A stretch of DNA of 64,000 nt, from the NCBI GenBank assembly GCA_964345075.1, contig CAYFPS010000011.1, positions 13,156-77,155 of the forward strand. Reading direction: 5' to 3'. Each line of letters starts with the position of its first letter. The stretch's first letter is position 1. The position numbers were made by a program, and so were the translations under genes. The notes below the pieces were generated by a model. That model searched no databases and was not told where the DNA came from. It was given only the letters and a program-made list of their open reading frames with translations. The stretch is from an uncultured Bacteroidaceae bacterium (GTDB lineage: Bacteria > CAIWAD01). Below are positions 1-64,000 of the stretch, in pieces.

Positions 1-1316
1 TTCAGCTGACAGGCTCCAACATTGCCAATGTGAACACCGAGGGCTACTCGCGCCAGCGTCTGGATCTGGCCTCCCGTGCCGGGCAGCGGCTGGGCGGGAT
101 CGGTGCAGGTGTCGAGCCCGTGGCTGTCAGACGTCTGCGCATGGAGAGTTTCGATCGCAGCTTCCGTAGCGAGCAATCAGGGCTGGGCATGGCCAATATG
201 CGCGACCTGCATCTGGCTGGCCTTGAATCCGTGATGGGCGAACCCGGCAGCTCTGGTCTGGGTGATGCCCTAAATGCCTTCTGGACAGCCTGGAGCGATC
301 TTTCCAACGAACCCACCGAGTCTTCCTATCGCCAGACCGTGATCGAGGCGGGTCATCAGCTGGCGGGACGCTTTCACCAGTTGAATGGACAGATTGCCGC
401 CCAGCAGCAGGACATCAATAACGAAGTGGAACGCACCGGTTCCGAAATCAACCGTCTGGCCACTTCCATCGCTGACTTGAACCAAGCCATTCGACAGTCG
501 GAACTGGCCGGAGATTCGGCTGCGGATCTTCATGACCAGCGTGATCTGCTGGTGGATGAGCTTAGCATGCTGGTGGATCTGGATGCCGCCGAAGACGAGC
601 AGGGGACCTTTCGCGTCTGGGTAGGCGGACGGGCCCTGGTTGATGGCAACCATGTATCACAGGTTGAAACTTCTACAAGCACGGATGAAGCCGGCACTGT
701 GCGCACCGAACTTCTCTGGACCGATACCGGCAGTCTGCTGCGAACTCCTTCCGGTGAGCTGGCCGGCCTCTATGATGTGCGCGATCGCGTGCTGGCCGAG
801 CGACTTGTTCAGCTGGATGAGCTGGCTGATGCGCTTGTGAGACAAGTCAACGAACTGCACGCGGAAGGCTACGATCTGAATGGAAATTCGGGTGTGGCCT
901 TTTTCGATGCAGGTAGTGGTGGCGCCGCCGGGATCGCCGTGCGTGCGCTGCTATTGGAGGATCCCGACCGCCTGGCAGCCAGCGTGGATGGGGGAAGCGG
1001 CAATGGCGACCAGGCTGCCCGCATTGCCGAACTGGCCAGTCAGGGGCTGGATGCCTTAAGCGGGCATAGTCTTGAGGAAGCCTGGAGTCTGATGGTTAGT
1101 GCGACGGGTGCAGAACGCCGCAGTGCCAGTCTTGAATTTGAAGCGCAGCAGAGTTTCGTCAGCAACCTGGACAGCCGCCGGCAAGCCGTTAGCGGTGTGA
1201 ATCTGGATGAGGAACTGACTCTGATGATGAGTCAGGAACAGGCCTATGCCGCCGCTGCCCGAGTGGTTTCGGTGGCGGATGAACTGATGCAGACCGTGCT
1301 TGGACTCGTCAGCTAG
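1..1316 (+). CDS. flgK: Flagellar hook-associated protein 1 FlgK (5' end lies outside the window)
   Basis: The reading frame is open from base 3. Upstream of the GTG at 30 it reads QLTGSNIANVNTEGYSRQRL, the conserved FlgK N-terminal helix motif. The C-terminal region (..QEQAYAAAARVVSVADELMQTVLGLVS) is flagellar-rod/hook family-like. Confidence 0.85.
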   Translation, partial: QLTGSNIANVNTEGYSRQRLDLASRAGQRLGGIGAGVEPVAVRRLRMESFDRSFRSEQSGLGMANMRDLHLAGLESVMGEPGSSGLGDALNAFWTAWSDLSNEPTESSYRQTVIEAGHQLAGRFHQLNGQIAAQQQDINNEVERTGSEINRLATSIADLNQAIRQSELAGDSAADLHDQRDLLVDELSMLVDLDAAEDEQGTFRVWVGGRALVDGNHVSQVETSTSTDEAGTVRTELLWTDTGSLLRTPSGELAGLYDVRDRVLAERLVQLDELADALVRQVNELHAEGYDLNGNSGVAFFDAGSGGAAGIAVRALLLEDPDRLAASVDGGSGNGDQAARIAELASQGLDALSGHSLEEAWSLMVSATGAERRSASLEFEAQQSFVSNLDSRRQAVSGVNLDEELTLMMSQEQAYAAAARVVSVADELMQTVLGLVS

Positions 1317-1325
1317 GAGGCGATC

Positions 1326-2249
1326 ATGCGTGTTACAGATCAATCTCGCATCAATATGAGCCTGCTGAACATCGAGCGTCGCTCAAGAAGCTTCGCCGAT
1401 GCCCAGCGCCAGGTCAGCACCGGCTACCGTGTGCAGAAGGCTTCCGACGATCCGGCAGCCAGTGCGCGCATTGTGAAGTTGCGCGGTGCCATGGCCCGCA
1501 ATGTGCAGTTCCAGCGCAACATGGATACGGCTCGAATACGACTGGGTCACGCAGAGCTCAGTCTTTCCCGGGTCAGCGATCAGCTGGATGAAGTCCGCGC
1601 CTTTGCCGTACAGGCCGCAACGGATACTTACACGCCTGAGGACCGCATGCTGCTGGCCGATGAAATCGATCAGCTGCTGGAAAGCCTTGTTTCCGAAGGC
1701 AACCGGCGCTTTCTGGGGAACAGCCTTTACGCAGGCAGCCGCGTGGATGGCGATGCCTTCGCTGTAACACGAGATGATGCTGGTCAGATTGTTTCCGTAA
1801 TGCCCACGGTCAGTGGCGCTCCCGGCAGCATTAACATTCAGCTGGATGAAAATGAAAGCGTCGAAGTTTCCTTTGCTGGCCGGGATGTCTTTCAGGGTGG
1901 CGAGCCGGGCGGGGATGAAGATCTCTTTCGTGTGCTGATCGACCTGCGGGACGGACTGGCCGCAGGCAGTTCGGAAGCACCGGAAGTGGCGCTTGAATAC
2001 ATCGATGCCGCCATTTCAAACGTGAACAGTGCTCGAGCTGCTCTTGGTACCCGTATGAACCGTGTGGAGCAGGTAGAAATCCAGCTCTTTGCCCGGGAAG
2101 AGACCCTTACCGAGAACCTCTCCGTGGAAGAGGATGCGGATCTGGCCGAAGCGGTGATGAAGCTCAACCTCGAGCAGGTTGGCTATCAGGCGGCCCTGCA
2201 GTCTGTAACACAGCTGATGAGTACCAACCTGCTGCAGTTCCTGAGCTGA
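1326..2249 (+). CDS. flgL: Flagellar hook-associated protein 3 FlgL (flagellin-like)
   Basis: 307 aa. Flagellin-type N- and C-terminal helices (TGYRVQKASDDPAASARIVKLR ... LSVEEDADLAEAVMKLNLEQVGYQAALQSVTQL). Immediately follows flgK with an RBS-like GGAGG before the ATG. Confidence 0.8.
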   Translation: MRVTDQSRINMSLLNIERRSRSFADAQRQVSTGYRVQKASDDPAASARIVKLRGAMARNVQFQRNMDTARIRLGHAELSLSRVSDQLDEVRAFAVQAATDTYTPEDRMLLADEIDQLLESLVSEGNRRFLGNSLYAGSRVDGDAFAVTRDDAGQIVSVMPTVSGAPGSINIQLDENESVEVSFAGRDVFQGGEPGGDEDLFRVLIDLRDGLAAGSSEAPEVALEYIDAAISNVNSARAALGTRMNRVEQVEIQLFAREETLTENLSVEEDADLAEAVMKLNLEQVGYQAALQSVTQLMSTNLLQFLS

Positions 2250-5200
2250 TCATTCCACCGAGAAGTATTTGGCTTCTGGATGATGTACCACAATGGCGGA
2301 CGTGCTCTGTTCAGGCTCGATCTGCCATTCTTCACTCAGGCTGCAACCAATGCGTGATACATTCAGCATCTCGGCCAATACGCGCTGATCTTCCAGATGT
2401 GGACAGGCCGGATAACCAAAACTGTAGCGGCTGCCCCGGTAGCCTTGCCTGAGGATCCGGTGCAGGTCGGTGGCATCCTGATCGGCAATGCCCAGATCCT
2501 CACGCATCAGGCGATGGGTGTATTCCGCCAAGGCCTCGGCCGTTTCCACACCCAGTCCATGAACATAGAGGTACTGGCTGTAGGCATCCTGAGACAGCCG
2601 GCGCTGCGCTTCCAGCGTGGCCTGCTGCCCGACGGTCACCCACTGAACACCCAGAACATCAAAGTCTGCTTCATCAACAGATCGAAAGAAGTCGCTGATT
2701 GAGCGCCACGGTGCGTCCAGCTGGCGGGGGAAGTCCAGATGCCACTTCGGTTCTGCGGCATCAGGGCTTTCCCAGATCCAGAGGCGGCGTCCCTCTGACT
2801 TTACAGGATACCAGCCACGTATCACAGCCGGCTTCAGCCAGCCCTTTTCTTCCGCTTCCTGCTTGAGTTCGCTTAAGAGCGGCATGATCGTTTCCTCTTC
2901 GACCTTTCGCCAGGCGGCCTCATCCATTCGGCCACGCTTGAAGCCCCACTCGCCTCTGACAAGGGTCTGCAGATTCAGCCAGGGCCAGATCTTGTTCAGG
3001 GATGGATGCTCCACGCGGTTGCCCCAGAAGGGAGGCCTTAGCAGGCCAGCAGGCTCTGGCAAGCTGTCACCCGGGGCTTTGTCCTTAAGAGGATCCGTGC
3101 TGCTTGTCACACGAACAGGCTCAGTCGCCTGCTCTGTTGTTTGCAGCTCGGCGGGTGCTTGTTCGTCCATCGTGCGTGCAGGTGCAGCTTCGCCGGAGCG
3201 AATAGCCGCCAGCAGACTCAAACCCTCAAAGGCATCACGGGCATAGTAGACATCACCGTGATACAGGTCGCGCAGTTCTCCTTCCACAAAGCGACGATTC
3301 AGCGCCGCACCGCCCAGAATGACGGGCAGCTTGATGTCTTCCGCATTGAAGACATCGAGATTCTCGCGCATCACGAGCGTGGACTTGACCAGCAGGCCAC
3401 TCAGTCCAAGGGCGTGGGGCTTATGCTCGCGAATGCCTTCGATCAGTTTTTCGACCGGCACCTTGATGCCCAGATCGATGACTTCATAGCCATTGTTCCT
3501 GAGCAGAATGGCCACAAGGTTTTTACCGATGTCGTGGACATCACCCCGGACGGTTGCCAGCAGCAGACGGCCGCGGTTCTGCCATTCACCCGAGCTGGCT
3601 TTCTTGATTTCCGGCTCCAGCACACCAACCGCGCGCTTCATGGTTTCGGCGCTCTTCAGAACAAAGGGCAGCTGCAACTTGCCTGCACCAAAAAGATCCC
3701 CCACCTCGCGCATGCCTTCCAGCAGGAACTGATTGATGATTTCGAAGGGGCCACATTCGCTCAAGGCTTCAGCCAGATCGCCCTCAATCCCCGGCGTGCG
3801 GCCCTTGATGATGCGCTGCCTTAAGCGCTCGCCCACGGGCAGCTTTTCAGCCTCGCGCTGTAAGGCGTCTTCACTTGGGCCCTTTGGCATACCGCGCCGT
3901 AACAGAGCAGCCAGCGGATCGCCTTCATCATGATTGCCGGCAATCAGTCTTTCACAGAGCTGGCGCAGTTCTGGATCGATCTCCGAGGGATGCAGAATGC
4001 GTCCGGCATGCAGAATGGCCGCATCGAGGCCGTGTTGCAGGGCCTTGTCCAGAAAGACCGAGTTGAGCACACGCCTGAGTGCCGGTTTAAGTCCGAAGCT
4101 CACATTGCTTAAGCCCAGCATGGTGCGGGCGCCGGGCAGCTCCTGCTTGATGCGTTCAATTGCCTCAAGCGTGTGACAAGCACTGTGCCGGTACTGTGTA
4201 TCACCGGATCCCAGTGTGAATGTCAGGGGGTCGATCAGCATGTCTGAAGGCTTAAGGCCGTACTCGGCAGCAAGATTGACCAGACGATGCGCCACGGCCA
4301 GTTTGCGCTCGACCGAAAGCGCCATGCCTTCTTCGTCGATGCAAAGCGCCACAACCGCGGCACCGTGCTCGCAGCAGAGTTCAAGCAGTTCGCGGGCGCG
4401 CGCTTCGCCGTCTTCCAGATTGATCGAGTTGACAATGGCTCGCCCGCCCAGCAGCTCCAGCGCGATGCGAACCGTTTCCGGATCTGTGGAATCGATCATC
4501 AGGGGCAGGGTGCACTCGCTGCGCAGCCGCTGCAGGTAGGCCTGCATGTCTGCCTTTTCGTCCCGTGATACAGCTGCCACGCAGACATCCAGTACGTGGG
4601 CGCCCTCGCCTTCCTGACTGCGGGCGATTTCAATCAGCTCATCCCAGTTTTCTTCTTCCAAAGCCTTGCGGAACGCACGACTGCCATTGGCATTGGTGCG
4701 TTCGCCAATCAGGAGCGGGCCGGGCTTTTGCTCCAGCGGCGTTGCGTGATACAGGCCGCTGACTGCGTCCTCGGTCTGGGGGCTGCGCCGGGCTGGCTGT
4801 GTGCCACGCTTGCTCAGTTCACGGCAAAGGGCCTCCAGATGAGCTGGCCGTGTGCCACAGCAGCCACCAAGTACTCGTACACCCAGATCCTTGACGAAGC
4901 GCAGCTGCCAGCGGGCGAACTCTTCCGGCTCCAGATCATAGATCATGCGGCCGCCTTCGGTCCTGGGGAGGCCAGCATTGGGCTGAACGCTAATCGGGAA
5001 GGGGCTTCTTCGGGCCAGCACCTGTAGATGTGGCAGCATGGCATCCGGCCCGGTGGCACAGTTGAGGCCGAAGAAAGCGGGCTTTTGACCGGCAAGGGCG
5101 GCCAGAGCAGCCTGCACTTCAGTTCCCAGCAACATTGTACCGGAACTTTCCACCGTCACCTGAATCGCAATCGGCAGGCGGCTCCCCAGTTCTTCCTGTA

Positions 5201-5708
5201 CTTCCGCACAGGCCCTGGCTGCGGCCCGGACCTGCAATGGATCCTGACAGGTTTCAATCAGCAGAAGATCAGCACCGCCGCGAATCAGGCCGCGGGCGAG
5301 GGGTTTGTAAGAGGCCTTCAGCTCCTGATAGGGAATGTGGCCCAGACTGGGCAGGCGGGTTCCCGGACCCATGCTGCCTGCGACAAAGCGGCCGGGCTTT
5401 TCATCGGCAACCTTGCGTGAAATTGCTGCCGCGCTTGCCGCCAACTCTTCAGCCATATGCCCGACACCAAACTCATCCAGCACCACAGGAAAAGCGCCGA
5501 AGCTGTTGGTTTCCACAATGCGGCAGCCCGCATCAAAATAGGCGCGATGCAGGTCTGCAATCAGTTCCGGACGCGTCAGACAGAGCCATTCATTCAGGCC
5601 TTCGTGGCCCTCAAAATCGTCCACGCCTGGAGCGGCCTGCTGAATGCCCGTACCCATTGCACCATCAAAGAGAAGCACGTCATGCTGAATCAGGTCATGG
5701 AGCTGCAT
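2250..5708 (-). CDS. metH: Cobalamin-dependent methionine synthase MetH
   Basis: 1152 aa with the expected domain order: Hcy-binding, pterin-binding, B12-binding (DVHDIGKNLV, Rossmann) and C-terminal AdoMet-activation domain. Its stop abuts the flgL stop (2249/2250). Confidence 0.9.
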   Translation of the reverse strand: MQLHDLIQHDVLLFDGAMGTGIQQAAPGVDDFEGHEGLNEWLCLTRPELIADLHRAYFDAGCRIVETNSFGAFPVVLDEFGVGHMAEELAASAAAISRKVADEKPGRFVAGSMGPGTRLPSLGHIPYQELKASYKPLARGLIRGGADLLLIETCQDPLQVRAAARACAEVQEELGSRLPIAIQVTVESSGTMLLGTEVQAALAALAGQKPAFFGLNCATGPDAMLPHLQVLARRSPFPISVQPNAGLPRTEGGRMIYDLEPEEFARWQLRFVKDLGVRVLGGCCGTRPAHLEALCRELSKRGTQPARRSPQTEDAVSGLYHATPLEQKPGPLLIGERTNANGSRAFRKALEEENWDELIEIARSQEGEGAHVLDVCVAAVSRDEKADMQAYLQRLRSECTLPLMIDSTDPETVRIALELLGGRAIVNSINLEDGEARARELLELCCEHGAAVVALCIDEEGMALSVERKLAVAHRLVNLAAEYGLKPSDMLIDPLTFTLGSGDTQYRHSACHTLEAIERIKQELPGARTMLGLSNVSFGLKPALRRVLNSVFLDKALQHGLDAAILHAGRILHPSEIDPELRQLCERLIAGNHDEGDPLAALLRRGMPKGPSEDALQREAEKLPVGERLRQRIIKGRTPGIEGDLAEALSECGPFEIINQFLLEGMREVGDLFGAGKLQLPFVLKSAETMKRAVGVLEPEIKKASSGEWQNRGRLLLATVRGDVHDIGKNLVAILLRNNGYEVIDLGIKVPVEKLIEGIREHKPHALGLSGLLVKSTLVMRENLDVFNAEDIKLPVILGGAALNRRFVEGELRDLYHGDVYYARDAFEGLSLLAAIRSGEAAPARTMDEQAPAELQTTEQATEPVRVTSSTDPLKDKAPGDSLPEPAGLLRPPFWGNRVEHPSLNKIWPWLNLQTLVRGEWGFKRGRMDEAAWRKVEEETIMPLLSELKQEAEEKGWLKPAVIRGWYPVKSEGRRLWIWESPDAAEPKWHLDFPRQLDAPWRSISDFFRSVDEADFDVLGVQWVTVGQQATLEAQRRLSQDAYSQYLYVHGLGVETAEALAEYTHRLMREDLGIADQDATDLHRILRQGYRGSRYSFGYPACPHLEDQRVLAEMLNVSRIGCSLSEEWQIEPEQSTSAIVVHHPEAKYFSVE

Positions 5709-5808
5709 GGATTTCCTTTCCCCCGCTGCGGCTGCTCTACATTCGGCGAGAGCTTCCCATATTAACGCATTCCCGCTTGAAGAAGCTCAGATTGCCGAAA
5801 GGAAAGAC

Positions 5809-6756
5809 ATGCTGGTACCTGAACTGATTGCCGGGCGCAAGAAGCCGCTTTTCAGTTTTGAACTGATTCCGCCCAGACGCGGTGGCGGAATGGGTCACGT
5901 GCATGCAGTGATTGAAGCGCTCAAGCCTTTCGACCCTGCCTGGGTGGACGTTACAAATCACGCCGCAGACAGCTGGTTTGAAGAGCGTGAAGACGGTAGC
6001 TGGCACCGGCACATTCTGCGCAAACGTCCCGGCACGCTTGGCTTGTGCGCTGCGATCAAATACCGTTATGGCATCGAAACAGTACCGCACCTGCTCTGCG
6101 TGGGCTTCACCAGAGAAGAGACGGAAGATGCGCTGATTGAGCTCTCCTACCTGGAAATCCACAATGTGCTTGTGATACGCGGTGACCAGACCGACTGGAA
6201 GGATCTGCGTCCGGGCACGCGCAATGAATACGCGCTGGATCTGGTGAACCAGGTTCGCGCCATGAATGAAGGGCGCTTTCTGCATGACATGGCCGAGCGC
6301 AGCCCGACACACTTCAGCGTTGGAGTGGCTGGCTACCCGGAGAAGCACATTGAGGCGCCCAATCTGCAGTACGACCTGAACTGGCTCAAGGCGAAGGTGG
6401 ATGCCGGTGCTGACTGGGTTGTAACACAGATGTGTTTCACAGCTGAAACCTGGCTGGCCTATGAGCGGCGTTGCCGGGAAGCCGATATTCACATTCCGAT
6501 CATCCCCGGGATCAAGCTGCTCAGTCGCCAGCATCAGCTGGCCAGCCTGCCGCGCCACTTTCAGGTGGATCTGCCCGAAGAGCTGGTCTCGGAGTTCATG
6601 GCGGCCAAAACGCGGGAGGCTCGCGAAGAGGTGGGCATTCGTCACGCGGTTGAAGAGTGTCGCAAGCTGCTGGAAGGTGGCGCGCCGGGCTTGCACTTCT
6701 TTGTAACACAGGATGCGGAGCTGGTTGCCAAGGTGATGAAGCGGGTGGGGGTCTGA
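5809..6756 (+). CDS. metF: 5,10-methylenetetrahydrofolate reductase MetF
   Basis: FSFELIPPRRGGG N-terminus. ATG at 5809 preceded by AAAGGAAAG. The track ORF from 5707 is a 5' extension overlapping metH. Confidence 0.8.
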   Translation: MLVPELIAGRKKPLFSFELIPPRRGGGMGHVHAVIEALKPFDPAWVDVTNHAADSWFEEREDGSWHRHILRKRPGTLGLCAAIKYRYGIETVPHLLCVGFTREETEDALIELSYLEIHNVLVIRGDQTDWKDLRPGTRNEYALDLVNQVRAMNEGRFLHDMAERSPTHFSVGVAGYPEKHIEAPNLQYDLNWLKAKVDAGADWVVTQMCFTAETWLAYERRCREADIHIPIIPGIKLLSRQHQLASLPRHFQVDLPEELVSEFMAAKTREAREEVGIRHAVEECRKLLEGGAPGLHFFVTQDAELVAKVMKRVGV

Positions 6757-7029
6757 GGGCTGTCTGTTCGTGTAACTGAATAGCTGCGCCCACCCACTAA
6801 CCCCCCGCCCACCCCTCAAGGGTTTTCCGGGGGCCCGTCTTTCAAACGGCAAAGTGTATTTCAGGTTCCCGCGTCAAATCGGCTTATCCACGGCTTTTTT
6901 CGCGCAGTGTCCAGATTGCCTGACCTTGCCGAGACATTTCCAACCGCGCCGATTTCCTATCTTCAGCGGGTGAAACGAGTCACTTCGCCCCGTCAATGAC
7001 GGAGACCCAAGCCTGTGGAAAGGGAAATC

Positions 7030-7719
7030 ATGAAGCAGATACTGCTCGGCCTGCTGCTGGCCAGCGCAATCAGCGCTTCCGCCGCCTATCAGGGAAGCGT
7101 CAAGGAAACCATGAACAGCGGTGGCTACACCTATGTTCTGCTTGAGACGGCCGAGGGGGACCTCTGGTTCGCCGGTCCCGAGGCCAGCGTCAGCGTAGGC
7201 CAGACATTGACTGTGGAGCAGGCGATACCGATGCAGAACTTCACGGCACGCAGCCTCGATCGCACCTTCGACACCATCTATTTTGCAGGCGCTCTGGGTG
7301 CCGCGCCCGCTCCTGCAGCCAGTTCCAGCGATCCCCATGCCAACGTGCCGGGCTACAAGTCCGCCATGGCCGGCAAGGCCAATCGCCCCGAGGCCGGATC
7401 CATCGAGAAGGCCGATTACACGGTCAGCGAGCTCTTCTTTCAGCCCCGTCTTCTGGCTGGCAAGGAAGTTTCCGTGCGCGGTCAGGTGACCAAGTACAAC
7501 AGCGGCATTCTCGGTTCCAACTGGATTCATCTGGTTGATGGAACGGGCGAAGCCGGCAAGGACGATCTGGTCGTCACCACCAGCGGTGAGTGCAGTGTGG
7601 GCGACATCATCGTGGCCAAGGGCACGCTGGCCGTTGACAAGGATCTTGGCAGTGGCTACTTCTTCCCGGTGATCCTGGAGCAGGCGGCCCTTACCGTGGA
7701 GCAGAAGAAGGCGAAGTAA
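7030..7719 (+). CDS. Hypothetical secreted protein with two tandem OB-fold-like repeats
   Basis: Signal peptide MKQILLGLLLASAISASAAYQ. Two similar ~90-aa halves; no catalytic motif recognised. Confidence 0.55.
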   Translation: MKQILLGLLLASAISASAAYQGSVKETMNSGGYTYVLLETAEGDLWFAGPEASVSVGQTLTVEQAIPMQNFTARSLDRTFDTIYFAGALGAAPAPAASSSDPHANVPGYKSAMAGKANRPEAGSIEKADYTVSELFFQPRLLAGKEVSVRGQVTKYNSGILGSNWIHLVDGTGEAGKDDLVVTTSGECSVGDIIVAKGTLAVDKDLGSGYFFPVILEQAALTVEQKKAK

Positions 7720-8322
7720 ATGGCCGGAATCGGCAATTTTGCCCGTTACCGTATCGCATTCAGCCGGCTGGTGGCCCTCGGGCTGCTGGCCGCGCTGCTT
7801 TTCAGCGATCTCCCCGTCTGGCAGCATCCACTTGTAACACGCGTCCTCTACTGGGCGGGCTTCGTCTTGATGATGGTCTGCGCGCTGGGCCGACTCTGGA
7901 GTCTGCAGTATTTAAGCGGATACAAGACACGGACGATTGTCGAGTCCGGACCTTTCAGTGTTGTGCGCAATCCGCTCTATCTGTTCTCCTTTCTGGGAGC
8001 GCTCGGAGCAGCGCTGGTGGCCAATCACCTTGTGCTGCTGCTCGTGCTCGTAGTCGCCTACATCGCCTACTATCCTTTTGTGGTGGTGAGCGAAGAACGC
8101 GGTCTGGAGCGCGAACTGGGCGAAGCCTACATGGCGTACAAGGCGCGGGTACCCCGCTTTCTGCCGAAGTTCTCCTTGTATCTCAATCCTGATGAATACA
8201 CCATTCTCAGCCGCAAGTTCACGCAGGCCTATCTGGATGCCATCTGGTTTCCACTGGCTTTCATGCTGCTGACACTGCTGCTTGAGCTTAAGGCAAGCGG
8301 CGTTTTGCCACTGGGCTCATGA
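7720..8322 (+). CDS. Isoprenylcysteine carboxyl methyltransferase (ICMT/PEMT) family membrane protein
   Basis: Multi-TM protein with the C-terminal motif VRNPLYLFSFLGALGAALV..EERGLERELGEAYMAYKARVPRF, typical of the ICMT family. Confidence 0.6.
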   Translation: MAGIGNFARYRIAFSRLVALGLLAALLFSDLPVWQHPLVTRVLYWAGFVLMMVCALGRLWSLQYLSGYKTRTIVESGPFSVVRNPLYLFSFLGALGAALVANHLVLLLVLVVAYIAYYPFVVVSEERGLERELGEAYMAYKARVPRFLPKFSLYLNPDEYTILSRKFTQAYLDAIWFPLAFMLLTLLLELKASGVLPLGS

Positions 8323-8975
8323 TTAGTCAGCTGATCATTGTTCTGCCGGTCCTGCTCTTCAGCGTGATCGTACACGAGGTGGCGCACGGCTGGGCGGCGC
8401 TGAAACTGGGTGATCCCACCGCCGCACGCGAAGGCCGTCTGACGCTGGATCCGCGCCCGCATATCGACCCCGTGATGAGTCTGCTGGTTCCGGCCATGTG
8501 CCTGCTCTCCGGCGCGCCCATTTTCGGCGGCGCCCGTCCCGTGCCCGTTAATCCCTGGTATTTTCGCCATCCCAGTCGCGACATGGCTCTGGTGGCGGCT
8601 GCCGGCCCTGTCTCCAACATTCTGCTGGCCCTGATTGCCGGTATGCTGATCAATCTCGTGCTGCCCTTGCCCGATCTCAACTGGAGTTTCCAAGCCTACC
8701 TGACACTGGTCATGTCTTCAGGTGTTGTGGGCAACATTCTGGCTTATGCCGTGATGATCAACCTGGTGCTGGCGGCCTTCAACTTTCTGCCGATTCCGCC
8801 ACTGGATGGAAGCCGGGTTGTGGCACATTTCCTGCCTGAAGATCTCTCACAGCGCTATCGCGAACTGGATCGCTTCGGCATCCTGATTGTCTTTGGCGTG
8901 ATCTTTTTCTTTGGCGGTGTCCTGCACGCGTACATCGGCTGGTTTCTGCGTGTGGTCGGCTCACTGGTCCTGTGA
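8319..8975 (+). CDS. Site-2 protease family (M50) zinc metalloprotease
   Basis: HEVAHGWAA (HExxH) in TM1 and a later NFLPIPPLDG motif. Polytopic membrane protein. Confidence 0.75.
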   Translation: MISQLIIVLPVLLFSVIVHEVAHGWAALKLGDPTAAREGRLTLDPRPHIDPVMSLLVPAMCLLSGAPIFGGARPVPVNPWYFRHPSRDMALVAAAGPVSNILLALIAGMLINLVLPLPDLNWSFQAYLTLVMSSGVVGNILAYAVMINLVLAAFNFLPIPPLDGSRVVAHFLPEDLSQRYRELDRFGILIVFGVIFFFGGVLHAYIGWFLRVVGSLVL

Positions 8976-8982
8976 GGGCAGC

Positions 8983-9279
8983 ATGCTGGGCTTTCGCAAA
9001 CCACCACGCCGCGAATTCAATTACACACCCTTCTACCTGAAGGAGCCCGAGAAAGACCTGAAGGAGCGCCTGCGCATTCCGCGAGAGGATGACTACTTCA
9101 GAAAGCGCCGCAGCACCTTGAACTGGGTGATTCTGCTGGTGCTTATTCTGGGACTTTTCGAGTTCCTCTTTCCGGGAATTGTGAGACAATGGTTTCAACC
9201 GAATGTGACCATCGAGATGCACGAAAGCATTGAGCGCCTGCGACCGGAGCAGGGTGAAGCGAGGAAGGATCGTCCATGA
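8983..9279 (+). CDS. Hypothetical small protein with one TM helix
   Basis: ATG at 8983 just after the M50 gene. Basic N-terminus and one hydrophobic helix (WVILLVLILGLFEFLF). Overlaps the mutL start by 4 nt. Confidence 0.4.
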   Translation: MLGFRKPPRREFNYTPFYLKEPEKDLKERLRIPREDDYFRKRRSTLNWVILLVLILGLFEFLFPGIVRQWFQPNVTIEMHESIERLRPEQGEARKDRP

Positions 9280-11210
9280 GCGCTCCGCGCGGGGGCATCA
9301 AGCGACTGCCCGAGGATCTGATCAACAAGATTGCCGCTGGTGAAGTCATCGAACGCCCGGCCTCTGTGGTCAAGGAGCTGGTTGAAAACAGTCTGGATGC
9401 TGGTGCCACACGAATTGAAGTGGCTGTGGAAGCGGGCGGAAAGAACTTCATTCAGGTTCTGGACAATGGATCGGGCATGAGCCCGGAGGATGCCGGACTT
9501 GCGCTGGAGCGACACGCTACCAGCAAGCTGGATTCGCTGGAAGGCCTTGAACATGTCCTGACCATGGGCTTTCGCGGAGAGGCGCTGCCCACCATTGCTG
9601 CCGTCAGCCGGTTTGAACTGCGGACACGCCGCAAGCAGGATGCAGAGGGGCTGCAGATCTGGGTGGCCGATGGCGTGATACAGGAGCAGGCTCCCTGGAC
9701 AGGGCCCGCCGGAACGCGCATCATCGCCCGCAATCTGTTTTTTTCAACGCCTGCCAGGCGCAAGTTCCTTTCGACCAACCGCAGCGAGATGAAACACATC
9801 CTGCAGGTGCTAAGGCGCATCGCGCTGGCCAATCCCCACGTGCACATTCAGCTGATTTCTGACGGACAGGAAGTGGGTGACTGGACAGCGACGGATCTGG
9901 CCGGCCGCATCTCCCAGCTATTTGGCGAAGAGCGGCTGCATCAGTTGCTTGAAGTCAATCTCTTTGAAGGCGGCGTTCGTGTCCGCGGATACGCAGGCAA
10001 AATCAACACCTTCAAGCGCGGTTATGGTGATCAGTACCTCTTCGTCAACGGCAGGCCGATCACGAGCCGCATGATCAACCATGCGATCTTTTCGGCCTAC
10101 GGACACACCTTGCAGCGCGAGCAGGTGCCCTTCTATGTGATCTTCCTCGAACTTGATCCGCGCGTGCTGGATGTCAATGTGCATCCGGCCAAGCGTGAAG
10201 TTCGCTTCGAGGACGAGCGCTTCATTCACAAGGTGGTGGGCGGAGCCGTCAGACTTGCCATGAGTCGCGAACCTGTGATCAACCTCGACCTGAATCGTGC
10301 GCCTTCCGCTGATGCACCCGCTCCGGCAGACGAAGCGCGACAGGCCTTTCCCGCAGGATCGGGCCTTTTCGCTGAATCATCCGGATCACGGGAAGATGCC
10401 CCCCAGCGCAGCTGGACGCGCCAGGAGCGCTTGTTCAGTGGTTCGGCCATGTCACACGAAGGTCCGCGCGAGCTGATGGACAGTGCACGACTGGCCCGGG
10501 AGCGCTTTTCGCCTGCCGATGATCGTCCCTGGCCAACGACAACTGGCAGTGCGCGCCTTGATTATGCCGAAGAGGCGGAACCTGGTAGCGAAATTGTGGC
10601 CTTCCATGAATTAGCGCCTCTGCTGTTGGCCGATGACGAAGGCCGCCGGCCGACACCCATTCTGCAATTTCAGAACACCTACCTCTTTGCCCCCGTGCAG
10701 AGCGGCATGCTGATTATTGACCAGCATGTAGCACACGAACGGATTCTCTACGAACGTTGCCTGCGGGTCCTCGAACAGCAGCGCGGCAACAGCCAGCGCC
10801 TGCTTTTTCCTCATGCTCTGGATCTGGACGAGCAGGATCAACTGGTCTTTGAGGAAGTCCTCGATCAACTGCTGGCGCTGGGTTTTGAAATGGAGATGGA
10901 AAATGGCCAGCCTGTGCTGACCGGAATTCCAGTCGAGCTCTCGGACGTACATCCCGAAGATCTGGTCCCGGAAATTCTGTCCCAGTTCCGCGTATACGCT
11001 GGCAGTCTGGCCGAGCCCGCTCAGGCTCTGGCCGCTTCGGTGGCCTGCAAGGCAGCGATCAAGGCCGGGCAGCCGCTCAAGCAGGAAGAGATGCGTCGCC
11101 TGCTGGCTGATCTTTTTGCCTGTGAACAGCCCTTCACCTGTCCCCATGGTCGTCCGGTCGTGATACAACTTGGCCTGAAGGAACTACATCGCCGCTTCGA
11201 GCGGGCTTGA
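9276..11210 (+). CDS. mutL: DNA mismatch repair protein MutL
   Basis: N-terminal GHKL ATPase motifs (LINKIAAGEVIERPASVVKELVENSLDAGAT). C-terminal dimerisation domain with a QPFTCPHGRP-type endonuclease-family motif. Confidence 0.9.
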   Translation: MSAPRGGIKRLPEDLINKIAAGEVIERPASVVKELVENSLDAGATRIEVAVEAGGKNFIQVLDNGSGMSPEDAGLALERHATSKLDSLEGLEHVLTMGFRGEALPTIAAVSRFELRTRRKQDAEGLQIWVADGVIQEQAPWTGPAGTRIIARNLFFSTPARRKFLSTNRSEMKHILQVLRRIALANPHVHIQLISDGQEVGDWTATDLAGRISQLFGEERLHQLLEVNLFEGGVRVRGYAGKINTFKRGYGDQYLFVNGRPITSRMINHAIFSAYGHTLQREQVPFYVIFLELDPRVLDVNVHPAKREVRFEDERFIHKVVGGAVRLAMSREPVINLDLNRAPSADAPAPADEARQAFPAGSGLFAESSGSREDAPQRSWTRQERLFSGSAMSHEGPRELMDSARLARERFSPADDRPWPTTTGSARLDYAEEAEPGSEIVAFHELAPLLLADDEGRRPTPILQFQNTYLFAPVQSGMLIIDQHVAHERILYERCLRVLEQQRGNSQRLLFPHALDLDEQDQLVFEEVLDQLLALGFEMEMENGQPVLTGIPVELSDVHPEDLVPEILSQFRVYAGSLAEPAQALAASVACKAAIKAGQPLKQEEMRRLLADLFACEQPFTCPHGRPVVIQLGLKELHRRFERA

Positions 11211-12172
11211 TCGTGTCCGCGGCACCGCCCATCCTGCCGATTCTTACCGGTCCAACCGCTTCAGGCAAGACCGCGCTGGCAATTGAAGTTGCTCAAAAGC
11301 TGGGCCTGGAGATCCTGAGTGGGGACAGTCGCCAGGTTTACCAAGGGCTTGAAGTCGCAACCGCTGCCCCGTCGCCTGAAGAGCTGGCCAGCGTGCCGCA
11401 TCACCTGATCTCCCATGTATCACCCTTTGAGGAGTACAGCGCCGGGCGCTTCTGCCGGGAGGCGCGCGCCGTGCTGGGGCTGCCCGAAGAAGGTGCTTCG
11501 CCCGCTTCCGACCTTCCCGAGCGCCTGCCCTACCTGGTCTGCGGAGGAAGCGGCTTTTACCTTCGAGCCTTTCTTGATCCTGTTCATCCTGATCTTGGAT
11601 CACGACCCGAACTGCGCGACAAGGTAAAGGCACTTGGCCAGCAGCTGGGGGATGAGGGTCTTAGGGCCGAGCTACTTCGTCTGGATCCGGAGGCTGAATG
11701 GATTCCGGCTGCCGATCGCACAAAAATCGAGCGCTATCTGGAAATCAGTCTGGCCAGCGGCATGCCTGCCAGCAGGGCCATGCGGGAGCTGATCTTGCCG
11801 CGGCCTGTAACACCGCGCATCTTTGCCCTGCATGCTCCCATCAACTGGCTTTCCAGTCGCATTCGCAAGCGGGCCTGGTGGATGCTCAGGCATGGCATGG
11901 TAGAGGAGATACAGCGCGCGCTTGAGGCGGGTGTATCACCTGAAGGCAACGCGCTGAAAAGCGTTGGCGTCAAGGAAGTGCGGCAGCTGCTGGATGGCCG
12001 GGCTGACCTGCCCTTCTGTCAGGAGCTGCTTTCACGCAGCACGCGCCAGTACGCCAAGAAGCAGCTCACCTGGATTCGTTCAATGGCCATCAAGGAAGAA
12101 CTGGTGCTGCTGGATGCGAGCCAGCCAATGGAGCTGCTTGTCACACAGATCGTCGAAGGTCTGAAGCTATGA
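11207..12172 (+). CDS. miaA: tRNA dimethylallyltransferase MiaA
   Basis: P-loop LTGPTASGKTALAIEVA followed by DSRQVYQGLEVATAAP. mutL-miaA synteny as in many bacteria. Confidence 0.85.
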   Translation: MIVSAAPPILPILTGPTASGKTALAIEVAQKLGLEILSGDSRQVYQGLEVATAAPSPEELASVPHHLISHVSPFEEYSAGRFCREARAVLGLPEEGASPASDLPERLPYLVCGGSGFYLRAFLDPVHPDLGSRPELRDKVKALGQQLGDEGLRAELLRLDPEAEWIPAADRTKIERYLEISLASGMPASRAMRELILPRPVTPRIFALHAPINWLSSRIRKRAWWMLRHGMVEEIQRALEAGVSPEGNALKSVGVKEVRQLLDGRADLPFCQELLSRSTRQYAKKQLTWIRSMAIKEELVLLDASQPMELLVTQIVEGLKL

Positions 12173-14394
12173 TCTACTTCCTTGCGTTGCTGCTATTTGT
12201 GCCCTTTTCCGACGCGCGCCTGCCGGCTGATCGTGTAACACAGGCAGGGGCCTTTCAGCTGGAGCTTGCGCTGGAAGATGCGGCCCTTCACAGCGAGCGT
12301 GCCTGGCTGCTGGAGTGGCTGGGTGAGGGTACTCCGCCTCGCGAGGCGGGGATTCGCTGGCGTGGCCAGAAGCTGGCCGTGTACCGTGGAAGCCCTGATG
12401 CCCTGGCAGAATGGCTTGAAGAACACGACTCGTGGCGTCTACAGCCAAACAATCGCCTCGAGCCTTCTCTGGATCTTGCCCTGCCACTTACAGCTGTCGA
12501 TCAGATCCATCTAAACAGCAGCGGGCTGGGGCAGGCTTATACTGGCCGCGGCGTGCTGATCGGACTGATTGACTCAGGCATCGACGTGATGCATGGCGAT
12601 TTCTGGGAGGGTGAAGAGTGCCGGATTATGGCTCTTTGGGATCAGAATGCCGATCGCTACTGGACGAAAGCTGATATTGAGGCAGGCCGTGTAACACAGC
12701 GGGATGCCAATGGACACGGGACCCATGTGGCCGGGATTGCTGCAGGGAATGGTCTTAGTGCGGGAGGAAGCGTCGCCGGTGGGCCTTTCATTGGCCACGC
12801 ACCGGAAGCATCCATTGCCATGGTGGCCGGAAGCCTCTTTGAAAGTGACATCCTGGAGGGCGCCGAGTGGATCTTCAGTCAGGCCGAAGCGCTGGGCATG
12901 CCCTGTGTCCTCAACCTCAGTCTGGAAAGCCATCTGGGTGCCCATGACGGCAGCAGCCTGTTTGAAGAAGAGCTGGAAGCAATGAGCGGGCCGGGGCGCA
13001 TGATCGTCTGCGCTGCCGGCAACACGGCGGAAGACGGCCGTCACACTTTGCTCGAGAATAGCCTGCCGCTGAACCTGCTGCCCTTTGCGAGCACGGAGGG
13101 GGAAGACCTCTTCATCGACTGCTGGATCGAAGGCGATGGCAGCACCGTGGCCGAGCTGCTTCTGCCCGATGGCAGCACGCTTCTGCCCAGCACAGGCAGT
13201 GTGCAGCGGGCCGGCTGGCGCATTTCCTTTTCAGGTCCTGAGAGTGCCGGTGGCAAAACACGCGTGCTGATCCTGCTTGGCGAAGGCCGCGCGGGGGACT
13301 CCTTTGAGCTGTGTTTATCACACAATTCGGTGGCTCCCCGCACGGTTCATGCCTGGTCCCGTGGCGCTGCTTTTGCCAATCCATCAGGCGACTACACGGT
13401 GGGAATTCCGGCAACCGGCGACAGCATGCTGGTGGCAGGCTCCTACGTCCACCGCAGCAGCTGGACGGACGCTTCAGGCAGCAGCTGGTATTACCCGAAT
13501 GAAGTCACTGGTCAGGCCAGCAGCTTTTCGGCAGTGGGTCCGCGAGTTGATGGACGCGAGATACCTCACCTGCTGATGCCGGGCCAGGGTGTCTTCAGCA
13601 GCCTGAGCCACGACCTGGCCGACATGGATGCCTATGCATCACGCCTGCACGCCGATGGCCAGCACCTGCTGCTGCAGGGGACAAGCATGGCCTCACCCGC
13701 GCTGGCTGGCTTGATTGCCCTATGTCTTGAGCGCAAGTCAGATCTTGGTCCTTCACAGCTGGATGCCCTGCTGCGTGATACAAGCCTGCATCCATGGCAC
13801 GAGAAGCGCGGACACGGGCTGCCCGATGCGCGGATTCTGCTTGCAGCAATTGAAAGCTGGTTCCTTGCCTTTGAGCTTGAGCCGGGCTTTGATGCAATGG
13901 GCATCCGCTGGCAACTGGCAACAGGCTTGCCCGGCGGCACGCAGCTACTGAAGCGCCTGCGCGGGGAAGCAGACGAGCTGGTTGCCCAGTTTGATGCATC
14001 AGCAGGAGAACGGTCCTGGCAGGACGAAGGACTGCTTCCGGGCGAAAGTGTCCGCTATCAACTGATCCTGCTGGATGAGCTGGGCGCGGTACAGGCCACG
14101 CGCGAAAGTGAAAGCACCAGCCTGCTGCAGAGCAGGGGCCTCAGCATCAGCAGGCTGCATCCCAACCCCTTTGCTGCTGGTCCCGTCTATCTGGAACTCC
14201 TGTCCGAAAAGTCCGGTGAAGCAAACTGGCGTATTGTCAACCTGCGCGGCGCACGTCTTGCAGGCGGAAGCTGCTATCTTGAGCGGGGACAAAACCAGCT
14301 TGTGATACAAACGGGAGCGCTTGCGAGCGGAACCTGTCTGTTTGTGATCAGGCAGGGAGATCAACAGGCCAGCATGGCCCTGACAAGGCGATAG
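12169..14394 (+). CDS. S8 family subtilisin-like serine peptidase with T9SS-like C-terminal domain
   Basis: Catalytic triad motifs GLIDSGIDVMHGDF (Asp), HGTHVAGIAAG (His) and GTSMASPALAGL (Ser). The C-terminal ~85 aa contain LHPNPF..G.Y, resembling the Por_Secre_tail sorting domain. Confidence 0.8.
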   Translation: MIYFLALLLFVPFSDARLPADRVTQAGAFQLELALEDAALHSERAWLLEWLGEGTPPREAGIRWRGQKLAVYRGSPDALAEWLEEHDSWRLQPNNRLEPSLDLALPLTAVDQIHLNSSGLGQAYTGRGVLIGLIDSGIDVMHGDFWEGEECRIMALWDQNADRYWTKADIEAGRVTQRDANGHGTHVAGIAAGNGLSAGGSVAGGPFIGHAPEASIAMVAGSLFESDILEGAEWIFSQAEALGMPCVLNLSLESHLGAHDGSSLFEEELEAMSGPGRMIVCAAGNTAEDGRHTLLENSLPLNLLPFASTEGEDLFIDCWIEGDGSTVAELLLPDGSTLLPSTGSVQRAGWRISFSGPESAGGKTRVLILLGEGRAGDSFELCLSHNSVAPRTVHAWSRGAAFANPSGDYTVGIPATGDSMLVAGSYVHRSSWTDASGSSWYYPNEVTGQASSFSAVGPRVDGREIPHLLMPGQGVFSSLSHDLADMDAYASRLHADGQHLLLQGTSMASPALAGLIALCLERKSDLGPSQLDALLRDTSLHPWHEKRGHGLPDARILLAAIESWFLAFELEPGFDAMGIRWQLATGLPGGTQLLKRLRGEADELVAQFDASAGERSWQDEGLLPGESVRYQLILLDELGAVQATRESESTSLLQSRGLSISRLHPNPFAAGPVYLELLSEKSGEANWRIVNLRGARLAGGSCYLERGQNQLVIQTGALASGTCLFVIRQGDQQASMALTRR

Positions 14395-14395
14395 A

Positions 14396-15571
14396 ATGAG
14401 CTTTTTGCAGGAGTATCACCCGGACAGTCGCTCGCGTTTTCCATTAAGGCCAACGCGTGTGATCGTCCATCAGGCAGCGCTTAAGCGTAATCTGCAACTT
14501 CTGGCCGCCGCCACCGGGCGTGATCCTTCCAGCCTGATGCCTGTGGTCAAGGCGAACGGTTACGGCCACGGTATCCTCAACGCTGCCCGCAGCTTCCTCG
14601 ATGCGGGGGCGGGCATGCTGGCTGTCGGTTTTGTGGAAGAGGGCATTCACTTGCGCCGCGAAGGCATTGACTGCCCGATCCTGGTGCTGGGCGGCCTGGT
14701 TGCCGAGCAGATTCCGCTCTTCCTTGATTACGACTTGCAGGTGACGGTCAGCAGCCTGCGCAAGGCCGAGCAGGTTGAAGGCCTTGTCAGTGTTTTTGCG
14801 CCGGGCGCCCGCCTCGCCGTTCATCTGAAGGTGGACTGCGACATGGAACGCATCGGTGTGCATGTGGCTGGGGCGGGGGCTTTTGTGCGTAGCGTTGCAG
14901 CCATGTCACACATTCATATTGCCGGCATTTACAGTCATTTCGCCATGGCTGATGCCGGAGCGGAAGAAGCCATTCGCCAGCCACTGGAGCGCTTTCTTCA
15001 GCTGAAGCGCGAGCTGCCGGAGGGCCTGTTGCCCGCCGATTGCCGCTGGCACATGGCCAATTCCGCCGCAGCCATCAGGCTACCGGAAAGCAGACTGGAC
15101 ATGTTGCGTCCTGGTATGCAACTCTATGGTATTGATCCGGCCGGGGATGAAAAGCGAAATCTTCTGCCGGGTAGCCAACCTGCCCTTAGCTGGCTTAGCT
15201 CGGTGGTTTATTTCAAGGTTGTGCCTGCCGGCGCGGGAATCAGCTACGGCCATTTGTATCACACCACGCGCCAGACACGCATTGTGACAGTGCCGGTTGG
15301 CTATGGCGATGGTTATGCACGGGCCATGACTGGCAAGGCGGAAGTGCTGATTCGAGGCAGGCGATATCCGGTTGTCGGTGCTATCTGCATGGATCAGTTG
15401 ATGGTGGATATCGGCCCCGATGGCACCGCCTACAATGGTGATGAAGTTGTCCTCATCGGCCGTCAGGGGGAAGAGCAGATTCGCGTGGAAGATCTGGCCC
15501 GCTGGCAAAACACCATTCCTTATGAGATCCTGACCTCAATTGCCGAGCGAGTTCCCCGTGAAGTGGACTAG
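14396..15571 (+). CDS. alr: Alanine racemase
   Basis: PLP-binding motif VVKANGYGHG and the C-terminal beta domain. Confidence 0.85.
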   Translation: MSFLQEYHPDSRSRFPLRPTRVIVHQAALKRNLQLLAAATGRDPSSLMPVVKANGYGHGILNAARSFLDAGAGMLAVGFVEEGIHLRREGIDCPILVLGGLVAEQIPLFLDYDLQVTVSSLRKAEQVEGLVSVFAPGARLAVHLKVDCDMERIGVHVAGAGAFVRSVAAMSHIHIAGIYSHFAMADAGAEEAIRQPLERFLQLKRELPEGLLPADCRWHMANSAAAIRLPESRLDMLRPGMQLYGIDPAGDEKRNLLPGSQPALSWLSSVVYFKVVPAGAGISYGHLYHTTRQTRIVTVPVGYGDGYARAMTGKAEVLIRGRRYPVVGAICMDQLMVDIGPDGTAYNGDEVVLIGRQGEEQIRVEDLARWQNTIPYEILTSIAERVPREVD

Positions 15572-15970
15572 TTCCTGATTTTCAGCTACTGACTTCCGCT
15601 TTTTAGACAGTGTCTGCTTTTGACCTTCCGGGAAGGCTTCAAGAGGCAGATTCACGCGATAACGCACATATTACAGTATGCACTTGTCTTGAATACCATA
15701 CAATAACAGCTCCATGTGGCCGCATACGATCCTTTTCTGTGAGAAAACCAAGAAACAGGCGTGTAAAAAAGCTCATACACCACAACCGTGGCGAAGCTCG
15801 AATGAAAGCTCATTCAGGAATCGACCATGAATTGTGTCAGATCCTTGACAAAATGGCCTGTCTGAAGGGCCTTACTGTTAGACTTTTTTACGAACCTGTA
15901 AAAAGATCTGGACTCATTGCCCTCATCCACCTAGATTGTCCGCCAACGAAACAAAGCCTCGGAGGGCCTT

Positions 15971-16255
15971 ATGTCGCGAATTCTTCAACTTACTCTGCTG
16001 CTCGGGCTGGTTGCCAGTCTGAACGCGGACTTCAGTGCCGGAAGCGACGACGACGACCTGCAGCCCGGCGACAGCGGCAAGCCCGTTATCGTCAATCCTA
16101 TTCCGGGTGTGGTCGAAAATCCGTGGCGTCTTGATGATCCGGACATTGTCGTGGACGATGACGAACCTTCAGACGAAGACGAGGGACTGGTTTACACCAA
16201 GCGCTACTTCATGGCGCCCTGGTCGACGCCTTCTGCCAAGGCGATTTCGAACTAG
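15971..16255 (+). CDS. Small acidic secreted protein, hypothetical
   Basis: Signal peptide MSRILQLTLLLGLVASLNA followed by Asp/Glu-rich sequence. Lies in a locally AT-rich stretch. Confidence 0.4.
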   Translation: MSRILQLTLLLGLVASLNADFSAGSDDDDLQPGDSGKPVIVNPIPGVVENPWRLDDPDIVVDDDEPSDEDEGLVYTKRYFMAPWSTPSAKAISN

Positions 16256-16291
16256 TTTCCTTATCCCCTCTCTCTGGAGACCTGATCTCAC

Positions 16292-18334
16292 ATGAAATGT
16301 CTTCGATACAATACGGGCTTCTTTGAGCACTCCGCTGGCTGGCGCCTCTTTGAGGATCGTCAGTTCAGAAAGGCGCTCGAGCACTTCGAAAGCGAGATCC
16401 AGAAGAGTCAGGATCGCCGCGATCGCGAGTTTGCCCGCTTCTACGCTGCCAAGTGCTGCTATGTGCTGGGGCAGTATCCCCGCGCCAAGCGTTATCTGCT
16501 GCTGGCCAACAAATGGGCTGGCAAGAATGAGGAACGCCCGCTGCGCATGGCCTGTGTCTTCACCCTGGCCACGCTTGAAGTTGCCATGGGTAACCACGAA
16601 AAGGGCCTGGGCGTCTATCAGAAATTCCGTCAGCTCTACGAATCGCGACTCGATCCCTACGACCACACACTCCTGCTGCTCAACCTGGCGCTGACCCATG
16701 TCCGTCTCCGCACGCTGGATGAAGCGGCCATGATGCTGGATCAGGCTGAGGAGAAGGCGCGCATCGCCGATGATCGCCACCTGGACATTCATGTTCATTA
16801 CAATCGCGCACTGCTGGCCAACAAGCAGGGACAGGTGGCCGTGGCCCTCGAGCATCTGGAAGCCGGGCTGGCACTGGCCGAGGCGGGTGATGATCCCTAC
16901 GATACGGCCCGCTGCTACTGGCAGCTTGGCAACTACTGGCTGCATCGGGAGAAGTACGACAATGGCCTGAAGGCCCTCAAGAAGGCGATTCGCATTGCCA
17001 AGAAGTCCGGTTTTACCGTGACCGCGGCCAAGTGTCTGAACGACTACGCCTGGACCTATTTCCGCAAAGGCAAGCTGAGCGAAGCCCGCAGCTACGCTGA
17101 AGAGGCAATCCTGATGGGCCGTGAGGCCGGGCAGGACACCAGCCGCTTCATCTCCACGATGGAGCACATCAACGCCCACATCAACGACTTCTACGAGGAA
17201 GAAAAGCTGATCGCCGAACTCGAGCGCGAGAGCGCCCGTGAGTTCGAGTTGGTAGGCTACAGCGATTCCATGGTGCAGCTGACCGATGCGGTCAAGACCT
17301 TTGCCATCTGTAACGACCCCGTGCTGATTTTTGGCGAGACGGGAACGGGCAAGGAACTGGTGGCGCGTGCCGTGCACCTGACATCCATGCGTCGCGACAT
17401 GCCCTTCATCAAGCGAAACTGCGCGGCCATTCCCGAGAACCTGATCGAGAGTGAGCTCTTCGGCCATGTGAAGGGTGCCTTTACCGGCGCAACCATGGAT
17501 CGCAAGGGTATTTTCGAAGAAGCCGACGGTGGAACGCTCTTCCTGGACGAAATTGGTGAAATGCCCCCCAGCCTGCAGTCCAAGCTGCTGCGCGTGCTGG
17601 AGTACGGCGAGTTCTACCGGGTTGGCTCATCGGAGCTGATTCAGGTGAACGTCCGCGTGATCGCGGCGACCAACCGTCATCTGGCCACCGAAGTCAGCAA
17701 GGGGACCTTCCGCGAGGATCTCTTCTTCCGTTTGAATACGGTCAGGCTCGATATTCCGGCGCTGCGTGATCGCAAGGATGATATCAGCGTGCTGGTGAAC
17801 CACTTCCTTTTCGGCCTGAATGAAGAATACGACAAGTATTACAAGGTCCTGAGCGAAGATGCCCTGCATCTGCTGGAGAACTATCACTTCCCCGGTAATG
17901 TGCGCGAGCTGAAGAACATCGTGCGTGCCGCCTACCTTATTTCCAAGGGACGGCAGATTCTGGCCAGCGATATCAGCCGCTTCCTGCAGCAGGGGCTTTC
18001 CACTCCCGCCCAGCGTCCGCTTCCTGCGGTCAATCCAGAGGTTGTGGAGCACGCGCCGCCCGCGGCCGCCTGGAATCCTCCGGCCGAGCCCGAGGCAAGC
18101 ACTGCTTCCAGCGAAGACAACGAAGGCGTCGTGCCTTTTGAAGGCAATGAGCTTTTGGACAGGGTCAGCCTCAAGGAGTACGTCCAGTCCGCCGAGCGTC
18201 GCTACCTGCTGAGTATCCTCAAGCACTGCGACAGCGTGAACAAGGCCTGCAGTGTGCTGAAGATTTCGCGCCCCACCTTCTATCAGAAGTTGAAAGTGCA
18301 CGGTATCAGCCTTTCCAACAAGCGCCTGGTCTGA
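16292..18334 (+). CDS. Sigma-54-dependent transcriptional activator with N-terminal TPR domain
   Basis: AAA+ sigma54-interaction domain ([21 protein letters not shown] in [15 protein letters not shown]). C-terminal Fis-type HTH ([19 protein letters not shown]). The N-terminal ~300 aa are TPR-like repeats, with no receiver or GAF domain. Confidence 0.85.
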
Positions 18335-18354
18335 GCCATCACGAAGTCAAACAC

Positions 18355-18388
18355 AAAGCGTCCCGATTGGTCGGGACGCTTTTTTTGT
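18355..18388 (+). terminator. Rho-independent terminator after the sigma54 activator gene
   Basis: Hairpin gcgtcccga-ttgg-tcgggacgc followed by TTTTTTTGTT. Confidence 0.75.
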
Positions 18389-18402
18389 TGGTGGGTTTGT
18401 CA

Positions 18403-18478
18403 GGCTGGTCCGACTGCTGGTCCGACCAGTGGTCGGACCAGCAGTCGGAGCAATGGTCGGAGCAATAGTCGGACGAGT
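18403..18478. repeat. 41-bp near-perfect palindrome (18409-18449) within six 12-bp periodic GGTCSGAS repeats
   Basis: tccgactgctggtccgaccaGtggtcggaccagcagtcgga is its own reverse complement except for the central base. The 12-bp periodicity is ggtccgactgct / ggtccgaccagt / ggtcggaccagc / agtcggagcaat / ggtcggagcaat / agtcggacgagt. It lies between convergent genes. Confidence 0.8.
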
Positions 18479-18595
18479 CACCTGTGCTTGACAGACCAAA
18501 GCTGAATGCAGGTCGAACAAGGGAAACAGGCAAAGGAATTTTCTGAGGTATTGGACGAATGGCGAGAGGTGCTGGTCGGACCAGTAGTCCAACAG

Positions 18596-19045
18596 CTATC
18601 TCCCCCTGTTCTTCTCGATATCCCTGCGATCCCGCTTGGTCGGGCGGCCCAGGCCTTTGCGACTGGCCTGCATGGCGCGATCCATCGCCCGCATGGCCCG
18701 CAGGGTCTCAATCTGGTCGGGGCTAAGGTCATCCAGCCGATCGACTTCTTCGCGGACTTCAAGCAGTTCGCGGGCTTCCTGAGCGGGAATGGGCTTGGCG
18801 GCCAGCCCCTTGACGGTTATGTAGAGCCGTCTGGCACCCTTGGTGACTTCAATTTCGTCACCAGGCTTGACCACATGAGAGGCCTTCGCCCGTCGACCTT
18901 CCATCTTGACATGGCCGGCATCCAGGGCTTCGGTCGCCTGACTGCGTGTCTTGTAGACGCGAGCCACCTGTAACCACTTGTCCAGCCGGACGGACAGGCC
19001 GCCTGCCTCAGCAGTCCCTCGGTCGCCATTGTTTGCCCTGGCCAT
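18596..19045 (-). CDS. S4-domain RNA-binding protein (Hsp15/HslR-like, ribosome-associated)
   Basis: S4 motif LDKWLQVARVYKTRSQATEALDAGHVKMEGRRAKASHVVKPGDEIEV. ATG at 19045 preceded by GGGAGG; the track ORF up to 19231 is a 5' extension. Basic C-terminal tail. Confidence 0.7.
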   Translation of the reverse strand: MARANNGDRGTAEAGGLSVRLDKWLQVARVYKTRSQATEALDAGHVKMEGRRAKASHVVKPGDEIEVTKGARRLYITVKGLAAKPIPAQEARELLEVREEVDRLDDLSPDQIETLRAMRAMDRAMQASRKGLGRPTKRDRRDIEKNRGR

Positions 19046-19134
19046 ATGGACCTCCCGCATCCTCTTGCAAAGCTGGAACCTTAGTTCGTCATTCCTGATA
19101 TTGTAAGGCTTCTTTGCAGCAAAATGGAACTCTG

Positions 19135-20115
19135 ATGAAAGCCATTCTCCCTGTCGCCGGCAAGGGCACGCGTCTGCGGCCGCTGGCACATACATATCCG
19201 AAGGCGCTGATTCCGATTGCCGGGCGGCCAATGATCGACTGGATCATGAACCCGATGATCGAAGCCGGTCTGCAGGAAGCCGTCTTCATCGTGGGCTGGC
19301 TGGGTGCGGAGATCGAAGAACATGTTCGCCGCAGTTACCCGGACCTGAAGCTCTCCTTTGTCCCGCAGGGGCAGATGCTCGGCCTGGGCCACGCTATTTC
19401 GCTGGGCCTGGATGACAGGGATGAAGATGTCTTCATCATTCTTGGTGATACACTCTTTGACGCCGACGTCAAGGCCATTCGCGCCGCGAAGCGCAGTGTG
19501 CTGGGCGTAAAGGAAGTTGCCGATCCCAGGCGTTTTGGTGTGGCTGAAACCGCAAATGGTTGTATCACGAAACTGGTGGAAAAGCCTGCCGAACCCAAAA
19601 GCAATCTGGCCCTGATCGGTCTCTACAACATTCAGGAAGCCGGGCTTTTGAAAAGCACGCTGGATCGCATGATTCGCGATGACATCCGCACACGCGGCGA
19701 ATACCAGATTACCGACGCCCTGCAGATGATGATTGACGAAGGCGTAATCTTTGAACCCTGGGGCATCGATGGCTGGTATGACTGTGGCAAGAAGGAAACC
19801 CTTCTGGCCACCAATCGCCATTACCTGGCCCAGCGTGATACAAGGCGGGAGGCGGTCATGGTCGGCGACAGCCTGATTATTCCGCCCGTTCATCTTGGCG
19901 AAAATGTTCGTCTGCGCCGCAGCGTGGTCGGACCTTTTGTCAGCGTGGGGGATGGTGCCGAGATCACCGATTCGGTGGTCAAGGATTCCCTCTTCTGCGA
20001 CGCTTCACAGGCGAGCGGTGTTGTGTTACAGGAAGCTGTCCTGGGTCGCGAATCCCGCATCAGCCAGCCTGCGCGCACGCTGCATATCAGTGATCACACG
20101 GAAATAGCCGGCTAA
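19135..20115 (+). CDS. Sugar-phosphate nucleotidyltransferase (glucose/mannose-1-phosphate NTP-transferase family) with C-terminal left-handed beta-helix
   Basis: N-terminal motif [36 protein letters not shown] (the G-x-G-T-R-L nucleotide-binding signature). C-terminal hexapeptide-repeat-like region. Confidence 0.75.
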
Positions 20116-20140
20116 GCTGGTCGTAATACAAGGAGCAAAA

Positions 20141-21322
20141 ATGTCGACGCATCTTTTCACCAGTGAAAGTGTCACCGAAGGACATCCGGACAAGCTCTGT
20201 GACCGCGTCAGCGACAGCATTCTTGATGCCTGCCTGACGGTCGATCCCCGTGCCCGCGTCGCCTGCGAGACCTTCGTCAAGGGTTTTGAAGATTCCAGCC
20301 ACCTGATTATCGGTGGTGAGATCACACTAAACGGTGATACACCCGATTACGAACATATCGCCCGCCAGGCTGCTGCCGACATCGGCTACACTAGCAAGGA
20401 ACTGGGCATGGACGCCAGCACGGCACACGTGCAGGTTCTGGTCAGCACGCAGAGCAGTGACATCTCGCAGGGCGTGGACAAGGACAGTGGCCTCCATCAG
20501 GAGCAGGGCGCTGGCGATCAGGGCTTGATGTTCGGCTACGCGGCCAACGAGACGAAGAGCCTGATGCCCTTGCCCATCGATCTGGCCCACCGCCTGACCC
20601 ATCGTCTGGCTCAGGTGCGCAAGGAAGGCATTCTGCCCTGGGTTCGCCCGGATGGCAAGAGCCAGGTGAGCGTGCGCTATCAGGATGATCGCCCCGTTGC
20701 CGTCGAAACCGTTGTGCTCTCCACGCAGCATGACGACAACCTGGGCAAGGATGAGGACGAGACGCTGGCAATCGTGCGCGAAGGCCTCGGCCGCGAAGTG
20801 GTCGATGCCGTGATTCCGGACGACCTGCGCGCTGAGAACATGATCATCCACGTGAATCCGACCGGCAAGTTTGTGATCGGCGGTCCCTGGGGCGATGCCG
20901 GTCTGACAGGCCGCAAAATTATTGTTGACACCTACGGCGGCATGGGCCGTCACGGTGGCGGCGCGTTCTCAGGCAAGGATCCCAGCAAGGTGGATCGCTC
21001 CAGCGCTTATGCCTGCCGCTGGGTGGCCAAGCATATCGTGGCTGCAGGACTGGCCCGTCGCTGCGAGATTCAGGTAGCCTACGCCATTGGTGTGGCGCAG
21101 CCCGTCTCCATTTCAGTCAACAGCTTCGGCACCGGCAGCCAGCCCGATGAGAACCTGGACAAGCTGGTGCGCGAGCACTTCGACCTGAGGCCGGAGGCCA
21201 TCATCGAGCGCCTCGACCTGTTAAGGCCCGTCTATTCGCAGACGGCTGCCTATGGACACTTTGGACGTGAGGAATTCAGCTGGGAGCAGCTCGACAGTGC
21301 GCTTCTGGCCAAGCTTGGATAG
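20141..21322 (+). CDS. metK: S-adenosylmethionine synthetase
   Basis: [20 protein letters not shown]-terminus, then the [19 protein letters not shown]-type motif. 393 aa. Confidence 0.9.
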
Positions 21323-21333
21323 AAAGGGGAACC

Positions 21334-22743
21334 ATGCAGGACTTCAAAGTCAGGGATATGAACCTGGCGGCCTTTGGTCGCAAGGAAATCGAGATTGCCG
21401 AAAAGGAAATGCCGGGACTGATGTCCTTGAGGGTCAAGTACGGCGATGCCAAGCCGCTCAAGAGCCAGCGCATCATGGGCAGCCTGCACATGACAGTGCA
21501 GACAGCCGTCCTGATCGAGACGCTGGTGGCGCTTGGTGCGGAAGTGCGCTGGGCATCGTGCAACATTTTCTCCACGCAGGATCATGCCGCGGCGGCCATC
21601 GCCGAGGCGGGCGTGCCTGTCTACGCCTGGAAGGGCGAGACACTGGCCGAGTACTGGTGGTGCACGCGCATGGCCCTGACCTTCACAGGGGGCAAGGGTC
21701 CGACGCTGATCGTCGATGATGGCGGTGATGCCACGCTGATGCTGCACATGGGCGTCGAACTGGAGAAGGCACTTGCCAGCGGCGAAAAGGCTCCCGAATG
21801 GGCTGCCAGCTGCGAGGACGAGCGCTGCCTGCAGGCCGAGATTCATGCTGCCCGCGAAGGTGCCGAAAGCTTCTGGACCACGCTGGCCAAAGAGATTCGC
21901 GGCGTAAGCGAAGAGACGACCACGGGCGTCCATCGCCTTTATCAGCTGATGGAAGAAGGCAAGCTGCTCTTCCCGGCCTATAACGTGAACGACTCGGTGA
22001 CCAAGAGCAAGTTCGACAACCTCTACGGCTGTCGCGAAAGCCTGGCCGATGGCATCAAGCGCGCCACCGATGTGATGGTGGCGGGCAAGACCGTGCTGGT
22101 CTGCGGCTATGGCGATGTGGGCAAGGGCTGCGCCCAGTCCATGCGCGGTTTCGGCGCGCGCGTGCTGATCACGGAGATCGATCCGATCTGCGCCCTGCAG
22201 GCCGCCATGGAAGGCTACGAGGTTGTCACCGTCGAGCAGGCACTGGCCGAAACCGACATCTTCGTGACCGCCACCGGCAACAAGGATGTGATCACCGCCG
22301 AACACATGCTGGCCATGAAGGACCAGGCGATTGTCTGCAACATTGGTCACTTCGACAACGAGATCCAGGTTGCCCAGCTGGAAGCCACCGCCGGCGTCAG
22401 CAAGGTCAACATCAAGCCGCAGGTGGATCGCTACGAATTTGAAAACGGCAAGGGCATCTACATGCTGGCCGAAGGCCGCCTTGTCAATCTTGGCTGTGCG
22501 ACCGGTCACCCCAGTTTTGTGATGTCAAACAGCTTTACAAATCAGACACTTGCCCAGATTGCGCTTGCTGAAAGGGAACACGAGCTTGGCGTCTACATGT
22601 TGCCCAAGCATCTGGATGAAGAGGTTGCCCGCCTGCATCTTGCTCATCTGGGCGTGACCCTGACGGAGCTGACGCCCGAGCAGGCTGCCTACATTGGCGT
22701 AGCGAAGAACGGTCCTTACAAGCCCGAGCATTATCGCTATTAG
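21334..22743 (+). CDS. ahcY: Adenosylhomocysteinase
   Basis: 469 aa. [27 protein letters not shown]-terminus. NAD-binding [10 protein letters not shown] motif. C-terminal KPEHYRY. Confidence 0.9.
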
Positions 22744-22818
22744 TACAGCCTGACAGCGAAGATTCCGATACTGAAGGGCGATGGTTCTCCATCGCCTTTT
22801 TCAAGAACGGGGAGATGA

Positions 22819-24762
22819 ATGAAACGTAGTGCCGCATTTGTGCTTGCAGGTCTGGTCTTTGCCGCCTGCAGCATAGAGGATCCTGCCGGTACCCGCTGGG
22901 AGACGACTTTCCAGCTGGTGGCCGCGCCCGAGACCCTCTTCGTCAATCAGGCCGGAGAGAACGACCAGCTCTACTTTGATCCGGATTCGATGTTGATCTT
23001 CTCGCAGGAGGTTGACACGATCACGGCCCACGTTGGTGACAGTCTGCGCTGGCGCGATGTCAGTGGCAGTTTCAACATTCAGCTGGCAAATCTGGTCTTT
23101 GAAGATCAGGGTAGCGTAGAGCAGAATCTCCCCTTCTATGCCGCCTATCCGCAGTATCTGCCCTTTGACGGGACCCAGCAGCAGATCACAGAGAGCAGCG
23201 AATTCGCGCTTGAGCTGACCTTTCCTGACTGGCCGGATCTGGAGTGGATTGCGCTTTCCGGTGGTGAATACCTGCTGGACATCAGCCATTCATGGCCCTT
23301 CGATATGGAGTGGGTCGAGCTGGCCATTTACAACAGCTTTGGCGAAACGCTGGGTAGCCAGCGGGTTGAGCCGGCTGGTGGACTGCCTGCCGGCGAGCTG
23401 TGGCAGGGACAGATGCCCATGAGCGGCCTGTTGACAGCCAGTCTCAGTCTGGGCATTTCCGGCAATAACCTGCCAATGGACGCGCCCGGTCTGATTGAAA
23501 ACAGCGGAATGGCCATTCAGCTGGTGCAGGTCTACAGCGAGGCTGACAGCGCGCGCGCACTGATTCCCGCCCAGCACTTCCTGCTGGAAGACAGTCTCCT
23601 TTCCGACGACCGCCTGCGGATTGTGGAAGCCTTGAGTGGCCCCAGCACCCTGACAATCAATTCGACAGAAAACATCGGTCTGCCCATCGGCATGGAAATC
23701 GTCTTTCCGCAGTTCCTCGGCGTTGAGAGCAGCGATCCCCTGACCCTCGCCTTCGATCTTGACGGCAGCGGTGGGGAAAGCCAGACCATCAATGAGCTGG
23801 AAGCCCTGCACTTCCTGGATGAAGACGGCTCGGGCCTGCAGTATTTCCCGATTCTTTTTGCCGCCTCTACACCGGAAAGCGATGGCATGCAGACCCTGAT
23901 CAGTGGTGGCAGTGTCAGCATCAACCTGAGCTTTTCGGAAGCCTCGCTCGAAACCTTTACCGGCTATTTTCTGCAAGACCTGATTGTACCCATCGAGGAT
24001 GAGGCCGCGCTCTTCGACCCCTGGCCAGCCGAGCTGGAACTGCTCGACATGAGCGACATGGCCATGCGCTTCCACATTCGAAACGATCTGGATGTGACCG
24101 TTGAGAGCACAATCACCCTGGATGTAACAGCAGGACCCAATGCCGCATACGGTGATACAAGCCTGGTGCTGACTCCACAGGTGACAGCGCAGGATACGCT
24201 GATTCGCCTGACAGGTGTGGGTCGCATCGCTTCGCGCCTGCCCGAGAGCATCATGGTTGGTGGTGAACTGGTGCTGCCCAGCAACAATCTTTTTAACCTG
24301 GACCAGAGCAGCATCATGGGGATCACGGCTATCGAAATGGCTGCGCGCTTCAGGCTTTCCGGCTTCCAGTGGGCTTCCACACCTGATGAAGTTACCGAGG
24401 AGATTCCTCAGGAAGTGCTTGAGGTCGCGCTGGAGAGCTGGATCGACAATCGCATTCCCGTGGGCGGTTACCTTCGTGGTTATGTATCACAGAGCATGAG
24501 CGGGCCGGGTGTGGAGCTCTACAATATCGAGCTTGATCCTGCTATCTGGATGGAAGATTCGGCTCTGGCCGTCCGTGATACAATCCGCGTAGAACTGAAT
24601 GGAGAGGCGCTGGATGTTACCCACGCCAATCCCTGGTACATCTGGTACGAGTTTGAAGCCATCGCGCCTGAGGACGTTGTAGAACTTAGAAGCCACCAGT
24701 GGATGCGCGTACAAACGAGTTTTCAGGCCACGATTGATGTCGATCTGGAGGGCAATGACTGA
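22819..24762 (+). CDS. Hypothetical acidic lipoprotein
   Basis: Signal peptide with lipobox (LVFAAC). 647 aa, no recognisable catalytic motif. First gene of a tightly overlapping four-gene unit. Confidence 0.5.
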   Translation: MKRSAAFVLAGLVFAACSIEDPAGTRWETTFQLVAAPETLFVNQAGENDQLYFDPDSMLIFSQEVDTITAHVGDSLRWRDVSGSFNIQLANLVFEDQGSVEQNLPFYAAYPQYLPFDGTQQQITESSEFALELTFPDWPDLEWIALSGGEYLLDISHSWPFDMEWVELAIYNSFGETLGSQRVEPAGGLPAGELWQGQMPMSGLLTASLSLGISGNNLPMDAPGLIENSGMAIQLVQVYSEADSARALIPAQHFLLEDSLLSDDRLRIVEALSGPSTLTINSTENIGLPIGMEIVFPQFLGVESSDPLTLAFDLDGSGGESQTINELEALHFLDEDGSGLQYFPILFAASTPESDGMQTLISGGSVSINLSFSEASLETFTGYFLQDLIVPIEDEAALFDPWPAELELLDMSDMAMRFHIRNDLDVTVESTITLDVTAGPNAAYGDTSLVLTPQVTAQDTLIRLTGVGRIASRLPESIMVGGELVLPSNNLFNLDQSSIMGITAIEMAARFRLSGFQWASTPDEVTEEIPQEVLEVALESWIDNRIPVGGYLRGYVSQSMSGPGVELYNIELDPAIWMEDSALAVRDTIRVELNGEALDVTHANPWYIWYEFEAIAPEDVVELRSHQWMRVQTSFQATIDVDLEGND

Positions 24763-26030
24763 TGAGAACCCTCTTTGCCCTGCTGATTGCACTGTGTCTG
24801 CCTTTTACTGCCACCGAAGCACGCCTGCTTGATGGTGCCGGACGCATGCTGGATGCCGACATGGGAGCCGCCGAGCTCTCGCCGGCTATCCCTTACAACG
24901 ACAGTTACAAACTGGTGGTCGGTCTCGACTCCTGGTTCACTGTGAGAAACGATCGCCTCTCCATTGGTACCTGGAATGACCATGTGGGTCATTTCCTTGA
25001 CGACGAAGAGAAGCGGGCCATTCTGGATGAGATGGGCGGTGTGATGGGCGCCCATCAGCGAATGATTCTGCGTCCGCTGGCTCTGATTGTGCCCTTCAAG
25101 GACAAGCGTCAGAGCATGTTCGGTATGTCGCTGGAGCTTGTATCACAGGCCCATTTGCAGATGGATACCGAGCTCTTTGAGCTGGCCTTTTTTGGAAACG
25201 ACCCCAACCGTGAAATCGTGATTGACCACGCCGATCTGGATGCTGAGCTGACAGCGCAAGTCCGCCTGACCTTCAGCCGTGTATACGGCATGCCTGCCAG
25301 CTGGCCGGCATGGATTGCGGGCCGGCCGGTGCGCTTCGGAATTGGCTTGCAGCTTGAGCGACTTGGGCTGCGCAGCTCTACAGAGAGCTTTGACAATTCG
25401 ATTCAGCCGGTAGTGGGCGAGTTCGAAGCCTGGTTCAGGCATACCCAGAAGACAGCTGACACAGGCTTTGGCAAGTCCTTTGACCTTGGCGCGCAGACCG
25501 AGCTCGAACTGCTCGACCGACCGCTGCTGGTGGATGTCGCCTTGCGCGGCCTTTTGCACAGCCGCGACTGGCGTCATGTCGAAGAAGAGCTGCGAGTCTT
25601 TGAAGTTCCGGAAACGGGCATCGACACGGATTTCGATGAAGAGATCTTCAGCGATGCGATCATGGACACGACCATTACCACCGATCTGGGTGCCAGCAAG
25701 GTTCGCTTGAGCCCGGGCTGGACGCTGGGCCTGCGCTGGGAGCAGACGAAGACCATTCATCATGCTTTCCTTATTGAAGAACTGCCCGAGACATCCATTG
25801 ATGTGACACAGCGCAGGGCCTCCTGGTATACGCGCTGGAATCCCAAGAACAGCATTCTTTATCTGGGTGCGGAGCTTTCCGGCGGAATGGGACGTGGCCC
25901 CGGTATCGGCGGCGAATTGCAGCTGAAGGGGCGCTTCTTTGAATTCGGCATCGGGCTTAAAGGATACGCCGGTATCGGCAATTCATCCCGCGGTATCACA
26001 ACAGGCATCATGGCGCGCTTCCGATTGTGA
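24762..26030 (+). CDS. Hypothetical exported protein (possible outer-membrane beta-barrel)
   Basis: Signal peptide MRTLFALLIALCLPFTATEA. Alternating amphipathic segments, C-terminal ..GIMARFRL. Start overlaps the upstream stop (ATGA). Confidence 0.45.
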   Translation: MRTLFALLIALCLPFTATEARLLDGAGRMLDADMGAAELSPAIPYNDSYKLVVGLDSWFTVRNDRLSIGTWNDHVGHFLDDEEKRAILDEMGGVMGAHQRMILRPLALIVPFKDKRQSMFGMSLELVSQAHLQMDTELFELAFFGNDPNREIVIDHADLDAELTAQVRLTFSRVYGMPASWPAWIAGRPVRFGIGLQLERLGLRSSTESFDNSIQPVVGEFEAWFRHTQKTADTGFGKSFDLGAQTELELLDRPLLVDVALRGLLHSRDWRHVEEELRVFEVPETGIDTDFDEEIFSDAIMDTTITTDLGASKVRLSPGWTLGLRWEQTKTIHHAFLIEELPETSIDVTQRRASWYTRWNPKNSILYLGAELSGGMGRGPGIGGELQLKGRFFEFGIGLKGYAGIGNSSRGITTGIMARFRL

Positions 26031-26737
26031 AAGGCGAGCTCTTAAGGCTTGAGGCTGTAACACGCCACTATCATGTCGGCAGCGAAACCGTGCGTGCGCT
26101 GGATGGTGTGGATCTGGTGCTGGGCCGGGGCGAATACCTGGCCATCATGGGACCATCTGGCAGCGGCAAATCCACCCTGATGAATTTGCTGGGCTGCCTG
26201 GAACGACCCGGCTCCGGCAAGTATCTGCTGGATGGCGAAGATGTCGGATCGCTTGAGGACGATGCCCGGCTTTCCCGCTTGCGAGGCAGTCTGATCGGTT
26301 TTGTCTTTCAAACCTTCAACCTGCTGCCCAGGCTGGATGCAACCGACAATGTGGCCCTGCCGCTGGTCTATCAGGGCCTTCCCGCACCTGTTCGCACCGA
26401 GCGCGCGCTTAATGCCTTGAAGCGTGTCGGTCTGGAAAACCGCGCCAGCCATCGCCCGGCCGAAATGTCCGGTGGTCAAAGGCAGCGTGTCGCCATTGCC
26501 CGTGCGCTTGTCACACAGCCCAGCCTGATTCTGGCCGACGAACCCACCGGCAATCTGGACTCCAGAACCAGCGCTGAGATCCTGGACCTTTTCGACAGCC
26601 TTCATCAGGAAGGCCATAGCCTGATCGTTGTCACACATGAAGACGATGTGGCCGCCAGAGCGCAGCGCGTGATACATTTGCTGGACGGCAAGGTCGAGCG
26701 TGAGACAAGGCCGCGGAAGGAACTGGAGAAGGCATGA
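26027..26737 (+). CDS. ABC transporter ATP-binding protein, LolD/MacB-like
   Basis: Walker [11 protein letters not shown], signature [15 protein letters not shown], Walker [13 protein letters not shown]. No cognate permease gene in the unit. Confidence 0.85.
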
Positions 26738-27483
26738 ATTCCCGTCGCGTACTTGTAACCGGAGGCAGTCGCGGGATTGGCGCAGCCATCTCCCTGCTAC
26801 TGGCCAAGCGCGGTCATCAGCTGGCCGTGCACTATGGTCATGACAGCCAGGCCGCGGAGAAGCTCCTGCAAAAGCTGGAGGGCGAAGGGCATGTCCTGCT
26901 CAGGGCCGACCTGTCCGATGCGAAGGCGGTCAGGGGGCTGGCAAAGGAGGCCCATGAGGCACTTCATGGACTTGACGCCATCGTCAACAATGCCGGCATT
27001 CACCAATACCATCCACCCCTGGAAACCGATGCAGACACGTGGGAGAAGCTCTGGCGTGATACACTGGAGGTGAATCTGCTGGCTCCCATGCTGCTGGCTC
27101 ATGGAGCCATTCCCTTTCTCAAGGCATCCGGCTCCGGGCGAATTGTCAACATCGGATCGCGGGGCGGCTATCGCGGCGAGCCCGGTGGCCCGGCCTACGG
27201 TAGCGCGAAGGCGGGCCTGCACGCTGGCATGCAGTCCATGGCCCAGGCGCTGGCACCGGCTGGCATTCATGTCTTCAGCATTGCGCCCGGATTTGTGGAA
27301 ACAGAAATGGTCGCCGAGCACTTGGCTGGCCCGGCCGGTGATGCGATCAAGGCGCAGAGTCCGCTTAATCGCGTGGCCCAACCCGGCGAGATCGCCCGCA
27401 TCGTGGCCTTTCTGCTTTCCGGCGAAGGCGACTGGATGACCGGCAGCGTGCTGGACGCCAACGGCGCCTCCTATTTGCGCTAG
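26734..27483 (+). CDS. SDR family NAD(P)-dependent oxidoreductase (FabG-like)
   Basis: VLVTGGSRGIGAAI (TGxxxGxG) and the catalytic YGSAKAG (YxxxK). Confidence 0.8.
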   Translation: MNSRRVLVTGGSRGIGAAISLLLAKRGHQLAVHYGHDSQAAEKLLQKLEGEGHVLLRADLSDAKAVRGLAKEAHEALHGLDAIVNNAGIHQYHPPLETDADTWEKLWRDTLEVNLLAPMLLAHGAIPFLKASGSGRIVNIGSRGGYRGEPGGPAYGSAKAGLHAGMQSMAQALAPAGIHVFSIAPGFVETEMVAEHLAGPAGDAIKAQSPLNRVAQPGEIARIVAFLLSGEGDWMTGSVLDANGASYLR

Positions 27484-27551
27484 ACCTGCAAAATCACTCC
27501 GATTCTTCCTTCAAAATCAAGCTGATCAGGGCCTTCCAGTGTCAGCTCCAC

Positions 27552-27608
27552 TTGACTCTTTGCCCCGCTCGCTGTTACTTGTTAGCACTCATGGCACGCG
27601 AGTGCTAA
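27552..27608 (+). promoter_or_regulatory. sigma70-like promoter plus CIRCE operator (HrcA site) upstream of groES
   Basis: TTGACT-N17-TTACTT, followed by TTAGCACTC-atggcacgc-GAGTGCTAA at 27582-27608. This is a perfect match to the CIRCE consensus TTAGCACTC-N9-GAGTGCTAA. Confidence 0.9.
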
Positions 27609-27663
27609 CAGCTCTTGAACAACACAGTTTTTCAATTCAATTCAATCCCAAAAGGAGGATTCC

Positions 27664-27951
27664 ATGAAGCTGAAGCCCATGGATGACAGGGTGATTGTGA
27701 CCCGCATGGACGATTCCGTCGAGAAGAGCGCTGGCGGCATCATCATTCCCGATACCGCCAAGGAAAAGCCCCAGATGGGCAAGGTGATCGCCGTTGGAAC
27801 CGACGCTCCTGAAGGCCGCACGCCGCTCCAGGACCTGGTGAAGGAAGGCGACACGGTCGTCTTTGCCAAGTACGGCGCGACCGAAGTCAAGGTGGAAGGC
27901 GAGACCTTCCTGATCCTTGGCCGCAGTGACATTCTGGCGATCGTGGGTTAA
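27664..27951 (+). CDS. groES: Co-chaperonin GroES
   Basis: 95 aa: MKLKPMDDRVIVTRMDDSVEKSAGGIIIPDTAKEKPQMGKVIAVG. AGGAGG RBS. Confidence 0.95.
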   Translation: MKLKPMDDRVIVTRMDDSVEKSAGGIIIPDTAKEKPQMGKVIAVGTDAPEGRTPLQDLVKEGDTVVFAKYGATEVKVEGETFLILGRSDILAIVG

Positions 27952-27965
27952 GGAGAAGGAGCTAA

Positions 27966-29606
<1,641 letters not shown>

Positions 29607-29633
29607 GCCTTTCGGCTCATCAACGACCCGATC

Positions 29634-29671
29634 AACCGGCTTGTCCCTTTGGGGCAGGCCGGTTTTTCTTT
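29634..29671 (+). terminator. Rho-independent terminator after groEL
   Basis: aaccggc...gccggtt hairpin followed by TTTTCTTT. Confidence 0.65.
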
Positions 29672-29809
29672 GCCCGGCTGGCAGGGCAAGTGACCTATCC
29701 TTAGATTGATGTCCTTGGCATACAGGAGGATTAACCTTCCTGTCACATGCCCGATGGACGGAAGCCCCCGTCTTTCCTTCATTAGGCCCTGTTTTTAAAT
29801 GGAGGTCTC

Positions 29810-30310
29810 ATGTTTCATCCCATGATTGTTCATCTGCCGCTTGGTCTGGCCGCGATTCTACCGCTTGTGGGCCTGTGGCTCGTCTGGTTGTCGCGTAAAG
29901 AGAGCATTCAGCGCCCGGTCTGGATTCTGCTGCTTCTGTTGCAGCTGGTCATGACAGCCGGTGCCTTCATGGCTGTGCAGAGTGGCGAAAAGGAAGAACA
30001 CCGCGTGGAAGATCTTTTGCCTGAAGCAGGCCTGCACGAACACGAAGAGCGCGCTGAACTATTACAAAGTTTCAGCCTGCTGGTGCTGGCCGCTGCCGGT
30101 CTGGCGCTCTTTCTGGGCAGCCGCGGTGTGCTGGCAAAAGTGATGCCCCTGATTCTGCTGCTGCTCTTTTTGCTTCAGGCCGGATTGGCGGTGGCCACGG
30201 GCAAGGCCGGGGGCGAGCTCGTCTGGGACAGCGCTTCCGGGCTGACACCGCTGGAAAAGGGGCGAAGCGTGGAGAAAATCCGCGGCAGGCATGGCGAAAG
30301 GGAGGACTAA
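29810..30310 (+). CDS. Hypothetical integral membrane protein (about 4 TM)
   Basis: 166 aa, four hydrophobic helices. Precedes the TlpA/DUF4266/DUF3570/ApbE genes on the same strand. Confidence 0.5.
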   Translation: MFHPMIVHLPLGLAAILPLVGLWLVWLSRKESIQRPVWILLLLLQLVMTAGAFMAVQSGEKEEHRVEDLLPEAGLHEHEERAELLQSFSLLVLAAAGLALFLGSRGVLAKVMPLILLLLFLLQAGLAVATGKAGGELVWDSASGLTPLEKGRSVEKIRGRHGERED

Positions 30311-30364
30311 CCATCGAATCTGGCTCTGATTTTTGCATACTGCAAGCGAAGAACAGGAGATTCA

Positions 30365-30844
30365 ATGAAGCATGTTTTGATGGCGGCAAGCCTGCTGCTG
30401 GCGGGGGCTCGACTGGGCCACTCGCTGCCTGAAGCAGGTTCGCCGGCTCCCGCCCTGCCCGAGGGACAGGATCTTTCGGGCAAGATTGTCCTGCTTGATT
30501 TCTGGGCCAGCTGGTGCGAACCCTGCGCCCAGAGTTTTCCCTGGCTGGACTCCCTTCAGATCGCCCTGAAGGAGCACGCCTTTACCGTCATTGCCGTCAA
30601 TGAAGACCGCAAGTGGGCCAAGGCCGAACGCTTCCTGAAAGAAGGCGCTTACACCCTTCCCGTCGTCCATGACAAGGGCGGGAAACTGGCAGCAGCCTGG
30701 GGGCTTGAAGGCATGCCTTCGAGCATTCTGATTGATGAAACAGGCACCGTGCGCTTCAGCCATGTGGGCTTTCGAGAGGGTGACAGCCAGCTCTTCGAAA
30801 AGGAAATTGACGCTTTGCTGAAAGCTGTGGAGGCTGGCCAATGA
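30365..30844 (+). CDS. TlpA/ResA-family periplasmic thiol-disulfide oxidoreductase
   Basis: Signal peptide, then LLDFWASWCEPC (thioredoxin-fold CxxC). Confidence 0.85.
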   Translation: MKHVLMAASLLLAGARLGHSLPEAGSPAPALPEGQDLSGKIVLLDFWASWCEPCAQSFPWLDSLQIALKEHAFTVIAVNEDRKWAKAERFLKEGAYTLPVVHDKGGKLAAAWGLEGMPSSILIDETGTVRFSHVGFREGDSQLFEKEIDALLKAVEAGQ

Positions 30845-31053
30845 AAAGGCTGTTTTGCTGTGGCTTGCTGCTGGCCCTCAGTCTGGGCTGTGTCAGGCGC
30901 GTGCAGCCCTGGGAGCGCGACCTGCTGGCCGATCCGCAGATGAGCGCCCAGCCCGATGCTGTGGAAGCCGGACTGGACGAGCATGTTTACTTTTCCAAGG
31001 AAGCCGCACACGGCGGTGATGGCGTCGGTGGAGGAGGCTGCGGATGCAATTGA
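30841..31053 (+). CDS. Small lipoprotein, DUF4266-like
   Basis: 70 aa. MKRLFCCGLLLALSLGC lipobox and a Gly/Cys tail (GGGGCGCN). This is the size and position expected for DUF4266, which pairs with DUF3570. Start overlaps the upstream stop. Confidence 0.6.
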   Translation: MKRLFCCGLLLALSLGCVRRVQPWERDLLADPQMSAQPDAVEAGLDEHVYFSKEAAHGGDGVGGGGCGCN

Positions 31054-32360
31054 AGCATGTGCAGCCAGTGATGGCTGGTGGCGGCCTGCTGGCTGCGGCT
31101 GCCCTTTCGCTACTGGGATCCGCCCCCGGCAAGGCCGAGGCTGTTTCCGGCCGCTCTGGCAGCTGGACGATGGAGCAGGCCACGCTTGTATACAAGGAAG
31201 TCGATCAGGTTCAGGTCATCGAGCCTGTCTTGCGACTTAAGCGTCAACTGGCCGGCGATCGAGAGATTGCCCTGCGCTTCGGTTTTGATGCGATGAGTGG
31301 CGCCTCGCCCAATGGCGGAACCTCCTCAAACACGCATCAGATATTCACTTCCCCCTCGGGCAACAGCTATTCCGCCCAGCCCGGCGAGCTTCCACGGCGC
31401 ACCTTTCACGACGAGCGCTTCAGCGGTGGACTTGAATACACAACGCCCATGAAGCCACAGTTGAAGCTGACCAGTGGTGCCAATTTCAGTGTAGAGACGG
31501 ACTACCTGAGCCTGGGGCTTTCCAGCTCCATCGCCTGGGAGTTCAATCAAAGACACACCACGCTGAATGCAGGCATCAGCCTGAATCAGGACACTGTCTC
31601 GCCGGAAGGCGGCCTGCCCGTGGGGCTTGAACATGTATCACAGCGCGAGGAAAACAGCGACAGCGATTCCAAAACGCTGGTGGACGGCCTGATTGGTGTG
31701 ACACAGGTGATGAATGAACGCTGGCTGCTGCAGGTGAATCTCGGCATGGGGCACGATTCCGGCTACATGACCGAGCCCTACAAGGGAGTCAGCGTGCTGG
31801 ATGCTGATGGAGTTCCCGACACCGAAGCAGGCGGTGACCCGCTGATGCTCAACGAACGCCGTCCGGACTCGCGTAGCCGCAGCACTCTTCTGGTGCGGAA
31901 CATGCTGCATCTGGGGCGTGATGTGGTGCACCTTGCCTGGCGCATGTATCACGATGACTGGGGCGTTGACAGTCACTCGCTGGATCTGAAGTACTGGCTC
32001 AAGCCCGACAGCTTTCTCGGTCGTCACGACTGGAGCTTTCGCCCGCACCTGCGCTGGGCCACGCAAAGTGCCGCGGATTTCTACAAGCCCTGGCTTTCCA
32101 GCGATGAGCTTGCCGCCTATAGCCCCGGCAGTTCGCTTGATCTAAGCTCCGACCATCGTCTTGGCGAAATGCAGAGCCTGACCGCCGGCCTGCGCGTGGA
32201 CTTTCCCGAGACCGCATTTGGCCGCTTCTGGTTGAAACCCGAGTACATGGTGCAGAGCTGGACGCTGGGAGAAGCCATTCCTGCGGGCCTGGGCAGCAAT
32301 GATCCCATTCCGGATCTCAAGGTGATGATGGTGACCTTTGGCTTTTCAAGGAGCTTCTGA
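31044..32360 (+). CDS. DUF3570-like exported protein
   Basis: 438 aa, signal peptide. The DUF3570 assignment rests on gene context and size; beta-rich composition. Contains DAMSGAS at about aa 82-88. Confidence 0.55.
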   Translation: MQLKHVQPVMAGGGLLAAAALSLLGSAPGKAEAVSGRSGSWTMEQATLVYKEVDQVQVIEPVLRLKRQLAGDREIALRFGFDAMSGASPNGGTSSNTHQIFTSPSGNSYSAQPGELPRRTFHDERFSGGLEYTTPMKPQLKLTSGANFSVETDYLSLGLSSSIAWEFNQRHTTLNAGISLNQDTVSPEGGLPVGLEHVSQREENSDSDSKTLVDGLIGVTQVMNERWLLQVNLGMGHDSGYMTEPYKGVSVLDADGVPDTEAGGDPLMLNERRPDSRSRSTLLVRNMLHLGRDVVHLAWRMYHDDWGVDSHSLDLKYWLKPDSFLGRHDWSFRPHLRWATQSAADFYKPWLSSDELAAYSPGSSLDLSSDHRLGEMQSLTAGLRVDFPETAFGRFWLKPEYMVQSWTLGEAIPAGLGSNDPIPDLKVMMVTFGFSRSF

Positions 32361-33273
32361 ACCACCGCGTGAAGTGACTATCGAAGCGGGTCAGTCCGAA
32401 TGGCTGGCCCGCTTTTCCTGCTTTGCCGGCCCCTGTGAAATTCATCTTCCGGGCCTTTCGCGCAGCAGGGCCACGCGTGTATCACAGCAGATCGCCAAGG
32501 AAGCCTGGAGAATCGAATCGACCTACAGCCGCTACTTAAGCGCGAGCTGGCTGGGGCGGCTCAATGCCTTAAGCGGCCAGCGCATGGAGCTTCCGGAAGA
32601 AGCGGCCCGGCTCTTTTCCTTTGCCCAGGCCGGTTGGGAGGTCAGCGGCGGTGCTTTTGACATCAGCTCGGGTATTCTGCGGCGGGCCTGGAACTTTCAG
32701 GCAACAGAAGGGGAACTGAAGCCGCCGGCAAAGGCCGAGCTGAACGCCCTGATCGAGCGCGTGGGTTGGCAGAAGATTCGCTGGTCTTTGGAAGAAGGCT
32801 GGGTCGAAGTTCCTGAAGGCATGGAACTGGATCTAGGCGGACTGGGCAAGGAATATGCCGTGGATCGCGCCATTGCCATGCTTAACGCCAATGGCTTGTC
32901 GCATGCCTTGGTCAACTTCGGGGGCGATCTGGCTGCGACAGGGGCCATGCCCGGCGGTCGGCCCTGGTCGGTGGGGATCGATAATCCCGCCGCCACAGGG
33001 AGCGCCATGGCAGAAAGCATCGAGCTTTCCAGAGGGGCTCTTGCCACAAGTGGGGATGCCAGACGCTTCCTTTCCTATCGCGGCCGCCGCTATGGACATC
33101 TGCTTGACGCAAGAACCGGCTGGCCACCGCCCGACGCGCCGCGCTCGGTCAGTGTGTTGGCCGACACTTGTTCGGAGGCCGGCCTTCTGGCCAGCATCGC
33201 CCTCCTGATGGGTCCGGATGCCGAAGCCTTCCTTGAGGAGCAGGGCCGCAAGGCCTGGATCGTGCGCGACTGA
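32338..33273 (+). CDS. apbE: FAD:protein FMN transferase (ApbE family)
   Basis: ApbE signatures: ..GAFDISSG.., LDLGGLGKEYAVDRA, and GGDLAATG (metal/FAD site). Confidence 0.8.
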   Translation: MAFQGASEPPREVTIEAGQSEWLARFSCFAGPCEIHLPGLSRSRATRVSQQIAKEAWRIESTYSRYLSASWLGRLNALSGQRMELPEEAARLFSFAQAGWEVSGGAFDISSGILRRAWNFQATEGELKPPAKAELNALIERVGWQKIRWSLEEGWVEVPEGMELDLGGLGKEYAVDRAIAMLNANGLSHALVNFGGDLAATGAMPGGRPWSVGIDNPAATGSAMAESIELSRGALATSGDARRFLSYRGRRYGHLLDARTGWPPPDAPRSVSVLADTCSEAGLLASIALLMGPDAEAFLEEQGRKAWIVRD

Positions 33274-33377
33274 TTGTGCCCGCCTGCATTGGCCCCAATG
33301 CAGACCCGCGCCTGAAGCGTGCTGCTGGTGTGCTGATCAAGGCGTTGTGTTAGCTTTACGCATCAAAGGGAGGCAGC

Positions 33378-33593
33378 ATGATCCGCATCACCTATTGCCA
33401 GGTTTGAAACTACGAACCTCGCGCCGCCGGTCTGGCGGACTTTTTAAGAAAGCAGGGATATGAAGCCATCGAGCTGGTGGCCGGCAGTGGTGGCATCTTT
33501 GATGTTGAGCTGAACGGCAAAATGATTTACAGCAAGTTCGATGAAGGGCGCTTTCCCATGCACGAGGAAATTCTCAGCCTGCTTCAGGCCTGA
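33378..33593 (+). CDS. selW: SelW/Rdx-family selenoprotein with in-frame UGA (Sec) at 33405-33407
   Basis: Translation MIRITYCQV[U]NYEPRAAGLADFLRKQGYEAIELVAGSGGIFDVELNGKMIYSKFDEGRFPMHEEILSLLQA. CxxU redox motif. The GGIFDV..NG..IYSK...GRFP core aligns with SelW. RBS AAAGGGAGG precedes the ATG. A hairpin CCGCC-GGUCU-GGCGG lies 16 nt after the UGA. The gene is absent from the ORF track because of the TGA. Confidence 0.75.
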
Positions 33594-34657
33594 ATACCCC
33601 ATTCGACCAGCAGCTTTTCAAGCTCGGCGATGACCCGTTCTGGCGAAATCTCGGCCAGACTTCGCACCGGCTCGCAGGAGCCCTTCGCTGGCTGCTGGCG
33701 AGTGTCCGAGGCTGTGGCCAGCCAGCGCTGATTGGGCTGTGTCGGGTCGGTCCATGATTCCGGATGCACGTGCCCAAAGAGGGCGAGGCTGGGCGTGCCG
33801 GAAAGCGAGGCCAGATGTTTGGGGCCGCCATCATTGCCCACAAACAACGCGCACCTTGCCAGGATTTCCTTTAGCTGGGCGAAGGTAGGCATTTCATAAT
33901 CCACCAGCGCCTTCTGGCCGATTCGTCCGGCCAGCTCCCGCGCGGCGTCTTCTTCACCCGGTCCGTAGACCAGCATGGGCTTCAGTCCCCGCTCAGCCAG
34001 CCAGCGCCCAACTTCTGCCAGATGTTCCGGCGGCCAGACCTTGTAGGCCCGCCGGCTGACGCCAAAAAGCGCCGCCACACGATATCGCTGCTGGCCATCT
34101 GGCTGCCCGGCCTTCAGCAGGCCCGCACTGGCAAAGTGCTTCTGGCAGAAGGCCTCGGCCCATTGCCTGTCCTGTTCTGACGTGGAAAAGTCCAGTGCAA
34201 GCGCGCCATGATCCAGGGGCGAATCCAGAGCGCTGGCCGCCATTTTCAACTTGTCCAGCGCACTGTAATCGCTGTTGAAGCGTTCATAGAGCCGATTGTA
34301 GCCAAGGCCTCGCCACCATCTTCCGCCAAAGCCCGAGCGAAGAGCCGCGCCGGATAGCCGCGTGAGCAGGGCAGTCTTGGGCAGGGCCTGCGCATCGATC
34401 ACCCAGTCCGGCTGCCAGTTTCGGATCTGTTTCAGGCAGTCGACAAGCTGCCCGGCGCCAGAATGTTTGGGCAGAATGATTGGCGCTTCCAGATAGGGAT
34501 TATGCTCGAGCAGCTGCCTGCCGATGCCTTCGCAAAGGACACGAATGGATGCCGCGGGAAAGCGCTGCTGCAGCTGACGGGCAAGGGGCGTGATCATCAG
34601 AATGTCGCCCAGCTGGCGAAGTTGAATAATCAGGATGCGTCTTGGGGAAGCAGGCAT
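33584..34657 (-). CDS. Glycosyltransferase family 9 (ADP-heptose:LPS heptosyltransferase-like)
   Basis: RILIIQLRQLGDILMITPLARQL N-terminal motif typical of RfaF/RfaC/RfaQ. The track ORF up to 34750 starts at TTG; an internal ATG near 34657 is a more plausible start. Confidence 0.75.
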   Translation of the reverse strand: MPASPRRILIIQLRQLGDILMITPLARQLQQRFPAASIRVLCEGIGRQLLEHNPYLEAPIILPKHSGAGQLVDCLKQIRNWQPDWVIDAQALPKTALLTRLSGAALRSGFGGRWWRGLGYNRLYERFNSDYSALDKLKMAASALDSPLDHGALALDFSTSEQDRQWAEAFCQKHFASAGLLKAGQPDGQQRYRVAALFGVSRRAYKVWPPEHLAEVGRWLAERGLKPMLVYGPGEEDAARELAGRIGQKALVDYEMPTFAQLKEILARCALFVGNDGGPKHLASLSGTPSLALFGHVHPESWTDPTQPNQRWLATASDTRQQPAKGSCEPVRSLAEISPERVIAELEKLLVEWGIQA

Positions 34658-34813
34658 TTGGGGGCTCAGGAGAGTTCTGAATTGTGAACAGCGCAGCCCA
34701 CCCACTGACCCCCCACCCGCCCGCCCGGCGTACCGGGGGCGAGCATCCAAACGGAAAACGGAAGGTCCGGGTTCCCGCTTTTCACAGACTTTCCAAGGAA
34801 AATCACTTGAGCG

Positions 34814-35218
34814 TCAAGCAGGCTTGTCACCACCGGCCGCCTTGTAGTCCACGTACTCTTTTTCTTCCACCAGCGTGCTGCCAAAGTGCGTGTTCAGTTC
34901 TCGCTTGGCATCGGCGCGCTCATCATTGGTGTAATACACGGCGCGGGCCAGTTCGATAAAACGCGGACCAAAGTCCTGTTTTGTCTCCAGCACACGCAGC
35001 TCATCCTCAATATCCCAGAGGCGGCCATTGATCTCGTCCAGCCGGCCTTCCAGCTCCGGATGGCGCAGACCTTTAGCCTCGGCGACCTTGTCCAGCTCGC
35101 TCAGCTCCAGCCGCACATTGGCCTTGCGCGCCTCATCCCTGAAGTTCTTCAGCTTGATGCGCAGGATGGACATCTTGTCGAGCATTTCGCCCACAGACAC
35201 GGGCACTTGAATGATCAC
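34814..35218 (-). CDS. Hypothetical cytoplasmic protein (coiled-coil)
   Basis: 134 aa, charged and helical. Overlaps the start of the downstream ABC exporter gene by 4 nt. Confidence 0.4.
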   Translation of the reverse strand: MIIQVPVSVGEMLDKMSILRIKLKNFRDEARKANVRLELSELDKVAEAKGLRHPELEGRLDEINGRLWDIEDELRVLETKQDFGPRFIELARAVYYTNDERADAKRELNTHFGSTLVEEKEYVDYKAAGGDKPA

Positions 35219-37093
35219 GCCTGCTCCTTCGTCTTGAACTGCAGCTCGTAGAGCTTGCGGTACTCGTCACTTGTTTTCAGCAGCTCTTCGTGCGGGCCGA
35301 TGCCCACAATCCGGCCTTCCTTCATGCAAACGATCCGGTCTGCGCGTATCACGGTGCTCAGGCGATGGGCAATCACCAGCGCCGTGCGTGAACCAACACT
35401 GCGGTCCAGGGCTTCCTGCACCAGCTGCTCGCTTTCCGTGTCCAGTGCCGATGTCGCTTCATCCAGCACCAGAATTCGCGGTTGCCGTGATACAGCGCGG
35501 GCAATGGCCAGACGCTGCCGCTGGCCGCCGCTCAGGTTGCTGCCGCCTTCCAGAACCATGGCTTCAAGGCCACCCATGGTTTCAACAAAGTCGTGCGCAT
35601 TAGCCATTTCAAGACTGGCCCTGACCCGCTCCAGCTGAGGCTGCTCATCCGGGTAAGCCACATTTTCGGCCACGCTCAAATTGAAGAGCCAGGTTTCCTG
35701 CCCAACCACACCGAAGAGACGCCGGTAGCTGCCCAGATCCAGCTGGCGAATGTCCTGGCCATCCAGCTCGAGATGCCCGCTGGATGGGTCCACCAGCCGT
35801 AATACAAGATTGGCCAGCGACGTCTTGCCAGATCCGCTTGCCCCTACCAGCGCAATGAATTCACCCTTACGTACACAAAGATCCACGCTGTCCAGCGCCT
35901 TGTGATCGCCGTATACGAGGCTCGCTGCCTTCAGGCAGATTGTATCACGGAAGTCATCAATCAGAGCAGCGTTCTCGATTTCCACCAGTGAGCTGCGGGT
36001 TTCCAGCAGCTCGATCAGACGATCACCCGCGCCCGTCCCCTTTTGCAGGTCGTTCCAGGTGCGTGCGACAATCTTCAGGGGATGCAGCATGGAAAGCAGA
36101 GCCGCCAGAAAGGTCAGAAAAGCCGGTCCGGAAAGGGCGGCATCGGTAGCGAGCACACGGCTTCCACCGTACCACAACATGAAGACTGCCACCAGTGTGC
36201 TGGCCCACTCGCCAAAGGGGCCGGAGAGCGCGCTGACAAACTCTAGCTTGCGCACACGCCGGAAGTAGCCTTCTGTCGCCTCTTCAAAACGATGCACCTC
36301 GCGTTCGCGGGCAAAGAAGGCCTGCACCACGCGAAAACCCTGCAGGTTCTCGGCCAGTCGGTCGCTCACGCGGGAGATGTGCTCCTGCGCGCGCCGGCTG
36401 TACTTTCTGAGCTTCTGCCCGATGAACTGAAAACTGGCCACAGCAGGTGCCAGCACCAGGACGCTGAGCAGCGTGAGCCGCCAGTCGATCCAGAGCGCCA
36501 GCGCGAAGTAGACCATGCTCTGCAGCAGATTCATCGCCAGATCGGCGATTTTGGTAATGGTCAGGCTGCGCACAACCATCACATCGTTGATCACGCGCGA
36601 AATCAGCTCGCCCTGCTTGAAGCGCTGGATCACATCCAGGCTGAGCGTCTGGATATGGCTGAAGAGATGATTGCGCAATTTGCGGATCAGCGTTTGTTCC
36701 ACATGCACAAAGGCGATGCGGTAGAGATAAAGGCTGATGATTTTCAGTGTAGCACCGCCCACAGCCAGCCCGCAGAGCAGGAGCATGATGGAGAAGGGCT
36801 GATGTCGGCCCAGAAAGGCATCAAAGGCGGCGGCCAGACCTTCGCGGGCGCTGTCACTCTTCAGCGCGCTCAGCAGCTCAGCCAACAGCTGCATGATGCT
36901 TGGCCCCATGGCGTGCTCGATTCCTTCCGGAGTGGCTGAGCCGCGCAGGAAGACCCCTTCAAAAAAGGGATAGATCAGGCTGATGTTCGCCCCGGCCAGC
37001 AGGCTGGCGAAGACCATCATGATCAGACCGAGCAGGGCGGTCAGACGGACGCCCTTCATATAGGGCAGGAACATGCGGATCATGCGTAGCATT
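35215..37093 (-). CDS. ABC exporter, fused permease/ATPase (MsbA/lipid A exporter-like)
   Basis: Six-TM domain plus NBD (GASGSGKTSL, LSGGQRQRLAIARA, ILVLDEATSALD). Likely start is MLRMIRMFLPYMKG at 37093. The track ORF up to 37560 is an unsupported N-terminal extension. Confidence 0.8.
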
Positions 37094-37155
37094 CGTGCAA
37101 TATAGCGGATTTGGCTCCAGACAGCATTTTCTGACCTTTGAAGAAAGGAGGTCAC

Positions 37156-37773
37156 ATGATTGAATGGAATATCGCCACAGGCAATCCGGACAAGCTGCGA
37201 GAATTCAGGCAGATGCTGGAGGAACGCTATTCTGCCGGCATCAGGCTCTACTCGCTTGAGGATTATCCTGAACTGCCGGAGCCGGTTGAAGACGGTGATA
37301 CACTGGAAGCCAACGCACTGATCAAGGCCCGCGCCCTGTTTGCGCATAGCGGCAAGCCTTCCATTGCCGATGACACAGGCCTGATGGTGGACGCCCTGAA
37401 AGGCGAGCCGGGCGTCTACTCGGCGCGCTGGGCCGGTCCTGACTGCAGCTATCGCGACAATGTGGAGAAGATGATTCGCCTGATTCGTCCGGTGCCGGCC
37501 GATCAGCGGCAGGCCTGCTTCGAGACGGTGATCGCCTTTGTCGGGCCCGATGGTGAACACACCGTCAAGGGCCGCTGCGAGGGGATCATTCTGGATGAAG
37601 CACGAGGTGCAGGCGGCTTTGGCTACGATCCCGTCTTCTATCTGCCTGAGTTGGAGCGAAGTTTCGCTGAGCTAAGTTCTGCAGAGAAGAGCCGTGTCAG
37701 CCACCGGGGCCGCGCCATGCACGCTTTCATGGACTGGTTGGCTGAAAGTGGCGGGGCTGTCAATCAAGCCTGA
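37156..37773 (+). CDS. rdgB: Non-canonical purine NTP pyrophosphatase (RdgB/Ham1 family)
   Basis: MIEWNIATGNPDKLREF..., the SIADDTGLMVDALKGEPGVYSARWAG motif, and C-terminal SHRGRA. GGAGG RBS. Confidence 0.85.
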   Translation: MIEWNIATGNPDKLREFRQMLEERYSAGIRLYSLEDYPELPEPVEDGDTLEANALIKARALFAHSGKPSIADDTGLMVDALKGEPGVYSARWAGPDCSYRDNVEKMIRLIRPVPADQRQACFETVIAFVGPDGEHTVKGRCEGIILDEARGAGGFGYDPVFYLPELERSFAELSSAEKSRVSHRGRAMHAFMDWLAESGGAVNQA

Positions 37774-37857
37774 CGCAGCCTCCATTTTTTTCTTCACTTT
37801 CCGTGTTACACGGGAACGAAGCTGCCTGTTTTTGTGTTCGGCAGACAGGAGGTCTGC

Positions 37858-39405
37858 ATGTACACACACGTCTGGACAGCCGCATTAAGCGGTGTCGATG
37901 CTCTGCCCGTCAAGGTTGAATGCCACGCGGCCAAGGGCCTGCCCAAGATCCTCATCACCGGACTGCCTGACAGCGCCATTCGCGAAGCCGTGCCGCGTGT
38001 GCTTTCTGCAGCGCGCCTAAGCGGCTTCAAACTCAAGCTCGAACAGCGGGTTGTGGTCAATCTTGTACCGGGTGACCTGCGCAAGAGCGGCTCGAGCTTC
38101 GACCTGCCGATTGCCCTTGGTATGCTGGGAGCCATGGAGCTCATTCCGCAGGAGCTATTGCGTGATACACTCGTGCTGGGCGAGCTCGCGCTGGATGGAC
38201 GAGTCGAAGCGGTCAGGGGCGTGCTCTCCCTTGTGCAGGCAGCGCGCGAAGAGGGCTTCAGCCGAATCATGGTACCGGCCGAAAACAGGGAAGAAGCACT
38301 GGCCGGTACGCGCCTGCCGGTTGCCTCGCCCGCGAGCCTGGGTGAAGCCATTCTTGCCCTGGGTCGTCCGGGGGCCTGGGAGCTGGAGCGCCCCGATGTG
38401 GAACTGCGAGCTCCATCGGCTGTCAACATGGACCTGAAAGTCGTCAGGGGACAGACGCTGGCCAGACGCGCACTGGAGATTGCCGCAGCCGGTGGACACA
38501 ACCTGCTGATGGTGGGAAGTCCTGGATCCGGGAAAACCCTGCTGGCCCGCTGCATGCCCGGTATCCTGCCACCCATGAATCACAGCGAACAGTTGGAGGC
38601 CAGTCGCATTCACTCAGTTGCCGGCCTGCTCCCGGCGCGGCGAGGTTTGCTTGGCGGGCGGCCCTTCCGTGCCCCCCATGCCACCATCAGTGACGCTGGA
38701 CTGATCGGCAGCGGTCGCCCGCCGCATGTGGGCGAGATCAGTCTGGCGCATCACGGTGTGCTCTTTCTGGACGAGCTGCCCCAGTTCCGGCGCACGGTTT
38801 TGGAGCAGTTAAGGCAGCCGCTCGAAGATGGCCATGTGCTTGTATCACGGGCCAGCCTGCGGCTTGAGCTGCCCAGCCGCTTCTGCCTGCTGGCAGCCAT
38901 GAATCCCTGCCCCTGCGGCATGTATGGCGATCCCAGACGGGAATGTGGCTGTTCGCCTCTGGAAAGACAGCGCTATCTGGCGCGGCTCTCGGGGCCTGTG
39001 CTGGACCGGATTGATCTGCAGGTGCAGGTGGCTTCGCTGGATCAGGCCGAACTTCTGGGCGCGCATGCGGCGGAGGATTCGGCTGCTGTGGCAGCGCGAG
39101 TGCTGGTAGCTCACAAAAGGCAACTTGAACGCAATCAAGCTCTGACCGGTGGCCGGGCCCTGCCCAATGCGGCTCTGGCCGGTCCGCTTGCCCGGCAGGC
39201 CTGCCCGCTGGATGCGGCTTCACGCAGGCTGCTGGAAAAGGCCATCACGCAGAACCAGCTCAGTGGGCGCAGTCTGGACCGTGTCTTCAAGGTGGCGCGC
39301 ACGGTGGCAGATCTGGCCGGTCGCGAAGAAGTTGTCTCACAGGATCTGGCGGAAGCCCTGCTGCTGCGTACGGGCCGGCTGGTGCCGGAGGATGCCCTGG
39401 CATGA
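37858..39405 (+). CDS. comM: YifB/ComM family Mg-chelatase-like AAA+ ATPase
   Basis: N-terminal Lon-like domain MYTHVWTAALSGVDALPVKVECH. Walker A MVGSPGSGKTLLA. GVLFLDELPQF. C-terminal Mg-chelatase subunit ChlI-like domain. Confidence 0.85.
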   Translation: MYTHVWTAALSGVDALPVKVECHAAKGLPKILITGLPDSAIREAVPRVLSAARLSGFKLKLEQRVVVNLVPGDLRKSGSSFDLPIALGMLGAMELIPQELLRDTLVLGELALDGRVEAVRGVLSLVQAAREEGFSRIMVPAENREEALAGTRLPVASPASLGEAILALGRPGAWELERPDVELRAPSAVNMDLKVVRGQTLARRALEIAAAGGHNLLMVGSPGSGKTLLARCMPGILPPMNHSEQLEASRIHSVAGLLPARRGLLGGRPFRAPHATISDAGLIGSGRPPHVGEISLAHHGVLFLDELPQFRRTVLEQLRQPLEDGHVLVSRASLRLELPSRFCLLAAMNPCPCGMYGDPRRECGCSPLERQRYLARLSGPVLDRIDLQVQVASLDQAELLGAHAAEDSAAVAARVLVAHKRQLERNQALTGGRALPNAALAGPLARQACPLDAASRRLLEKAITQNQLSGRSLDRVFKVARTVADLAGREEVVSQDLAEALLLRTGRLVPEDALA

Positions 39406-39469
39406 CCTGCCAGCCTGGTGAAAAGAAAAAGGGCGATGCTTCGCCCTTTTTGATTGATGTCAAAACGCT

Positions 39470-41728
39470 CTATTTCAGGAGCAGGGCCTTGGATGTATCA
39501 CGCCAGTTCCCGGCTTCAATCGTGTAGAAGTATACGCCAGCAGGCAGCTGATCGGCGGACCAGCTAATCGAATGTGTTCCCGGGCCCATCAGTCCAAGGG
39601 CTTCGTCATGAACCCGCCTCCCCGACAGATCGTGCACCAGAAAGCGCACGGGCGAGGCAGTTCTTTGCTTCCAGTTGATTGTCGTTGAAGGATTGAAGGG
39701 GTTGGGATGATTGGGTAGAAGTTCAAAAGCAGCCGGAGCGGCGGTATCAACACCGATGGTGATTTCGCCCAGCTGCAGGCTGAAAGGATGGCTCTCACCA
39801 AAACCGGCAAAATCAGCGACAATCCAGTAGATGCCAGCTGGCAGGCCGATTGCTTCCAGCGCTTCGCCATCCGGACCTGCCCCCAGCTCGTTTTGGGCCA
39901 GACCACAGCTGCCCACAGGGTTTGCACAGTCACCATAGACCAGAATCACCTCATCGGCATCGCCTTCGCCAGTCAGTTCGACAAGCAGATTGGTCGCATC
40001 AGTCAGCTCCACCCTGAAGACCTGGTCCAGTCCGGGACTGCTGATCTCATTCGGGCAGCTGCTCCCGTCCACATGGGCCATTGAGGGAGCTTGTTCAACA
40101 TCGATCGAGTAGGTCCCTTCCAGAACGCCGATATCCGTGTAATCGCTGCACATTTCGCCCTCTGGCAGCTGGGCTGTTAAGGACAGCGCGTAATTCTGTG
40201 CCTCTGGAAGATCACCGGGCGCGTTGTGTGTGACAACCACGAAGTAGCTGCCGGCCGGCAGCAGTTCCACACTCAAGGTTTCGGGGTGGCAGGCCGGGGC
40301 ATCATCCACTGCATGGAGCACGGCGCCGTCCGTGGCGAAGTCCGTGATGTAGAGGGCGGCATCCAGCGCGTCTACATCGCAATGAAGCTCCAGAGCCATG
40401 GCGCTTTCAAGTTCGAGCAGGAACCAGTCCTGATCGCGCTCTCCGCCCTCGGCCCAGAGCGTTCCACAGACGAGATCGCCGGGCTGTATCACATCATAGC
40501 TTGAATTGGGCGGATCAGCACTCCAGCCTTCATTGGGCTCCACCTCGGGCTGGCCATCACAGCTGATTGCCTCGTGACCGGCGCAGGGGTCGCCACTGCA
40601 GGCAAGCTCCAGAGAATAGTCGATGGCTGTCAGACCGGAGGGTTCCGATCCGTGATCCACCACGATGTAATAGCTGCCTGAGGGAAGGGCTTCCACGCTG
40701 AAGGATTCGTTGTAACACGCGGGCAGGCCGTTTGCTTCTGCAAGCTGGGCACCATCCACTGCCTGCTCCATCAATCTTAGTCTGCCGTCAAAACCGCTGA
40801 CAGTAAGATTCACTTCGATGTTACCACCAAAGTGCGTGTAGAGGTACCAGTCGCCTGTTGTATCACCGTCTTCAAGTGTGCCGCAGATCAGCTCTCCACA
40901 GCGCAGGAGAGTGTGGCTGCCATCTTCCCAGCCCTGATTCGGCTCTGTTTCCGGCAGACCGACACAGTCTATGGCATCACATTCCGCTGGAGGATAGATG
41001 GAAATGGCTACTTCGTCTTCAAGCTGCAAGCCCGCGCCATTCAATCCGATTTGCAGGCCAACGGTGCCGGACTCATTTTCAACACCGACCGTAGCTGAGT
41101 TTACCCCACCCGGATCCAGATCCAGATACTGGAATGTGATCACGCCGAAAGGGCTCAGGATGGCCTGAAAACTGTGATGCTGCGAGTTGTTGTCGTAGCG
41201 GGGAACATCATCCCATTCGATGATGAAGAGATTGCGCTCCTCGTCATGCCAGGTCAGAATCGCGCCGCCCGCGTCAATCAGGATATCGTCCCACATCGGG
41301 CAGATGCAGTTGTTGGGCTGCACTGTCGAAGGAATGTTCGTGTTGATCCAGACCAGACCGTTGCCGTCAAAGGTCATGTAACCGTTGGTGGAGACCATGA
41401 TGCTGCTGTATTCATTCCCGTAAAAGGGAAAGGACCAGGGCAGATTCACTGTTTCCGCATCATCCAGTCCGCTCAGATTAAGCTGATCGCCAACCTGGTT
41501 GATTTCGATCCAGTCGAATTCGGGGCCGCCGGCCGTGCTGTTGCTGATCCAGAAATAGCCGAAACTGTCCGGCCCGCCACTGTCCCGTGTATCACGAAGG
41601 CTGGCCTCTTGCTGAATGTCGCTACTGTCAGGTGCAGGATCCCCCGGGCGTGCAGTGGCCGGGTGGATAATGGTCAATGTCGCCAGAGTGAGGCCGACCG
41701 GGCAAAGGCGTGAAAAGCGATGCTTCAT
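39470..41728 (-). CDS. T9SS cargo protein A (752 aa): one NIDO-like module, two PPC-like Cys modules, Por_Secre_tail CTD
   Basis: Signal peptide MKHRFSRLCPVGLTLATLTIIHPATA. GGPDSFGYFWISNS..GPEFDWIEI..VSTNGYMTFDGNG..CPMWDDIL..GG.I.. (NIDO-like). Two EPN..W..D.DWY-type modules. C-terminus LLPNHPNPFNPSTTINW...KALLLK. Confidence 0.8.
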   Translation of the reverse strand: MKHRFSRLCPVGLTLATLTIIHPATARPGDPAPDSSDIQQEASLRDTRDSGGPDSFGYFWISNSTAGGPEFDWIEINQVGDQLNLSGLDDAETVNLPWSFPFYGNEYSSIMVSTNGYMTFDGNGLVWINTNIPSTVQPNNCICPMWDDILIDAGGAILTWHDEERNLFIIEWDDVPRYDNNSQHHSFQAILSPFGVITFQYLDLDPGGVNSATVGVENESGTVGLQIGLNGAGLQLEDEVAISIYPPAECDAIDCVGLPETEPNQGWEDGSHTLLRCGELICGTLEDGDTTGDWYLYTHFGGNIEVNLTVSGFDGRLRLMEQAVDGAQLAEANGLPACYNESFSVEALPSGSYYIVVDHGSEPSGLTAIDYSLELACSGDPCAGHEAISCDGQPEVEPNEGWSADPPNSSYDVIQPGDLVCGTLWAEGGERDQDWFLLELESAMALELHCDVDALDAALYITDFATDGAVLHAVDDAPACHPETLSVELLPAGSYFVVVTHNAPGDLPEAQNYALSLTAQLPEGEMCSDYTDIGVLEGTYSIDVEQAPSMAHVDGSSCPNEISSPGLDQVFRVELTDATNLLVELTGEGDADEVILVYGDCANPVGSCGLAQNELGAGPDGEALEAIGLPAGIYWIVADFAGFGESHPFSLQLGEITIGVDTAAPAAFELLPNHPNPFNPSTTINWKQRTASPVRFLVHDLSGRRVHDEALGLMGPGTHSISWSADQLPAGVYFYTIEAGNWRDTSKALLLK

Positions 41729-41751
41729 GCAAACTCCATGCTTGGGAGCTT

Positions 41752-41787
41752 CAAAGTAAAAGAAAAGGGTGACCCTTGGGCCACCCT
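41752..41787 (-). terminator. Intrinsic terminator after T9SS gene B
   Basis: Minus-strand hairpin aagggtggcc-caag-ggtcaccctt followed by ttcttttac. Confidence 0.55.
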
Positions 41788-41810
41788 TGATTGTCTAAAT
41801 CCAGCTGCTA

Positions 41811-44800
41811 CTACTTAAGCAGCACGGCCTTGCGCGTCGCCTGCCACTCGCCGCTTGACAGCGTGTATACATAGACGCCGCTGGGCAAGCTCGCTGCATT
41901 CCATGTGAAAGTATGGCTCCCCGGGCCGCGCAGCCCGAGATCTTCCTGCATCACACGCTCACCCTTCAGGTTGTAAATGCTGATTTCAGCCTTTGCCATT
42001 TCGGGCTGAATCCACTGCACGGTCGTGACCGGGTTGAAGGGATTGGGATAGTTCTGCCTGAGTTCGAAACTGAGCTCGCGCCCTTCCAGCAGGCCGCTGT
42101 TCATGTCGATCACCTGCATCACAAAGGGGTGACTTTCACCGTATCCGGCAAAGTCCGCCACCAGCCAGTAATCACCGGCAGGCAGACCCATGAACTCAAG
42201 CACTTCGCCTTCGGTGCCGGGGCCGTGATCGTTTGCGGCAGCACCACAGCTGATCGCGGGCGTCGCGCAGTTGCCAACCAGCAGAATCACTTCGTCGGCA
42301 TTGCCTTCGCCAGTCATGGCCACATGCAGGTCCATCGGTTCGGCCAGCACCACACGCAGCGTGTAATCCAGACCCGGGCTGGAAACATCACCCGGGCAGC
42401 CGGTGCCGCTGTGATGTGCGTACTCGGGCGCCGTGTCCGCGACCACCGTCCAGATGTCGTGGAAGTCGGGCACATCTTCGTAACCGTCACACATGTCCTG
42501 CGTGGGCAGGCTGCCGGAGACGGTCAGCGCATAGGCCTGCTCCTCGGGCACGCCGTTCATCTCGTTGTGGCCGATCACGATGAAGTAACTGCCAGCGGGC
42601 AGGGACTCAACCGAAATGCTTTCCGGGTGACAGGCCGGCGCGTCGTCCACCTCGTAAAGTACGCCGCCTTCAGGATTCATGTCCGTGATGAAGAGGGCTG
42701 CATCAAAGCCGTCAATTTCGCAGGAGACCACCAGCTCGGTCGCACTTTCCAGCTCCAGCAAGAACCAGTCCATGTCACGCTCGCCGGCATCGGCCCAGAC
42801 CGTACCACAAATGGTTTCGTCCAGAGCGATCACGCCATAGTTGCTGTTGGGCGGATCGGCGTTCCAGCCTTCGTTGGGTTCGGCTTCTGCCGTGCCACTG
42901 CAGTCGATGGGCTCGTGTCCGGCGCAGGGATCGCCCGAGCAGTTCAGCATCAGGGCATAACTCTGCGGGCCTTCCAGATCCGGATCACCGTCATGCTCCA
43001 CAACGATGTAATAGGAACCACTCTCCAGCTCGCTCAAGCTGAAGGCTTCGCCGAAGCAGCGCGGGAAGGTGTTGGCATCGGCCAGGATATCACCGCCCGG
43101 CGCACTTTCGCGCAGTGTGAGACGGGCATCAAAGTCGCTCACATCCACGATGACTTCGATGTTGCCGCCAAAGTGGGTGTAGAGGTACCAGTCGCTGTCG
43201 GTTGTGGTGCCGTCGCTTTCCAGTTCGCCACAGATCACATCGGCACAGCGAATGCTGTTGTAGCTACCGTCTTCCCAGCCCTGATTGGGCTCTACCTCGA
43301 CGATGCCCGTGCAATCAACCGGCTCACAGCTGGACTGGGGCAGATAGACCACCATCGTCTCGTCGGCCACGGAGCCGCCTTCACCCTGATAGCGATAACC
43401 CAGACCACCGGAAGCGTCTGCATTCTCGATACCGACATTGGCATTGGCCACATCGCTCTGATCCATTTCATCATAGGCAACTTCGATGATGCCGCTGGGA
43501 TAAAGGATGATCTCAAAGGTGAAGGGACCGCCCGAGCTGTAAGCCATGATGCCGTCGAACTGCACGATGAAGCGCTGCTCGTCTTCATCGTACTCGTAAT
43601 ACACGGTGCCGCCATTGTTCGGATTCAGGTCGTCCCAGAAGGGAGCGATCATGTTGTCCGGCGACCAGCCATCCCCATTGTAGAAGGGAATCGGGTTGGT
43701 GCTCCAGTAGCCTGTGTAACCCTGACCGAAGCTGATGTAACCGTTTGAAGCGATGTAGACTTCTGACTCGATGCCACCATACCAGGGGAAGTCGAAACCG
43801 ATATCGAAGGGACCATCGAAACTGTCGTCGCTCAAGGACGCAGCACTTCCACTGCCACTGATATCAACCCACTCGAAATCGGGACCAGTAGGATGATCGC
43901 TATTGACCCACGTGTAGCCATAGGCATCGGGGCCGCCGAAGCTGGGCGGACTGCCCCAGTAGCCGCTGTCCGTGTTGGAGGGATCCGACTCGCCCGCGTC
44001 GAAACTGGCGGTCACGTGATAATCATAGATGACATCCGCTTCCGAATCGTAGGAGCTGTCATCGGTGAAGTTCAGGCCCGTGGTCGTGGCAATCAATTCG
44101 CCATCACGGTAGACATTGTACTCGATGAAGACACGCTCATTCAGGTGGAAGATCTCGTTCACCCGGTTGACGGCTTCGTCCTTGCTCAAGCCGCGCTGCT
44201 GCAGCAGGTAAATGGCTTCTGTATCACAGGAGGGCGACACGCCGCCAAACCAGCGGGCCAACAGTCCGGGATTGACAGGTGGCATCCAGCTCAGGCCCGT
44301 ATACGACAGGAAGCCATCCGTTGCCACCAGCCCAACCGGCGGCCAGGTGTAACTGACAATGTTGAAGCTGTACGTCGGTGATACACGCGTGTTGGCGTTT
44401 TCCGAATTGTCCGTTGCCTCAACCCACCAGCTGATCATGCTGCCGGCATCCTGGTGGGGAATGTCCCCCTCGTATGTATCACCGCCAGCATTGTCCATGG
44501 CAACTTCCTGCGAAGCGCCACCGTTGATCTGATAAAACAGGCTGACCGAATCGATACCGGTCAGGTCGGTGATCTCGGCGGAAATGGTGTAATCGCCTTC
44601 CAGCTCGGTTTCCATGTCCACAGGCAGATCGTTCAGCACAATCATCGGAGGCTGGAAATCCCCTTCAAGGGCTTCCACACGAATGGCCAGTTCATCCACC
44701 AGCGCACCACCATCGCCATTGTAGTTGACCAGCAGGCCAATGGTGCCGTCACTGTTCTCGATACCAACCGTGGCAAAGGCCAGAGCGCCTTCTTCCAGGT

Positions 44801-47684
44801 CCAGATACTGGAAGTCCATGTCACCAGTGGGATGGAGGATGGCCTGGAAGGTCTGGTGCCAACCGTTGTTCTGATAAAGCGGAACTGCGTCCCACTGGAC
44901 AATGAAGCGATCATTATCGGTGTCGTGATACGAATAGACGCCACCTCCGGCTCCCAGATTGTAGTCATCCCACATCGGGTAAATGGAATCATTGGGCTCG
45001 AAGCCATCAGGGATCGATCCGTTGGTCCAGGCCAGACCATTGATGCCAAAGGTCATGTAGCCGTTGGACGAAACCGTGATAGTCGTGTAGGTCCAGTCGT
45101 AGAAGGGGAACTGCCAGGGCAGGTCGATGGTGACCATGTCGTCCAGGCTGAAGAGGCCCAGGTTGGTGCCCACATCGCTGATCTCAACCCAGTCGAAGGT
45201 CGGGCCTTCGGGGTCATGGCTGTTCGTCCAGGCATAGCCCATCTCATCCGGGCCACCGCTTGTCGGGCGGGCGCCACGCGATCCGGTGTCGCTATTGGAA
45301 AGATCCGACTCACCGGCATCAAACTGAGCCGTGACATGATAGCTGTACTCGACATTGGGGTCGGCCCCGCCGCCGGGCAGGTCGTAATAGATCGGATCGC
45401 TGGTCGTCCCGATCAGGACATCATCACGGTAGACATTGTAATTCAGGAAGGAGCGCTCACCGCCCTCTGCCAGCAGTTCCAGCCAGATGGCCTTGGCCTC
45501 TTCGCGGTCAAGCCCGTGCTCGCGGGTCAGGCGCAGCATGGCTTCATCAAAACTGTTGGGCATTTCCGTGCCGAACCAGCGGGCTGCCAGTAGCGGCTCG
45601 ACCGGGGCAAACCAGGTGATCAGGCAGTAATCCAGCAGGCCGTCGCTGGCGACAAGCCCAAAGGGCGGCCAGGTGTAGCTGACCACTTCAAAGGAATAGT
45701 TGGCTGTAACACGAAGGTTCTGGCGTTCGCTGGTATCCACCGCCTCGATGCGCCACACGATCAGGCTGCCCATTTCCTGATGGGGAATGCCTGCCTCGTA
45801 TGTATCACCGTCCGTGTTCGTCATGACGACTTCAAACTCTTCGCCATTGTTCACGCGGTAGAACAGGCTGGCGGAGCCTACACCGGTGTCATCGGTAATG
45901 GTGGCTTCCACCATGTGATCACCGGGCAGCTCGGCTTCAACGGTCTCGGGCAGATTGGTGAAGCTGACGATGGGGGCCAGGAAGTCGCCGTCCAGCTGAC
46001 CGAAGAGGATGGCCGTGCCGTCTGCCAGGATGCCGCCCTCGCCATTGTAGTTGTACTCGAGGCCTATTGTGCCGTCCATGTTCTCGATGCCCACGCTTGC
46101 GCCCAGCAGGTCACCTTCGTCCAGATCCTGATGAACAATGATGATCTGGCCGCTTTCATAGAGCTGCGCTTCAAAGGAGAAGGGCACGCTGCCACCAAAG
46201 GCCGGAACCTGTTCGAACTGCACAATGAAGGCGCCACTGCTTTCGTCAAGACCGTAATACACGCTGCCGCCGGAACTGGGGTTCATGTCGTCCCAGAACA
46301 TGGCGATCATGTCGTTGGGCGTGCTTGTGCTGGGCATGATTGTGTTACCCAGACTTCCACTTCCCACACCAAAAGAGATGAAACCGTTGGAGCCGATGTA
46401 GAGCTCGTCCCAGGTGTTCTCGTAGAAGGGGAAGGTAAAGCCGATATCGACCGGCCCGAAACTGCTGTCGTCGGAAAGCCCGGCGATTTCGCCGGTGGCA
46501 CTGATATCGATCCACTCGACTCCGGGGCCTTCGGGATCCAGACTGTTCATCCAGGCATAACCCATTTCGTCCGGTCCTCCGGCCGTCGGGCGACCGGGTG
46601 TGGGATCGATGCTGACTTCATAGTCACCAACCTGTGTCCCCTCGTCGCCGATCAGCAGGTGATAGCTTCCGGCGGCCAGATTGAGCTCGCGCATACGCGC
46701 GGCGCCGGGCATGATGCTGCAGTCGCTCCAGCCCTGTGAGGCCACCAGCATGCCACCGTCGCAGGGATCGCCATCAAAGAGGTAGAGATCCAGGGCGTAG
46801 CTGGTACCGGAGAAGCAGGCGTCAAAATCATAGAAGCCGTCTTCCTCAATGGTGACGATGTAGCCGTGATCAGCGCCATCACCGCCAACCACACTCACGC
46901 CATCCGCATTGTTGCCAATCAGGAGCGCGGGCGCTGTAACGGTGGCCTCCGGGGCGTACTCTTCACAGGGCGTGAGGCACTCATCATCGCTGAAGGTCAC
47001 GGTCAGGTCGTAGTTACCACTGTCGCCGCCATAGGCATCGATCACCAGATAGTAGGTGCCGGCCTGCAGGCAGCAGGGAGGCAGATCGGACGACCAGTTT
47101 GCACAGTCAGCGCCATCGTCATTGGCGGCAATCAGCACCATGTTTTCATCAAAGATGCCGATGCAGCTGTCATAGTCGGCCGTGTTACAAACACTGGCCG
47201 CAACCTCGTAGGAAGCCTCCAGCGTAAAGGTGTACCAGGCGTCGGGACCGTCGAAACTGCTTGTGGTATAGAAGCTGCTGTTGCATTCAGTCGGTGTGGC
47301 CTGACCAACCGGAACCGTGTCGCTGAAACCGACAGTCGTTCCCGTATCCGTAAAACTGCCGCCTGCGGCAAAGGTGATTTCCACCGCGTCTTCCGGTGTA
47401 TCACCGCCATCGCGCTGATTCTGCTGTGTTACACCGCGATTTGGAAATAGTCGATCCTTCAGCCATTCCGGCGCGGGCTGGCCGATCGACTTGTAATAGG
47501 CGTAGAGAGCCTGATCATCAACCGTCGCGGGAAGTCCCAGTTCAGCCTTGAGGCTGTTCAGTGATACACCGCCTGCATCGGCTTTTTGCTGCAGCTCGAC
47601 CTCGCTCAAAGCGAGCGCGCTGGATGCACCAAGCAGGAGACCGCCTGCGATCGCGGGCAGCCATCGAGAACTAACGTTGTACAT
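41811..47684 (-). CDS. T9SS cargo protein B (1957 aa): two N-terminal PPC-like modules, three [NIDO-like + Ig-like + Fn3-like] repeats, two PPC-like modules, Por_Secre_tail CTD
   Basis: Signal peptide MYNVSSRWLPAIAGGLLLGASSALA. Three repeats of ..RPT.GGPD.MGYAW.NS.DP.GP...W..IS..G ... SSNG[FY].[ST]FG ... [PM][FM]WDD.NP..GG.VYY ... RFIVQ[FW]. C-terminus NYPNPFNPVTTVQW...KAVLLK. Confidence 0.85.
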   Translation of the reverse strand: MYNVSSRWLPAIAGGLLLGASSALALSEVELQQKADAGGVSLNSLKAELGLPATVDDQALYAYYKSIGQPAPEWLKDRLFPNRGVTQQNQRDGGDTPEDAVEITFAAGGSFTDTGTTVGFSDTVPVGQATPTECNSSFYTTSSFDGPDAWYTFTLEASYEVAASVCNTADYDSCIGIFDENMVLIAANDDGADCANWSSDLPPCCLQAGTYYLVIDAYGGDSGNYDLTVTFSDDECLTPCEEYAPEATVTAPALLIGNNADGVSVVGGDGADHGYIVTIEEDGFYDFDACFSGTSYALDLYLFDGDPCDGGMLVASQGWSDCSIMPGAARMRELNLAAGSYHLLIGDEGTQVGDYEVSIDPTPGRPTAGGPDEMGYAWMNSLDPEGPGVEWIDISATGEIAGLSDDSSFGPVDIGFTFPFYENTWDELYIGSNGFISFGVGSGSLGNTIMPSTSTPNDMIAMFWDDMNPSSGGSVYYGLDESSGAFIVQFEQVPAFGGSVPFSFEAQLYESGQIIIVHQDLDEGDLLGASVGIENMDGTIGLEYNYNGEGGILADGTAILFGQLDGDFLAPIVSFTNLPETVEAELPGDHMVEATITDDTGVGSASLFYRVNNGEEFEVVMTNTDGDTYEAGIPHQEMGSLIVWRIEAVDTSERQNLRVTANYSFEVVSYTWPPFGLVASDGLLDYCLITWFAPVEPLLAARWFGTEMPNSFDEAMLRLTREHGLDREEAKAIWLELLAEGGERSFLNYNVYRDDVLIGTTSDPIYYDLPGGGADPNVEYSYHVTAQFDAGESDLSNSDTGSRGARPTSGGPDEMGYAWTNSHDPEGPTFDWVEISDVGTNLGLFSLDDMVTIDLPWQFPFYDWTYTTITVSSNGYMTFGINGLAWTNGSIPDGFEPNDSIYPMWDDYNLGAGGGVYSYHDTDNDRFIVQWDAVPLYQNNGWHQTFQAILHPTGDMDFQYLDLEEGALAFATVGIENSDGTIGLLVNYNGDGGALVDELAIRVEALEGDFQPPMIVLNDLPVDMETELEGDYTISAEITDLTGIDSVSLFYQINGGASQEVAMDNAGGDTYEGDIPHQDAGSMISWWVEATDNSENANTRVSPTYSFNIVSYTWPPVGLVATDGFLSYTGLSWMPPVNPGLLARWFGGVSPSCDTEAIYLLQQRGLSKDEAVNRVNEIFHLNERVFIEYNVYRDGELIATTTGLNFTDDSSYDSEADVIYDYHVTASFDAGESDPSNTDSGYWGSPPSFGGPDAYGYTWVNSDHPTGPDFEWVDISGSGSAASLSDDSFDGPFDIGFDFPWYGGIESEVYIASNGYISFGQGYTGYWSTNPIPFYNGDGWSPDNMIAPFWDDLNPNNGGTVYYEYDEDEQRFIVQFDGIMAYSSGGPFTFEIILYPSGIIEVAYDEMDQSDVANANVGIENADASGGLGYRYQGEGGSVADETMVVYLPQSSCEPVDCTGIVEVEPNQGWEDGSYNSIRCADVICGELESDGTTTDSDWYLYTHFGGNIEVIVDVSDFDARLTLRESAPGGDILADANTFPRCFGEAFSLSELESGSYYIVVEHDGDPDLEGPQSYALMLNCSGDPCAGHEPIDCSGTAEAEPNEGWNADPPNSNYGVIALDETICGTVWADAGERDMDWFLLELESATELVVSCEIDGFDAALFITDMNPEGGVLYEVDDAPACHPESISVESLPAGSYFIVIGHNEMNGVPEEQAYALTVSGSLPTQDMCDGYEDVPDFHDIWTVVADTAPEYAHHSGTGCPGDVSSPGLDYTLRVVLAEPMDLHVAMTGEGNADEVILLVGNCATPAISCGAAANDHGPGTEGEVLEFMGLPAGDYWLVADFAGYGESHPFVMQVIDMNSGLLEGRELSFELRQNYPNPFNPVTTVQWIQPEMAKAEISIYNLKGERVMQEDLGLRGPGSHTFTWNAASLPSGVYVYTLSSGEWQATRKAVLLK

Positions 47685-47787
47685 AGGGGCTCCTATTTAG
47701 CCTGAGGCCAGATTCTTGGCAGGTTCCGCTTGCAGCTTACAAAGTGGGGGGCGTTGATTCGAGGAAAAAACCACTATACAGCAGCTT

Positions 47788-47828
47788 TAACAATGAAAGG
47801 GGCGGCCCTCGTGAATGGACCGCCCCTT
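47788..47828 (-). terminator. Intrinsic terminator after T9SS gene C
   Basis: Minus-strand hairpin aaggggcggtcc-attcacga-gggccgcccctt followed by tcattgtt. Confidence 0.5.
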
Positions 47829-47854
47829 GCTTGAATGCGATTGCTTGGGCTGAA

Positions 47855-50800
47855 TTACTTCAGCAGCACGGCCTTCTTTGTATCAACGTGGGCTCCGACT
47901 TTCAGCGTGTAAATGTACACACCACTGGAAAGGCTACTGGCATCCCACATGTAGTTGTGTGTGCCGGCATTTCGCAGACCCAGATCCTGCTGCATGACCA
48001 TTTCACCCATCAGGTTGTAGATGGCAAGCTCGGCCTTTTCCATCTCCGGTTGCGTCCAGCTGATGGACGTGACCGGGTTGAAGGGGTTCGGGTGATTCTG
48101 CTTCAGCTGGAAGCTCAGCTCGCGACCTTCTGCCAGGCTGGAGTTCATGTCGATGATCTCCATCACGAAAGGATGGGCTTCACCGTAGCCGGCAAAGTCG
48201 GCCACCAACCAGTAGTCACCGGCGGGCAGACCAGCAAAGGTCAGGGTTTCGCTCTCGGTGCCGGCGCCAAAGTCATCGACGGCCGCACCGCAGCTGATGG
48301 CAGGCGTTTCGCAGTTGCCAACCAGCAGAATGACTTCGTCAGCATTGCCGGCGCCGGTCATGGTTACCTGCAGGTCGGTCGTCTGGGAGAGCACGATGCG
48401 AACCGTGTAGTCCAGACCCGGACTGGAAACATCACCCGGGCAACCGGTACCCGAATGGTGGGCATACTGCGGGGCCGTGTCGGCCACGACGGTCCAGATA
48501 TCGTGGAAGTCGGGCACATCTTCGTAGCCTTCGCACATGTCCTGCTCGGCCAGGTTGCCGGAAACGGTCAGTGAATAGGCCTGCTCTTCGGGCACACCGT
48601 AAAGGTCGTTGTGACCGATCACGATGAAGTAGCTGCCGGAGGGCAGGGCTTCGTAACTGAGGCTTTCCGGTGCGCAGGCCGGCGCGTCGTCCACTTCCAG
48701 CAGCACGCCACCGGCGGGATCCATTTCCGTGAGGAAGAGGGCAGCATCAAAGGCATCCACCTCGCAGCTGATGGTCAGGTTGATCGCACTTTCCAGCTCC
48801 AGCAGGAACCAGTCCATGTCGCGCTCGCCGTTCTCGGCCCAGACCGTACCACAAATGGTTTCGTCCAGAGCGATCACGCCGTAGCTGCTGTTGGGCGGAT
48901 CGGCGTTCCAGCCTTCGTTGGGTTCGGCTTCCGCCGTACCTTCACAGTCGATGGGATTGTGTCCGGCACAGGGATCGCCCGAGCAGGTCAGGCTGAGCGA
49001 GTAGCTCTGCGCGCCTTCCAGATCCGGATCACCCACATGCTCGACCACGATGAAGTAGGAACCACCTTCCAGCTCCGTGACGGCAAAGGCCTCGTCAAAA
49101 CAGCGCGGGAAGACATCGGCTTCGGCAATTGTATCACCGCCGTTTTCAAACTCCACCAGACTGATGCGGCCGTCAAAGTCGCTCAGGTCGAGGCTGACTT
49201 CAATGTTGCCACCGAAGTGCGTGTAAAGGAACCAGTCGCTGTCGGTTGTGGTGCCGTCGCTTTCAAGCTCGCCGCAGATCACATCATCGCAGCGGATCAC
49301 ATTCCAGGTGTTGTCGGCCCAGCCACCATTTGGCTCGGCCTCGGCAATGCCATCACACTCAACCGGCTCGCAGTTGGAGGGCGGTGTCATGATCATGGTG
49401 ACTTCATTGCTGATCGCGCCACCTTCACCGTTCACATTGTAAGCCAGACCAATCGAGGCATCGCTGTTCTCGATACCGACCGTTGCATTTTGCAGGTCGC
49501 CGGGATACATGTCTTCCCAGCTGATCTGGATGATGCCGCTCTGGTAAAGCACGGCCTGGAAGGTGTTGGTGTATTCCGGCATGGCCAGATGGGGAACATC
49601 CTGCCACTGAATCACGACGCAGCTCTGGGCTTCGATGTATTCGTAGTAGATGACGCCGCCAACGGAGGTGTAAAGGTCATCCCAGAAGGGCGCGATCAGA
49701 TCGTTGGGATCATCGGCCGTGGGAATCGGGTCGCTCGTGTAATCGGTGCCGTCACCACCGAAGGTCAGGTAACCGTTGGAACTGACCAGCGCGCTGCTGT
49801 AAAAGCTTCCATAGAAGGGGAAGTCGAAGGGCAGGTTGATCTGACCACTTGTGTCGTCGCCGACGATCGCCAGATCCTGACCGCTACCACTGATGTCGAT
49901 CCACTCGTATTCGGGACCGGCCACATCCAGGCTGCTCACCCAGATGTAACCGAAGGCATCGGGACCGCCACTGGTGGGACGGCTGCCACGGAATCCGCTG
50001 TCCGTATTGGAAGCATCAGATTCACCACTGTCGAATTCGGCGGTCACATGGTAGTCGTACTCGACATCCTGCTCGGCGCCATCACCGGGCATGTCATAGT
50101 AGAAGAGCTCGGTCGTCGTGGCAATGTCTTCACCATCACGATAAACATGATAGGTGATGAACTCGCGGCTGGAGCCGGCCTGCATGCTTTCCCAGACTTC
50201 CAGCGCCTCGGTCTTGCTCAGGCCGTGCTCGCGGACCAGACGATCCAGCGCTTCTGTCTCACCGGCCGGCATGTCGCCACCGAACCAGGCAAGCGCCATG
50301 GTCGGCTCCACCGGAGCCATCCAGGTGATCTGCGTGTAATCCAGCAGTCCGTCGGTCGCGTCCAGTCCGAAGGGCGGCCAGGTGTAGCTGACCACTTCAA
50401 AGCTGTAGCTTTCCGTGATACGCACATTGGCCAGATCGGAAGCATCAACGGCCTCCAGCCACCAGACCACCGTGTTACCGGCATCCTGATGGGGAATCGC
50501 ACCCGTGTAGTCGTCGCCGGCCGTGTTCGTCAGCGCAACTTCAACGGCCGCGCCGCCATTCAGCGTGTAATACAAATTGGCGCTGGTCAGACCACTCTCG
50601 TCGGTGATGGTGGCTTCCACCACATAGTCACCGGTCAGTTCGGTTTCGATGGTCGTGGAAGGCATGGCGTCCAGCGTGATCAGCGGGGCAATGAAGTCGC
50701 CTTCCAGCTGCGTGAAGAGCACGGCCGTACCGTCAATGATGCTGCCGCCATCCGTGTTACAATTGTAGGAAAGACCAATGGTCCCGTCGGCATTTTCGAT

Positions 50801-52807
50801 ACCGATGGTGGCACTGGTCAGGTCGCCCTGCATGTCTTCCAGCTGAATCAGGATACTGCCATCGGCATTCATGATGGCCTGGAAGGTGTTGGGCGGACTG
50901 CTGGGGCCGGGGTAATCGGGCACGCCCGTGAACTGCACAATGAAGCGATCGTTGGCCGTGTCTTCCAGATAGTGCACGCTTCCGACGCCATCGCCCGGAT
51001 CCAGATCGTCCCAGAACATGGAAATCATGGCATTGGGCGAACCGGCATCGGGCAGACAGACATTGCCCAGACTGGAACTGGCGGCCTGGAAGTTCAGGTG
51101 ACCGTTGGAGCTGATGTAGATCTCGCTGTAGACACCCTCATAGAAGGGGAAGTCGATGCCCATGGGGAAGGGGCCGAGGCCCTGATCGTCACCAAGAGAA
51201 ACGAGCACGGCAGCGGGATCGCCCGAAATGTCCACCCAGCTGTACTCGGGGCCATCGGGATCCTGATTATTGACCCAGGCATAACCCATTTCGTCCGGGC
51301 CGCCGCTGGTCGGGCGCTCGGGCGTGGACTGAATCATGACCTCGTAGTTGCCCACGGTGGTCCAGTCGTCACCGATCAAGAGGTGATAGCTGCCGGGCTC
51401 CAGGGAGCGTTCCATCAGGCGCGCAGCACCCCAGGGGGCCGTGCAGCTGGAGGAGTTGCTTTCATAAAGCAGGGTGCCACCGTCGCAGGGGTCGCCATCA
51501 AAGAGGGAAAGGGTCAGGCTGAAATCGCTGCCCGGCATGCAGGCATCGAAGTCGTAAAGACCCGCTTCGTCAATGGTGACCACATAGCCGACATCCGGTG
51601 CGGCGCCCCAGTAGATGTCCACGCCATCGCCCGTGTTGCCCACAAGGGTCGTGGGAACGGAAACCGTTTCCAGCGGCTCATAGGCATCACAGGGTGAATA
51701 GACATTGATCGTGAAGGCACCTTCGCCCGAACCGGGACTGGCCACACGCATGTGGTAGGTGCCGGCTTCCAGCGCCTGATTGCCCAGCAGGCCCGGGAAG
51801 GCCGCGCCCCCTTCGGTGCAGCTGACGCCGCCCGACTGGGCCAGAATCACGCCGCCATCGCAGGGCGAAGCATCCATCAGGTAGAGAATGACATCAACTT
51901 CGGTGCCAGCGTCGCAGGCATCAAAGGAGTAGATGCCGGAAGTGCCCAGGGTCAGCGTGAAACCGCTGTCGCCCCAGCCATTGCCGTCCACATCCGCCGC
52001 GTCAACCGTGCTGCCGCTGAAGCTGCCGGGAATGGTGGCCTCGGCCAGTTCATCGGCGTACTGATCGCAGGGTTCCTGGCAGATTGCGTCACTGAAGCTG
52101 ACCGTCAGGTCGTAATCACCCTCGGCCGTGCCGTAGGAATCCACCACCACATAGTAGGTGCCGGCCGGCAGGCAGCAGGGAGGCAACAGGGAGGTCCAAC
52201 CGGTGCAATCGGCGCCATCATCGTTGACGGCAACCAGGTTGAGGTTTTCGTCCAGAATGCCCAGACAGCTGTCGTAGGTGGCCGCGTCACAGACGGTGGC
52301 CGAGACTTCGTAGCTGTCATCCAGCGTAAAGGTGTACCAGGCATCCGGCCCGTTGAAGCTGGATGTGGAATAATAGCTGGTGTTACAAGCGGTGGGCGGA
52401 GGCGTACCTACCAGCAGCACATCGCTGAAGCCGACGGTCGTTCCCGAATCGGTCCAGTCGCTGCCCGCTGTAAAGATGATTTCCACAGCTTCTTCCGGCG
52501 AATCACCACCATCGCGCTGGATGCGATCGGTCGTGCCAGCCAGCGGAAAGAGGCGGCTGATCAGCCATGCCGGGGCTTCTTCACCCTGTTGCTTGTACCA
52601 GGCGTAAAGGTCTTGGTCAGCCAGATTCCGCTCCGCGCCGGAATCCAGCAGGTGGCCGTATTCGGCCTCAAGCTCAGCCATGCTCTGTCCGCTGGTCCGG
52701 GACTTCTGCTCAAGGTCCTCGATGGACAGAGCAAAGCCTGCTGGGCAAGCAATGAACAGAGCAATCCACCCGGTCAATACGGGCACCAATCGTCCGATGT
52801 GTGACAT
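47855..52807 (-). CDS. T9SS cargo protein C (about 1650 aa), paralog of B with the same module order
   Basis: Probable start MSHIGRLVPVLTGWIALFIACPAGFALS at 52807, which has the same GGAGCCCCTATG context as gene B. The track ORF up to 52894 adds 29 aa with no signal-peptide character. N-terminal 200 aa show strong paralogy to B. C-terminus NHPNPFNPVTSISW...KAVLLK. Confidence 0.85.
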   Translation of the reverse strand: MSHIGRLVPVLTGWIALFIACPAGFALSIEDLEQKSRTSGQSMAELEAEYGHLLDSGAERNLADQDLYAWYKQQGEEAPAWLISRLFPLAGTTDRIQRDGGDSPEEAVEIIFTAGSDWTDSGTTVGFSDVLLVGTPPPTACNTSYYSTSSFNGPDAWYTFTLDDSYEVSATVCDAATYDSCLGILDENLNLVAVNDDGADCTGWTSLLPPCCLPAGTYYVVVDSYGTAEGDYDLTVSFSDAICQEPCDQYADELAEATIPGSFSGSTVDAADVDGNGWGDSGFTLTLGTSGIYSFDACDAGTEVDVILYLMDASPCDGGVILAQSGGVSCTEGGAAFPGLLGNQALEAGTYHMRVASPGSGEGAFTINVYSPCDAYEPLETVSVPTTLVGNTGDGVDIYWGAAPDVGYVVTIDEAGLYDFDACMPGSDFSLTLSLFDGDPCDGGTLLYESNSSSCTAPWGAARLMERSLEPGSYHLLIGDDWTTVGNYEVMIQSTPERPTSGGPDEMGYAWVNNQDPDGPEYSWVDISGDPAAVLVSLGDDQGLGPFPMGIDFPFYEGVYSEIYISSNGHLNFQAASSSLGNVCLPDAGSPNAMISMFWDDLDPGDGVGSVHYLEDTANDRFIVQFTGVPDYPGPSSPPNTFQAIMNADGSILIQLEDMQGDLTSATIGIENADGTIGLSYNCNTDGGSIIDGTAVLFTQLEGDFIAPLITLDAMPSTTIETELTGDYVVEATITDESGLTSANLYYTLNGGAAVEVALTNTAGDDYTGAIPHQDAGNTVVWWLEAVDASDLANVRITESYSFEVVSYTWPPFGLDATDGLLDYTQITWMAPVEPTMALAWFGGDMPAGETEALDRLVREHGLSKTEALEVWESMQAGSSREFITYHVYRDGEDIATTTELFYYDMPGDGAEQDVEYDYHVTAEFDSGESDASNTDSGFRGSRPTSGGPDAFGYIWVSSLDVAGPEYEWIDISGSGQDLAIVGDDTSGQINLPFDFPFYGSFYSSALVSSNGYLTFGGDGTDYTSDPIPTADDPNDLIAPFWDDLYTSVGGVIYYEYIEAQSCVVIQWQDVPHLAMPEYTNTFQAVLYQSGIIQISWEDMYPGDLQNATVGIENSDASIGLAYNVNGEGGAISNEVTMIMTPPSNCEPVECDGIAEAEPNGGWADNTWNVIRCDDVICGELESDGTTTDSDWFLYTHFGGNIEVSLDLSDFDGRISLVEFENGGDTIAEADVFPRCFDEAFAVTELEGGSYFIVVEHVGDPDLEGAQSYSLSLTCSGDPCAGHNPIDCEGTAEAEPNEGWNADPPNSSYGVIALDETICGTVWAENGERDMDWFLLELESAINLTISCEVDAFDAALFLTEMDPAGGVLLEVDDAPACAPESLSYEALPSGSYFIVIGHNDLYGVPEEQAYSLTVSGNLAEQDMCEGYEDVPDFHDIWTVVADTAPQYAHHSGTGCPGDVSSPGLDYTVRIVLSQTTDLQVTMTGAGNADEVILLVGNCETPAISCGAAVDDFGAGTESETLTFAGLPAGDYWLVADFAGYGEAHPFVMEIIDMNSSLAEGRELSFQLKQNHPNPFNPVTSISWTQPEMEKAELAIYNLMGEMVMQQDLGLRNAGTHNYMWDASSLSSGVYIYTLKVGAHVDTKKAVLLK

Positions 52808-52911
52808 AGGGGCTCCCAAATCCTTGAGCCAGTGTGATGTTAAAGGCAGGTTCCGAAGGGCTAGAGTAGCAAATCCCAAGCTGGAATCATGCATTTGGGA
52901 CCTTGTGCAAT

Positions 52912-52939
52912 AAAAAAGGGTCCCGCCTGCGCGGGACCC
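52912..52939 (-). terminator. Intrinsic terminator after T9SS gene D
   Basis: gggtcccgc-gcag-gcgggaccc hairpin followed by TTTTTT on the minus strand, directly after the gene D stop. Confidence 0.8.
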
Positions 52940-52961
52940 TGTTGCTTCTGATAAAGCTGGA

Positions 52962-55900
52962 TTACTTCAGAAGGACGGCCTTCTTGGTATCCGTGAAGTC
53001 GCCAACGGTCAGCGTGTAGATGTACACACCGCTGGAAAGGCTGCTGGCATCCCAGACAAAGCTGTGGCTACCGGCGGCGCGGCTACCGAGCTCGACGCTC
53101 TGAACCTTTTCACCCATGATGTTGAAGACCGTCAGGTTGGCCTGGGCCAGCTCGGGCTGGTTCCAGCTGATGGTCGTCGTCGGGTTGAAGGGGTTCGGGT
53201 AGTTCTGCTCGAGGCTGAAGCTGGCCACGATGGTCGGGTCAACATCGATGTCATAACCGAAGCAGAAGTTCAGGTCATAGGCATCGCTGCCCCAACCGGC
53301 ACCGCTGTCCAGCAGGCTGGTCATGTCGGCACCCGTCGAGCTGCTGCCCCAGAGGAACCAGCAGCTGGCGTCGCCGGCACCCTGAACACCGATCCAGCCT
53401 TCGGCCATTTCCAGCGGAGCGGGCAGGTCGAAGGTGAAGGTCATGCTCTCGTAAACACCGGCGTAGAGGTTGCCCGTCGGGACACCACTCAGGCTGACGT
53501 CGAAGGACTCAACCTCGTTGCCCGGCAGGTTGCCGGCTTCGTAGAAGGTGATGTAGAAGGGCGTGGGATCTTCGGTACAGGCATTCCAGGCGGCACCGTC
53601 GTTGAAGAGGGCCAGACCGTCAAAGCTGACGCTCGTGATGGCCTGCGGCACGTTGCCAAAGGCTTCTGCGCGGTTGTAGAAAGTACCGGCGCCGTCGGTG
53701 TCAAATTCGGAAACGCCGAAGCTCCAGCTGTCATCCACACCGGCAACCGTCTGGCAGTCAACATACTCGATCGTGCCACCGCAGGTGGTCTCAAGCGTGA
53801 AGGTGTAGTCACCACCGGTCCAGGCGTAGCAGTCAACCACCACATAGTAGGTGCCGGCGTCGTAGCTGCCCGTGATCGATTCGTCGGAACCGACGGCCCA
53901 GGGCATGTCAAGGCAATCCAGCGGATCGCAGCTGCCGAGCAGAACCAGATCAAGGTCTTCTGCATCCGGGGAGCTCATCGTGATGGTCATCAGACCGCCA
54001 GCGTGCTCGAGCTCGTACCAGACTTCCGGTCCGTCTTCACCGCCGAAGCAGTAGTCTTCGTACATGTTGCCAACCTGGCTGTCGGCGTTGGAACCCATCA
54101 TGAGGCCATTGCACTCGAGGGTGATGGTGGCATCGCAGGGATCGGTGAATTCACAGGGAACACAGTCCACGAAGAGGCTGTAGGCCTGCTCGTCAACAAC
54201 ACCTTCAAAGCCGTTGTGACCCATCCACACGTAGTAGATACCGGCGGGCAGGCACTGGCTCATGGCCTCGCCATCATAGCTCTCGGGCTCGCAGAAGCCG
54301 GCGTTGTTGACGGTGGCGATGATGTTGTAAGCGTCGTCCATGATGAAGACCAGACCGTCGAACATTTCGACATCGGCGCTGATCGTCATGTAGGTGTCAC
54401 CCAGCGTGAAGACCTCGAACCAGTCGGCATCACGGAAGCCACCATCGGCCCAGACGGTACCGCAGGTGGTCGTGCCGCATTCGATCGTGCCGAAGGTGTC
54501 GTCGCCACCAAAGTCCACCGGACCATTGTTGGGCTCGCCTTCGTCCAGGCCGTCGCACTCGATGGGCTCGCAGCTGCCACAGGAGATGTTCAGGCTGAAG
54601 TTACCTTCGCTAGAACTGTAACCATCGACAACCAGCCAGTAGGTACCGGCATCCAGGGCCATCACAATCTGGCTCTGCAGGCCGCAGCTGTCGTCGTTGG
54701 AGGCGATCATGGTGCCGCCACTGACCGGGCAACCATCCCACAGGGTCAGGTAGCTGTCGTAGTCCGTGCCGCCGTCGCAAAGGTCGAAGGTCACAGGGGC
54801 GGTGGCATCGACGTCAATCTGGAAGAAGAAGTCGCCGGAAGCATTGTTCACGTAATTGAACATGCCGACGGTGCTACCCGCGTAGCTGTCACCGCAGCCA
54901 AGCACAACGGGATCCACGCAGGGATCGTCGATGTTGCAGGCTTCGGCCACGACAGTCAGGCCATAGTTGGCAGGAATGTCAACACCCGTGAAGCCATTGG
55001 GGCCAACCCACACATAGTAGGTGCCGGCAAAGAGGCAGGCGGAGACAATCTGCTCGTCACCACAGATACCGGCGTTGTCAGCCGTGTAGAGGATGGTGGC
55101 GGCGTCGCTGTCGATGATGAACATCAGAGCGTTGAATTCTTCCACGGCGAGGTCGGCGGTAATGATCGAGTTCTCGGTCACGACCAGCTCGAACCAGTCC
55201 GTGTCGCGGGAATCGAAGCCCGTCTCGTCATCGAAGTAGGTGTAAACCGTACCGCAGACGGTTTCGCCACTGGTGATGGAACCGAAGGTGCCGTCGCCAT
55301 TGGGGCCGTCATTGGGCTCGACTTCAGCCGTGCCGTCGCAGTTGATGGGATCGCAGCTGTTGCAGGTCACGTTCAGGCTGAAGTTACCTTCGCTGGCACT
55401 GTAACCGTCCACAACCAGCCAGTAGGTGCCGGCGGTCAGGGTGGCGTCAATCTGGCTCTGCAGGCCGCAGCTGTCGTCGTTGTTGGCGATCATCGTGCCG
55501 CCGTCGGTTGGGCAGGCATCCCACAGGGTCAGGTAGCTGTCATAGTCCGTGCCGCCGTCGCAAAGGTCGAAGGTCACGGGGCCGTCGGAGGCCAGATCAA
55601 TCTGGAAGAAGAAGTCGCCAGCAGCGTTGTTGACATAGTTGAACATGCCAACCGTGCTGCCCACATAGTTGTCACCACAGCTGAGGACAACCGGATCGAT
55701 GCAGGGATCGTCACCGGCCTGGCCTTCTTCTGCGGTAAAGGCTACGTTGCCACCTTCGCCGTAGTAGTCCGTGATGGCGATGATGTAGTCAACGCCCGTC
55801 TCGAAGACGAAATCGCCCTGCGTCAGGTAGGTGGCCCAGGCTGCGACGGCGCAGCCACTGTCGCCGTCACGATAGAAGAGCTCAACCATCGTGTCACAGG

Positions 55901-56354
55901 CGTCGAAGATGTACAGGTCGGTGTCACAGTCGGTGCCATCAACACAGGTGTCGATGTTCAGGCCAACGCCCGTACCCGTCCAGGCAAAGTACTGGAAACC
56001 GCCAGCGGGAATCGCCCAGGTGGTTCCCGCTGAAGCGAGAATGTCTTCGGCAGAAGCACAGTCTTCGTTACGGTTCTCGAGGCTGGGCGTGACGCGGTTG
56101 GCCGTGCGGAGGTGGGCTTCCACCTTGGCCAGCTGTTCGGCACTCAGTTCGCCCGTGCTACCGAGATTGCCCCTCAGGGCTTCGTTCTCAACCACATCCT
56201 TGACAACGAGCTCGGCCGAGTTGCCGAAAGGAACGTTCTCGAGGTTCTGGTTGCTGTTTGCCTTGCTGCTCGTGGAAGCCGCGGAAATGCCCAGCGAAGC
56301 ATAGGCGCTACCCGCGACGGCCAGGACGAGACCAGCCGTAAGCAATTTCTTCAT
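52962..56354 (-). CDS. T9SS cargo protein D (1130 aa) built of repeated PPC-like Cys-containing modules with Por_Secre_tail CTD
   Basis: Signal peptide MKKLLTAGLVLAVAGSAYA. Repeats of ..EPN.GP...G....CGTV......D.DWFE..... and DLCDGGTDYDSYLTLWD.CP..GGTMIA.NDDSCGLQSQI (two near-identical copies). C-terminus NYPNPFNPTTTISW...KAVLLK. Confidence 0.85.
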   Translation of the reverse strand: MKKLLTAGLVLAVAGSAYASLGISAASTSSKANSNQNLENVPFGNSAELVVKDVVENEALRGNLGSTGELSAEQLAKVEAHLRTANRVTPSLENRNEDCASAEDILASAGTTWAIPAGGFQYFAWTGTGVGLNIDTCVDGTDCDTDLYIFDACDTMVELFYRDGDSGCAVAAWATYLTQGDFVFETGVDYIIAITDYYGEGGNVAFTAEEGQAGDDPCIDPVVLSCGDNYVGSTVGMFNYVNNAAGDFFFQIDLASDGPVTFDLCDGGTDYDSYLTLWDACPTDGGTMIANNDDSCGLQSQIDATLTAGTYWLVVDGYSASEGNFSLNVTCNSCDPINCDGTAEVEPNDGPNGDGTFGSITSGETVCGTVYTYFDDETGFDSRDTDWFELVVTENSIITADLAVEEFNALMFIIDSDAATILYTADNAGICGDEQIVSACLFAGTYYVWVGPNGFTGVDIPANYGLTVVAEACNIDDPCVDPVVLGCGDSYAGSTVGMFNYVNNASGDFFFQIDVDATAPVTFDLCDGGTDYDSYLTLWDGCPVSGGTMIASNDDSCGLQSQIVMALDAGTYWLVVDGYSSSEGNFSLNISCGSCEPIECDGLDEGEPNNGPVDFGGDDTFGTIECGTTTCGTVWADGGFRDADWFEVFTLGDTYMTISADVEMFDGLVFIMDDAYNIIATVNNAGFCEPESYDGEAMSQCLPAGIYYVWMGHNGFEGVVDEQAYSLFVDCVPCEFTDPCDATITLECNGLMMGSNADSQVGNMYEDYCFGGEDGPEVWYELEHAGGLMTITMSSPDAEDLDLVLLGSCDPLDCLDMPWAVGSDESITGSYDAGTYYVVVDCYAWTGGDYTFTLETTCGGTIEYVDCQTVAGVDDSWSFGVSEFDTDGAGTFYNRAEAFGNVPQAITSVSFDGLALFNDGAAWNACTEDPTPFYITFYEAGNLPGNEVESFDVSLSGVPTGNLYAGVYESMTFTFDLPAPLEMAEGWIGVQGAGDASCWFLWGSSSTGADMTSLLDSGAGWGSDAYDLNFCFGYDIDVDPTIVASFSLEQNYPNPFNPTTTISWNQPELAQANLTVFNIMGEKVQSVELGSRAAGSHSFVWDASSLSSGVYIYTLTVGDFTDTKKAVLLK

Positions 56355-56540
56355 ACAATTCTCCCTTGCTGTGGTCGGAGCGATCGCCCGTACCGCGACC
56401 CTGCGGTAGCCGGACAGGCAGCTGCGCCCAGAGAGCGACAGCCAAGCCCTTCGGCATGGGTTCCAAGCACCGACTGTTCCTGAAATGATGAGTGATGGTT
56501 TGCCAATTCGTGTCTATACCTGTTGAAAGGACACCTGCTC

Positions 56541-56580
56541 ATTATAGAAAGACAGGGGGAGACTTCACAACGACAAAGCT
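56541..56580 (-). promoter_or_regulatory. sigma70-like promoter of T9SS gene D with a ~180-nt 5' UTR
   Basis: Minus strand TTGTGA-N18-TATAAT. ATG at 56354 preceded by AAGGGAGA. Confidence 0.5.
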
Positions 56581-56629
56581 GCAGCAAGAAAAAAAAGTAG
56601 CGTACAGTTCTACCTGCTGGCGTGCAGTT

Positions 56630-57757
56630 TCATGCACGGATGCTCGCTTCATAGAGCTGGACGTACACAGGAAGGATTTTGTCGATGGCAAAGCGGTCGC
56701 AGGCGCTGTCCCGGGCAGCCCGCGCAATCATGTCGTAATGCCGGGCATCGGAGAGCAGTTCAAGAGCCGCCTGCGCCATCGCCCCAGTATCACCCTTGTC
56801 GCACAAGTAGCTGTTCTGGCCCGAGTCAATCAGCTCCGGCAAACCGCCCACACGGCAGGCAACAACCGGTACACCACAGCTCATCGCCTCCAGCGCGGCC
56901 AGCCCGAAACTTTCCGATTCACTTGGCAGCAGAAAGACGTCGGCAACGTTCATCAGATCGACGATGTTCTCGTTGTTGCCAATGAAGTGGACGCGTGATT
57001 CAAGCTCCAGCTCTCGCACCAGTTCTTTCATGCCGTTGCGCTCAGGCCCCAGACCAGCCAGAATCAGCCGGGCGGGCAGCTTCGCCTGCACATTGGCGAA
57101 GGTTTGTATCACATCCTGAACCCGCTTGACCGGCCGGAAATTGGAAACGTGCAGCAGCAGCTTTTCATCCGGATTGGCGTAACAGCAACGCAAGTCGGCC
57201 AGGCAAAGGGGCCTGAACTCATCGGTATCCACGAAGTTGTGAATCCGTGTGACATTCAGATCCTGGCCAAAGACGCGCAGGGTTTCATCCTTGAGCCAGT
57301 CACTGACGCTTGTGATCGCATCGCTCTGCTTGAGCGTGAATTGTGTCACGGGCAGGTAGCCGGGATCCTGCCCGACCAGAGTGATGTCCGTTCCGTGCAG
57401 GGTAGTGACCAGGGGCAGCCGGTCATCTTCCAGCATGCGACTGGCCATCCAGGCGCTGATTGTGTGCGGAATCGCATAGTGGGCATGGATCAGATCCAGC
57501 CGCTCGCGCTTGTGGATTTCCAGAATCTTGCTGGTCAGTGCCAGCGAATAGGGGGGATATTCAAACAGGGGATAACTGGAAACTTCCACCTGATGAAAGT
57601 GCACGCCCGGATACATGCGATCCAGCCGAAAGGGTTTGCGGTAGCTGATGAAGTGCACCTGATGGCCGATCTTGGCCAGCTCCAGCCCGAGTTCCGTTGC
57701 GACAATGCCGCTTCCACCCTGCGTTGGGTAACAGATGATGCCGATATGCATGCTCAT
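56630..57757 (-). CDS. bshA: Bacillithiol biosynthesis glycosyltransferase BshA (GT4)
   Basis: MHIGIICYPTQGGSGIVATELGLELAKIGHQVHFISY, matching the BshA N-terminus. GT-B fold, with the C-terminal E-x7-E region. Confidence 0.8.
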   Translation of the reverse strand: MSMHIGIICYPTQGGSGIVATELGLELAKIGHQVHFISYRKPFRLDRMYPGVHFHQVEVSSYPLFEYPPYSLALTSKILEIHKRERLDLIHAHYAIPHTISAWMASRMLEDDRLPLVTTLHGTDITLVGQDPGYLPVTQFTLKQSDAITSVSDWLKDETLRVFGQDLNVTRIHNFVDTDEFRPLCLADLRCCYANPDEKLLLHVSNFRPVKRVQDVIQTFANVQAKLPARLILAGLGPERNGMKELVRELELESRVHFIGNNENIVDLMNVADVFLLPSESESFGLAALEAMSCGVPVVACRVGGLPELIDSGQNSYLCDKGDTGAMAQAALELLSDARHYDMIARAARDSACDRFAIDKILPVYVQLYEASIRA

Positions 57758-58473
57758 TGTCCCTCGCCTGCAAAGTGCTGCAGCGGATCTGCAATTTCCA
57801 GCATACCCTCGTGCCAGAAAGCCTCGCCATAGCGCTTGCCGATCAGCTGTCCGTAATACATGGCTCTGGCCTCAATGAAATGCCAGAAATCCGGGGAAGA
57901 AATAGGAGTGAGAGGTTCTGTGCTTTCCGGATTGTAGAACTGACTTTTGTAACACATGGCAGCTTTTCTGCGCACTTCCCACTGGGCCGTGATGTCCACA
58001 ACAAAACTGGGTGTGAACTCGCGTCTGCCGGGGTAGAAAAGGATGCTGCGCGGGCGGAAGTGCTCCTGGGCCGTGTCCACTTTTGCCATGCCCGACAGGT
58101 AGCAGGCCTTGCGCACAAGTTGAGCGGCAGCTTCGTGATCCGGATGGTCATCTCGCTCCCAGGGGGCAAGCACAATTCCGGGCCTGTACCGGCGGATCAT
58201 GCGCACCAGCTCTATTGCCTGATCACGCCCGGCCTCCAGCCTGCCATCACCAAGATCCAGACAATGGCGGAAGTCCAGACCCAGCAGAGCAGAGGCGGCG
58301 CGGCTTTCCTCGGCACGAATCTCCCTGCTGCCGCGGGTTCCCATCTCGCCTGCCGTCAAGTCCACGATGCCGATGCTGTGTCCGGCGGCTTTCATCTTGA
58401 GCAGGGTTCCCGCCGCACAGATCTCCACATCATCGGGATGGGGCCCGAAAGCCAGAACGGTTTGTGTGCTCAT
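57754..58473 (-). CDS. bshB: N-acetyl-alpha-D-glucosaminyl L-malate deacetylase BshB (LmbE/PIG-L family)
   Basis: VLAFGPHPDDVEICAAGTLLK...GIVDLTAGEMG (LmbE zinc-binding HPDDE motif). Confidence 0.8.
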   Translation of the reverse strand: MSTQTVLAFGPHPDDVEICAAGTLLKMKAAGHSIGIVDLTAGEMGTRGSREIRAEESRAASALLGLDFRHCLDLGDGRLEAGRDQAIELVRMIRRYRPGIVLAPWERDDHPDHEAAAQLVRKACYLSGMAKVDTAQEHFRPRSILFYPGRREFTPSFVVDITAQWEVRRKAAMCYKSQFYNPESTEPLTPISSPDFWHFIEARAMYYGQLIGKRYGEAFWHEGMLEIADPLQHFAGEGQ

Positions 58474-59918
58474 GCCTTTATCCCCGCTTCTGTGAGTTCC
58501 CCGTTCGATTCCACAATAAAGCGCTGCTGCTCATGCTTCAGCGGATCAATCTTCTTGAGCAGACGATCCACAAGCCCCAGGCCGCCCATGCGTCCCAGCA
58601 GGGCAAGACTGTTGACCCGCCGCTCCTGCGCACCACGACTTCCATCCTGCCAGATGCCTGCAGAGTGCAGGTCCTTCAGGCCAGCGCGATGTGTAGCCTT
58701 GTGTCGCGCCAGCAGCTGATCGGCAAGCTGTGTTACAAGATCACTGATGCGCCCACTACGCTTTTCCAGATATGCAGCTGATGGATCTGTCAGGTAGGGC
58801 TCAATGACCTTCACGATTGTATCACGGGCGTGTGTGATGGTCTGCATGTCGTGTTCACAAGCTTCTCCGCCAGGGAGTTGCCTTAGAAATTCCACTGACC
58901 ACGGATCACCGGGATGCGGGGCATGCCATGGGTTAAGGCCACGCTCGCTGAATTGGATCACATCGCTGCGTCTGGCCAGCTGCAGGCGCGGGCGCGCAAA
59001 CTCCAGCGGGCGATCCAGCCCCAGCACTTCCCGGGCGGACAAAAGCTGCTGATGATAGGCGCGCTCGGTTGGTCCCAGAATCACGGCGGCTGGCTTAAGC
59101 AAGGCATCCTGCAGCAGGACACGGCCCAGGGCATTTGGACTCAGCTTTTCCGGATCAGGACTCGCCTGCCATTCCTGCATTCGCTGCCGGTTGCCGGCCT
59201 CATCCTCGAGGAACCAGAGCGGGCGATCATCCACCGCAACAGGTGCCTTCATGCCCTTTGCTATCAGCGTGGATGTATCACGGGCAATGGCTTCAGAGAG
59301 TTTATGCCCATGAGCCTTCATCGCTTCGTATACGGGCAGACTGAGTTCGCGAAACTCGGGATCGGAAGGATCGAGCAAAAGCAGCTCGGCCTTCGGTAAA
59401 AGGGTCCGAAGCACTCTGGCAAAGGCCTCTACAAGAGTCGTGCTGCTCGCAGGATTCAAGTGCTGCCTTTCCTGTGGAGCAAGCAGAGATAGAACTGACT
59501 CAAGCAGCTCTGTCTGTTTCAGCCACCAGTCTGCGGAAAGCGCGACCTGCCCCACGCTCCATGAGCCTTCTCTGGGCGCTGCAAGCGGGGCTGTCAAAGG
59601 GTAGCCGGCCGCAGCCGCCTCTTTCCAGTCGTGATCGTTGCTTTCCATCCAGAAGAGGCAGAGGGGGCGTGGCTGTCCAGCGGCTTCCAGCTTGTCGGCC
59701 AGAGCCAGCATGCCAAGCAGCTTCCAGAGTGTTAGCGCCGGACCACCAAAAAGCCCGCACTGCTGTCCGGTCACCAATAGGGGCGTGCCATCAATCAGCC
59801 GCTGCTGGTGTTCAGGCGAAAGGACCCCACCAAAGCGCTTCTGCTGGCGAAGAAGCAGCTCGACCAGCCTTGTATCACGCTGGACATTCTGCTCGCAGGC
59901 TTCCTGCAGGGTCTTCAT
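58470..59918 (-). CDS. bshC: Bacillithiol biosynthesis cysteine-adding enzyme BshC
   Basis: 482 aa. VTGQQCGLFGGPALTLWKLL and FWMESNDHD, which correspond to the TGQQ.GLF.GP / FW...EDHD hallmarks of BshC (YllA). Confidence 0.7.
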   Translation of the reverse strand: MKTLQEACEQNVQRDTRLVELLLRQQKRFGGVLSPEHQQRLIDGTPLLVTGQQCGLFGGPALTLWKLLGMLALADKLEAAGQPRPLCLFWMESNDHDWKEAAAAGYPLTAPLAAPREGSWSVGQVALSADWWLKQTELLESVLSLLAPQERQHLNPASSTTLVEAFARVLRTLLPKAELLLLDPSDPEFRELSLPVYEAMKAHGHKLSEAIARDTSTLIAKGMKAPVAVDDRPLWFLEDEAGNRQRMQEWQASPDPEKLSPNALGRVLLQDALLKPAAVILGPTERAYHQQLLSAREVLGLDRPLEFARPRLQLARRSDVIQFSERGLNPWHAPHPGDPWSVEFLRQLPGGEACEHDMQTITHARDTIVKVIEPYLTDPSAAYLEKRSGRISDLVTQLADQLLARHKATHRAGLKDLHSAGIWQDGSRGAQERRVNSLALLGRMGGLGLVDRLLKKIDPLKHEQQRFIVESNGELTEAGIKA

Positions 59919-60670
59919 TAGTGGCTCCCCCGCTCAAGCACCAGCAGGCTGCGAGCGGATTGCGCTGTCCAGCTCTCAGCTGCCAGATTTCCCCAATGGG
60001 CTTTCAGCCGGTAACCTGCCTTGATGGCCGGAGCCAGAAACCACTCCGGCTCGTAGAGTTTGACCTGCTCTTCAATCACCCTTCTGCCGCTTGGCCTTTC
60101 CAGCGTGATACGTTTGCAGACCATGTTGCGCGAAGCGTCGATTCTGCGCTCTTCCAGCACATGAATTTCACCCACTGTGCGTTCGCTGGTGGCAATCAGG
60201 TTTTCTTTCAGACTCTGTGGATTGAGGTAATCGAAGACGATCCTGCCGCCAGCGCCGGGCAGCTGCAAATAGCGCTCCCAGCAGGCCATGTTGACCCGAT
60301 CGTCCTCGTGGTAACCGAAGCTGGAGAAGAGGCTCATAACCAGGTCTGCGCCGGGTCTGATGGGCATTTGATTCAAATCCCCGCGAAGGAAGAGGGGATT
60401 GTTTTCCGTTGCATTTGCAGCACGCACCGCTTCTTCAAGGAGACTGAGCGACCAGTCCAGCGCGATCACGCGATAGCCTCTGGCAGCCAGCTGCAGACTG
60501 TGGCGGCCAGCTCCGCAGCCAAGATCCAGTACACGGGCTCCGGGAGCGGGAAGCAGCCCGGCGAGCCTCAACTTCTCGAGCAGGCCGGCGGCCTCCTCGG
60601 GGCTGCGATGCTGATAGAGTGCCAGATAATCCTGGTCAAACCAGGTGCGGTGCCAGTCATTGCTTTGCAT
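59918..60670 (-). CDS. Class I SAM-dependent methyltransferase (candidate bacillithiol N-methyltransferase NmbA-like)
   Basis: VLDLGCGAGRHSLQLAARGYRVIALD (motif I) and DLVMSLFSSFGY (post I/II). Its stop overlaps the bshC start, and it is the first gene of the bsh operon. Confidence 0.6.
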   Translation of the reverse strand: MQSNDWHRTWFDQDYLALYQHRSPEEAAGLLEKLRLAGLLPAPGARVLDLGCGAGRHSLQLAARGYRVIALDWSLSLLEEAVRAANATENNPLFLRGDLNQMPIRPGADLVMSLFSSFGYHEDDRVNMACWERYLQLPGAGGRIVFDYLNPQSLKENLIATSERTVGEIHVLEERRIDASRNMVCKRITLERPSGRRVIEEQVKLYEPEWFLAPAIKAGYRLKAHWGNLAAESWTAQSARSLLVLERGSH

Positions 60671-60708
60671 TGGAATAAAATGGGGATTCGCGGGCGACTG
60701 CCAAAGAC

Positions 60709-62715
60709 TCAGGCGGCTGTGTCTTCCAGCTCCTGCAGCAGGGCTTTGAGCCGATCAAGCTTGAAGGGTTTGGCCAGTGCGCGATCCACCTTGTGCTGGC
60801 TCAAGTCTTCCTGCCTTATTTGTGCGCCCCAGCCGCTAACCATGACAATGTGTGCCGCTGAAAGGCCGCGATCGGATTCCGATTGCCTTAGCCGATCGGC
60901 AAACTCCCAGCCATTCATGCCGGGCATGCCCAGATCTGTGAAAATCAGATCCTGTGCTTCACGCTGCCAGATATCCAGCGCCTCCTGAGCAGCTTCCGCG
61001 CTGCTGACTTCGTGTCCCATCATTTTCAGGATGTCACACAGCACATTGCGAACATCGGGTTCGTCGTCCACCACCAGGATTCTGCGGGAACGAAGTCCGC
61101 GAAGAGCCTCCTTCTGGGGCGTGCGCTTTTCAGTGCTTGTTTCAGCCGGTGGCAGATCCAGTGGCAGCGTGATACGAAAGCTGCTTCCGGATCCCAGATG
61201 GCTGGTGGCCTGGAGCTCGCCCTGATGGCGTTGAATGATACCCTGCGCCATGCTGAGCCCCAGTCCGTTTCCGCGCTTGCCTTTTGTTGTAAAGAAGGGA
61301 TCAAAGAGGCGCTCGAGGACTTCCGGCGTCATGCCGTGTCCGCTGTCCTTAACTTCCAGCACTGCACGCTCGTCTTCCGTGATACACGAAATGCCAATTT
61401 CACCCCCGGTTGGCATGGCGTCCAGCGCATTTTGAAAGAGGTTATGCAAAACCTCGCGCAGCTCACTGGCGTTGCCCCTGACCCAGATGTCATTCGCGCC
61501 TTCAAGCGATACGCTGTAGGTGATTCCAAGCCGGTTGGCCCGGTCCTTCCAGATGGGCCGCATCATTTCAATGACTTCACTCATCAACTCGCGCGCGTTG
61601 AGTGGGCTGAAGTCGGTCTCCTGTGTGACACGGCTGAAGTCCTGGATGCGCTTGACAACAGCCGCCCCGTCCAGAGCGCTGCGATGAATCAGATCCAGAC
61701 CACTTCGCAGATCGGGCGCGAGTTCTTCCAGCTGAAGAAGCTCGGTGCGTGCCACAATGGAGCCGAGGACATTGTTGAAATCGTGCGCTACGCCACTGGC
61801 CAACTGACCCATGGCCTTCATCTTTTCCGATTGCACCAGGCTCTTGCGGGTGCGCAAAAGTTCTTCGTTAAGGTCTTTCAAACTTTGGTTGACCTGTGCA
61901 ACTTCCAGGGACCTGGCCTTCAGGCTATTCTGATTCTCGCTAAGCTCTTCATTCAAGCGGGCAAGTTCCCGGTTCCCTTCTTCCAGTTCCTGACGCTGCT
62001 CGGCAAGCTGCCTGTTGGCCACTTGCACTTCGGCCAATCGTCGCAGGTAAGAGTAGACCCAGCCCAGCGGGATTGCGCTAAGCAGAAATCCCATCCAGCC
62101 GAATTGCAGGTAGAGGTAGGCAAGCAGAGCACCCAGATAGAAGAGAATCAGGTTGCTCCAAAGTTCGAAGTAATGCCCTTGACTGAACTGTTTGCGAAAA
62201 GGTGTACCCAATTGCAGGCGGATGGCGAGTGAGATCAGACTCAGATTGACCAGCGTGAAAGCCACGAAGGGCAGGATGAGCATTGGCAGAACCATGGGAT
62301 GGCTCAGGTCGGGCATCTGACCGCTCTTTCCACCCAGCGCATGATAGACCAGATTCGCCGCATTGACGGCCAGTACAGTCTGGCTCACATTGAACAGGCT
62401 GCGATACCAGACGGTCTTTCGCTGCAAGGCGTTGTAGCGCAGGCTGTTGATGGCGACCGCAGGCCCGGCAAAGGGTGCGCCAAAGACCAGGATCAGACAG
62501 TAATTAAGGGCCGAGTTGAGCGTGCTGGTACTTGTGCCTTCACTGCTGGCAACGTGAAAACTGCCGACCCAAAGCAGGATAGCCAGCCAGATGGCATACG
62601 TAAGCCAGGCTTCGCTGCCTGGCTGTGTGGCGAGCAATTGCTGCAGGTTCCAGAAAACGGCCGCGAGGCCTGCCAGAATGGTTAAGCTGACATGAATCAG
62701 GAGGGGCCTGTTCAT
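60709..62715 (-). CDS. Hybrid sensor histidine kinase/response regulator with N-terminal multi-TM sensor domain
   Basis: About 7 TM helices, a coiled coil, HisKA (SGVAHDFNNVLGSI), HATPase (NLFQNALDAM..GLGLSMAQGI), and a C-terminal receiver (ILVVDDEPDV..DLIFTDLGMPGMNGWEF). Confidence 0.85.
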   Translation of the reverse strand: MNRPLLIHVSLTILAGLAAVFWNLQQLLATQPGSEAWLTYAIWLAILLWVGSFHVASSEGTSTSTLNSALNYCLILVFGAPFAGPAVAINSLRYNALQRKTVWYRSLFNVSQTVLAVNAANLVYHALGGKSGQMPDLSHPMVLPMLILPFVAFTLVNLSLISLAIRLQLGTPFRKQFSQGHYFELWSNLILFYLGALLAYLYLQFGWMGFLLSAIPLGWVYSYLRRLAEVQVANRQLAEQRQELEEGNRELARLNEELSENQNSLKARSLEVAQVNQSLKDLNEELLRTRKSLVQSEKMKAMGQLASGVAHDFNNVLGSIVARTELLQLEELAPDLRSGLDLIHRSALDGAAVVKRIQDFSRVTQETDFSPLNARELMSEVIEMMRPIWKDRANRLGITYSVSLEGANDIWVRGNASELREVLHNLFQNALDAMPTGGEIGISCITEDERAVLEVKDSGHGMTPEVLERLFDPFFTTKGKRGNGLGLSMAQGIIQRHQGELQATSHLGSGSSFRITLPLDLPPAETSTEKRTPQKEALRGLRSRRILVVDDEPDVRNVLCDILKMMGHEVSSAEAAQEALDIWQREAQDLIFTDLGMPGMNGWEFADRLRQSESDRGLSAAHIVMVSGWGAQIRQEDLSQHKVDRALAKPFKLDRLKALLQELEDTAA

Positions 62716-62729
62716 GGGGGCAAGTCCTG

Positions 62730-63083
62730 TCAGTTGCTTCCCATGACCCAGAGAATGCGGTCGCCCAGAGTTTCCATCAGATTCGTATTAAAGTAGTCCT
62801 GCTGCCGGACGCGCTCTCTTAGCGAACCCAGTGCTTCCGGGCTGTGCGTGGCCGCTTTGGAGAGGTCCTCGCCGGAGAGCTGATCAAAAAGCTGGGCGGA
62901 AAAGGCACGGTCGAAGACCAGCTCTTCTTTTTTCAGGGATTCCATCAAATGATCGAGGATCTGATCGCGGCGCTCTTCCCACTCGGCCTGGGGAACCTGC
63001 TCCATGTGCTGCACGAGCAGTCTGCACAGCTGAACGAAGTGAGGGGCTGTCGTATGCATGGCTCTCCCAAAGCTTGCTGTCAC
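62730..63083 (-). CDS. Hypothetical protein
   Basis: 117 aa, helical/charged. Immediately upstream of the hybrid kinase and co-oriented with it. Confidence 0.35.
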   Translation of the reverse strand: MTASFGRAMHTTAPHFVQLCRLLVQHMEQVPQAEWEERRDQILDHLMESLKKEELVFDRAFSAQLFDQLSGEDLSKAATHSPEALGSLRERVRQQDYFNTNLMETLGDRILWVMGSN

Positions 63084-63335
63084 CGGCCTGAACCGACGCT
63101 ACTATCGGCTAAAGTTCGGAAGTTCTGAAGCTGTTTGCATGCAAAAACATGCACGCTGGAGCTTTTTGCCCCTTTTCCTGCAATGAACTCTTTTTGCCCC
63201 GTCTGATTCTTGACACCCCGCATTTCAGATTTTTCGTGCAGGAATCGAATCCTAAGTTCATCCCATCAGGCCAGACACGGCCAGACTGCCATCAGAACAG
63301 CCGCTTTTGCGAAAAAGCCAATTCCGGAGGTCATC

Positions 63336-63767
63336 ATGCTTGTCAGACATCTGCTGGGCCAGAAAGGCAATGAAGTTCAGACCACGACTCCTGCTGCTAC
63401 CGTGCAGGAAGCCCTCGATGCCATGATCACCCATCGCGTGGGTTCGCTGCTGGTGATGGATCAGGGCACCTTGACCGGCATTGTCACCGAGCGGGATGTT
63501 TTACGCCGCGGCCTGGCTGATGTGCGAAAACTGCGCGAGCAGCAGGTGCATGAGGTGATGAGCACGGATCTGGTGATCGCCACACCCGATGACAGCCTGC
63601 AGTACCTGATGGGTCTGATGACCCGCAACAAGATTCGCCATGTGCCGGTCTTTGAGGATGGTAGCCTCTGCGGTGTGGTCAGTATTGGCGATGTGGTTTT
63701 CGCGCTGGTGGAAGAGCACGCCACGGAAAACCGCTATCTGCGCGACTACATTCAGGGCAGCTATTGA
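63336..63767 (+). CDS. CBS-pair domain protein
   Basis: MLVRHLLGQKGNEVQTT... with two CBS motifs. ATG at 63336 preceded by GGAGG; the track ORF from 63210 is a 5' extension. Confidence 0.75.
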   Translation: MLVRHLLGQKGNEVQTTTPAATVQEALDAMITHRVGSLLVMDQGTLTGIVTERDVLRRGLADVRKLREQQVHEVMSTDLVIATPDDSLQYLMGLMTRNKIRHVPVFEDGSLCGVVSIGDVVFALVEEHATENRYLRDYIQGSY

Positions 63768-64000
63768 TGAAACCTTCAGCCCGCGAGCAGTTTGAACAGG
63801 AGCGCGCGCGGCTTCAGGAGCGCTTGCAGGAGCGGGGAAACCGTAACCTCAAGCGCTTTCTTTCCGTGGATCACGCCTGCTATCAGGATGGCGCGCTTAA
63901 GGCCGGCACCAAGGAACTGTTGGGGCTGGTGGCCAGTCTGGTGCTTCGCTGCGATGATTGCATCAGCTACCATGTGATACAAAGCCACAAGGCCGGTTGG
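63767..64000 (+). CDS. Carboxymuconolactone decarboxylase/AhpD-like protein (3' end lies outside the window)
   Basis: MKPSAREQFEQERARLQERL...LRCDDCISYH with the AhpD-type CxxCxxxH motif. Start overlaps the CBS gene stop (TGATG). Open to the window edge. Confidence 0.6.
   Translation, partial: MKPSAREQFEQERARLQERLQERGNRNLKRFLSVDHACYQDGALKAGTKELLGLVASLVLRCDDCISYHVIQSHKAGW

Follow-up and report, generated by a model that had tools for sequence, protein, structure and literature searches.

The 64 kb window (the whole stretch of DNA analysed, 64,000 nucleotides, from an uncultured bacterium of Delongbacteria type) carries 68 copies of the 8-mer TGTAWCAC, 38 on the forward and 30 on the reverse strand by exact search of both strands, a density of 1.06/kb. 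The form with W=T (TGTATCAC) accounts for 48 of them and that with W=A (TGTAACAC) for 20. This over-representation, described in the initial annotation as about one copy per kb in both orientations, was confirmed to be real and extreme. Dinucleotide-preserving shuffles (n=100) gave a mean of 1.17 and a maximum of 5 copies, and a 3rd-order Markov model expects 2.3 + 1.1 (3.4). Moreover, synonymous-codon shuffles, done per gene with proteins and codon usage held constant, gave 5.4 +/- 2.0 copies (maximum 11) versus the 67 present in coding sequence. All 60 positions listed in the initial annotation match a true copy in the right orientation, 21 of them exactly and the rest within 16 nt; eight copies (1330, 2204, 4746, 11160, 40859, 47182, 47397 and 49130) were missing from its list, and the G+C content, which it had put at roughly 62%, is 58.9%.

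Form and orientation of the word

TGTAWCAC is a discrete, bare and asymmetric 8-mer, the flank information being near 0 except at positions +1 and +2; T occupies +1 in a single copy of the 68, and +2 is G-rich. Variants with one mismatch are barely above chance (78 vs 62 expected). The minor variant TGTCACAC was found 13 times in the window, where 1.6 are expected. The spacing between copies in the window is random, and no hairpin propensity was seen at them (ssDNA MFE of -5.1 vs -5.6 kcal/mol in random windows). As had been suggested, the copies are not confined to repeats or paralogs: only the pair 44475/45801, a repeat within a giant gene, has similar flanks (65%).

The window copies favour neither strand, neither direction relative to transcription and no part of the gene; they are sense to the gene in 34 cases and antisense in 33 and are spread over the gene quintiles as 14/11/13/15/12. 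Orientation counts are also balanced in loci L002 (11/14), L013 (6/9) and L007 (6/5), and stand at 11/19 in L094. The balance of 38 to 30 in the window supports the earlier rejection of a Chi/KOPS-like polar element. Close inverted pairs are limited to one, 47397/47426, which is intragenic with 29 bp between its members, and none acts as a terminator.

Placement in genes

The word is written into genes even where this requires rare codons or alters amino acids. All copies but one lie in genes, and the pooled density is lower in non-coding (0.54/kb) than in coding DNA (1.05/kb), so that there is no intergenic enrichment. The word is not tied to one reading frame. The dominant frames are nnT GTA WCA Cnn (n=24) and nGT GAT ACA (n=23); where the frame would yield a TGA, only the W=A form occurs. 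That frame choice follows peptide tolerance (Val-Ser/Thr, Asp-Thr) held up. Among the peptide contexts able to encode TGTAWCAC, 67/121 (~55%) do so; the fraction reaches 66/106 (62%) in ordinary genes, as opposed to 1/15 where GC3 is >= 0.73. Synonymous opportunities are thus near-saturated and the most codon-biased genes avoided, which speaks for a pressure acting on the DNA itself. The absence of copies from groES, groEL, ahcY and the sigma-54 activator, pointed out before, is correct, and so is the claim that rare codons are forced into genes, since the motif contains 24% of all GTA codons, 23% of ATA, 18% of ACA and 14% of TCA. In addition, otherwise conserved residues are replaced by motif-encoded ones: GDP became GDT and xVGR became AVSR in MetH, GVPx became GVSP in MiaA (in 3/3 motif-bearing genomes) and VVN became VIQ in MutL.

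The sole intergenic copy lies upstream of comM/yifB. A copy in the same orientation is found upstream of comM at L095:9946, its presumed (unaligned) homologue, and no promoter- or terminator-like site was recognized at 37803..37810. The comM/yifB gene is present as first annotated, its open reading frame being 37834-39405 and not 37858-39405. This gene is near-universal among bacteria and is therefore not diagnostic of competence.

Distribution and turnover among relatives

Some related genomes also carry the word in very high numbers; in high-GC relatives it is eroded or absent. In the complete Candidatus Delongbacteria chromosome OY760505.1 two regions 2.4 Mb apart contain 25 copies in 21.9 kb and 30 in 21.5 kb (1.1-1.4/kb), and loci of a sister species contain 11 in 14.3 kb, 8 in 12.4 kb and 20 in 19.6 kb (0.65-1.0/kb). 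A deep relative, L013, whose MutL is 43% identical to that of the window, has 14 copies of TGTATCAC vs about 2 expected (0.7/kb). Three relic copies remain in L009, each at a site common to the window, and in five high-GC relatives the count is about 0. Unrelated bacteria, 895 kb in all, carry the word at chance level (13 copies vs 13.7 expected).

L007, the 14.3 kb locus of this sister species, has 86.4% nucleotide identity to the window. At this distance TGTATCAC sites are unchanged in 9/10 cases and TGTCACAC sites in 4/4, against a baseline for unchanged 8-mers of 0.364 (all) and 0.367 (composition-matched), with P = 7e-4 and 2e-5, whereas the +/-20 bp flanks of the conserved sites diverge at the average rate (0.859 vs 0.864). 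Such conservation over short distances would indicate active maintenance of the word. Across long distances the sites turn over: in 11 orthologues compared with OY760505.1 (MutL 58% identical), one site is common among the 16 of the window and the 13 of that chromosome. Accepted variants differ between close relatives in a dialect-like manner, TGTAACAC being present 20 times in the window vs once in 14 kb of the sister species (86% identical); there, three sites orthologous to TGTAACAC of the window read TGTGACAC. Individual sites are given in Table 1.

Table 1. Positions of TGTAWCAC (TGTATCAC, TGTAACAC) and of the minor variant TGTCACAC in the window, with orientation to the gene and codons (peptide)
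Word	Position	Strand	Gene	Orientation	Codons	Remarks
TGTATCAC	653..660	+	flgK	sense	CAT GTA TCA CAG (HVSQ)	
TGTAACAC	1330..1337	-	flgL	antisense	CGT GTT ACA GAT (RVTD)	
TGTAACAC	1763..1770	+	flgL	sense	GCT GTA ACA CGA (AVTR)	
TGTAACAC	2204..2211	+	flgL	sense	TCT GTA ACA CAG (SVTQ)	
TGTATCAC	2354..2361	-	metH	sense	AAT GTA TCA CGC (NVSR)	
TGTCACAC	3105..3112	+	metH	antisense		
TGTATCAC	3258..3265	-	metH	sense	CTG TAT CAC GGT (LYHG)	found in L009 too
TGTCACAC	4171..4178	-	metH	sense		kept in L007
TGTATCAC	4197..4204	+	metH	antisense	GGT GAT ACA CAG (GDTQ)	GDP in 4 motif-less relatives; kept in L007
TGTATCAC	4565..4572	-	metH	sense	GCT GTA TCA CGG (AVSR)	kept in L007 and L009
TGTATCAC	4746..4753	-	metH	sense	CTG TAT CAC GCA (LYHA)	kept in L007 and L009
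TGTAACAC	6420..6427	+	metF	sense	GTT GTA ACA CAG (VVTQ)	kept in L007
TGTAACAC	6702..6709	+	metF	sense	TTT GTA ACA CAG (FVTQ)	TGTGACGC in L007
TGTAACAC	7833..7840	+	PEMT-family gene	sense	CTT GTA ACA CGC (LVTR)	TCTAACAC in L007
TGTATCAC	9675..9682	-	mutL	antisense	GTG ATA CAG GAG (VIQE)	lost in L007 (TGGATTAC)
TGTCACAC	10450..10457	+	mutL	sense		kept in L007
TGTATCAC	11160..11167	-	mutL	antisense	GTG ATA CAA CTT (VIQL)	kept in L007; VVN/VVT in relatives
TGTATCAC	11416..11423	+	miaA	sense	CAT GTA TCA CCC (HVSP)	kept in L007
TGTAACAC	11806..11813	+	miaA	sense	CCT GTA ACA CCG (PVTP)	TGTGACAC in L007
TGTATCAC	11932..11939	+	miaA	sense	GGT GTA TCA CCT (GVSP)	sole site common with OY760505.1; GVPx/GVAE in motif-less relatives
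TGTCACAC	12139..12146	+	miaA	sense	CTT GTC ACA CAG (LVTQ)	synonymous with same-frame TGTAACAC; kept in L007
TGTAACAC	12234..12241	+	S8 peptidase	sense	CGT GTA ACA CAG (RVTQ)	GTGTGACAC in L007, which is TGTCACAC on the opposite strand
TGTAACAC	12690..12697	+	S8 peptidase	sense	CGT GTA ACA CAG (RVTQ)	L007 change identical to 12234 (GTGTGACAC)
TGTATCAC	13775..13782	-	S8 peptidase	antisense	CGT GAT ACA AGC (RDTS)	kept in L007
TGTATCAC	14302..14309	-	S8 peptidase	antisense	GTG ATA CAA ACG (VIQT)	kept in L007
TGTCACAC	14904..14911	+	alr	sense		kept in L007
TGTATCAC	15255..15262	+	alr	sense	TTG TAT CAC ACC (LYHT)	kept in L007
TGTATCAC	19445..19452	-	nucleotidyl transferase	antisense	GGT GAT ACA CTC (GDTL)	
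TGTATCAC	19561..19568	+	nucleotidyl transferase	sense	TGT ATC ACG AAA (CITK)	
TGTATCAC	19835..19842	-	nucleotidyl transferase	antisense	CGT GAT ACA AGG (RDTR)	
TGTAACAC	20023..20030	-	nucleotidyl transferase	antisense	GTG TTA CAG GAA (VLQE)	
TGTATCAC	20334..20341	-	metK	antisense	GGT GAT ACA CCC (GDTP)	
TGTATCAC	24152..24159	-	hypothetical 647 aa	antisense	GGT GAT ACA AGC (GDTS)	
TGTATCAC	24483..24490	+	hypothetical 647 aa	sense	TAT GTA TCA CAG (YVSQ)	
TGTATCAC	24575..24582	-	hypothetical 647 aa	antisense	CGT GAT ACA ATC (RDTI)	
TGTATCAC	25139..25146	+	hypothetical 422 aa	sense	CTT GTA TCA CAG (LVSQ)	
TGTAACAC	26056..26063	+	ABC ATPase	sense	GCT GTA ACA CGC (AVTR)	
TGTCACAC	26509..26516	+	ABC ATPase	sense	CTT GTC ACA CAG (LVTQ)	
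TGTCACAC	26629..26636	+	ABC ATPase	sense	GTT GTC ACA CAT (VVTH)	
TGTATCAC	26669..26676	-	ABC ATPase	antisense	GTG ATA CAT TTG (VIHL)	
TGTATCAC	27056..27063	-	SDR	antisense	CGT GAT ACA CTG (RDTL)	
TGTATCAC	31634..31641	+	DUF3570	sense	CAT GTA TCA CAG (HVSQ)	
TGTCACAC	31696..31703	-	DUF3570	antisense		
TGTATCAC	31945..31952	+	DUF3570	sense	ATG TAT CAC GAT (MYHD)	
TGTATCAC	32478..32485	+	ApbE	sense	CGT GTA TCA CAG (RVSQ)	
TGTATCAC	35487..35494	-	ABC transporter (membrane + ATPase)	sense	GCT GTA TCA CGG (AVSR)	
TGTATCAC	35941..35948	+	ABC transporter	antisense	CGT GAT ACA ATC (RDTI)	
TGTATCAC	37295..37302	-	ABC transporter	sense	TGT ATC ACC GTC (CITV)	
TGTAACAC	37803..37810	-	intergenic			31 bp upstream of comM start
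TGTATCAC	38162..38169	-	comM	antisense	CGT GAT ACA CTC (RDTL)	
TGTATCAC	38841..38848	+	comM	sense	CTT GTA TCA CGG (LVSR)	
TGTATCAC	39494..39501	+	T9SS-tailed 752 aa	antisense	CGT GAT ACA TCC (RDTS)	
TGTCACAC	40228..40235	-	T9SS-tailed 752 aa	sense	GTT GTC ACA CAC (VVTH)	
TGTATCAC	40485..40492	+	T9SS-tailed 752 aa	antisense	GTG ATA CAG CCC (VIQP)	
TGTAACAC	40711..40718	+	T9SS-tailed 752 aa	antisense	GCG TGT TAC AAC (ACYN)	W=A alone escapes TGA stop in frame
TGTATCAC	40859..40866	+	T9SS-tailed 752 aa	antisense	GGT GAT ACA ACA (GDTT)	
TGTATCAC	41588..41595	+	T9SS-tailed 752 aa	antisense	CGT GAT ACA CGG (RDTR)	
TGTATCAC	44220..44227	+	giant 1957 aa	antisense	TGT GAT ACA GAA (CDTE)	
TGTATCAC	44378..44385	-	giant 1957 aa	sense	CGT GTA TCA CCG (RVSP)	
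TGTATCAC	44475..44482	+	giant 1957 aa	antisense	GGT GAT ACA TAC (GDTY)	internal repeat; flanks 65% identical to 45801
TGTAACAC	45705..45712	+	giant 1957 aa	antisense	CGT GTT ACA GCC (RVTA)	
TGTATCAC	45801..45808	+	giant 1957 aa	antisense	GGT GAT ACA TAC (GDTY)	internal repeat; paralogue of 44475
TGTAACAC	47182..47189	-	giant 1957 aa	sense	TGT AAC ACG GCC (CNTA)	
TGTATCAC	47397..47404	+	giant 1957 aa	antisense	GGT GAT ACA CCG (GDTP)	29 bp from 47426, sole close inverted pair
TGTAACAC	47426..47433	-	giant 1957 aa	sense	GGT GTA ACA CAG (GVTQ)	
TGTATCAC	47561..47568	-	giant 1957 aa	sense	GGT GTA TCA CTG (GVSL)	sole copy with T next
TGTATCAC	49130..49137	+	giant 1679 aa	antisense	GGT GAT ACA ATT (GDTI)	
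TGTAACAC	50754..50761	-	giant 1679 aa	sense	TGT AAC ACG GAT (CNTD)	
TGTAACAC	52380..52387	-	giant 1679 aa	sense	TGT AAC ACC AGC (CNTS)	
TGTCACAC	52799..52806	-	giant 1679 aa	sense		
TGTATCAC	57105..57112	+	bshA	antisense	GTG ATA CAA ACC (VIQT)	
TGTCACAC	57247..57254	-	bshA	sense	AAT GTC ACA CGG (NVTR)	
TGTAACAC	57948..57955	+	bshB	antisense	ATG TGT TAC AAA (MCYK)	
TGTAACAC	58730..58737	-	bshC	sense	CTT GTA ACA CAG (LVTQ)	
TGTATCAC	58818..58825	+	bshC	antisense	CGT GAT ACA ATC (RDTI)	
TGTATCAC	59274..59281	+	bshC	antisense	CGT GAT ACA TCC (RDTS)	
TGTATCAC	59871..59878	+	bshC	antisense	CGT GAT ACA AGG (RDTR)	
TGTCACAC	61032..61039	+	hybrid histidine kinase	antisense		
TGTATCAC	61379..61386	-	hybrid histidine kinase	sense	TGT ATC ACG GAA (CITE)	
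TGTCACAC	61623..61630	-	hybrid histidine kinase	sense	CGT GTC ACA CAG (RVTQ)	
TGTATCAC	63974..63981	-	last ORF (continues beyond window)	antisense	GTG ATA CAA AGC (VIQS)	

Possible function

To our knowledge DNA uptake sequences are so far known only from the relatives of Neisseria and Haemophilus. Our best explanation, tentative and a little short of an even chance, is by analogy with these (DUS/USS): TGTATCAC might be a lineage-specific self-tag spread by biased uptake and recombination, and in the window genome TGTAACAC, the weaker TGTCACAC and a next base other than T would also be accepted. The DNA receptor of a natural-transformation machine, by analogy perhaps a minor pilin belonging to a competence pilus, would bind double-stranded DNA with the 8-mer in either orientation. 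Fragments carrying the motif, from the same or related species, would be taken up in preference to others and enter the chromosome by recombination, a step in which ComM, encoded in the window, could aid branch migration; motif-bearing alleles would for this reason be passed on more often than motif-less ones, a form of molecular drive. The word would accumulate everywhere until halted by protein-coding and codon-usage constraints, and where the machinery was lost the copies would decay. What we infer from the pattern is DNA uptake as such, a receptor for it, and that comEC, dprA, comEA and pilus genes are present.

The site conservation in L007 counts in favour of such a self-tag. Nevertheless, the search for uptake or competence genes, which covered the window and related loci of about 300 kb (only a few percent of one genome), found none besides comM/yifB; this counts against it, as does the fact that no member of Candidatus Delongbacteria is cultured or known as transformable. 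The word may instead be the target of a genome-wide binding or modification system, the alternative raised in the initial annotation, or have a HIP1-like role. Another possibility is binding by a DNA-binding factor of the conserved cellular core. That the 8-mer stays identical at a divergence as deep as that of L013 suits such a core factor no less well than it suits a pilin receptor, which would evolve fast.

Comparison with known uptake sequences

The uptake-signal reading first proposed for this DNA stands in its sequence resemblances, namely about one copy per kb, balanced orientation, tolerance in genes, a word common to relatives, dialects and turnover. It does not stand on intergenic enrichment, terminator-like inverted pairs or an excess of mismatched copies. 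In H. influenzae the frequency of USS in coding DNA is reported to be somewhat below expectation, and intergenic uptake sequences are found as inverted repeats (PMC2346458); the lower non-coding density of TGTAWCAC and its single, intragenic close inverted pair are unlike this and count against a DUS-like reading. Allowing one mismatch raises DUS counts by 15-45% (PMC3630211), and the near-chance number of one-mismatch variants here also counts against it.

On the other side, uptake sequences are reported without orientation bias (PMC2346458), as is the case for TGTAWCAC. A Neisseria genome has about 1,500 DUS copies (PMC2346458) and DUS occupy about 1-2.5% of the genome (PMC3630211), to which the density found here is close. 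The frame use of DUS is limited by an in-frame stop (PMC3630211), and TGTAWCAC is restricted likewise in its TGA frame. Moreover, Simonsiella muelleri has two DUS dialects one A/T transversion apart (PMC3630211), similar to the TGTATCAC/TGTAACAC variation across relatives. The pattern of TGTAWCAC thus resembles that of self-recognition DNA uptake sequences, outside the relatives of Neisseria and Haemophilus.

Abundance and form of the word

The word TGTAWCAC occurs in the 64,000-base window as 68 exact matches, 38 on the forward and 30 on the reverse strand, of which 48 are of the W=T form (TGTATCAC) and 20 of the W=A form (TGTAACAC). Dinucleotide-preserving shuffles of the window gave 1.17 copies with a maximum of 5, and a third-order Markov model predicts 2.3 and 1.1 copies of the two forms for the window. 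A within-gene synonymous-codon shuffle, which preserves each protein and the codon usage of each gene, gave 5.4 +/- 2.0 copies (maximum 11) vs the 67 present in coding sequence. With 68 copies observed and 1.2-5.4 obtained under these three nulls, the over-representation claimed in the initial annotation is borne out; the excess over expectation is 20- to 60-fold, and in an unbiased ranking of all 8-mers of the window the two forms take ranks 1 and 2. The 60 coordinates collected there by eye all correspond to real copies in the orientation stated, with offsets of at most 16 nt, although eight copies had been overlooked. The roughly two copies said to lie in duplicated sequence are one pair (44475/45801) in paralogous sequence, and the G+C content of the window is 58.9% and not about 62%. 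The number of copies per 4 kb has a variance/mean of 1.18, and the gap CV in the window is 1.14, inside the random range of 0.80-1.24, so that the spacing is indistinguishable from random and an even spacing of the DUS (Neisseriaceae DNA uptake sequence) kind is ruled out.

The word is not palindromic, the reverse complement of TGTATCAC being GTGATACA. When the flanks are aligned on it their information is near 0 except at positions +1 and +2, the base after the word being T in only one of 68 copies and the second base often G. Moreover, motif sites fold no better than random windows (mean ssDNA MFE of -5.1 vs -5.6 kcal/mol, 48-nt windows). Since the flanks are uninformative and there is no hairpin propensity, this is a bare word and the core of neither a repeat nor a mobile element. 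A hairpin or structured repeat of the REP, MITE or NTS/SRM type was rejected on the same grounds and on the genic location of 67 of the 68 copies. One-mismatch variants in the window number 78 overall against 62 expected, a small sample, and those enriched are TGTCACAC (13 observed, 1.6 expected), TGTATTAC (7 and 0.6), CGTATCAC (7 and 1.6) and TGTCTCAC (5 and 0.9). The first of them is dispersed, has 3' neighbours of the same kind as those of the word and is, in the main frame, the synonymous GTC version of TGTAACAC.

A further word was noticed in the window. The palindrome CTTAAG has 15 sites vs about 3 expected from a third-order Markov model, often within GCTTAAGC or CGCTTAAGCG, and it is found 0 times in 14 kb and 3 times in 19.6 kb of the sister species and 0-2 times in the loci of other relatives. 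It may be a second, genome-specific, palindromic over-represented word.

Positions of features mentioned in the text
Feature	Sequence	Position (strand)
CTTAAG sites	Window	1055, 2872, 3084, 3820, 4108, 4251, 8287, 14480, 26041, 31236, 32535, 32568, 41814, 59094, 63896
metH and metF	Window	2250-6756
Longest ORF (174 aa)	Window	15610-16134
94-aa ORF	Window	15971-16255
94-aa ORF as called in the sister species	L007	11810-12094
metK and ahcY	Window	20141-22743
1130-aa T9SS-tailed protein	Window	52962-56354 (-)
bshC	Window	58470-59918
SAM-dependent methyltransferase	Window	59918-60670 (-)
Y1_Tnp gene	OY760505.1, L094	11601-12359
Tandem runs of CACAGAGG	L011	2657, 11910, 12239, 12339, 17490, 17698, 21875
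Six CGGATCCG palindromes	L012	14897-15395

Genes, reading frames and coding constraint

About 95% of the window is coding. The genes identified by Pfam include flgK, flgL, metH, metF, metK, ahcY, mutL, miaA, alr, groES, groEL, comM/yifB, bshA, bshB, bshC and a sigma-54 activator, and four proteins (752, 1957, 1679 and 1130 aa) have T9SS sorting tails, the two largest with NIDO domains. Genes hold 67 of the 68 copies (99%), 34 in sense and 33 in antisense, and the counts by gene quintile are flat (14/11/13/15/12), so a bias to gene ends was rejected. Pooled density is 0.54/kb in non-coding vs 1.05/kb in coding DNA, with no intergenic enrichment. The window has a single close inverted pair, which lies within a gene, and the over-representation between genes that is typical of DUS and USS, often in the form of inverted pairs at terminators, was not found; around the copy upstream of comM neither a promoter- nor a terminator-like context was found. 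Because sense equals antisense, both strands and all six frames are used and the quintiles are flat, an RNA-, translation- or peptide-level cause is excluded.

The use of the frames is uneven and follows peptide tolerance. Two frames account for 47 of the 67 genic copies, namely nnT GTA WCA Cnn (x-Val-Ser/Thr-x) with 24 and nGT GAT ACA (Gly/Arg-Asp-Thr) with 23, while frames requiring Cys or Tyr-His are rare and the frame in which GTGATACA makes TGA is occupied by the W=A form only. The window has 121 peptide contexts able to encode the word without protein change and 67 of them (55%) do so; all six of its Cys-Ile/Asn-Thr tripeptides are motif copies, and 24% of its GTA codons and 23% of its ATA codons lie inside the word. 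The DNA-level pressure for the word is very strong. Motif density drops as codon bias rises (Spearman rho -0.43, P = 0.006), compatible contexts being filled in 1 of 15 cases in genes with GC3 of at least 0.73 and in 66 of 106 in the other genes. The high-GC3 genes include groES/EL, ahcY, metK, the sigma-54 activator and the gene of the 1130-aa T9SS protein. This last one (GC3 0.78) has no copy despite seven compatible contexts, and the adjacent genes for the 1957- and 1679-aa proteins have 9/14 and 3/5 of theirs filled; it may be a recent acquisition or be expressed at an unusually high level.

Some further observations concern the genes themselves. Those of the activated methyl cycle cluster, metH and metF being divergent neighbours and metK lying adjacent to ahcY; metH-metF is absent at the corresponding locus of OY760505.1 and present in other relatives. 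The longest ORF at one locus probably is not a gene, because its GC3 is 0.38 and it has no Pfam match, and the 94-aa ORF, which is called in relatives as well, is the better candidate for the conserved gene; the choice between the two touches no motif copy. The sole methyltransferase has generic SAM-dependent domains (Methyltransf_25/11, TehB, TPMT) and not those of DNA methyltransferase families, and it adjoins bshC in the bshA-bshB-bshC cluster. In Chlorobiaceae, a gene responsible for synthesising N-methyl-bacillithiol has been reported (PMC6282198), and by analogy the methyltransferase of the window could be a similar enzyme.

Distribution among relatives

The closest relatives of the window by MutL are Candidatus Delongbacteria (candidate phylum Delongiibacteriota). 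The word was counted in the syntenic mutL regions of these relatives and, for some genomes, in the comM region too.

Copies of the word in loci (L numbers) of related genomes and in unrelated bacteria
Genome (loci)	Identity to window	G+C	Copies
Sister species GCA_046766155.1/275.1/175.1 (L007, L008, L095)	MutL 94%; 86.4% nt	0.58	11/14.3 kb, 8/12.4 kb, 20/19.6 kb
L009	MutL 77%	0.64	3/19.3 kb (0.1 expected)
OY760505.1, complete chromosome (L002, L094)	MutL 58%	0.55-0.57	25/21.9 kb, 30/21.5 kb
L013	MutL 43%	0.51	15/21.8 kb; 14 TGTATCAC vs about 2 expected
L010, L011, L012, L014-L017, L019	MutL 54-58% (L014-L019: ComM 65-67%)	0.69-0.75	1 in about 100 kb
GCA_964568855.1 (L001, L096)	MutL 55%	0.67	2/38 kb
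Unrelated bacteria, comM metagenome scan		various	TGTATCAC 13 in 895 kb (13.7 expected)

The initial annotation would have taken occurrences confined to repeats or paralogs of the window as a refutation, and this is not the case. Two regions of OY760505.1 lying 2.4 Mb apart have 1.14 and 1.39 copies/kb, and the word is genome-wide in at least this other, complete genome. It is present in four lineages, found as relics in two and absent in five or more, being specific to part of Delongiibacteriota and patchy within it. The 7-mer core GTATCAC keeps a residual excess in GCA_964568855.1 (14 vs 1.6-3.9 expected) and in L009 (5 vs 0.8). Orientation is balanced in L002, L007 and L013 and is 11/19 in L094. 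The ComM proteins of the motif-free high-GC genomes are closer to that of the window (65-67% identity) than is the ComM of the motif-rich OY760505.1 (57%), which suggests an old origin of the word followed by repeated loss, transfer of the responsible system being the alternative.

Across the loci of the clade, motif density and base composition vary together, with 0.65-1.4 copies/kb at 51-59% G+C, 0.16/kb at 64% and about 0 at 67-75%. No replacement hyper-abundant word was seen in the loci of the high-GC relatives. The candidate CACAGAGG in L011, from the motif-free, high-GC genome GCA_041675285.1, was discarded as an intergenic tandem octamer repeat; its runs, such as CCACAGAGGCACAGAGGCACAGAG, occupy several intergenic spacers and represent a different, REP-like kind of repeat. 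The candidate CGGATCCG in L012 was likewise discarded, 6 of its 8 sites falling within 500 bp of one gene, as a local repeat and no genome-wide word. In OY760505.1 a Y1_Tnp gene (IS200/IS605 or RAYT-type HUH transposase) with no motif copy lies directly 3' of comM, and it is absent at that position in the window and the sister species.

Turnover and effect on proteins

At short range the window was compared with the sister species in a 14.2-kb nucleotide alignment (86.4% identity). Unchanged in the sister species are 9 of 10 TGTATCAC sites and 4 of 4 TGTCACAC sites, vs a baseline of 0.364 for all 8-mers and 0.367 for composition-matched ones (P = 7e-4; combined 2e-5), and the 20 bp on each side of the sites show an identity of 0.859 vs the average of 0.864. 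Because the sites persist while their flanks diverge at the average rate, the word itself is being actively kept. The TGTAACAC form behaves otherwise: one of its six sites is common to both, and three of the six read TGTGACAC in the sister species, two of these three being TGTCACAC on the opposite strand. This form is almost absent from the sister species, the W=A variant being specific to the genome of the window, and with its sites changed in this way the set of accepted variants has shifted between close relatives.

At longer range, 11 orthologous genes of the window and OY760505.1 carry 16 and 13 sites, respectively, and the only one in common is GGT GTA TCA CCT in miaA. The three TGTATCAC copies of L009 all lie in metH, at sites that the window has as well, and look like relics of an eroded set. 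The effect on proteins was read from a multi-genome codon table with the motif-free relatives as comparison, and the residues at motif sites are either variable or derived. The motif sites of MetH bring derived residues (GDP to GDT, xVGR to AVSR and LY(S/G/P/A) to LYH), MiaA changes from GVPx to GVSP in all three motif-bearing genomes and MutL from VVN to VIQ, whereas at such sites the motif-free relatives agree on another residue. These observations describe a process by which copies keep arising and being preserved wherever proteins tolerate them, which overrides moderate protein constraint and whose copies decay once it has stopped.

What the word may be for

Hyper-abundant oligomers fall into three classes, polar Chi-type motifs, DNA uptake sequences and HIP palindromes (Elhai review, PMC4390886). 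The best explanation for the present word, to which we give a probability just short of even, would be a self-tag similar to the DUS and to the USS of Pasteurellaceae, because its density, balanced orientation, tolerance in genes, sharing within a clade and dialects match those of uptake sequences. DUS number about 1,500 copies per Neisseria genome and uptake sequences have no orientation bias (PMC2346458); DUS occupy about 1-2.5% of the genome, within genes they are constrained by what the peptide tolerates and by one frame containing a stop codon, and Simonsiella muelleri carries side by side in its genome two DUS dialects distinguished by an A/T transversion (PMC3630211). From the observed pattern and evolutionary dynamics of the word we infer uptake itself, a receptor and competence genes. 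A receptor on the DNA-uptake machine would favour DNA bearing the word, the imported fragments would recombine into the chromosome, and word-bearing alleles would gain a transmission advantage until constraints of coding and codon usage halted the gain. The accumulation seen here is compatible with the molecular drive described for uptake sequences (PMC1939737).

Several observations speak against the uptake reading. The sole competence-related gene seen in the sequence examined is comM, which is near-universal in bacteria, and scanning the clade loci examined for N-termini of type IV pilins gave only spurious matches in non-coding frames. Moreover, non-coding DNA is not enriched in the word, terminator-like inverted pairs are lacking and one-mismatch copies are few. 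In addition, the 8-mer stays identical down to a MutL identity of 43%, which a conserved DNA-binding factor inside the cell would explain no less naturally than a pilin receptor.

A word comparable to HIP1, which is GCGATCGC in cyanobacteria, would be held at many sites by selection for a role at the level of the chromosome, for example in nucleoid organisation, or would be created and repaired through methylation-directed short-patch repair as has been proposed for GCGATCGC, with no DNA uptake. We regard this as unlikely, even though much of the pattern agrees with it: the excess falls within the 15- to 300-fold reported for HIP1 (PMC5861425), sites are conserved while flanks diverge, an observation from which selection on HIP1 has been argued, genes and intergenic DNA have similar densities, and the same word extends across deep divergence. 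Its patchiness also recalls HIP words, which are lost or replaced in some lineages (PMC4390886). Nevertheless palindromy is the defining HIP feature and the word lacks it, its positions differ almost wholly at 58% MutL identity, several lineages lost it without a replacement word, and no DNA methyltransferase was seen in the window and the relatives' loci examined. Rather improbable, and somewhat more so, is that the word is the site of an abundant intracellular sequence-specific DNA-binding or processing protein and that selection holds its density, examples being a non-polar Chi analogue restraining a nuclease or defence system and the site of a nucleoid-associated protein. A sharp word almost without mismatched variants suits high-specificity binding, the word is deeply conserved and its sites are conserved too, and avoidance of the most codon-biased, presumably most expressed genes fits a protein that hinders transcription. 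Per-site selection that alters conserved residues at thousands of interchangeable positions is, however, hard to sustain and drive is simpler; the word is dispensable in the close relatives L009 and L010-L012, no candidate protein was identified, and to our knowledge no system requires about 1 site/kb in either orientation inside genes.

Two further explanations have far lower probability. Chi (RecBCD/AddAB) and KOPS/SRS (FtsK/SpoIIIE) are polar, replication-oriented motifs, and as Chi and KOPS are 8-mers too a role of this type can be considered, also since 33 of 55 copies in the two OY760505.1 regions lie on one strand, a non-significant skew toward the leading strand if the origin is assumed at position 1. 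Chi and KOPS show a leading-strand skew of 75-90% and Chi is only few-fold over-represented, well below the excess seen here. In the window the 38/30 split has no switch point along the 64 kb (20/17 and 18/13 in the two halves) and contradicts polarity; the initial annotation had argued against Chi- and KOPS-like elements from the same lack of strand bias, and such a motif is very improbable. Even closer to nil is a by-product without a DNA-level cause, whether codon or dipeptide preference, a dispersed repeat or mobile element, an RNA signal or an assembly or base-calling artefact. The concentration of most copies in two frames, with the recurrent dipeptides VS/VT and DT, could suggest it, but the synonymous-codon shuffle eliminates a codon or dipeptide artefact (5.4 vs 67), the copies use six frames on both strands with sense equal to antisense, and the flanks are unrelated and do not fold. 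An assembly artefact is ruled out because the same excess occurs, with intact reading frames, in independent assemblies from different projects (OY760505.1, GCA_046766155.1/175.1/275.1, ERZ23499048).

The uptake reading can be carried further, with a confidence rather below even. The word would then belong to a DUS system that evolved independently outside Proteobacteria, in a third lineage besides Neisseriaceae and Pasteurellaceae; natural transformation would occur in members of Delongiibacteriota, with TGTATCAC as the mark by which they tell DNA of their own kind. Drive would fill more than half of the synonymous opportunities and overwrite conserved residues, and high-GC lineages would have lost the system repeatedly.

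Novelty and significance

Sequence-specific DNA uptake with a genome-wide tag has been described for two proteobacterial families (PMC1939737, PMC7811141). In the searchable literature, which is incomplete, neither this word nor any motif of Delongiibacteriota resembling an uptake sequence was found to be described; full-text matches for the 8-mers were only primers and unrelated sites, and by title and abstract none of the literature mentioning Delongbacteria concerns competence or repeats. The word combines uptake-sequence hallmarks with an unrelated sequence, a non-proteobacterial uncultured lineage and a genomic placement unlike that of DUS and USS.

An 8-mer as abundant as a DUS is thus present in an uncultured candidate phylum. 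Its close relatives with the word, a variant, relics or none constitute a natural experiment, so that the responsible gene should be findable by comparative genomics as the one whose presence and sequence track the motif. Two questions become addressable in this way, namely which gene recognises such words and whether drive or selection maintains them. If the uptake reading is true, the word would be indirect evidence of natural transformation shaping genomes in an uncultivated lineage. It is also of practical use as a marker in binning and in linking phages and mobile elements to these hosts.

Comparison with known systems

Chi, KOPS and SRS share with the word the octamer length and the fact of being read in double-stranded DNA by a protein machine, but their leading-strand skew is strong and their over-representation only few-fold, whereas the word is unskewed and in 20- to 60-fold excess. 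REP/BIME, the dRS3/NTS of Neisseria and Ssn-related motifs also reach hundreds of copies per genome; they are hairpin-formers of 20-35 nt around genes, unlike a bare 8-mer with no hairpin that is 99% genic. The Ssn/NTS-type repeats, 30-nt hairpins clustered around genes, were rejected as an identity for the word, and the Neisseria NTS also modulates transformation (PMC11893778).

Like the word, HIP1 is an 8-mer that exceeds expectation tens-fold or more, occurs both within genes and between them, has sites conserved more than neutrality predicts and has been lost or replaced in some lineages (PMC5861425, PMC4390886). HIPs are palindromic, mostly GC-rich and tied to orphan methyltransferases, unlike this asymmetric and AT-rich word. 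HIP1 is without an established function.

The USS of Pasteurellaceae, of the types AAGTGCGGT and ACAAGCGGT, have extended AT-rich flanking segments, whereas the flanks of the word are uninformative beyond +1/+2. USS are also biased toward gene termini (PMC2346458), unlike the flat gene quintiles of the word. Both are hyper-abundant, with random-looking spacing and unbiased orientation, are tolerated in coding DNA and have a family-wide core with a variant subtype in a subclade (PMC2346458, PMC1939737).

The DUS of Neisseriaceae, GCCGTCTGAA / ATGCCGTCTGAA and their dialects, are recognised by the minor pilin ComP. The word differs from them in its unrelated sequence, in its length (8 vs 10-12 nt), in being AT-rich in a GC-rich genome, in not being enriched between genes or as inverted pairs and in its very few one-mismatch copies; its host belongs to an uncultured non-proteobacterial candidate phylum, and no ComP-like pilin was seen in the sequence examined. 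Like DUS, it is a short asymmetric word present at about one copy per kb in unbiased orientation and within genes, in frames limited by peptides and stop codons, and like them it is common to related species, has co-existing single-base dialects and is conserved within genomes (PMC3630211, PMC2346458).

What the first reader, a model, noticed from the sequence alone, without database searches (positions are those of the whole stretch)
29810..33273. TlpA / DUF4266-like / DUF3570-like / ApbE envelope cluster with a candidate flavinylation motif
A co-directional, overlapping gene set is present: membrane protein, TlpA thioredoxin (WCEPC), 70-aa lipoprotein with Gly/Cys tail, 438-aa exported protein, and the FMN transferase ApbE. 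ApbE flavinylates a Ser/Thr in [ST]GA[ST]-type motifs of extracytoplasmic proteins. The DUF3570-like protein carries DAMSGAS (about nt 31290-31310) near its N-terminus. It is therefore a plausible, so far uncharacterised, flavinylated redox partner, with TlpA supplying reducing equivalents.
Basis: inference. Interest (0 to 1): 0.6.

Follow-up and report, generated by a model that had tools for sequence, protein, structure and literature searches.

The report
Known ApbE–DUF3570 flavinylation gene cluster
This five-gene operon is a new example of an envelope redox system published in 2021, in which the enzyme ApbE attaches a flavin to the DUF3570 protein. It is not a new discovery, but my analysis adds that DUF3570 looks like an outer-membrane barrel and that its ApbE has no export signal.

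Summary
Five co-directional genes at 29810-33273 encode DUF2231, a TlpA-like redoxin (WCEPC), a DUF4266 lipoprotein, DUF3570 and ApbE (Pfam E-values 8e-8 to 3e-89). DUF3570 carries an exact ApbE motif, D82-A-M-S-G-A-S88 (nt 31287-31307). The motif is strictly kept in 52/54 close homologues and 118/145 family representatives.

Méheust et al. 2021 (eLife, PMC8238504) showed that a Chlorobium DUF3570 is flavinylated by its cognate ApbE. They also described ApbE/DUF3570/thioredoxin-like/DUF4266 clusters, 227 with DsbD and 316 without.

What I add:
- DUF3570 models (pLDDT 87) as a 16-strand outer-membrane β-barrel. The acceptor Ser sits on the lumen-facing side at the outer end of strand 3.
- The cluster's ApbE lacks any signal peptide here and in 67/67 related loci. 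This suggests flavinylation in the cytoplasm before export.
- DUF4266 ends in GG(G)GCGCN in 77/77 loci.
- DUF2231 is an addition specific to this clade, and there is no DsbD in the window.

Verdict: a new member of a known kind, of modest interest.

The parts
29634..29664 (+). Terminator-like hairpin after groEL. It marks the upstream boundary of the operon.
   Evidence: 14-bp stem with 9 GC pairs, followed by a T-run.
29810..30310 (+). DUF2231 four-helix membrane protein, 166 aa, with no Cys. The invariant residues H3, P4, V7, H8, P10, G59, H78, E79, G131 and G134 cluster on the predicted periplasmic face. It is an addition to the operon specific to this clade.
   Evidence: Pfam PF09990, E=7.9e-8. 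Alignment A2. AF2 model with pLDDT 87.6 and four long helices. No significant PDB match. Found next to DUF3570 clusters only in the window's closest relatives; more distant homologues lie in other contexts.
30365..30844 (+). Exported TlpA/ResA-like thioredoxin-fold reductase with active site W-C51-E-P-C54 (nt 30515-30526).
   Evidence: Redoxin E=1.4e-18. Below the TlpA, ResA and DsbE equivalog or subfamily cut-offs. Hydrophobic N-terminus. Present in 65-70 of 80 related loci, usually first in the order TlpA>DUF4266>DUF3570>ApbE.
30841..31053 (+). DUF4266 small lipoprotein. Lipobox LSLG-C17 (Cys at nt 30889-91) with +2 residue Val. The C-terminal tail is GGGG-C67-G-C69-N, with the CGC at nt 31039-31047.
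   Evidence: PF14086, E=4.3e-23. 77/77 loci end in GG(G)GCGCN. A lipobox was found by the pattern search in 64/77, and its +2 residue is S, A, G or V, never D.
31044..32360 (+). DUF3570, 438 aa, with a Sec-type signal peptide. It is predicted to be a 16-strand outer-membrane β-barrel that ends in Phe.
   Evidence: PF12094, 300 bits. AF2 pLDDT 87.4, pTM 0.84, 16 long strands. All connections longer than 15 aa fall on the odd-to-even side. Foldseek PDB hits are exclusively OM barrels (OccD/OprD, AlgE, BcsC, BamA), with E down to 3e-9 and TM up to 0.49. The family has 3562 cluster representatives.
31287..31307 (+). ApbE flavinylation motif D82-A-M-S85-G-A-S88. The predicted FMN acceptor is S88 (nt 31305-31307). 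It lies at the outer end of strand 3, at the start of the conserved loop 90-117.
   Evidence: Exact match to D-x-x-[S/T]-G-A-[S/T] (PMC12052999). Strict [ST]GA[ST] at this column in 52/54 and 118/145. A homologue has been experimentally flavinylated (PMC8238504).
32338..33273 (+). ApbE FAD:protein FMN transferase. The start is TTG 32338 or, more likely, GTG 32374 (299 aa). It has no signal peptide or lipobox.
   Evidence: PF02424, E=1.1e-64. Aligns to solved ApbE structures and keeps DLGG-x-x-K-x-YA-x-D and TSGD...Y-x-H-x-x-D. An in-frame TGA at 32332-34 sits immediately upstream. N-terminal maximum hydropathy is 0.93. 0/67 homologous cluster ApbEs have a hydrophobic N-terminal stretch, against 59/70 TlpA-like proteins and 62/77 DUF4266.

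Best explanation
The window carries a five-gene operon of the ApbE/DUF3570/DUF4266/thioredoxin-like envelope flavinylation system described in 2021.

The steps, each with its basis:
- ApbE uses FAD to attach FMN by a phosphoester bond to Ser88 of DUF3570, within D-A-M-S-G-A-S. This is shown for a homologue. Here it is inferred from the exact motif and its conservation.
- DUF3570 is exported by Sec and assembled as a 16-strand outer-membrane β-barrel. Ser88 faces the lumen at the outer end of strand 3, at the base of an unusually conserved loop. This is a prediction from the AF2 model.
- ApbE has no export signal, and ApbE accepts short linear motifs. Flavinylation therefore most likely occurs on the unfolded precursor in the cytoplasm, where FAD is available, before export. 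This is inference.
- On the periplasmic side, the TlpA-like reductase (CxxC) keeps the invariant C-terminal Cys-Gly-Cys of the DUF4266 lipoprotein reduced. The flexible Gly4-CGC tail of DUF4266 then passes electrons to the barrel-bound FMN, and from there to an unknown acceptor at or beyond the outer membrane. This is inference, and it follows the published 'hybrid thioredoxin-like/flavin' model.
- Reducing power for the TlpA-like protein must come from a DsbD/CcdA encoded elsewhere. DUF2231, which has no Cys but a periplasm-facing His/Glu cluster, is an accessory specific to this clade whose role is unknown.

The confidence of 0.7 is for the statement as a whole. For membership of the published system and flavinylation at S88 alone I would put it at about 0.85. 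The outer-membrane barrel is about 0.7, cytoplasmic flavinylation about 0.4, and the thiol-to-flavin electron path about 0.4.
For: - Family assignments.
- Published proof of DUF3570 flavinylation by its cognate ApbE, and of the cluster type: PMC8238504.
- Motif definition and acceptor residue, the 7-residue linear tag being sufficient, and the existence of cytosolic ApbEs: PMC12052999.
- Motif conservation: 52/54 and 118/145.
- Conserved gene order TlpA>DUF4266>DUF3570>ApbE in 54/80 genome loci, plus truncated versions. There are 431 relatives in the genome collection.
- ApbE catalytic motifs are retained.
- β-barrel model with OM-barrel-only fold hits. 33/54 homologues end in F, Y or W. The organism is a diderm, with heptosyltransferase and T9SS cargo genes in the window.
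- ApbE has no signal peptide.
- The DUF4266 tail and lipobox statistics.
- DsbD lies divergently upstream in 27/80 loci but is absent from the window.
Against: - No flavin has been measured on this protein.
- The barrel topology, the lumen-facing position of S88 and the extracellular assignment of the long loops all rest on an AF2 secondary-structure string and the usual OMP rules. I could not inspect coordinates.
- The published homologue has two modified Ser. The window protein has only one canonical motif (NGGT at 90-93, TSPS at 102-105).
- Cytoplasmic flavinylation followed by Sec export of an FMN-bearing chain has no direct precedent that I could cite from the library. A second, exported ApbE elsewhere in the genome cannot be excluded.
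- No electron transfer between TlpA-like protein, DUF4266 and FMN has ever been demonstrated.
- Signal-peptide absence was judged by hydropathy, with internal positive controls, and not by SignalP.
Confidence: 0.7

Rival explanations
1. Same system, but flavinylation happens in the periplasm. Either this ApbE reaches the periplasm by an unrecognised route, or a second, exported ApbE of the genome modifies unfolded DUF3570 while it is held by periplasmic chaperones. In that case the cluster ApbE would have another role or another target.
For: Most bacterial ApbEs are periplasmic lipoproteins, and cytosolic expression of Salmonella ApbE failed to complement (PMC12052999). Many genomes carry several ApbEs (PMC8238504). 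FMN-bearing chains passing through SecYEG is undocumented in the sources I read.
Against: 0/67 cluster ApbEs have any hydrophobic N-terminal stretch, while the co-encoded TlpA-like and DUF4266 proteins do. In the window an in-frame stop excludes a longer N-terminus. The cognate ApbE flavinylated signal-peptide-less DUF3570 in the E. coli cytoplasm. DUF3570-linked apbE genes were found as 'orphan' ApbEs in their genomes.
Confidence: 0.25
2. DUF3570 is not an electron wire but a catalytic pore. The lumen FMN reduces a solute passing through the barrel, for example ferric chelates for iron uptake. DUF2231, with its periplasmic His/Glu cluster, would handle the product metal.
For: 25 published clusters contain a VIT1 ferrous transporter, and iron assimilation was suggested. 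DUF3570 has many invariant charged residues (E52, D123, E151, D153, K247, R273, R300, D304, R337, D370, R372), typical of a lined lumen. DUF2231 has invariant H3/H8/H78/E79 with the sequence HEHEE.
Against: No iron transporter, TonB or siderophore gene lies next to the operon in the window. DUF2231 is absent from 77/80 related loci. No metal-binding fold match was found.
Confidence: 0.2
3. DUF2231 replaces DsbD as the inner-membrane electron entry point for this clade's operon.
For: It occupies the first position of the operon in the window and its closest relatives. DsbD is not in the 64-kb window.
Against: It has no cysteine, so it cannot run a thiol-disulfide relay to a CxxC protein. All invariant residues lie on one (periplasmic) face, with no pair of ligands on the cytoplasmic half for a transmembrane haem pair. 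More distant homologues sit in unrelated contexts. 316 published clusters also lack an adjacent DsbD.
Confidence: 0.12
4. The SGAS motif in this particular protein is not modified. It would be a structural relic, and DUF3570 would act as a plain porin.
For: Ser acceptors are flavinylated 10-55% less well than Thr. Only one canonical site is present.
Against: All seven motif positions match. An intact ApbE is adjacent or overlapping. The motif is the most conserved stretch of the family. The homologue's acceptor residues were also Ser.
Confidence: 0.05

Closest known systems
ApbE/DUF3570/thioredoxin-like/DUF4266 clusters ('DsbD systems') of Méheust et al. 2021, eLife 10:e66878
   Same: The same four Pfam families in one co-directional cluster, and the same [S/T]GA[S/T] site in DUF3570. 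[quoted passage not shown] The window fits the 316 published clusters that lack an adjacent DsbD.
   Different: - The thioredoxin-like gene here matches Redoxin/AhpC-TSA (PF08534/PF00578), not the PF13899 family cited in the paper.
- A DUF2231 membrane protein is added as the first gene.
- There is only one canonical flavinylation motif, against two in C. luteolum.
- In the main text I searched, 'outer membrane' occurs once, in a passage on TonB receptors, and the phrase 'cytosolic ApbE' does not occur. I could not see the figures. The text therefore does not describe DUF3570 as an outer-membrane barrel, and I found no remark that its ApbE lacks a signal peptide.
NqrC/RnfG-type FMN_bind domain proteins flavinylated by periplasmic ApbE
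   Same: The same transferase family, the same D-x-x-[S/T]-G-A-[S/T] motif, and a phosphoester link to the last Ser/Thr.
   Different: The acceptor here is a β-barrel membrane protein, not an FMN_bind α/β domain. The ApbE lacks the lipoprotein signal. The partners are thiol-disulfide proteins rather than Fe-S or quinone modules.
Cytosolic ApbE of Klebsiella pneumoniae (flavinylates a soluble cytoplasmic fumarate reductase)
   Same: An ApbE without a signal peptide that acts in the cytoplasm (PMC12052999).
   Different: Its substrate stays in the cytoplasm. Here the substrate has a signal peptide and a predicted outer-membrane destination.
Porin-cytochrome conduits (MtrAB type). This is an analogy from general knowledge and was not tested here.
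   Same: The idea of an outer-membrane β-barrel that houses a redox cofactor reached by a periplasmic partner.
   Different: Haem proteins against a covalent flavin on the barrel itself. No sequence or fold relationship was shown: the best fold matches are Occ/OprD, AlgE, BcsC and BamA barrels at TM 0.4-0.49.
TlpA/ResA/CcmG reductive thioredoxin-fold proteins fed by DsbD/CcdA
   Same: An exported thioredoxin fold with a W-C-x-P-C active site. DsbD is encoded next to the cluster in 27/80 related loci.
   Different: It scores below every NCBIfam equivalog cut-off. The presumed client is a CGC-tailed lipoprotein rather than apocytochrome c or a Cu chaperone.

Membership tests
DUF3570 (PF12094) ApbE-substrate family | Full-length match to the Pfam model above the gathering score | tested here: met
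   300.1 bits against a cut-off of 25; residues 15-434 match profile positions 3-425 of 427.
DUF3570 (PF12094) ApbE-substrate family | Conserved [S/T]GA[S/T] flavinylation motif (D-x-x-[S/T]-G-A-[S/T]) | tested here: met
   D82-A-M-S-G-A-S88. The column is strict in 52/54 and 118/145 homologues.
DUF3570 (PF12094) ApbE-substrate family | A second [S/T]GA[S/T] motif, as in C. luteolum | tested here: not met
   The window has NGGT (90-93) and TSPS (102-105). A strict second motif is rare in my samples: 4 at column 90 and 4 at column 102 of 145. I could not retrieve the C. luteolum sequence to fix the site.
DUF3570 (PF12094) ApbE-substrate family | Covalent FMN actually attached | not testable with these tools
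   Needs co-expression with UV fluorescence or mass spectrometry. Shown only for the C. luteolum homologue.
ApbE FAD:protein FMN transferase (PF02424) | Domain match and catalytic/FAD-Mg motifs | tested here: met
   219 bits. Aligns to 13 solved ApbE sequences with E down to 2e-30, keeping DLGGxxKxYAxD and TSGD...YxHxxD. It is below the E. coli ApbE equivalog cut-off (90 against 498 bits), so it belongs to a different subfamily.
Extracytosolic (lipoprotein or secreted) ApbE | N-terminal signal peptide or lipobox | tested here: not met
   An in-frame stop at 32332-34 precedes the earliest possible start. Maximum 12-residue hydropathy is 0.93. 0/67 cluster ApbEs reach 2.0 on a 10-residue scale, against 59/70 TlpA-like proteins and 62/77 DUF4266.
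DUF4266 (PF14086) | Pfam match, secretion signal and C-terminal CXC | tested here: met
   82.4 bits against 27. Lipobox LSLGC. CGC is present in 77/77 loci, and 75/77 have the identical tail GGGGCGCN.
TlpA (NCBIfam NF047696 equivalog) | Score above the equivalog cut-off | tested here: not met
   66.8 bits against 230. ResA scores 81 against 170 and DsbE 62.5 against 123. It is a thioredoxin-fold protein with WCxPC, TlpA-like only.
'DsbD system' sensu Méheust 2021 | DsbD (PF02683) encoded in the cluster | tested here: not met
   No DsbD homologue anywhere in the 64-kb window. It is present in 27/80 related loci. The paper itself lists 316 clusters without DsbD.
Outer-membrane β-barrel protein | Signal peptide, an even number of antiparallel strands closing a barrel, long loops alternating with short turns, and a C-terminal aromatic residue | tested here: met
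   AF2 pLDDT 87.4 and pTM 0.84, with 16 strands. Long connections of 28, 22, 35, 33 and 17 aa all fall on the odd-to-even side. The 50 Foldseek PDB hits listed are all OM barrels. The terminal residue is Phe. This is a prediction, not an experiment, and the coordinates were not inspectable.

The most novel reading that the evidence does not exclude
DUF3570 is an outer-membrane flavoprotein barrel. Its FMN is installed in the cytoplasm by a dedicated signal-less ApbE on the unfolded precursor, carried through SecYEG and BAM, and ends up in the barrel lumen on the cell-surface side. There the Gly4-Cys-Gly-Cys tail of the OM lipoprotein DUF4266 reaches it. Together these would form a haem-free thiol-to-flavin route for electrons across the outer membrane.
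Probability: 0.3. Interest if true: 0.75.

Novelty: new member of a known kind. Interest (0 to 1): 0.3.

Why it matters
The window adds one more example, from an uncultured T9SS-bearing diderm, with a DUF2231 gene added.

The side observations are the useful part. If DUF3570 really is an outer-membrane barrel, the system would be the first flavin-based counterpart of porin-cytochrome conduits. If its flavin is really attached before export by a cytoplasmic ApbE, that would be an unusual order of events, with a cofactor attached before Sec export. The family is large (3562 cluster representatives, 431 loci in species-representative genomes) and its physiological function is still unknown. These predictions therefore give concrete, cheap experiments.

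Tried and rejected
- I looked for the DUF3570 sheet of the eLife supplementary table, to read the authors' SignalP calls for the cluster ApbEs. The stored file is truncated and lacks that sheet.
- I could not retrieve the C. luteolum proteins (ABB24424.1/ABB24423.1) to locate the second modified Ser or to check that ApbE's N-terminus.
- The fold search for DUF2231 returned only generic four-helix bundles with E≥0.15, so it is uninformative.
- I considered predicting a DUF3570+DUF4266 complex from a fused chain.
- I considered DUF2231 as a DsbD substitute and rejected it on chemistry. It has no Cys and its conserved residues lie on one face.
- I searched the window for DsbD and for the sensor kinase that is common in related loci. 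There is no DsbD, and only a weak match to an unrelated kinase about 30 kb away.
- The promoter scan found no sigma-70-like site in 29500-33700. This is not informative for this lineage.


Full report

| Coordinates | Length | Family (Pfam) | E-value |
|---|---|---|---|
| 29810-30310 | 166 aa | DUF2231 (PF09990) | 7.9e-8 |
| 30365-30844 | 159 aa | Redoxin/AhpC-TSA/Thioredoxin_8 | 1.4e-18 |
| 30841-31053 | 70 aa | DUF4266 (PF14086) | 4.3e-23 |
| 31044-32360 | 438 aa | DUF3570 (PF12094), 300 bits | 3.2e-89 |
| 32338-33273 | 311 aa | ApbE (PF02424) | 1.1e-64 |

NCBIfam places the redoxin well below the TlpA, ResA and DsbE cut-offs, so it is TlpA-like, not TlpA.

The middle genes overlap: 4 nt between the TlpA-like gene and DUF4266, and 10 nt between DUF4266 and DUF3570. 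The ApbE gene either overlaps DUF3570 by 23 nt (TTG 32338) or follows it after 13 nt (GTG 32374). Gene callers in five independent assemblies chose the GTG. A strong terminator-like hairpin after groEL (29634-29664) marks the upstream boundary.

DAMSGAS is residues 82-88, nt 31287-31307.

**It is already published.** A full-text search found four papers that mention DUF3570, and only one treats it in depth. Méheust et al. 2021 (eLife, PMC8238504) identified DUF3570 as a new ApbE substrate. They found conserved [S/T]GA[S/T] motifs in 228 ApbE-associated DUF3570 proteins. They co-expressed the Chlorobium luteolum protein with its cognate ApbE and saw covalent flavin, which was lost only when the Ser of both motifs were changed to Ala.

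[quoted passage not shown] There were 227 such clusters with DsbD and 316 without. They proposed a hybrid thioredoxin-like/flavin electron-transfer system of unknown function.

**Motif test.** The ApbE motif is D-x-x-[S/T]-G-A-[S/T], and FMN goes on the last residue. Seven residues are sufficient, even as a linear tag (PMC12052999). The window sequence matches at every position, so the acceptor should be S88.

- In 54 homologues of 33-90% identity: D82 53/54, G86 54/54, A87 52/54, S/T88 54/54. The strict motif is present in 52/54.
- A profile search of 1.84 billion cluster representatives found 3562 family members. Among 145 of the best: D in 142, G in 144 and S/T88 in 143 of the 144 residues aligned at those columns. 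The strict motif is present in 118 of the 145.

A second strict motif is rare in my samples. Candidates are columns 90-93 (N/S/T-G-A-x) and 102-105 (T-x-P/A-S, with S105 kept in 135/145). The window has NGGT and TSPS, so only one canonical site.

**Comparative genomics.** A scan of species-representative genomes found 431 relatives. In the 80 loci fetched, the order TlpA>DUF4266>DUF3570>ApbE occurs in 54. Most of the remaining loci show parts or variants of this order, and several sit on short contigs.

Clustering of neighbouring genes also found a full-length DsbD, divergently upstream, in 27 loci, and a sensor kinase in 40 loci. Neither is in the window.

DUF2231 precedes the TlpA-like gene only in the window, in its 90%-identical relatives, and in the nearest lineages: L002-L004 and the contig carrying P0123. 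More distant DUF2231 homologues lie in unrelated contexts.

**DUF3570 fold.** AlphaFold2 with the 54-sequence alignment gives pLDDT 87.4 and pTM 0.84. The protein is almost entirely β, with 16 long strands.

- The connections 3-4, 7-8, 9-10, 13-14 and 15-16 are 28, 22, 35, 33 and 17 residues long.
- All even-to-odd connections are 2-11 residues.

This is the classic pattern of long extracellular loops and short periplasmic turns. Foldseek against the PDB returns only outer-membrane barrels among the 50 hits listed (OccD/OprD, AlgE, BcsC, BamA, FadL/TodX, TonB-dependent receptors). E-values go down to 3e-9, but TM-scores reach at most 0.49, and the best are for 16-strand barrels. DUF3570 is therefore a distinct barrel family.

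Other observations agree:

- The protein has an Ala/Leu-rich signal peptide and ends in Phe. 33/54 homologues end in F, Y or W.
- The organism is a diderm: the window has a heptosyltransferase gene and four T9SS-tailed proteins.
- The published homologue went into inclusion bodies in E. coli, as barrels without their signal peptide do.

Strand 3 spans residues 74-89. Residues 79 and 81 are hydrophobic across the family, while 78 and 82 are R/K and D. S88 shares parity with the polar face, so it should point into the lumen at the outer end of the strand.

The following loop (90-117) is the most conserved part of the family: G91, S105 and G106 are invariant, and Q99, T100, F101, T102, P104 and Y109 are kept in at least 90%. 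That is unusual for a surface loop and suggests it folds around the flavin. I could not inspect coordinates, so the placement is inference.

**ApbE has no export signal.** In the window an in-frame TGA (32332-34) lies directly before the earliest possible start. The N-terminus (MAFQGASEPPREVTIEAGQSEW..., or MTIEAGQSEW... from the GTG) is hydrophilic, with a maximum 12-residue hydropathy of 0.93.

Across related loci, none of 67 cluster ApbEs has a 10-residue stretch with mean Kyte-Doolittle hydropathy of 2.0 or more upstream of the conserved F-x-A-M-A-S-P-C-E strand (median 0.64). By contrast, 59/70 TlpA-like proteins and 62/77 DUF4266 proteins from the same loci do. The enzyme keeps the ApbE motifs seen in solved structures.

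Cytosolic ApbEs are known, but only for cytoplasmic substrates. Here the substrate is exported. The simplest reconciliation is flavinylation of the unfolded precursor in the cytoplasm, where FAD is available, followed by Sec export and BAM assembly. This would also explain how a site on the far side of an outer-membrane barrel can be modified.

The published co-expression used signal-peptide-less DUF3570 with its cognate ApbE in the E. coli cytoplasm, and the protein was purified from the insoluble lysed-cell pellet. That is compatible with this reading but does not prove it.

**DUF4266.**

- All 77 loci that encode it end in GG(G)GCGCN, and 75 have the identical tail GGGGCGCN.
- A lipobox was found by my pattern in 64 of them; several of the remainder show one on inspection.
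- The +2 residue is S, A, G or V, never Asp. By the E. coli sorting rule this would send the protein to the outer membrane. That rule comes from general knowledge and is not validated for this phylum.
- Its gene sits immediately upstream of DUF3570 in nearly all loci and overlaps it in the window.

A flexible Gly4 linker ending in a CGC dithiol is a plausible redox arm that could reach into the barrel.

**DUF2231.** The model is a four-helix membrane bundle (pLDDT 87.6) with no significant PDB match. The protein has no Cys. Its invariant residues (H3, P4, V7, H8, P10, G59, H78, E79, G131, G134) all fall at the N-terminus, in the acidic TM2-TM3 loop (HEHEE), or after TM4. By the positive-inside rule these are all on the periplasmic face. 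That argues against a DsbD-like relay and for a metal- or cofactor-binding accessory. Its role remains unknown.

**Mechanism proposed, with status.**

- Shown for the family: ApbE flavinylates DUF3570 at the SGAS-type motif.
- Predicted here: DUF3570 is an outer-membrane barrel with lumen-facing S88-FMN.
- Inferred: flavinylation is cytoplasmic and precedes export. Electrons pass from DsbD/CcdA (encoded elsewhere) to the TlpA-like CxxC, then to the DUF4266 CGC, then to FMN, then to an unknown acceptor at or beyond the outer membrane.

Rivals are periplasmic flavinylation by another ApbE, a catalytic pore such as a ferric reductase (VIT1 occurs in 25 published clusters), DUF2231 as the electron entry point, and an unmodified motif.

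**Verdict.** The window holds a new member of a known kind with a clade-specific extra gene. Interest as a finding is modest. The barrel fold and the signal-less ApbE are the points worth following up.

Noticed in passing
window 32332-32376; loci L001-L080, ApbE genes: The ApbE of DUF3570 clusters has no signal peptide or lipobox in the window or in 67/67 related loci, although its substrate is exported. It also carries a conserved F-x-A-M-A-S-P-C-E N-terminal strand with an invariant-looking Cys.
   Followed up: partly
window 31044-32360: DUF3570 models as a 16-strand outer-membrane β-barrel (pLDDT 87). The main text of the 2021 paper that I searched does not describe it as an outer-membrane protein. 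The flavinylation site lies at the outer end of strand 3, next to the family's most conserved loop (residues 90-117).
   Followed up: partly
window 31030-31053; DUF4266 genes in 77 loci: The C-terminal octapeptide GGGGCGCN is identical in 75 of 77 DUF4266 proteins from phylogenetically distant bacteria. This is far more conserved than the rest of the 50-residue mature protein.
   Followed up: partly
window 29810-30310: The DUF2231 membrane protein has three invariant His plus an HEHEE acidic loop, all on the predicted periplasmic face, and no Cys. It is fused into the operon only in this clade. It is possibly a metal or cofactor site.
   Followed up: partly
window 39470-56354, minus strand: Four consecutive large ORFs (752, 1957, 1679 and 1130 aa) all end in a T9SS Por_Secre_tail sorting domain and carry PPC domains. 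Two have a NIDO (nidogen-like) domain and one has a CBM_56. This points to an FCB-group-like organism with abundant secreted surface proteins.
   Followed up: no
window 33584-37560, minus strand: Directly downstream and convergent to the operon lie a family-9 heptosyltransferase, a DUF6165 protein and an MsbA-like ABC exporter (LPS/outer-membrane biogenesis genes). The same arrangement is kept in the 90%-identical relatives L082-L085.
   Followed up: no
loci L005-L080 (for example L011 8463-9902, L027 5279-7165): In gammaproteobacterial and betaproteobacterial relatives the cluster is flanked by a sensor histidine kinase (40/80 loci) and a divergently transcribed full-length DsbD (27/80). Both are absent from the window.
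   Followed up: partly
window 27664-29664: groES-groEL lies immediately upstream, ending in a strong intrinsic-terminator-like hairpin. The GroEL C-terminus has the usual GGM repeat.
   Followed up: no

What the first reader, a model, noticed from the sequence alone, without database searches (positions are those of the whole stretch)
33378..33593. Unannotated SelW-family selenoprotein gene with in-frame TGA and SECIS-like hairpin
Between apbE and the minus-strand GT9 gene lies a 71-codon ORF preceded by AAAGGGAGG. It is interrupted by TGA at 33405-33407 exactly in a CxxU context (ITYCQV-U-NYEPRA). The downstream translation (GGIFDVELNGKMIYSKFDEGRFP) matches the SelW/Rdx thioredoxin-like fold motifs. 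Sixteen nt after the UGA is a hairpin CCGCC-GGUCU-GGCGG, whose GGUCUG apical sequence resembles the E. coli fdhF SECIS loop. The six-frame track misses it entirely. This implies the organism has Sec machinery (selA, selB, selC, selD) elsewhere.
Basis: partly seen in the sequence, partly recalled or inferred. Interest (0 to 1): 0.65.

Follow-up and report, generated by a model that had tools for sequence, protein, structure and literature searches.

The report
SelW-like selenoprotein gene with SECIS
A 71-codon gene that ordinary gene finders miss, because it uses the stop codon UGA to insert selenocysteine, is a genuine but ordinary member of the SelW-like family, the most common bacterial selenoprotein family in environmental samples.

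Summary
Window 33378-33593 (+) encodes MIRITYCQV-U-NYEPRAAGLADF...LLQA, with an in-frame TGA at 33405-33407. With U written as C it matches Pfam Rdx (65.3 bits) and NCBIfam SelT/SelW/SelH models above their cut-offs, across both sides of the TGA.

In 144 distinct homologous genes from genomes and metagenomes, the same codon is TGA. The frame stays open and conserved downstream. Six homologs have TGC or TGT there, which gives the classical Sec/Cys pair.

The hairpin CCGCC-GGUCU-GGCGG (33424-33438) is in register in all of them. It shows compensatory changes at synonymous third-codon positions. The second loop base is always G, and the third is U in 93% against 12% expected. Pairing averages 4.74 of 5 against 3.45 when synonymous codons are resampled. 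The loop starts 21 nt after the UGA, inside the published 16-37 nt range for bacterial SECIS elements.

TGA is the normal stop of 25 of 40 window genes, so this is not an alternative genetic code. The Sec machinery (selA, selB, selC, selD) is not in the window, and the rest of the genome could not be reached.

The family has been described since 2005, so this is a new member of a known kind and of low interest.

The parts
33365..33373 (+). Shine-Dalgarno-like AAAGGGAGG, 4 nt upstream of the ATG
   Evidence: Read directly from the sequence. Homologs L001-L003 also carry GGAGG 5-8 nt before their ATG.
33378..33593 (+). SelW-like (Rdx family) selenoprotein coding sequence: 71 sense codons including one UGA-Sec, plus a terminal UGA stop
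   Evidence: Translation. Pfam Rdx 65.3 bits. NCBIfam NF041051 88.6 bits and TIGR02174 58.5 bits. PDB profile hits to Rdx/SelW structures. Aligned end to end with homologs.
33396..33407 (+). CxxU redox motif (TGC CAG GTT TGA = C-Q-V-U). The Sec codon is 33405-33407.
   Evidence: The TGA sits in the column that is TGA in 144 distinct homologs and TGC/TGT in 6 Cys-forms. It aligns with the CxxC of solved Rdx proteins.
33424..33438 (+). SECIS mini-hairpin inside the coding sequence: 5' arm 33424-33428 CCGCC, loop 33429-33433 GGUCU, 3' arm 33434-33438 GGCGG. It encodes part of A-A-G-L-A.
   Evidence: Fold. Conserved helix with compensatory changes. Synonymous-codon control, with loop G invariant in 144 of 144. 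The loop starts 21 nt after the UGA, inside the published 16-37 nt range (PMC10778597).
33591..33593 (+). Terminal UGA read as stop. It lies inside a 10-nt overlap (33584-33593) with the 3' end of the convergent GT9 ORF.
   Evidence: TGA is the stop of 25 of 40 genes in the window.

Best explanation
This is a functional gene for a small cytoplasmic SelW-like (Rdx family, thioredoxin-like fold) selenoprotein with a Cys-x-x-Sec redox centre.

Shown here:
- The reading frame, the family membership and the conserved UGA.
- The conserved in-frame RNA hairpin 16 nt downstream of the UGA.

Inferred from the established bacterial mechanism (Bock and colleagues, as summarised in PMC1088965 and PMC10778597):
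- During translation the hairpin, with its G-U-containing apical loop, is bound by the specialised elongation factor SelB carrying Sec-tRNA(Sec).
- SelB delivers selenocysteine to the ribosome when UGA 33405-33407 is in the A site.
- The second UGA (33591-33593) has no such hairpin and terminates.

Also inferred, from the family motif: the product cycles between a selenol/thiol form and a selenenylsulfide form (Cys7-Sec10) as a thiol-dependent oxidoreductase. Its physiological substrate is unknown for the whole bacterial family.
For: 1. Pfam Rdx scores 65.3 bits over profile positions 2-72 of 74, across the TGA. The part after the TGA alone scores 43.5 bits. NCBIfam NF041051 and TIGR02174 are both above their cut-offs.

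2. All 83 homologous loci from species-representative genomes and 80 of 81 from metagenomes carry TGA at this codon, with an open, conserved frame on both sides. Six homologs carry TGC or TGT.

3. In public protein databases the family appears as CxxW or CxxG (TGA translated under code 4 or 25) or as N-terminally truncated fragments of 40-60 aa. This is the usual signature of misannotated selenoproteins.

4. Hairpin pair 21-33 of alignment A3 joins two third-codon positions. It reads CG 61, UA 9, GC 6, UG 4, AU 1, GU 1, with none broken. Pair 22-32 has 12 double changes. The covariation score is 0.217 against 0.067, with 0 of 500 shuffles reaching it. Slid registers collapse. RNAalifold finds the same helix. 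Metagenome variants use entirely different arms in the same register, such as CCCUC/GAGGG and CCGCG/CGCGG.

5. Keeping every peptide but resampling synonymous codons gives 3.45 +/- 0.065 pairs against 4.74 observed. The base after the invariant loop G is U in 93% against 12% expected.

6. The Cys-forms keep only 1-4 pairs, mean 2.8, n = 6.

7. TGA is the commonest ordinary stop in the window, 25 of 40 genes.

8. The geometry matches published bacterial SECIS descriptions: loop 16-37 nt from the UGA, a 5/6-bp apical hairpin, G in the loop.
Against: - No selA, selB, selD or tRNA-Sec gene lies in the 64 kb window, and the rest of the genome could not be examined.
- The hairpin alone is not more stable than shuffled sequence.
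- No Rfam family matches it.
- In this particular copy the hairpin is followed by ACUUUUUAAG and so also fits a terminator pattern.
- There is no experimental evidence of selenium incorporation.
- The Cys-form control is small (n = 6), and two Cys-forms still keep 4 of 5 pairs.
Confidence: 0.92

Rival explanations
1. The gene is a relic. It descends from a SelW-like selenoprotein gene, but the organism has lost the Sec machinery, so UGA 33405 terminates and only a 9-residue peptide is made.
For: No Sec-machinery gene is visible in the window. Selenoprotein loss is frequent in bacterial evolution (PMC1794560, title and abstract).
Against: - The copy shows no decay. It has a full-length open frame with a strong Pfam score downstream of the TGA.
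- It has a perfect 5 of 5 hairpin with the majority GGUCU loop.
- It keeps an intact Shine-Dalgarno sequence and start codon.
- The closest relative, L004, keeps the same arrangement.
Confidence: 0.04
2. The hairpin at 33424-33438 plus its U-run is an intrinsic terminator of the upstream apbE transcription unit. On this view the ORF similarity is incidental to its role.
For: The terminator scan lists CCGCCGGTCTGGCGG followed by ACTTTTTAAG, about 150 nt after the apbE stop. It found 2 hits against 0.6 expected.
Against: - The U-run is absent from the other loci of alignment A3, while the hairpin is present in all of them. The U-run therefore reflects the local codons D-F-L-R.
- The hairpin tracks the UGA at a fixed 16-nt distance inside a conserved coding frame.
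- The stem has only 5-6 bp.
Confidence: 0.02
3. UGA is read as a standard amino acid, either Trp or Gly through an alternative genetic code, or Cys or Trp through near-cognate read-through. On this view the product is not a selenoprotein.
For: Database entries for homologs show W or G at this position.
Against: - Those W and G residues are artefacts of gene callers choosing code 4 or 25 on short contigs. The DNA reads TGA.
- In the window TGA ends 25 of 40 genes, including this one.
- The aligned residue in TGA-free homologs is Cys, and a dedicated conserved hairpin follows the codon.
Confidence: 0.02

Closest known systems
Bacterial SelW-like selenoproteins (CxxU; Pfam Rdx PF10262, formerly PF05169; TIGR02174 CXXU_selWTH; NCBIfam NF041051)
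   Same: - The same domain over its whole length, and the same CxxU motif position.
- The same in-ORF SECIS hairpin directly after the UGA.
- The same predominance of Sec over Cys forms: 48 to 7 in the Sargasso Sea and 427 to 56 in GOS (PMC1088965, PMC2398784). Here it is 144 distinct Sec forms against 6 Cys forms.
   Different: Nothing essential. This copy is short (71 aa). It comes from an unidentified lineage of about 59% G+C with type IX secretion-type (Por_Secre_tail) sorting domains and flagellar genes. The closest homolog found is only 64% identical.
E. coli fdhF SECIS (the SelB-binding mini-helix)
   Same: Both are a short G+C-rich hairpin inside the ORF, just downstream of the UGA, with a small apical loop containing G-U. 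The window's loop context GGUCUG is the same hexamer I recall from fdhF; this is from memory and was not checked here.
   Different: The helix here starts 16 nt after the UGA, with the loop at 21 nt, against about 11 nt and 18 nt in fdhF (from memory). No bulged U is evident. The stem is only 5-6 bp. It resembles the 5/6-bp minimal SECIS described for epsilon-proteobacterial Fdh, SelD and SelW (PMC4607533).
Mammalian selenoprotein W (PDB 2npb) and other eukaryotic Rdx proteins (SelT, SelH, SelV, MIEN1/C17orf37 2ljk)
   Same: Homologous domain and CxxU/CxxC motif. The profile scores E 5.6e-6 to 2npb and 1.7e-15 to 2ljk.
   Different: Eukaryotic members use a 3'-UTR SECIS of a different type (PMC1088965, Figure 7 legend). 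Here the SECIS is a coding-region hairpin.
Solved bacterial Cys-form Rdx proteins (2fa8 Atu0228, 3dex SAV_2001, 2oka, 2ojl, 2obk, 2p0g)
   Same: Best sequence matches among solved structures, E 8.5e-17 to 3.5e-12. The CxxC aligns on the window's CxxU.
   Different: They carry Cys in place of Sec, are about 100-108 aa long, and have Trp after the motif (CNW/CRW) where the window has NY.

Membership tests
Rdx / SelW-like protein family (PF10262, TIGR02174, NF041051) | Sequence match to the curated family models above their cut-offs, over the full domain | tested here: met
   Pfam Rdx 65.3 bits (cut-off 22.6), profile positions 2-72 of 74. TIGR02174 58.5 bits (cut-off 34.2). NF041051 88.6 bits (cut-off 88, only just passed), positions 1-70 of 70. 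U was written as C for these searches.
Rdx / SelW-like protein family (PF10262, TIGR02174, NF041051) | CxxC/CxxU redox motif near the N-terminus, in the family's conserved column | tested here: met
   C7-Q-V-U10 aligns with CxxW (TGA) and CxxC of 19 homologs and with the CTQC of 2fa8 and 3dex.
Rdx / SelW-like protein family (PF10262, TIGR02174, NF041051) | Thioredoxin-like beta-alpha-beta-beta-beta-alpha fold | not tested
The fold is inferred only from sequence homology to eight solved Rdx structures.
Bacterial selenoprotein gene (UGA-Sec decoding) | In-frame UGA aligned with Cys in homologs (Sec/Cys pair), with conserved coding sequence on both sides | tested here: met
   TGA in 83 + 80 loci. 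TGC or TGT in 6 (L100, L164, L166, L167, L170, L171). tblastn alignments span residues 2-71.
Bacterial selenoprotein gene (UGA-Sec decoding) | SECIS hairpin in the ORF immediately downstream of the UGA, with a small apical loop containing G, 16-37 nt from the UGA | tested here: met
   The loop starts 21 nt after the UGA, with a 5-bp stem (6 bp in many homologs) and a 5-nt loop GGUCU. G at loop position 2 in 144 of 144. Criteria taken from PMC10778597, PMC1088965 and PMC4607533. bSECISearch itself was not available.
Bacterial selenoprotein gene (UGA-Sec decoding) | The hairpin is under selection as RNA (covariation beyond what the peptide imposes) and is tied to the UGA | tested here: met
   Covariation 0.217 against 0.067, 0 of 500 shuffles. 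Pairing 4.74 against 3.45 under synonymous resampling. Cys-forms average 2.8 pairs, n = 6, a small control.
Bacterial selenoprotein gene (UGA-Sec decoding) | selA, selB, selC (tRNA-Sec) and selD present in the same genome | not testable with these tools
   None in the window: ARAGORN found 0 tRNAs and Pfam scans of about 45 ORFs found none. The one window protein looked up (MetK) is not on record in the contig collection.
Bacterial selenoprotein gene (UGA-Sec decoding) | Selenium actually incorporated at the UGA | not testable with these tools
   Needs 75Se labelling or mass spectrometry.

The most novel reading that the evidence does not exclude
In this lineage the SelW-like selenoprotein may be transcriptionally and functionally attached to the upstream redox cluster at 30365-33273. 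That cluster comprises a TlpA-like thioredoxin, a small lipoprotein ending GGGGCGCN, DUF3570 and the flavin transferase ApbE. The link would give bacterial SelW-like proteins their first physiological context.

For it:
- ApbE lies immediately upstream in both the window and its closest relative L004.
- No promoter-like or terminator-like site lies in the 104-nt gap.

Against it:
- The linkage is absent from the other 76 loci examined.
- SelW has no signal peptide, whereas the cluster proteins look exported.
Probability: 0.08. Interest if true: 0.4.

Novelty: new member of a known kind. Interest (0 to 1): 0.18.

Why it matters
In practice this is an annotation repair. The gene is invisible to standard gene callers. 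Public protein sets hold its relatives mostly as truncated fragments or with W or G in place of Sec.

It also marks the source organism as a selenium user, which predicts selA, selB, selC and selD and probably further selenoproteins elsewhere in its genome.

It does not change what is known. SelW-like CxxU proteins with in-ORF SECIS hairpins have been catalogued as the most abundant prokaryotic selenoprotein family since 2005 (PMC1088965, PMC2398784), and NCBI already has naming models for them.

The comparative set assembled here gives an unusually clean picture of a family-specific SECIS: 144 Sec-forms in one register, a 5-6 bp helix and a loop of consensus N-G-U-Y-U. That consensus could serve as a search model.

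Tried and rejected
- **Thermodynamics.** The hairpin region folds no better than shuffles (z +0.63 and -0.80), so this is uninformative for so short a helix.
- **Rfam.** There was no match at the gathering thresholds over the window. At E <= 10 over 33340-33620 there were only four chance-level snoRNA/sRNA hits away from the hairpin.
- **Sec machinery in the window.** There are no tRNAs at all. Pfam scans of the long ORFs showed no SelA, SelB or SelD.
- **Other selenoprotein genes in the window.** A scan of unannotated gaps for TGA-read-through ORFs gave nothing credible.
- **Locating the source genome.** An exact look-up of the window's MetK found nothing on record.
- **Cys-form control from a metagenome scan.** The scan was seeded with Cys-forms but returned 80 Sec-forms and one Cys-form. 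Five further Cys-forms were fetched one by one.
- **Conserved gene neighbourhood.** Immediate upstream and downstream ORFs of 77 and 74 homolog loci were scanned against Pfam. No family appears in more than 5 loci, so context gives no functional lead.
- **Structure prediction.** I did not pursue it, because sequence hits to solved Rdx structures were strong.
- **Rejected readings.** I considered and rejected an alternative genetic code, a pseudogene and a terminator. See the rival explanations.

Full report
**1. What is in the sequence**

Window 33378-33593 (+) reads ATG ATC CGC ATC ACC TAT TGC CAG GTT TGA AAC TAC GAA CCT CGC GCC GCC GGT CTG GCG GAC ... GCC TGA. Its translation is MIRITYCQV*NYEPRAAGLADFLRKQGYEAIELVAGSGGIFDVELNGKMIYSKFDEGRFPMHEEILSLLQA*.

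- The frame is closed upstream by TAG 33351-33353, so the ATG at 33378 is the first possible start.
- AAAGGGAGG lies at 33365-33373, 4 nt before that ATG.
- The mechanical ORF list shows only a 38-aa GTG-started remnant at 33477-33593. This is why a six-frame view misses the gene.
- The gene ends 10 nt inside the 3' end of the convergent GT9 ORF at 33584-34750.

**2. The protein**

With the TGA written as Cys, the 71 residues match Pfam Rdx (PF10262) at 65.3 bits, E 5.8e-18, over profile positions 2-72 of 74. The 61 residues after the TGA alone give 43.5 bits. Both sides of the TGA therefore contribute to the match.

NCBIfam gives two matches:

| Model | Score (bits) | Cut-off (bits) | Coverage |
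|---|---|---|---|
| NF041051, "SelT/SelW/SelH family (seleno)protein" | 88.6 | 88 | 1-70 of 70 |
| TIGR02174, CXXU_selWTH | 58.5 | 34.2 | – |

A profile of the family hits eight solved Rdx/SelW structures: 2fa8 at E 8.5e-17, then 3dex, 2ljk, 2oka, 2ojl, 2obk, 2p0g "Selenoprotein W-related protein", and mouse SelW 2npb. Their CxxC lies on the window's C-Q-V-U.

**3. Is the TGA a conserved Sec codon?**

The word-indexed protein search gave three homologs. Two have W at the position (P0001, P0002) and one is a 55-aa N-truncated NCBI entry (P0003). Their DNA shows TGA in all three, preceded by C-x-x and an upstream ATG with GGAGG.

The exhaustive representative search with the post-TGA part found 208 relatives. 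The full-length ones read CxxW, CxxG or CxxC. Most of the rest are 40-60-aa fragments that begin after the motif. This is the known signature of selenoprotein misannotation (PMC1088965).

A scan of one genome per species returned 80 loci. They come from Planctomycetota (many Fuerstiella), Acidobacteriota, Eisenbacteria, Krumholzibacteria, Gemmatimonadota, Desulfobacterota, Calditrichota, Verrucomicrobiota and others. All of them, plus L001-L003 and the window, have TGA at the aligned codon, with the alignment running through residues 2-71.

A metagenome scan seeded with Cys-forms still returned 80 TGA-forms and one TGC-form. Five more Cys-forms were fetched individually and read TGC or TGT. 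The Sec/Cys pair criterion is therefore met.

**4. The hairpin**

In the window, 16 nt after the UGA, come CCGCC (33424-33428), GGUCU (33429-33433) and GGCGG (33434-33438). The fold of this region is no better than shuffled sequence, so the case rests on comparison.

In an ungapped alignment of 82 distinct sequences (A3), the helix occupies columns 19/20-24 and 30-34/35 in every row.

| Pair | What it joins | Counts |
|---|---|---|
| 21-33 | Third positions of two Ala-type codons | CG 61, UA 9, GC 6, UG 4, AU 1, GU 1; none broken |
| 22-32 | – | GC 54, UA 5, UG 5, AU 2, GU 2; 14 broken (A.C or U.C) |

Overall, 89.8% of cells pair, against 20-61% in slid registers. The covariation score is 0.217 against 0.067 +/- 0.010, with 0 of 500 shuffles reaching it. 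RNAalifold independently predicts the same helix and adds a G.U or A-U closing pair at 25-29.

The metagenome set adds arms of quite different sequence in the same register. Examples are GCCCUC-CGUGC-GAGGGC (peptide ALRAR), GCCGCG-AGUCU-CGCGGC and GCGGCC-CGGGU-GGCCGC.

The hairpin lies in coding sequence, so I tested whether the peptide alone explains it. Over 144 distinct Sec-forms, 106 have 5 of 5 pairs and 38 have 4 of 5, mean 4.74. Redrawing synonymous codons from the same genes' usage gives 3.45 +/- 0.065, with a maximum of 3.67 in 1000 trials. The second loop base is G in 144 of 144. The next base is U in 93%, against 12% expected. Among the 83 sequences, every Gly at this codon is GGU (42) and every Ser is AGU (38), in genes that otherwise prefer GGC and AGC/UCG.

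The six Cys-forms keep 3, 4, 4, 2, 1 and 3 of the 5 pairs. Three of them lack the loop G. This control is small but points in the expected direction.

The loop starts 21 nt after the UGA. The published range for bacterial SECIS elements is 16-37 nt (PMC10778597). A conserved loop G is the stated hallmark (PMC1088965). A common 5/6-bp apical hairpin was described for epsilon-proteobacterial Fdh, SelD and SelW (PMC4607533).

**5. Alternatives**

- **Alternative code.** TGA ends 25 of 40 window genes, including apbE and this gene itself. The W and G residues in database entries are translation artefacts.
- **Terminator.** The scan flags the hairpin because ACUUUUUAAG follows it. That U-run encodes D-F-L-R here and is absent from the homologs.
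- **Relic gene.** This cannot be excluded without the genome. However, the copy is intact in every respect: start, frame, 5 of 5 helix and majority loop.

**6. Sec machinery and context**

The window has no tRNA gene, no Rfam hit, and no SelA, SelB or SelD domain in about 45 ORFs. This says nothing about the other megabases of the genome. An exact look-up of a window protein found no record, so the genome could not be walked.

Upstream lie a TlpA-like Redoxin (30365-30844), a 70-aa lipoprotein-like ORF ending GGGGCGCN (30841-31053), DUF3570 (31044-32360) and ApbE (32338-33273). The closest relative, L004 (64% identical SelW-like), also has ApbE (49% identical) immediately upstream. Across 77 upstream and 74 downstream neighbours of homologs, no Pfam family recurs in more than 5 loci. 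The family as a whole is therefore a stand-alone gene, and context gives no functional lead.

**7. Comparison with what is known**

SelW-like CxxU proteins were the most abundant prokaryotic selenoprotein family in the Sargasso Sea, with 48 Sec forms against 7 Cys forms, and a bacterial SECIS is shown for a SelW-like gene there (PMC1088965). The same held in the GOS data, with 427 against 56 (PMC2398784). Their redox function is inferred from the motif, and the substrate remains unknown.

The window gene meets every membership feature that could be tested here. The fold and the Sec machinery were not tested.

**8. Verdict**

This is a new member of a well-known kind and a useful annotation fix. 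It marks the source organism as a selenium user but is not surprising. Interest is 0.18.

Noticed in passing
L076:4016-4075; L165:85-125; L174:268-345 (outside the window): Three SelW-like homologs have TGA at both redox positions, giving Y-U-G-[MV]-U-N-Y, a UxxU motif. They are a Verrucomicrobiales MAG (PAHQ01000031.1), a TARA ocean scaffold and another ENA metagenome contig. One hairpin follows at the usual place, 21 nt from the second UGA and 30 nt from the first, so both lie inside the 16-37 nt range. The open-access papers I searched mention UxxU only for a Prx-like family, not for SelW-like.
   Followed up: partly
window 33424-33447: The SECIS hairpin is followed by ACTTTTTAAG and is scored as an intrinsic-terminator-like site. 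The U-run is not conserved in homologs, so it is probably a by-product of the D-F-L-R codons. A modest attenuating effect in this organism is not excluded.
   Followed up: partly
window 30365-33273 (+): A four-gene cluster lies directly upstream of the selenoprotein gene: TlpA-like Redoxin with WCEPC, a 70-aa lipoprotein-like ORF ending GGGGCGCN (30841-31053; no NCBIfam hit, and it looks like the DUF4266 type from memory), DUF3570, and ApbE flavin transferase. ApbE-then-SelW synteny is shared with L004 only.
   Followed up: partly
window 56630-60670 (-): A run of four genes: a GT4 glycosyltransferase, a PIG-L deacetylase, a BshC-like Rossmann protein and a methyltransferase. The first three look like a bacillithiol biosynthesis (bshA/bshB/bshC) set, that is, a low-molecular-weight thiol system in the same organism as the SelW-like protein.
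   Followed up: no
window 39470-56354 (-): Four consecutive large proteins (752, 1957, 1679 and 1130 aa) carry C-terminal Por_Secre_tail (type IX secretion) sorting domains. Two of them have NIDO domains and all four have PPC domains. Together with the flagellar genes flgK and flgL at 30-2249, this points to an FCB-group-like lineage.
   Followed up: no
L100 (metagenome contig Ga0075435_100308879, 1.35 kb): One short contig carries both a Cys-form (CAPC, TGC) and a Sec-form (CVE-TGA) SelW-like gene. The Cys copy has lost most of the hairpin, keeping 3 of 5 pairs with loop GCGCU.
   Followed up: no
public protein collections (P0004-P0153): Most database entries of this family are artefacts. They are either N-terminally truncated 40-60-aa fragments starting after the UGA, or full-length entries with W or G at the Sec position because a gene caller chose genetic code 4 or 25 for a short contig.
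   Followed up: yes
window 2250-6756 and 20141-22743: Methyl-cycle genes are concentrated in the window: B12-dependent methionine synthase, MTHFR, SAM synthetase and SAH hydrolase. They are unrelated to the finding.
   Followed up: no
window 22819-26030 (+): Two long adjacent ORFs (647 and 422 aa) have no Pfam match at E <= 1e-5. They lie upstream of an ABC ATPase.
   Followed up: no
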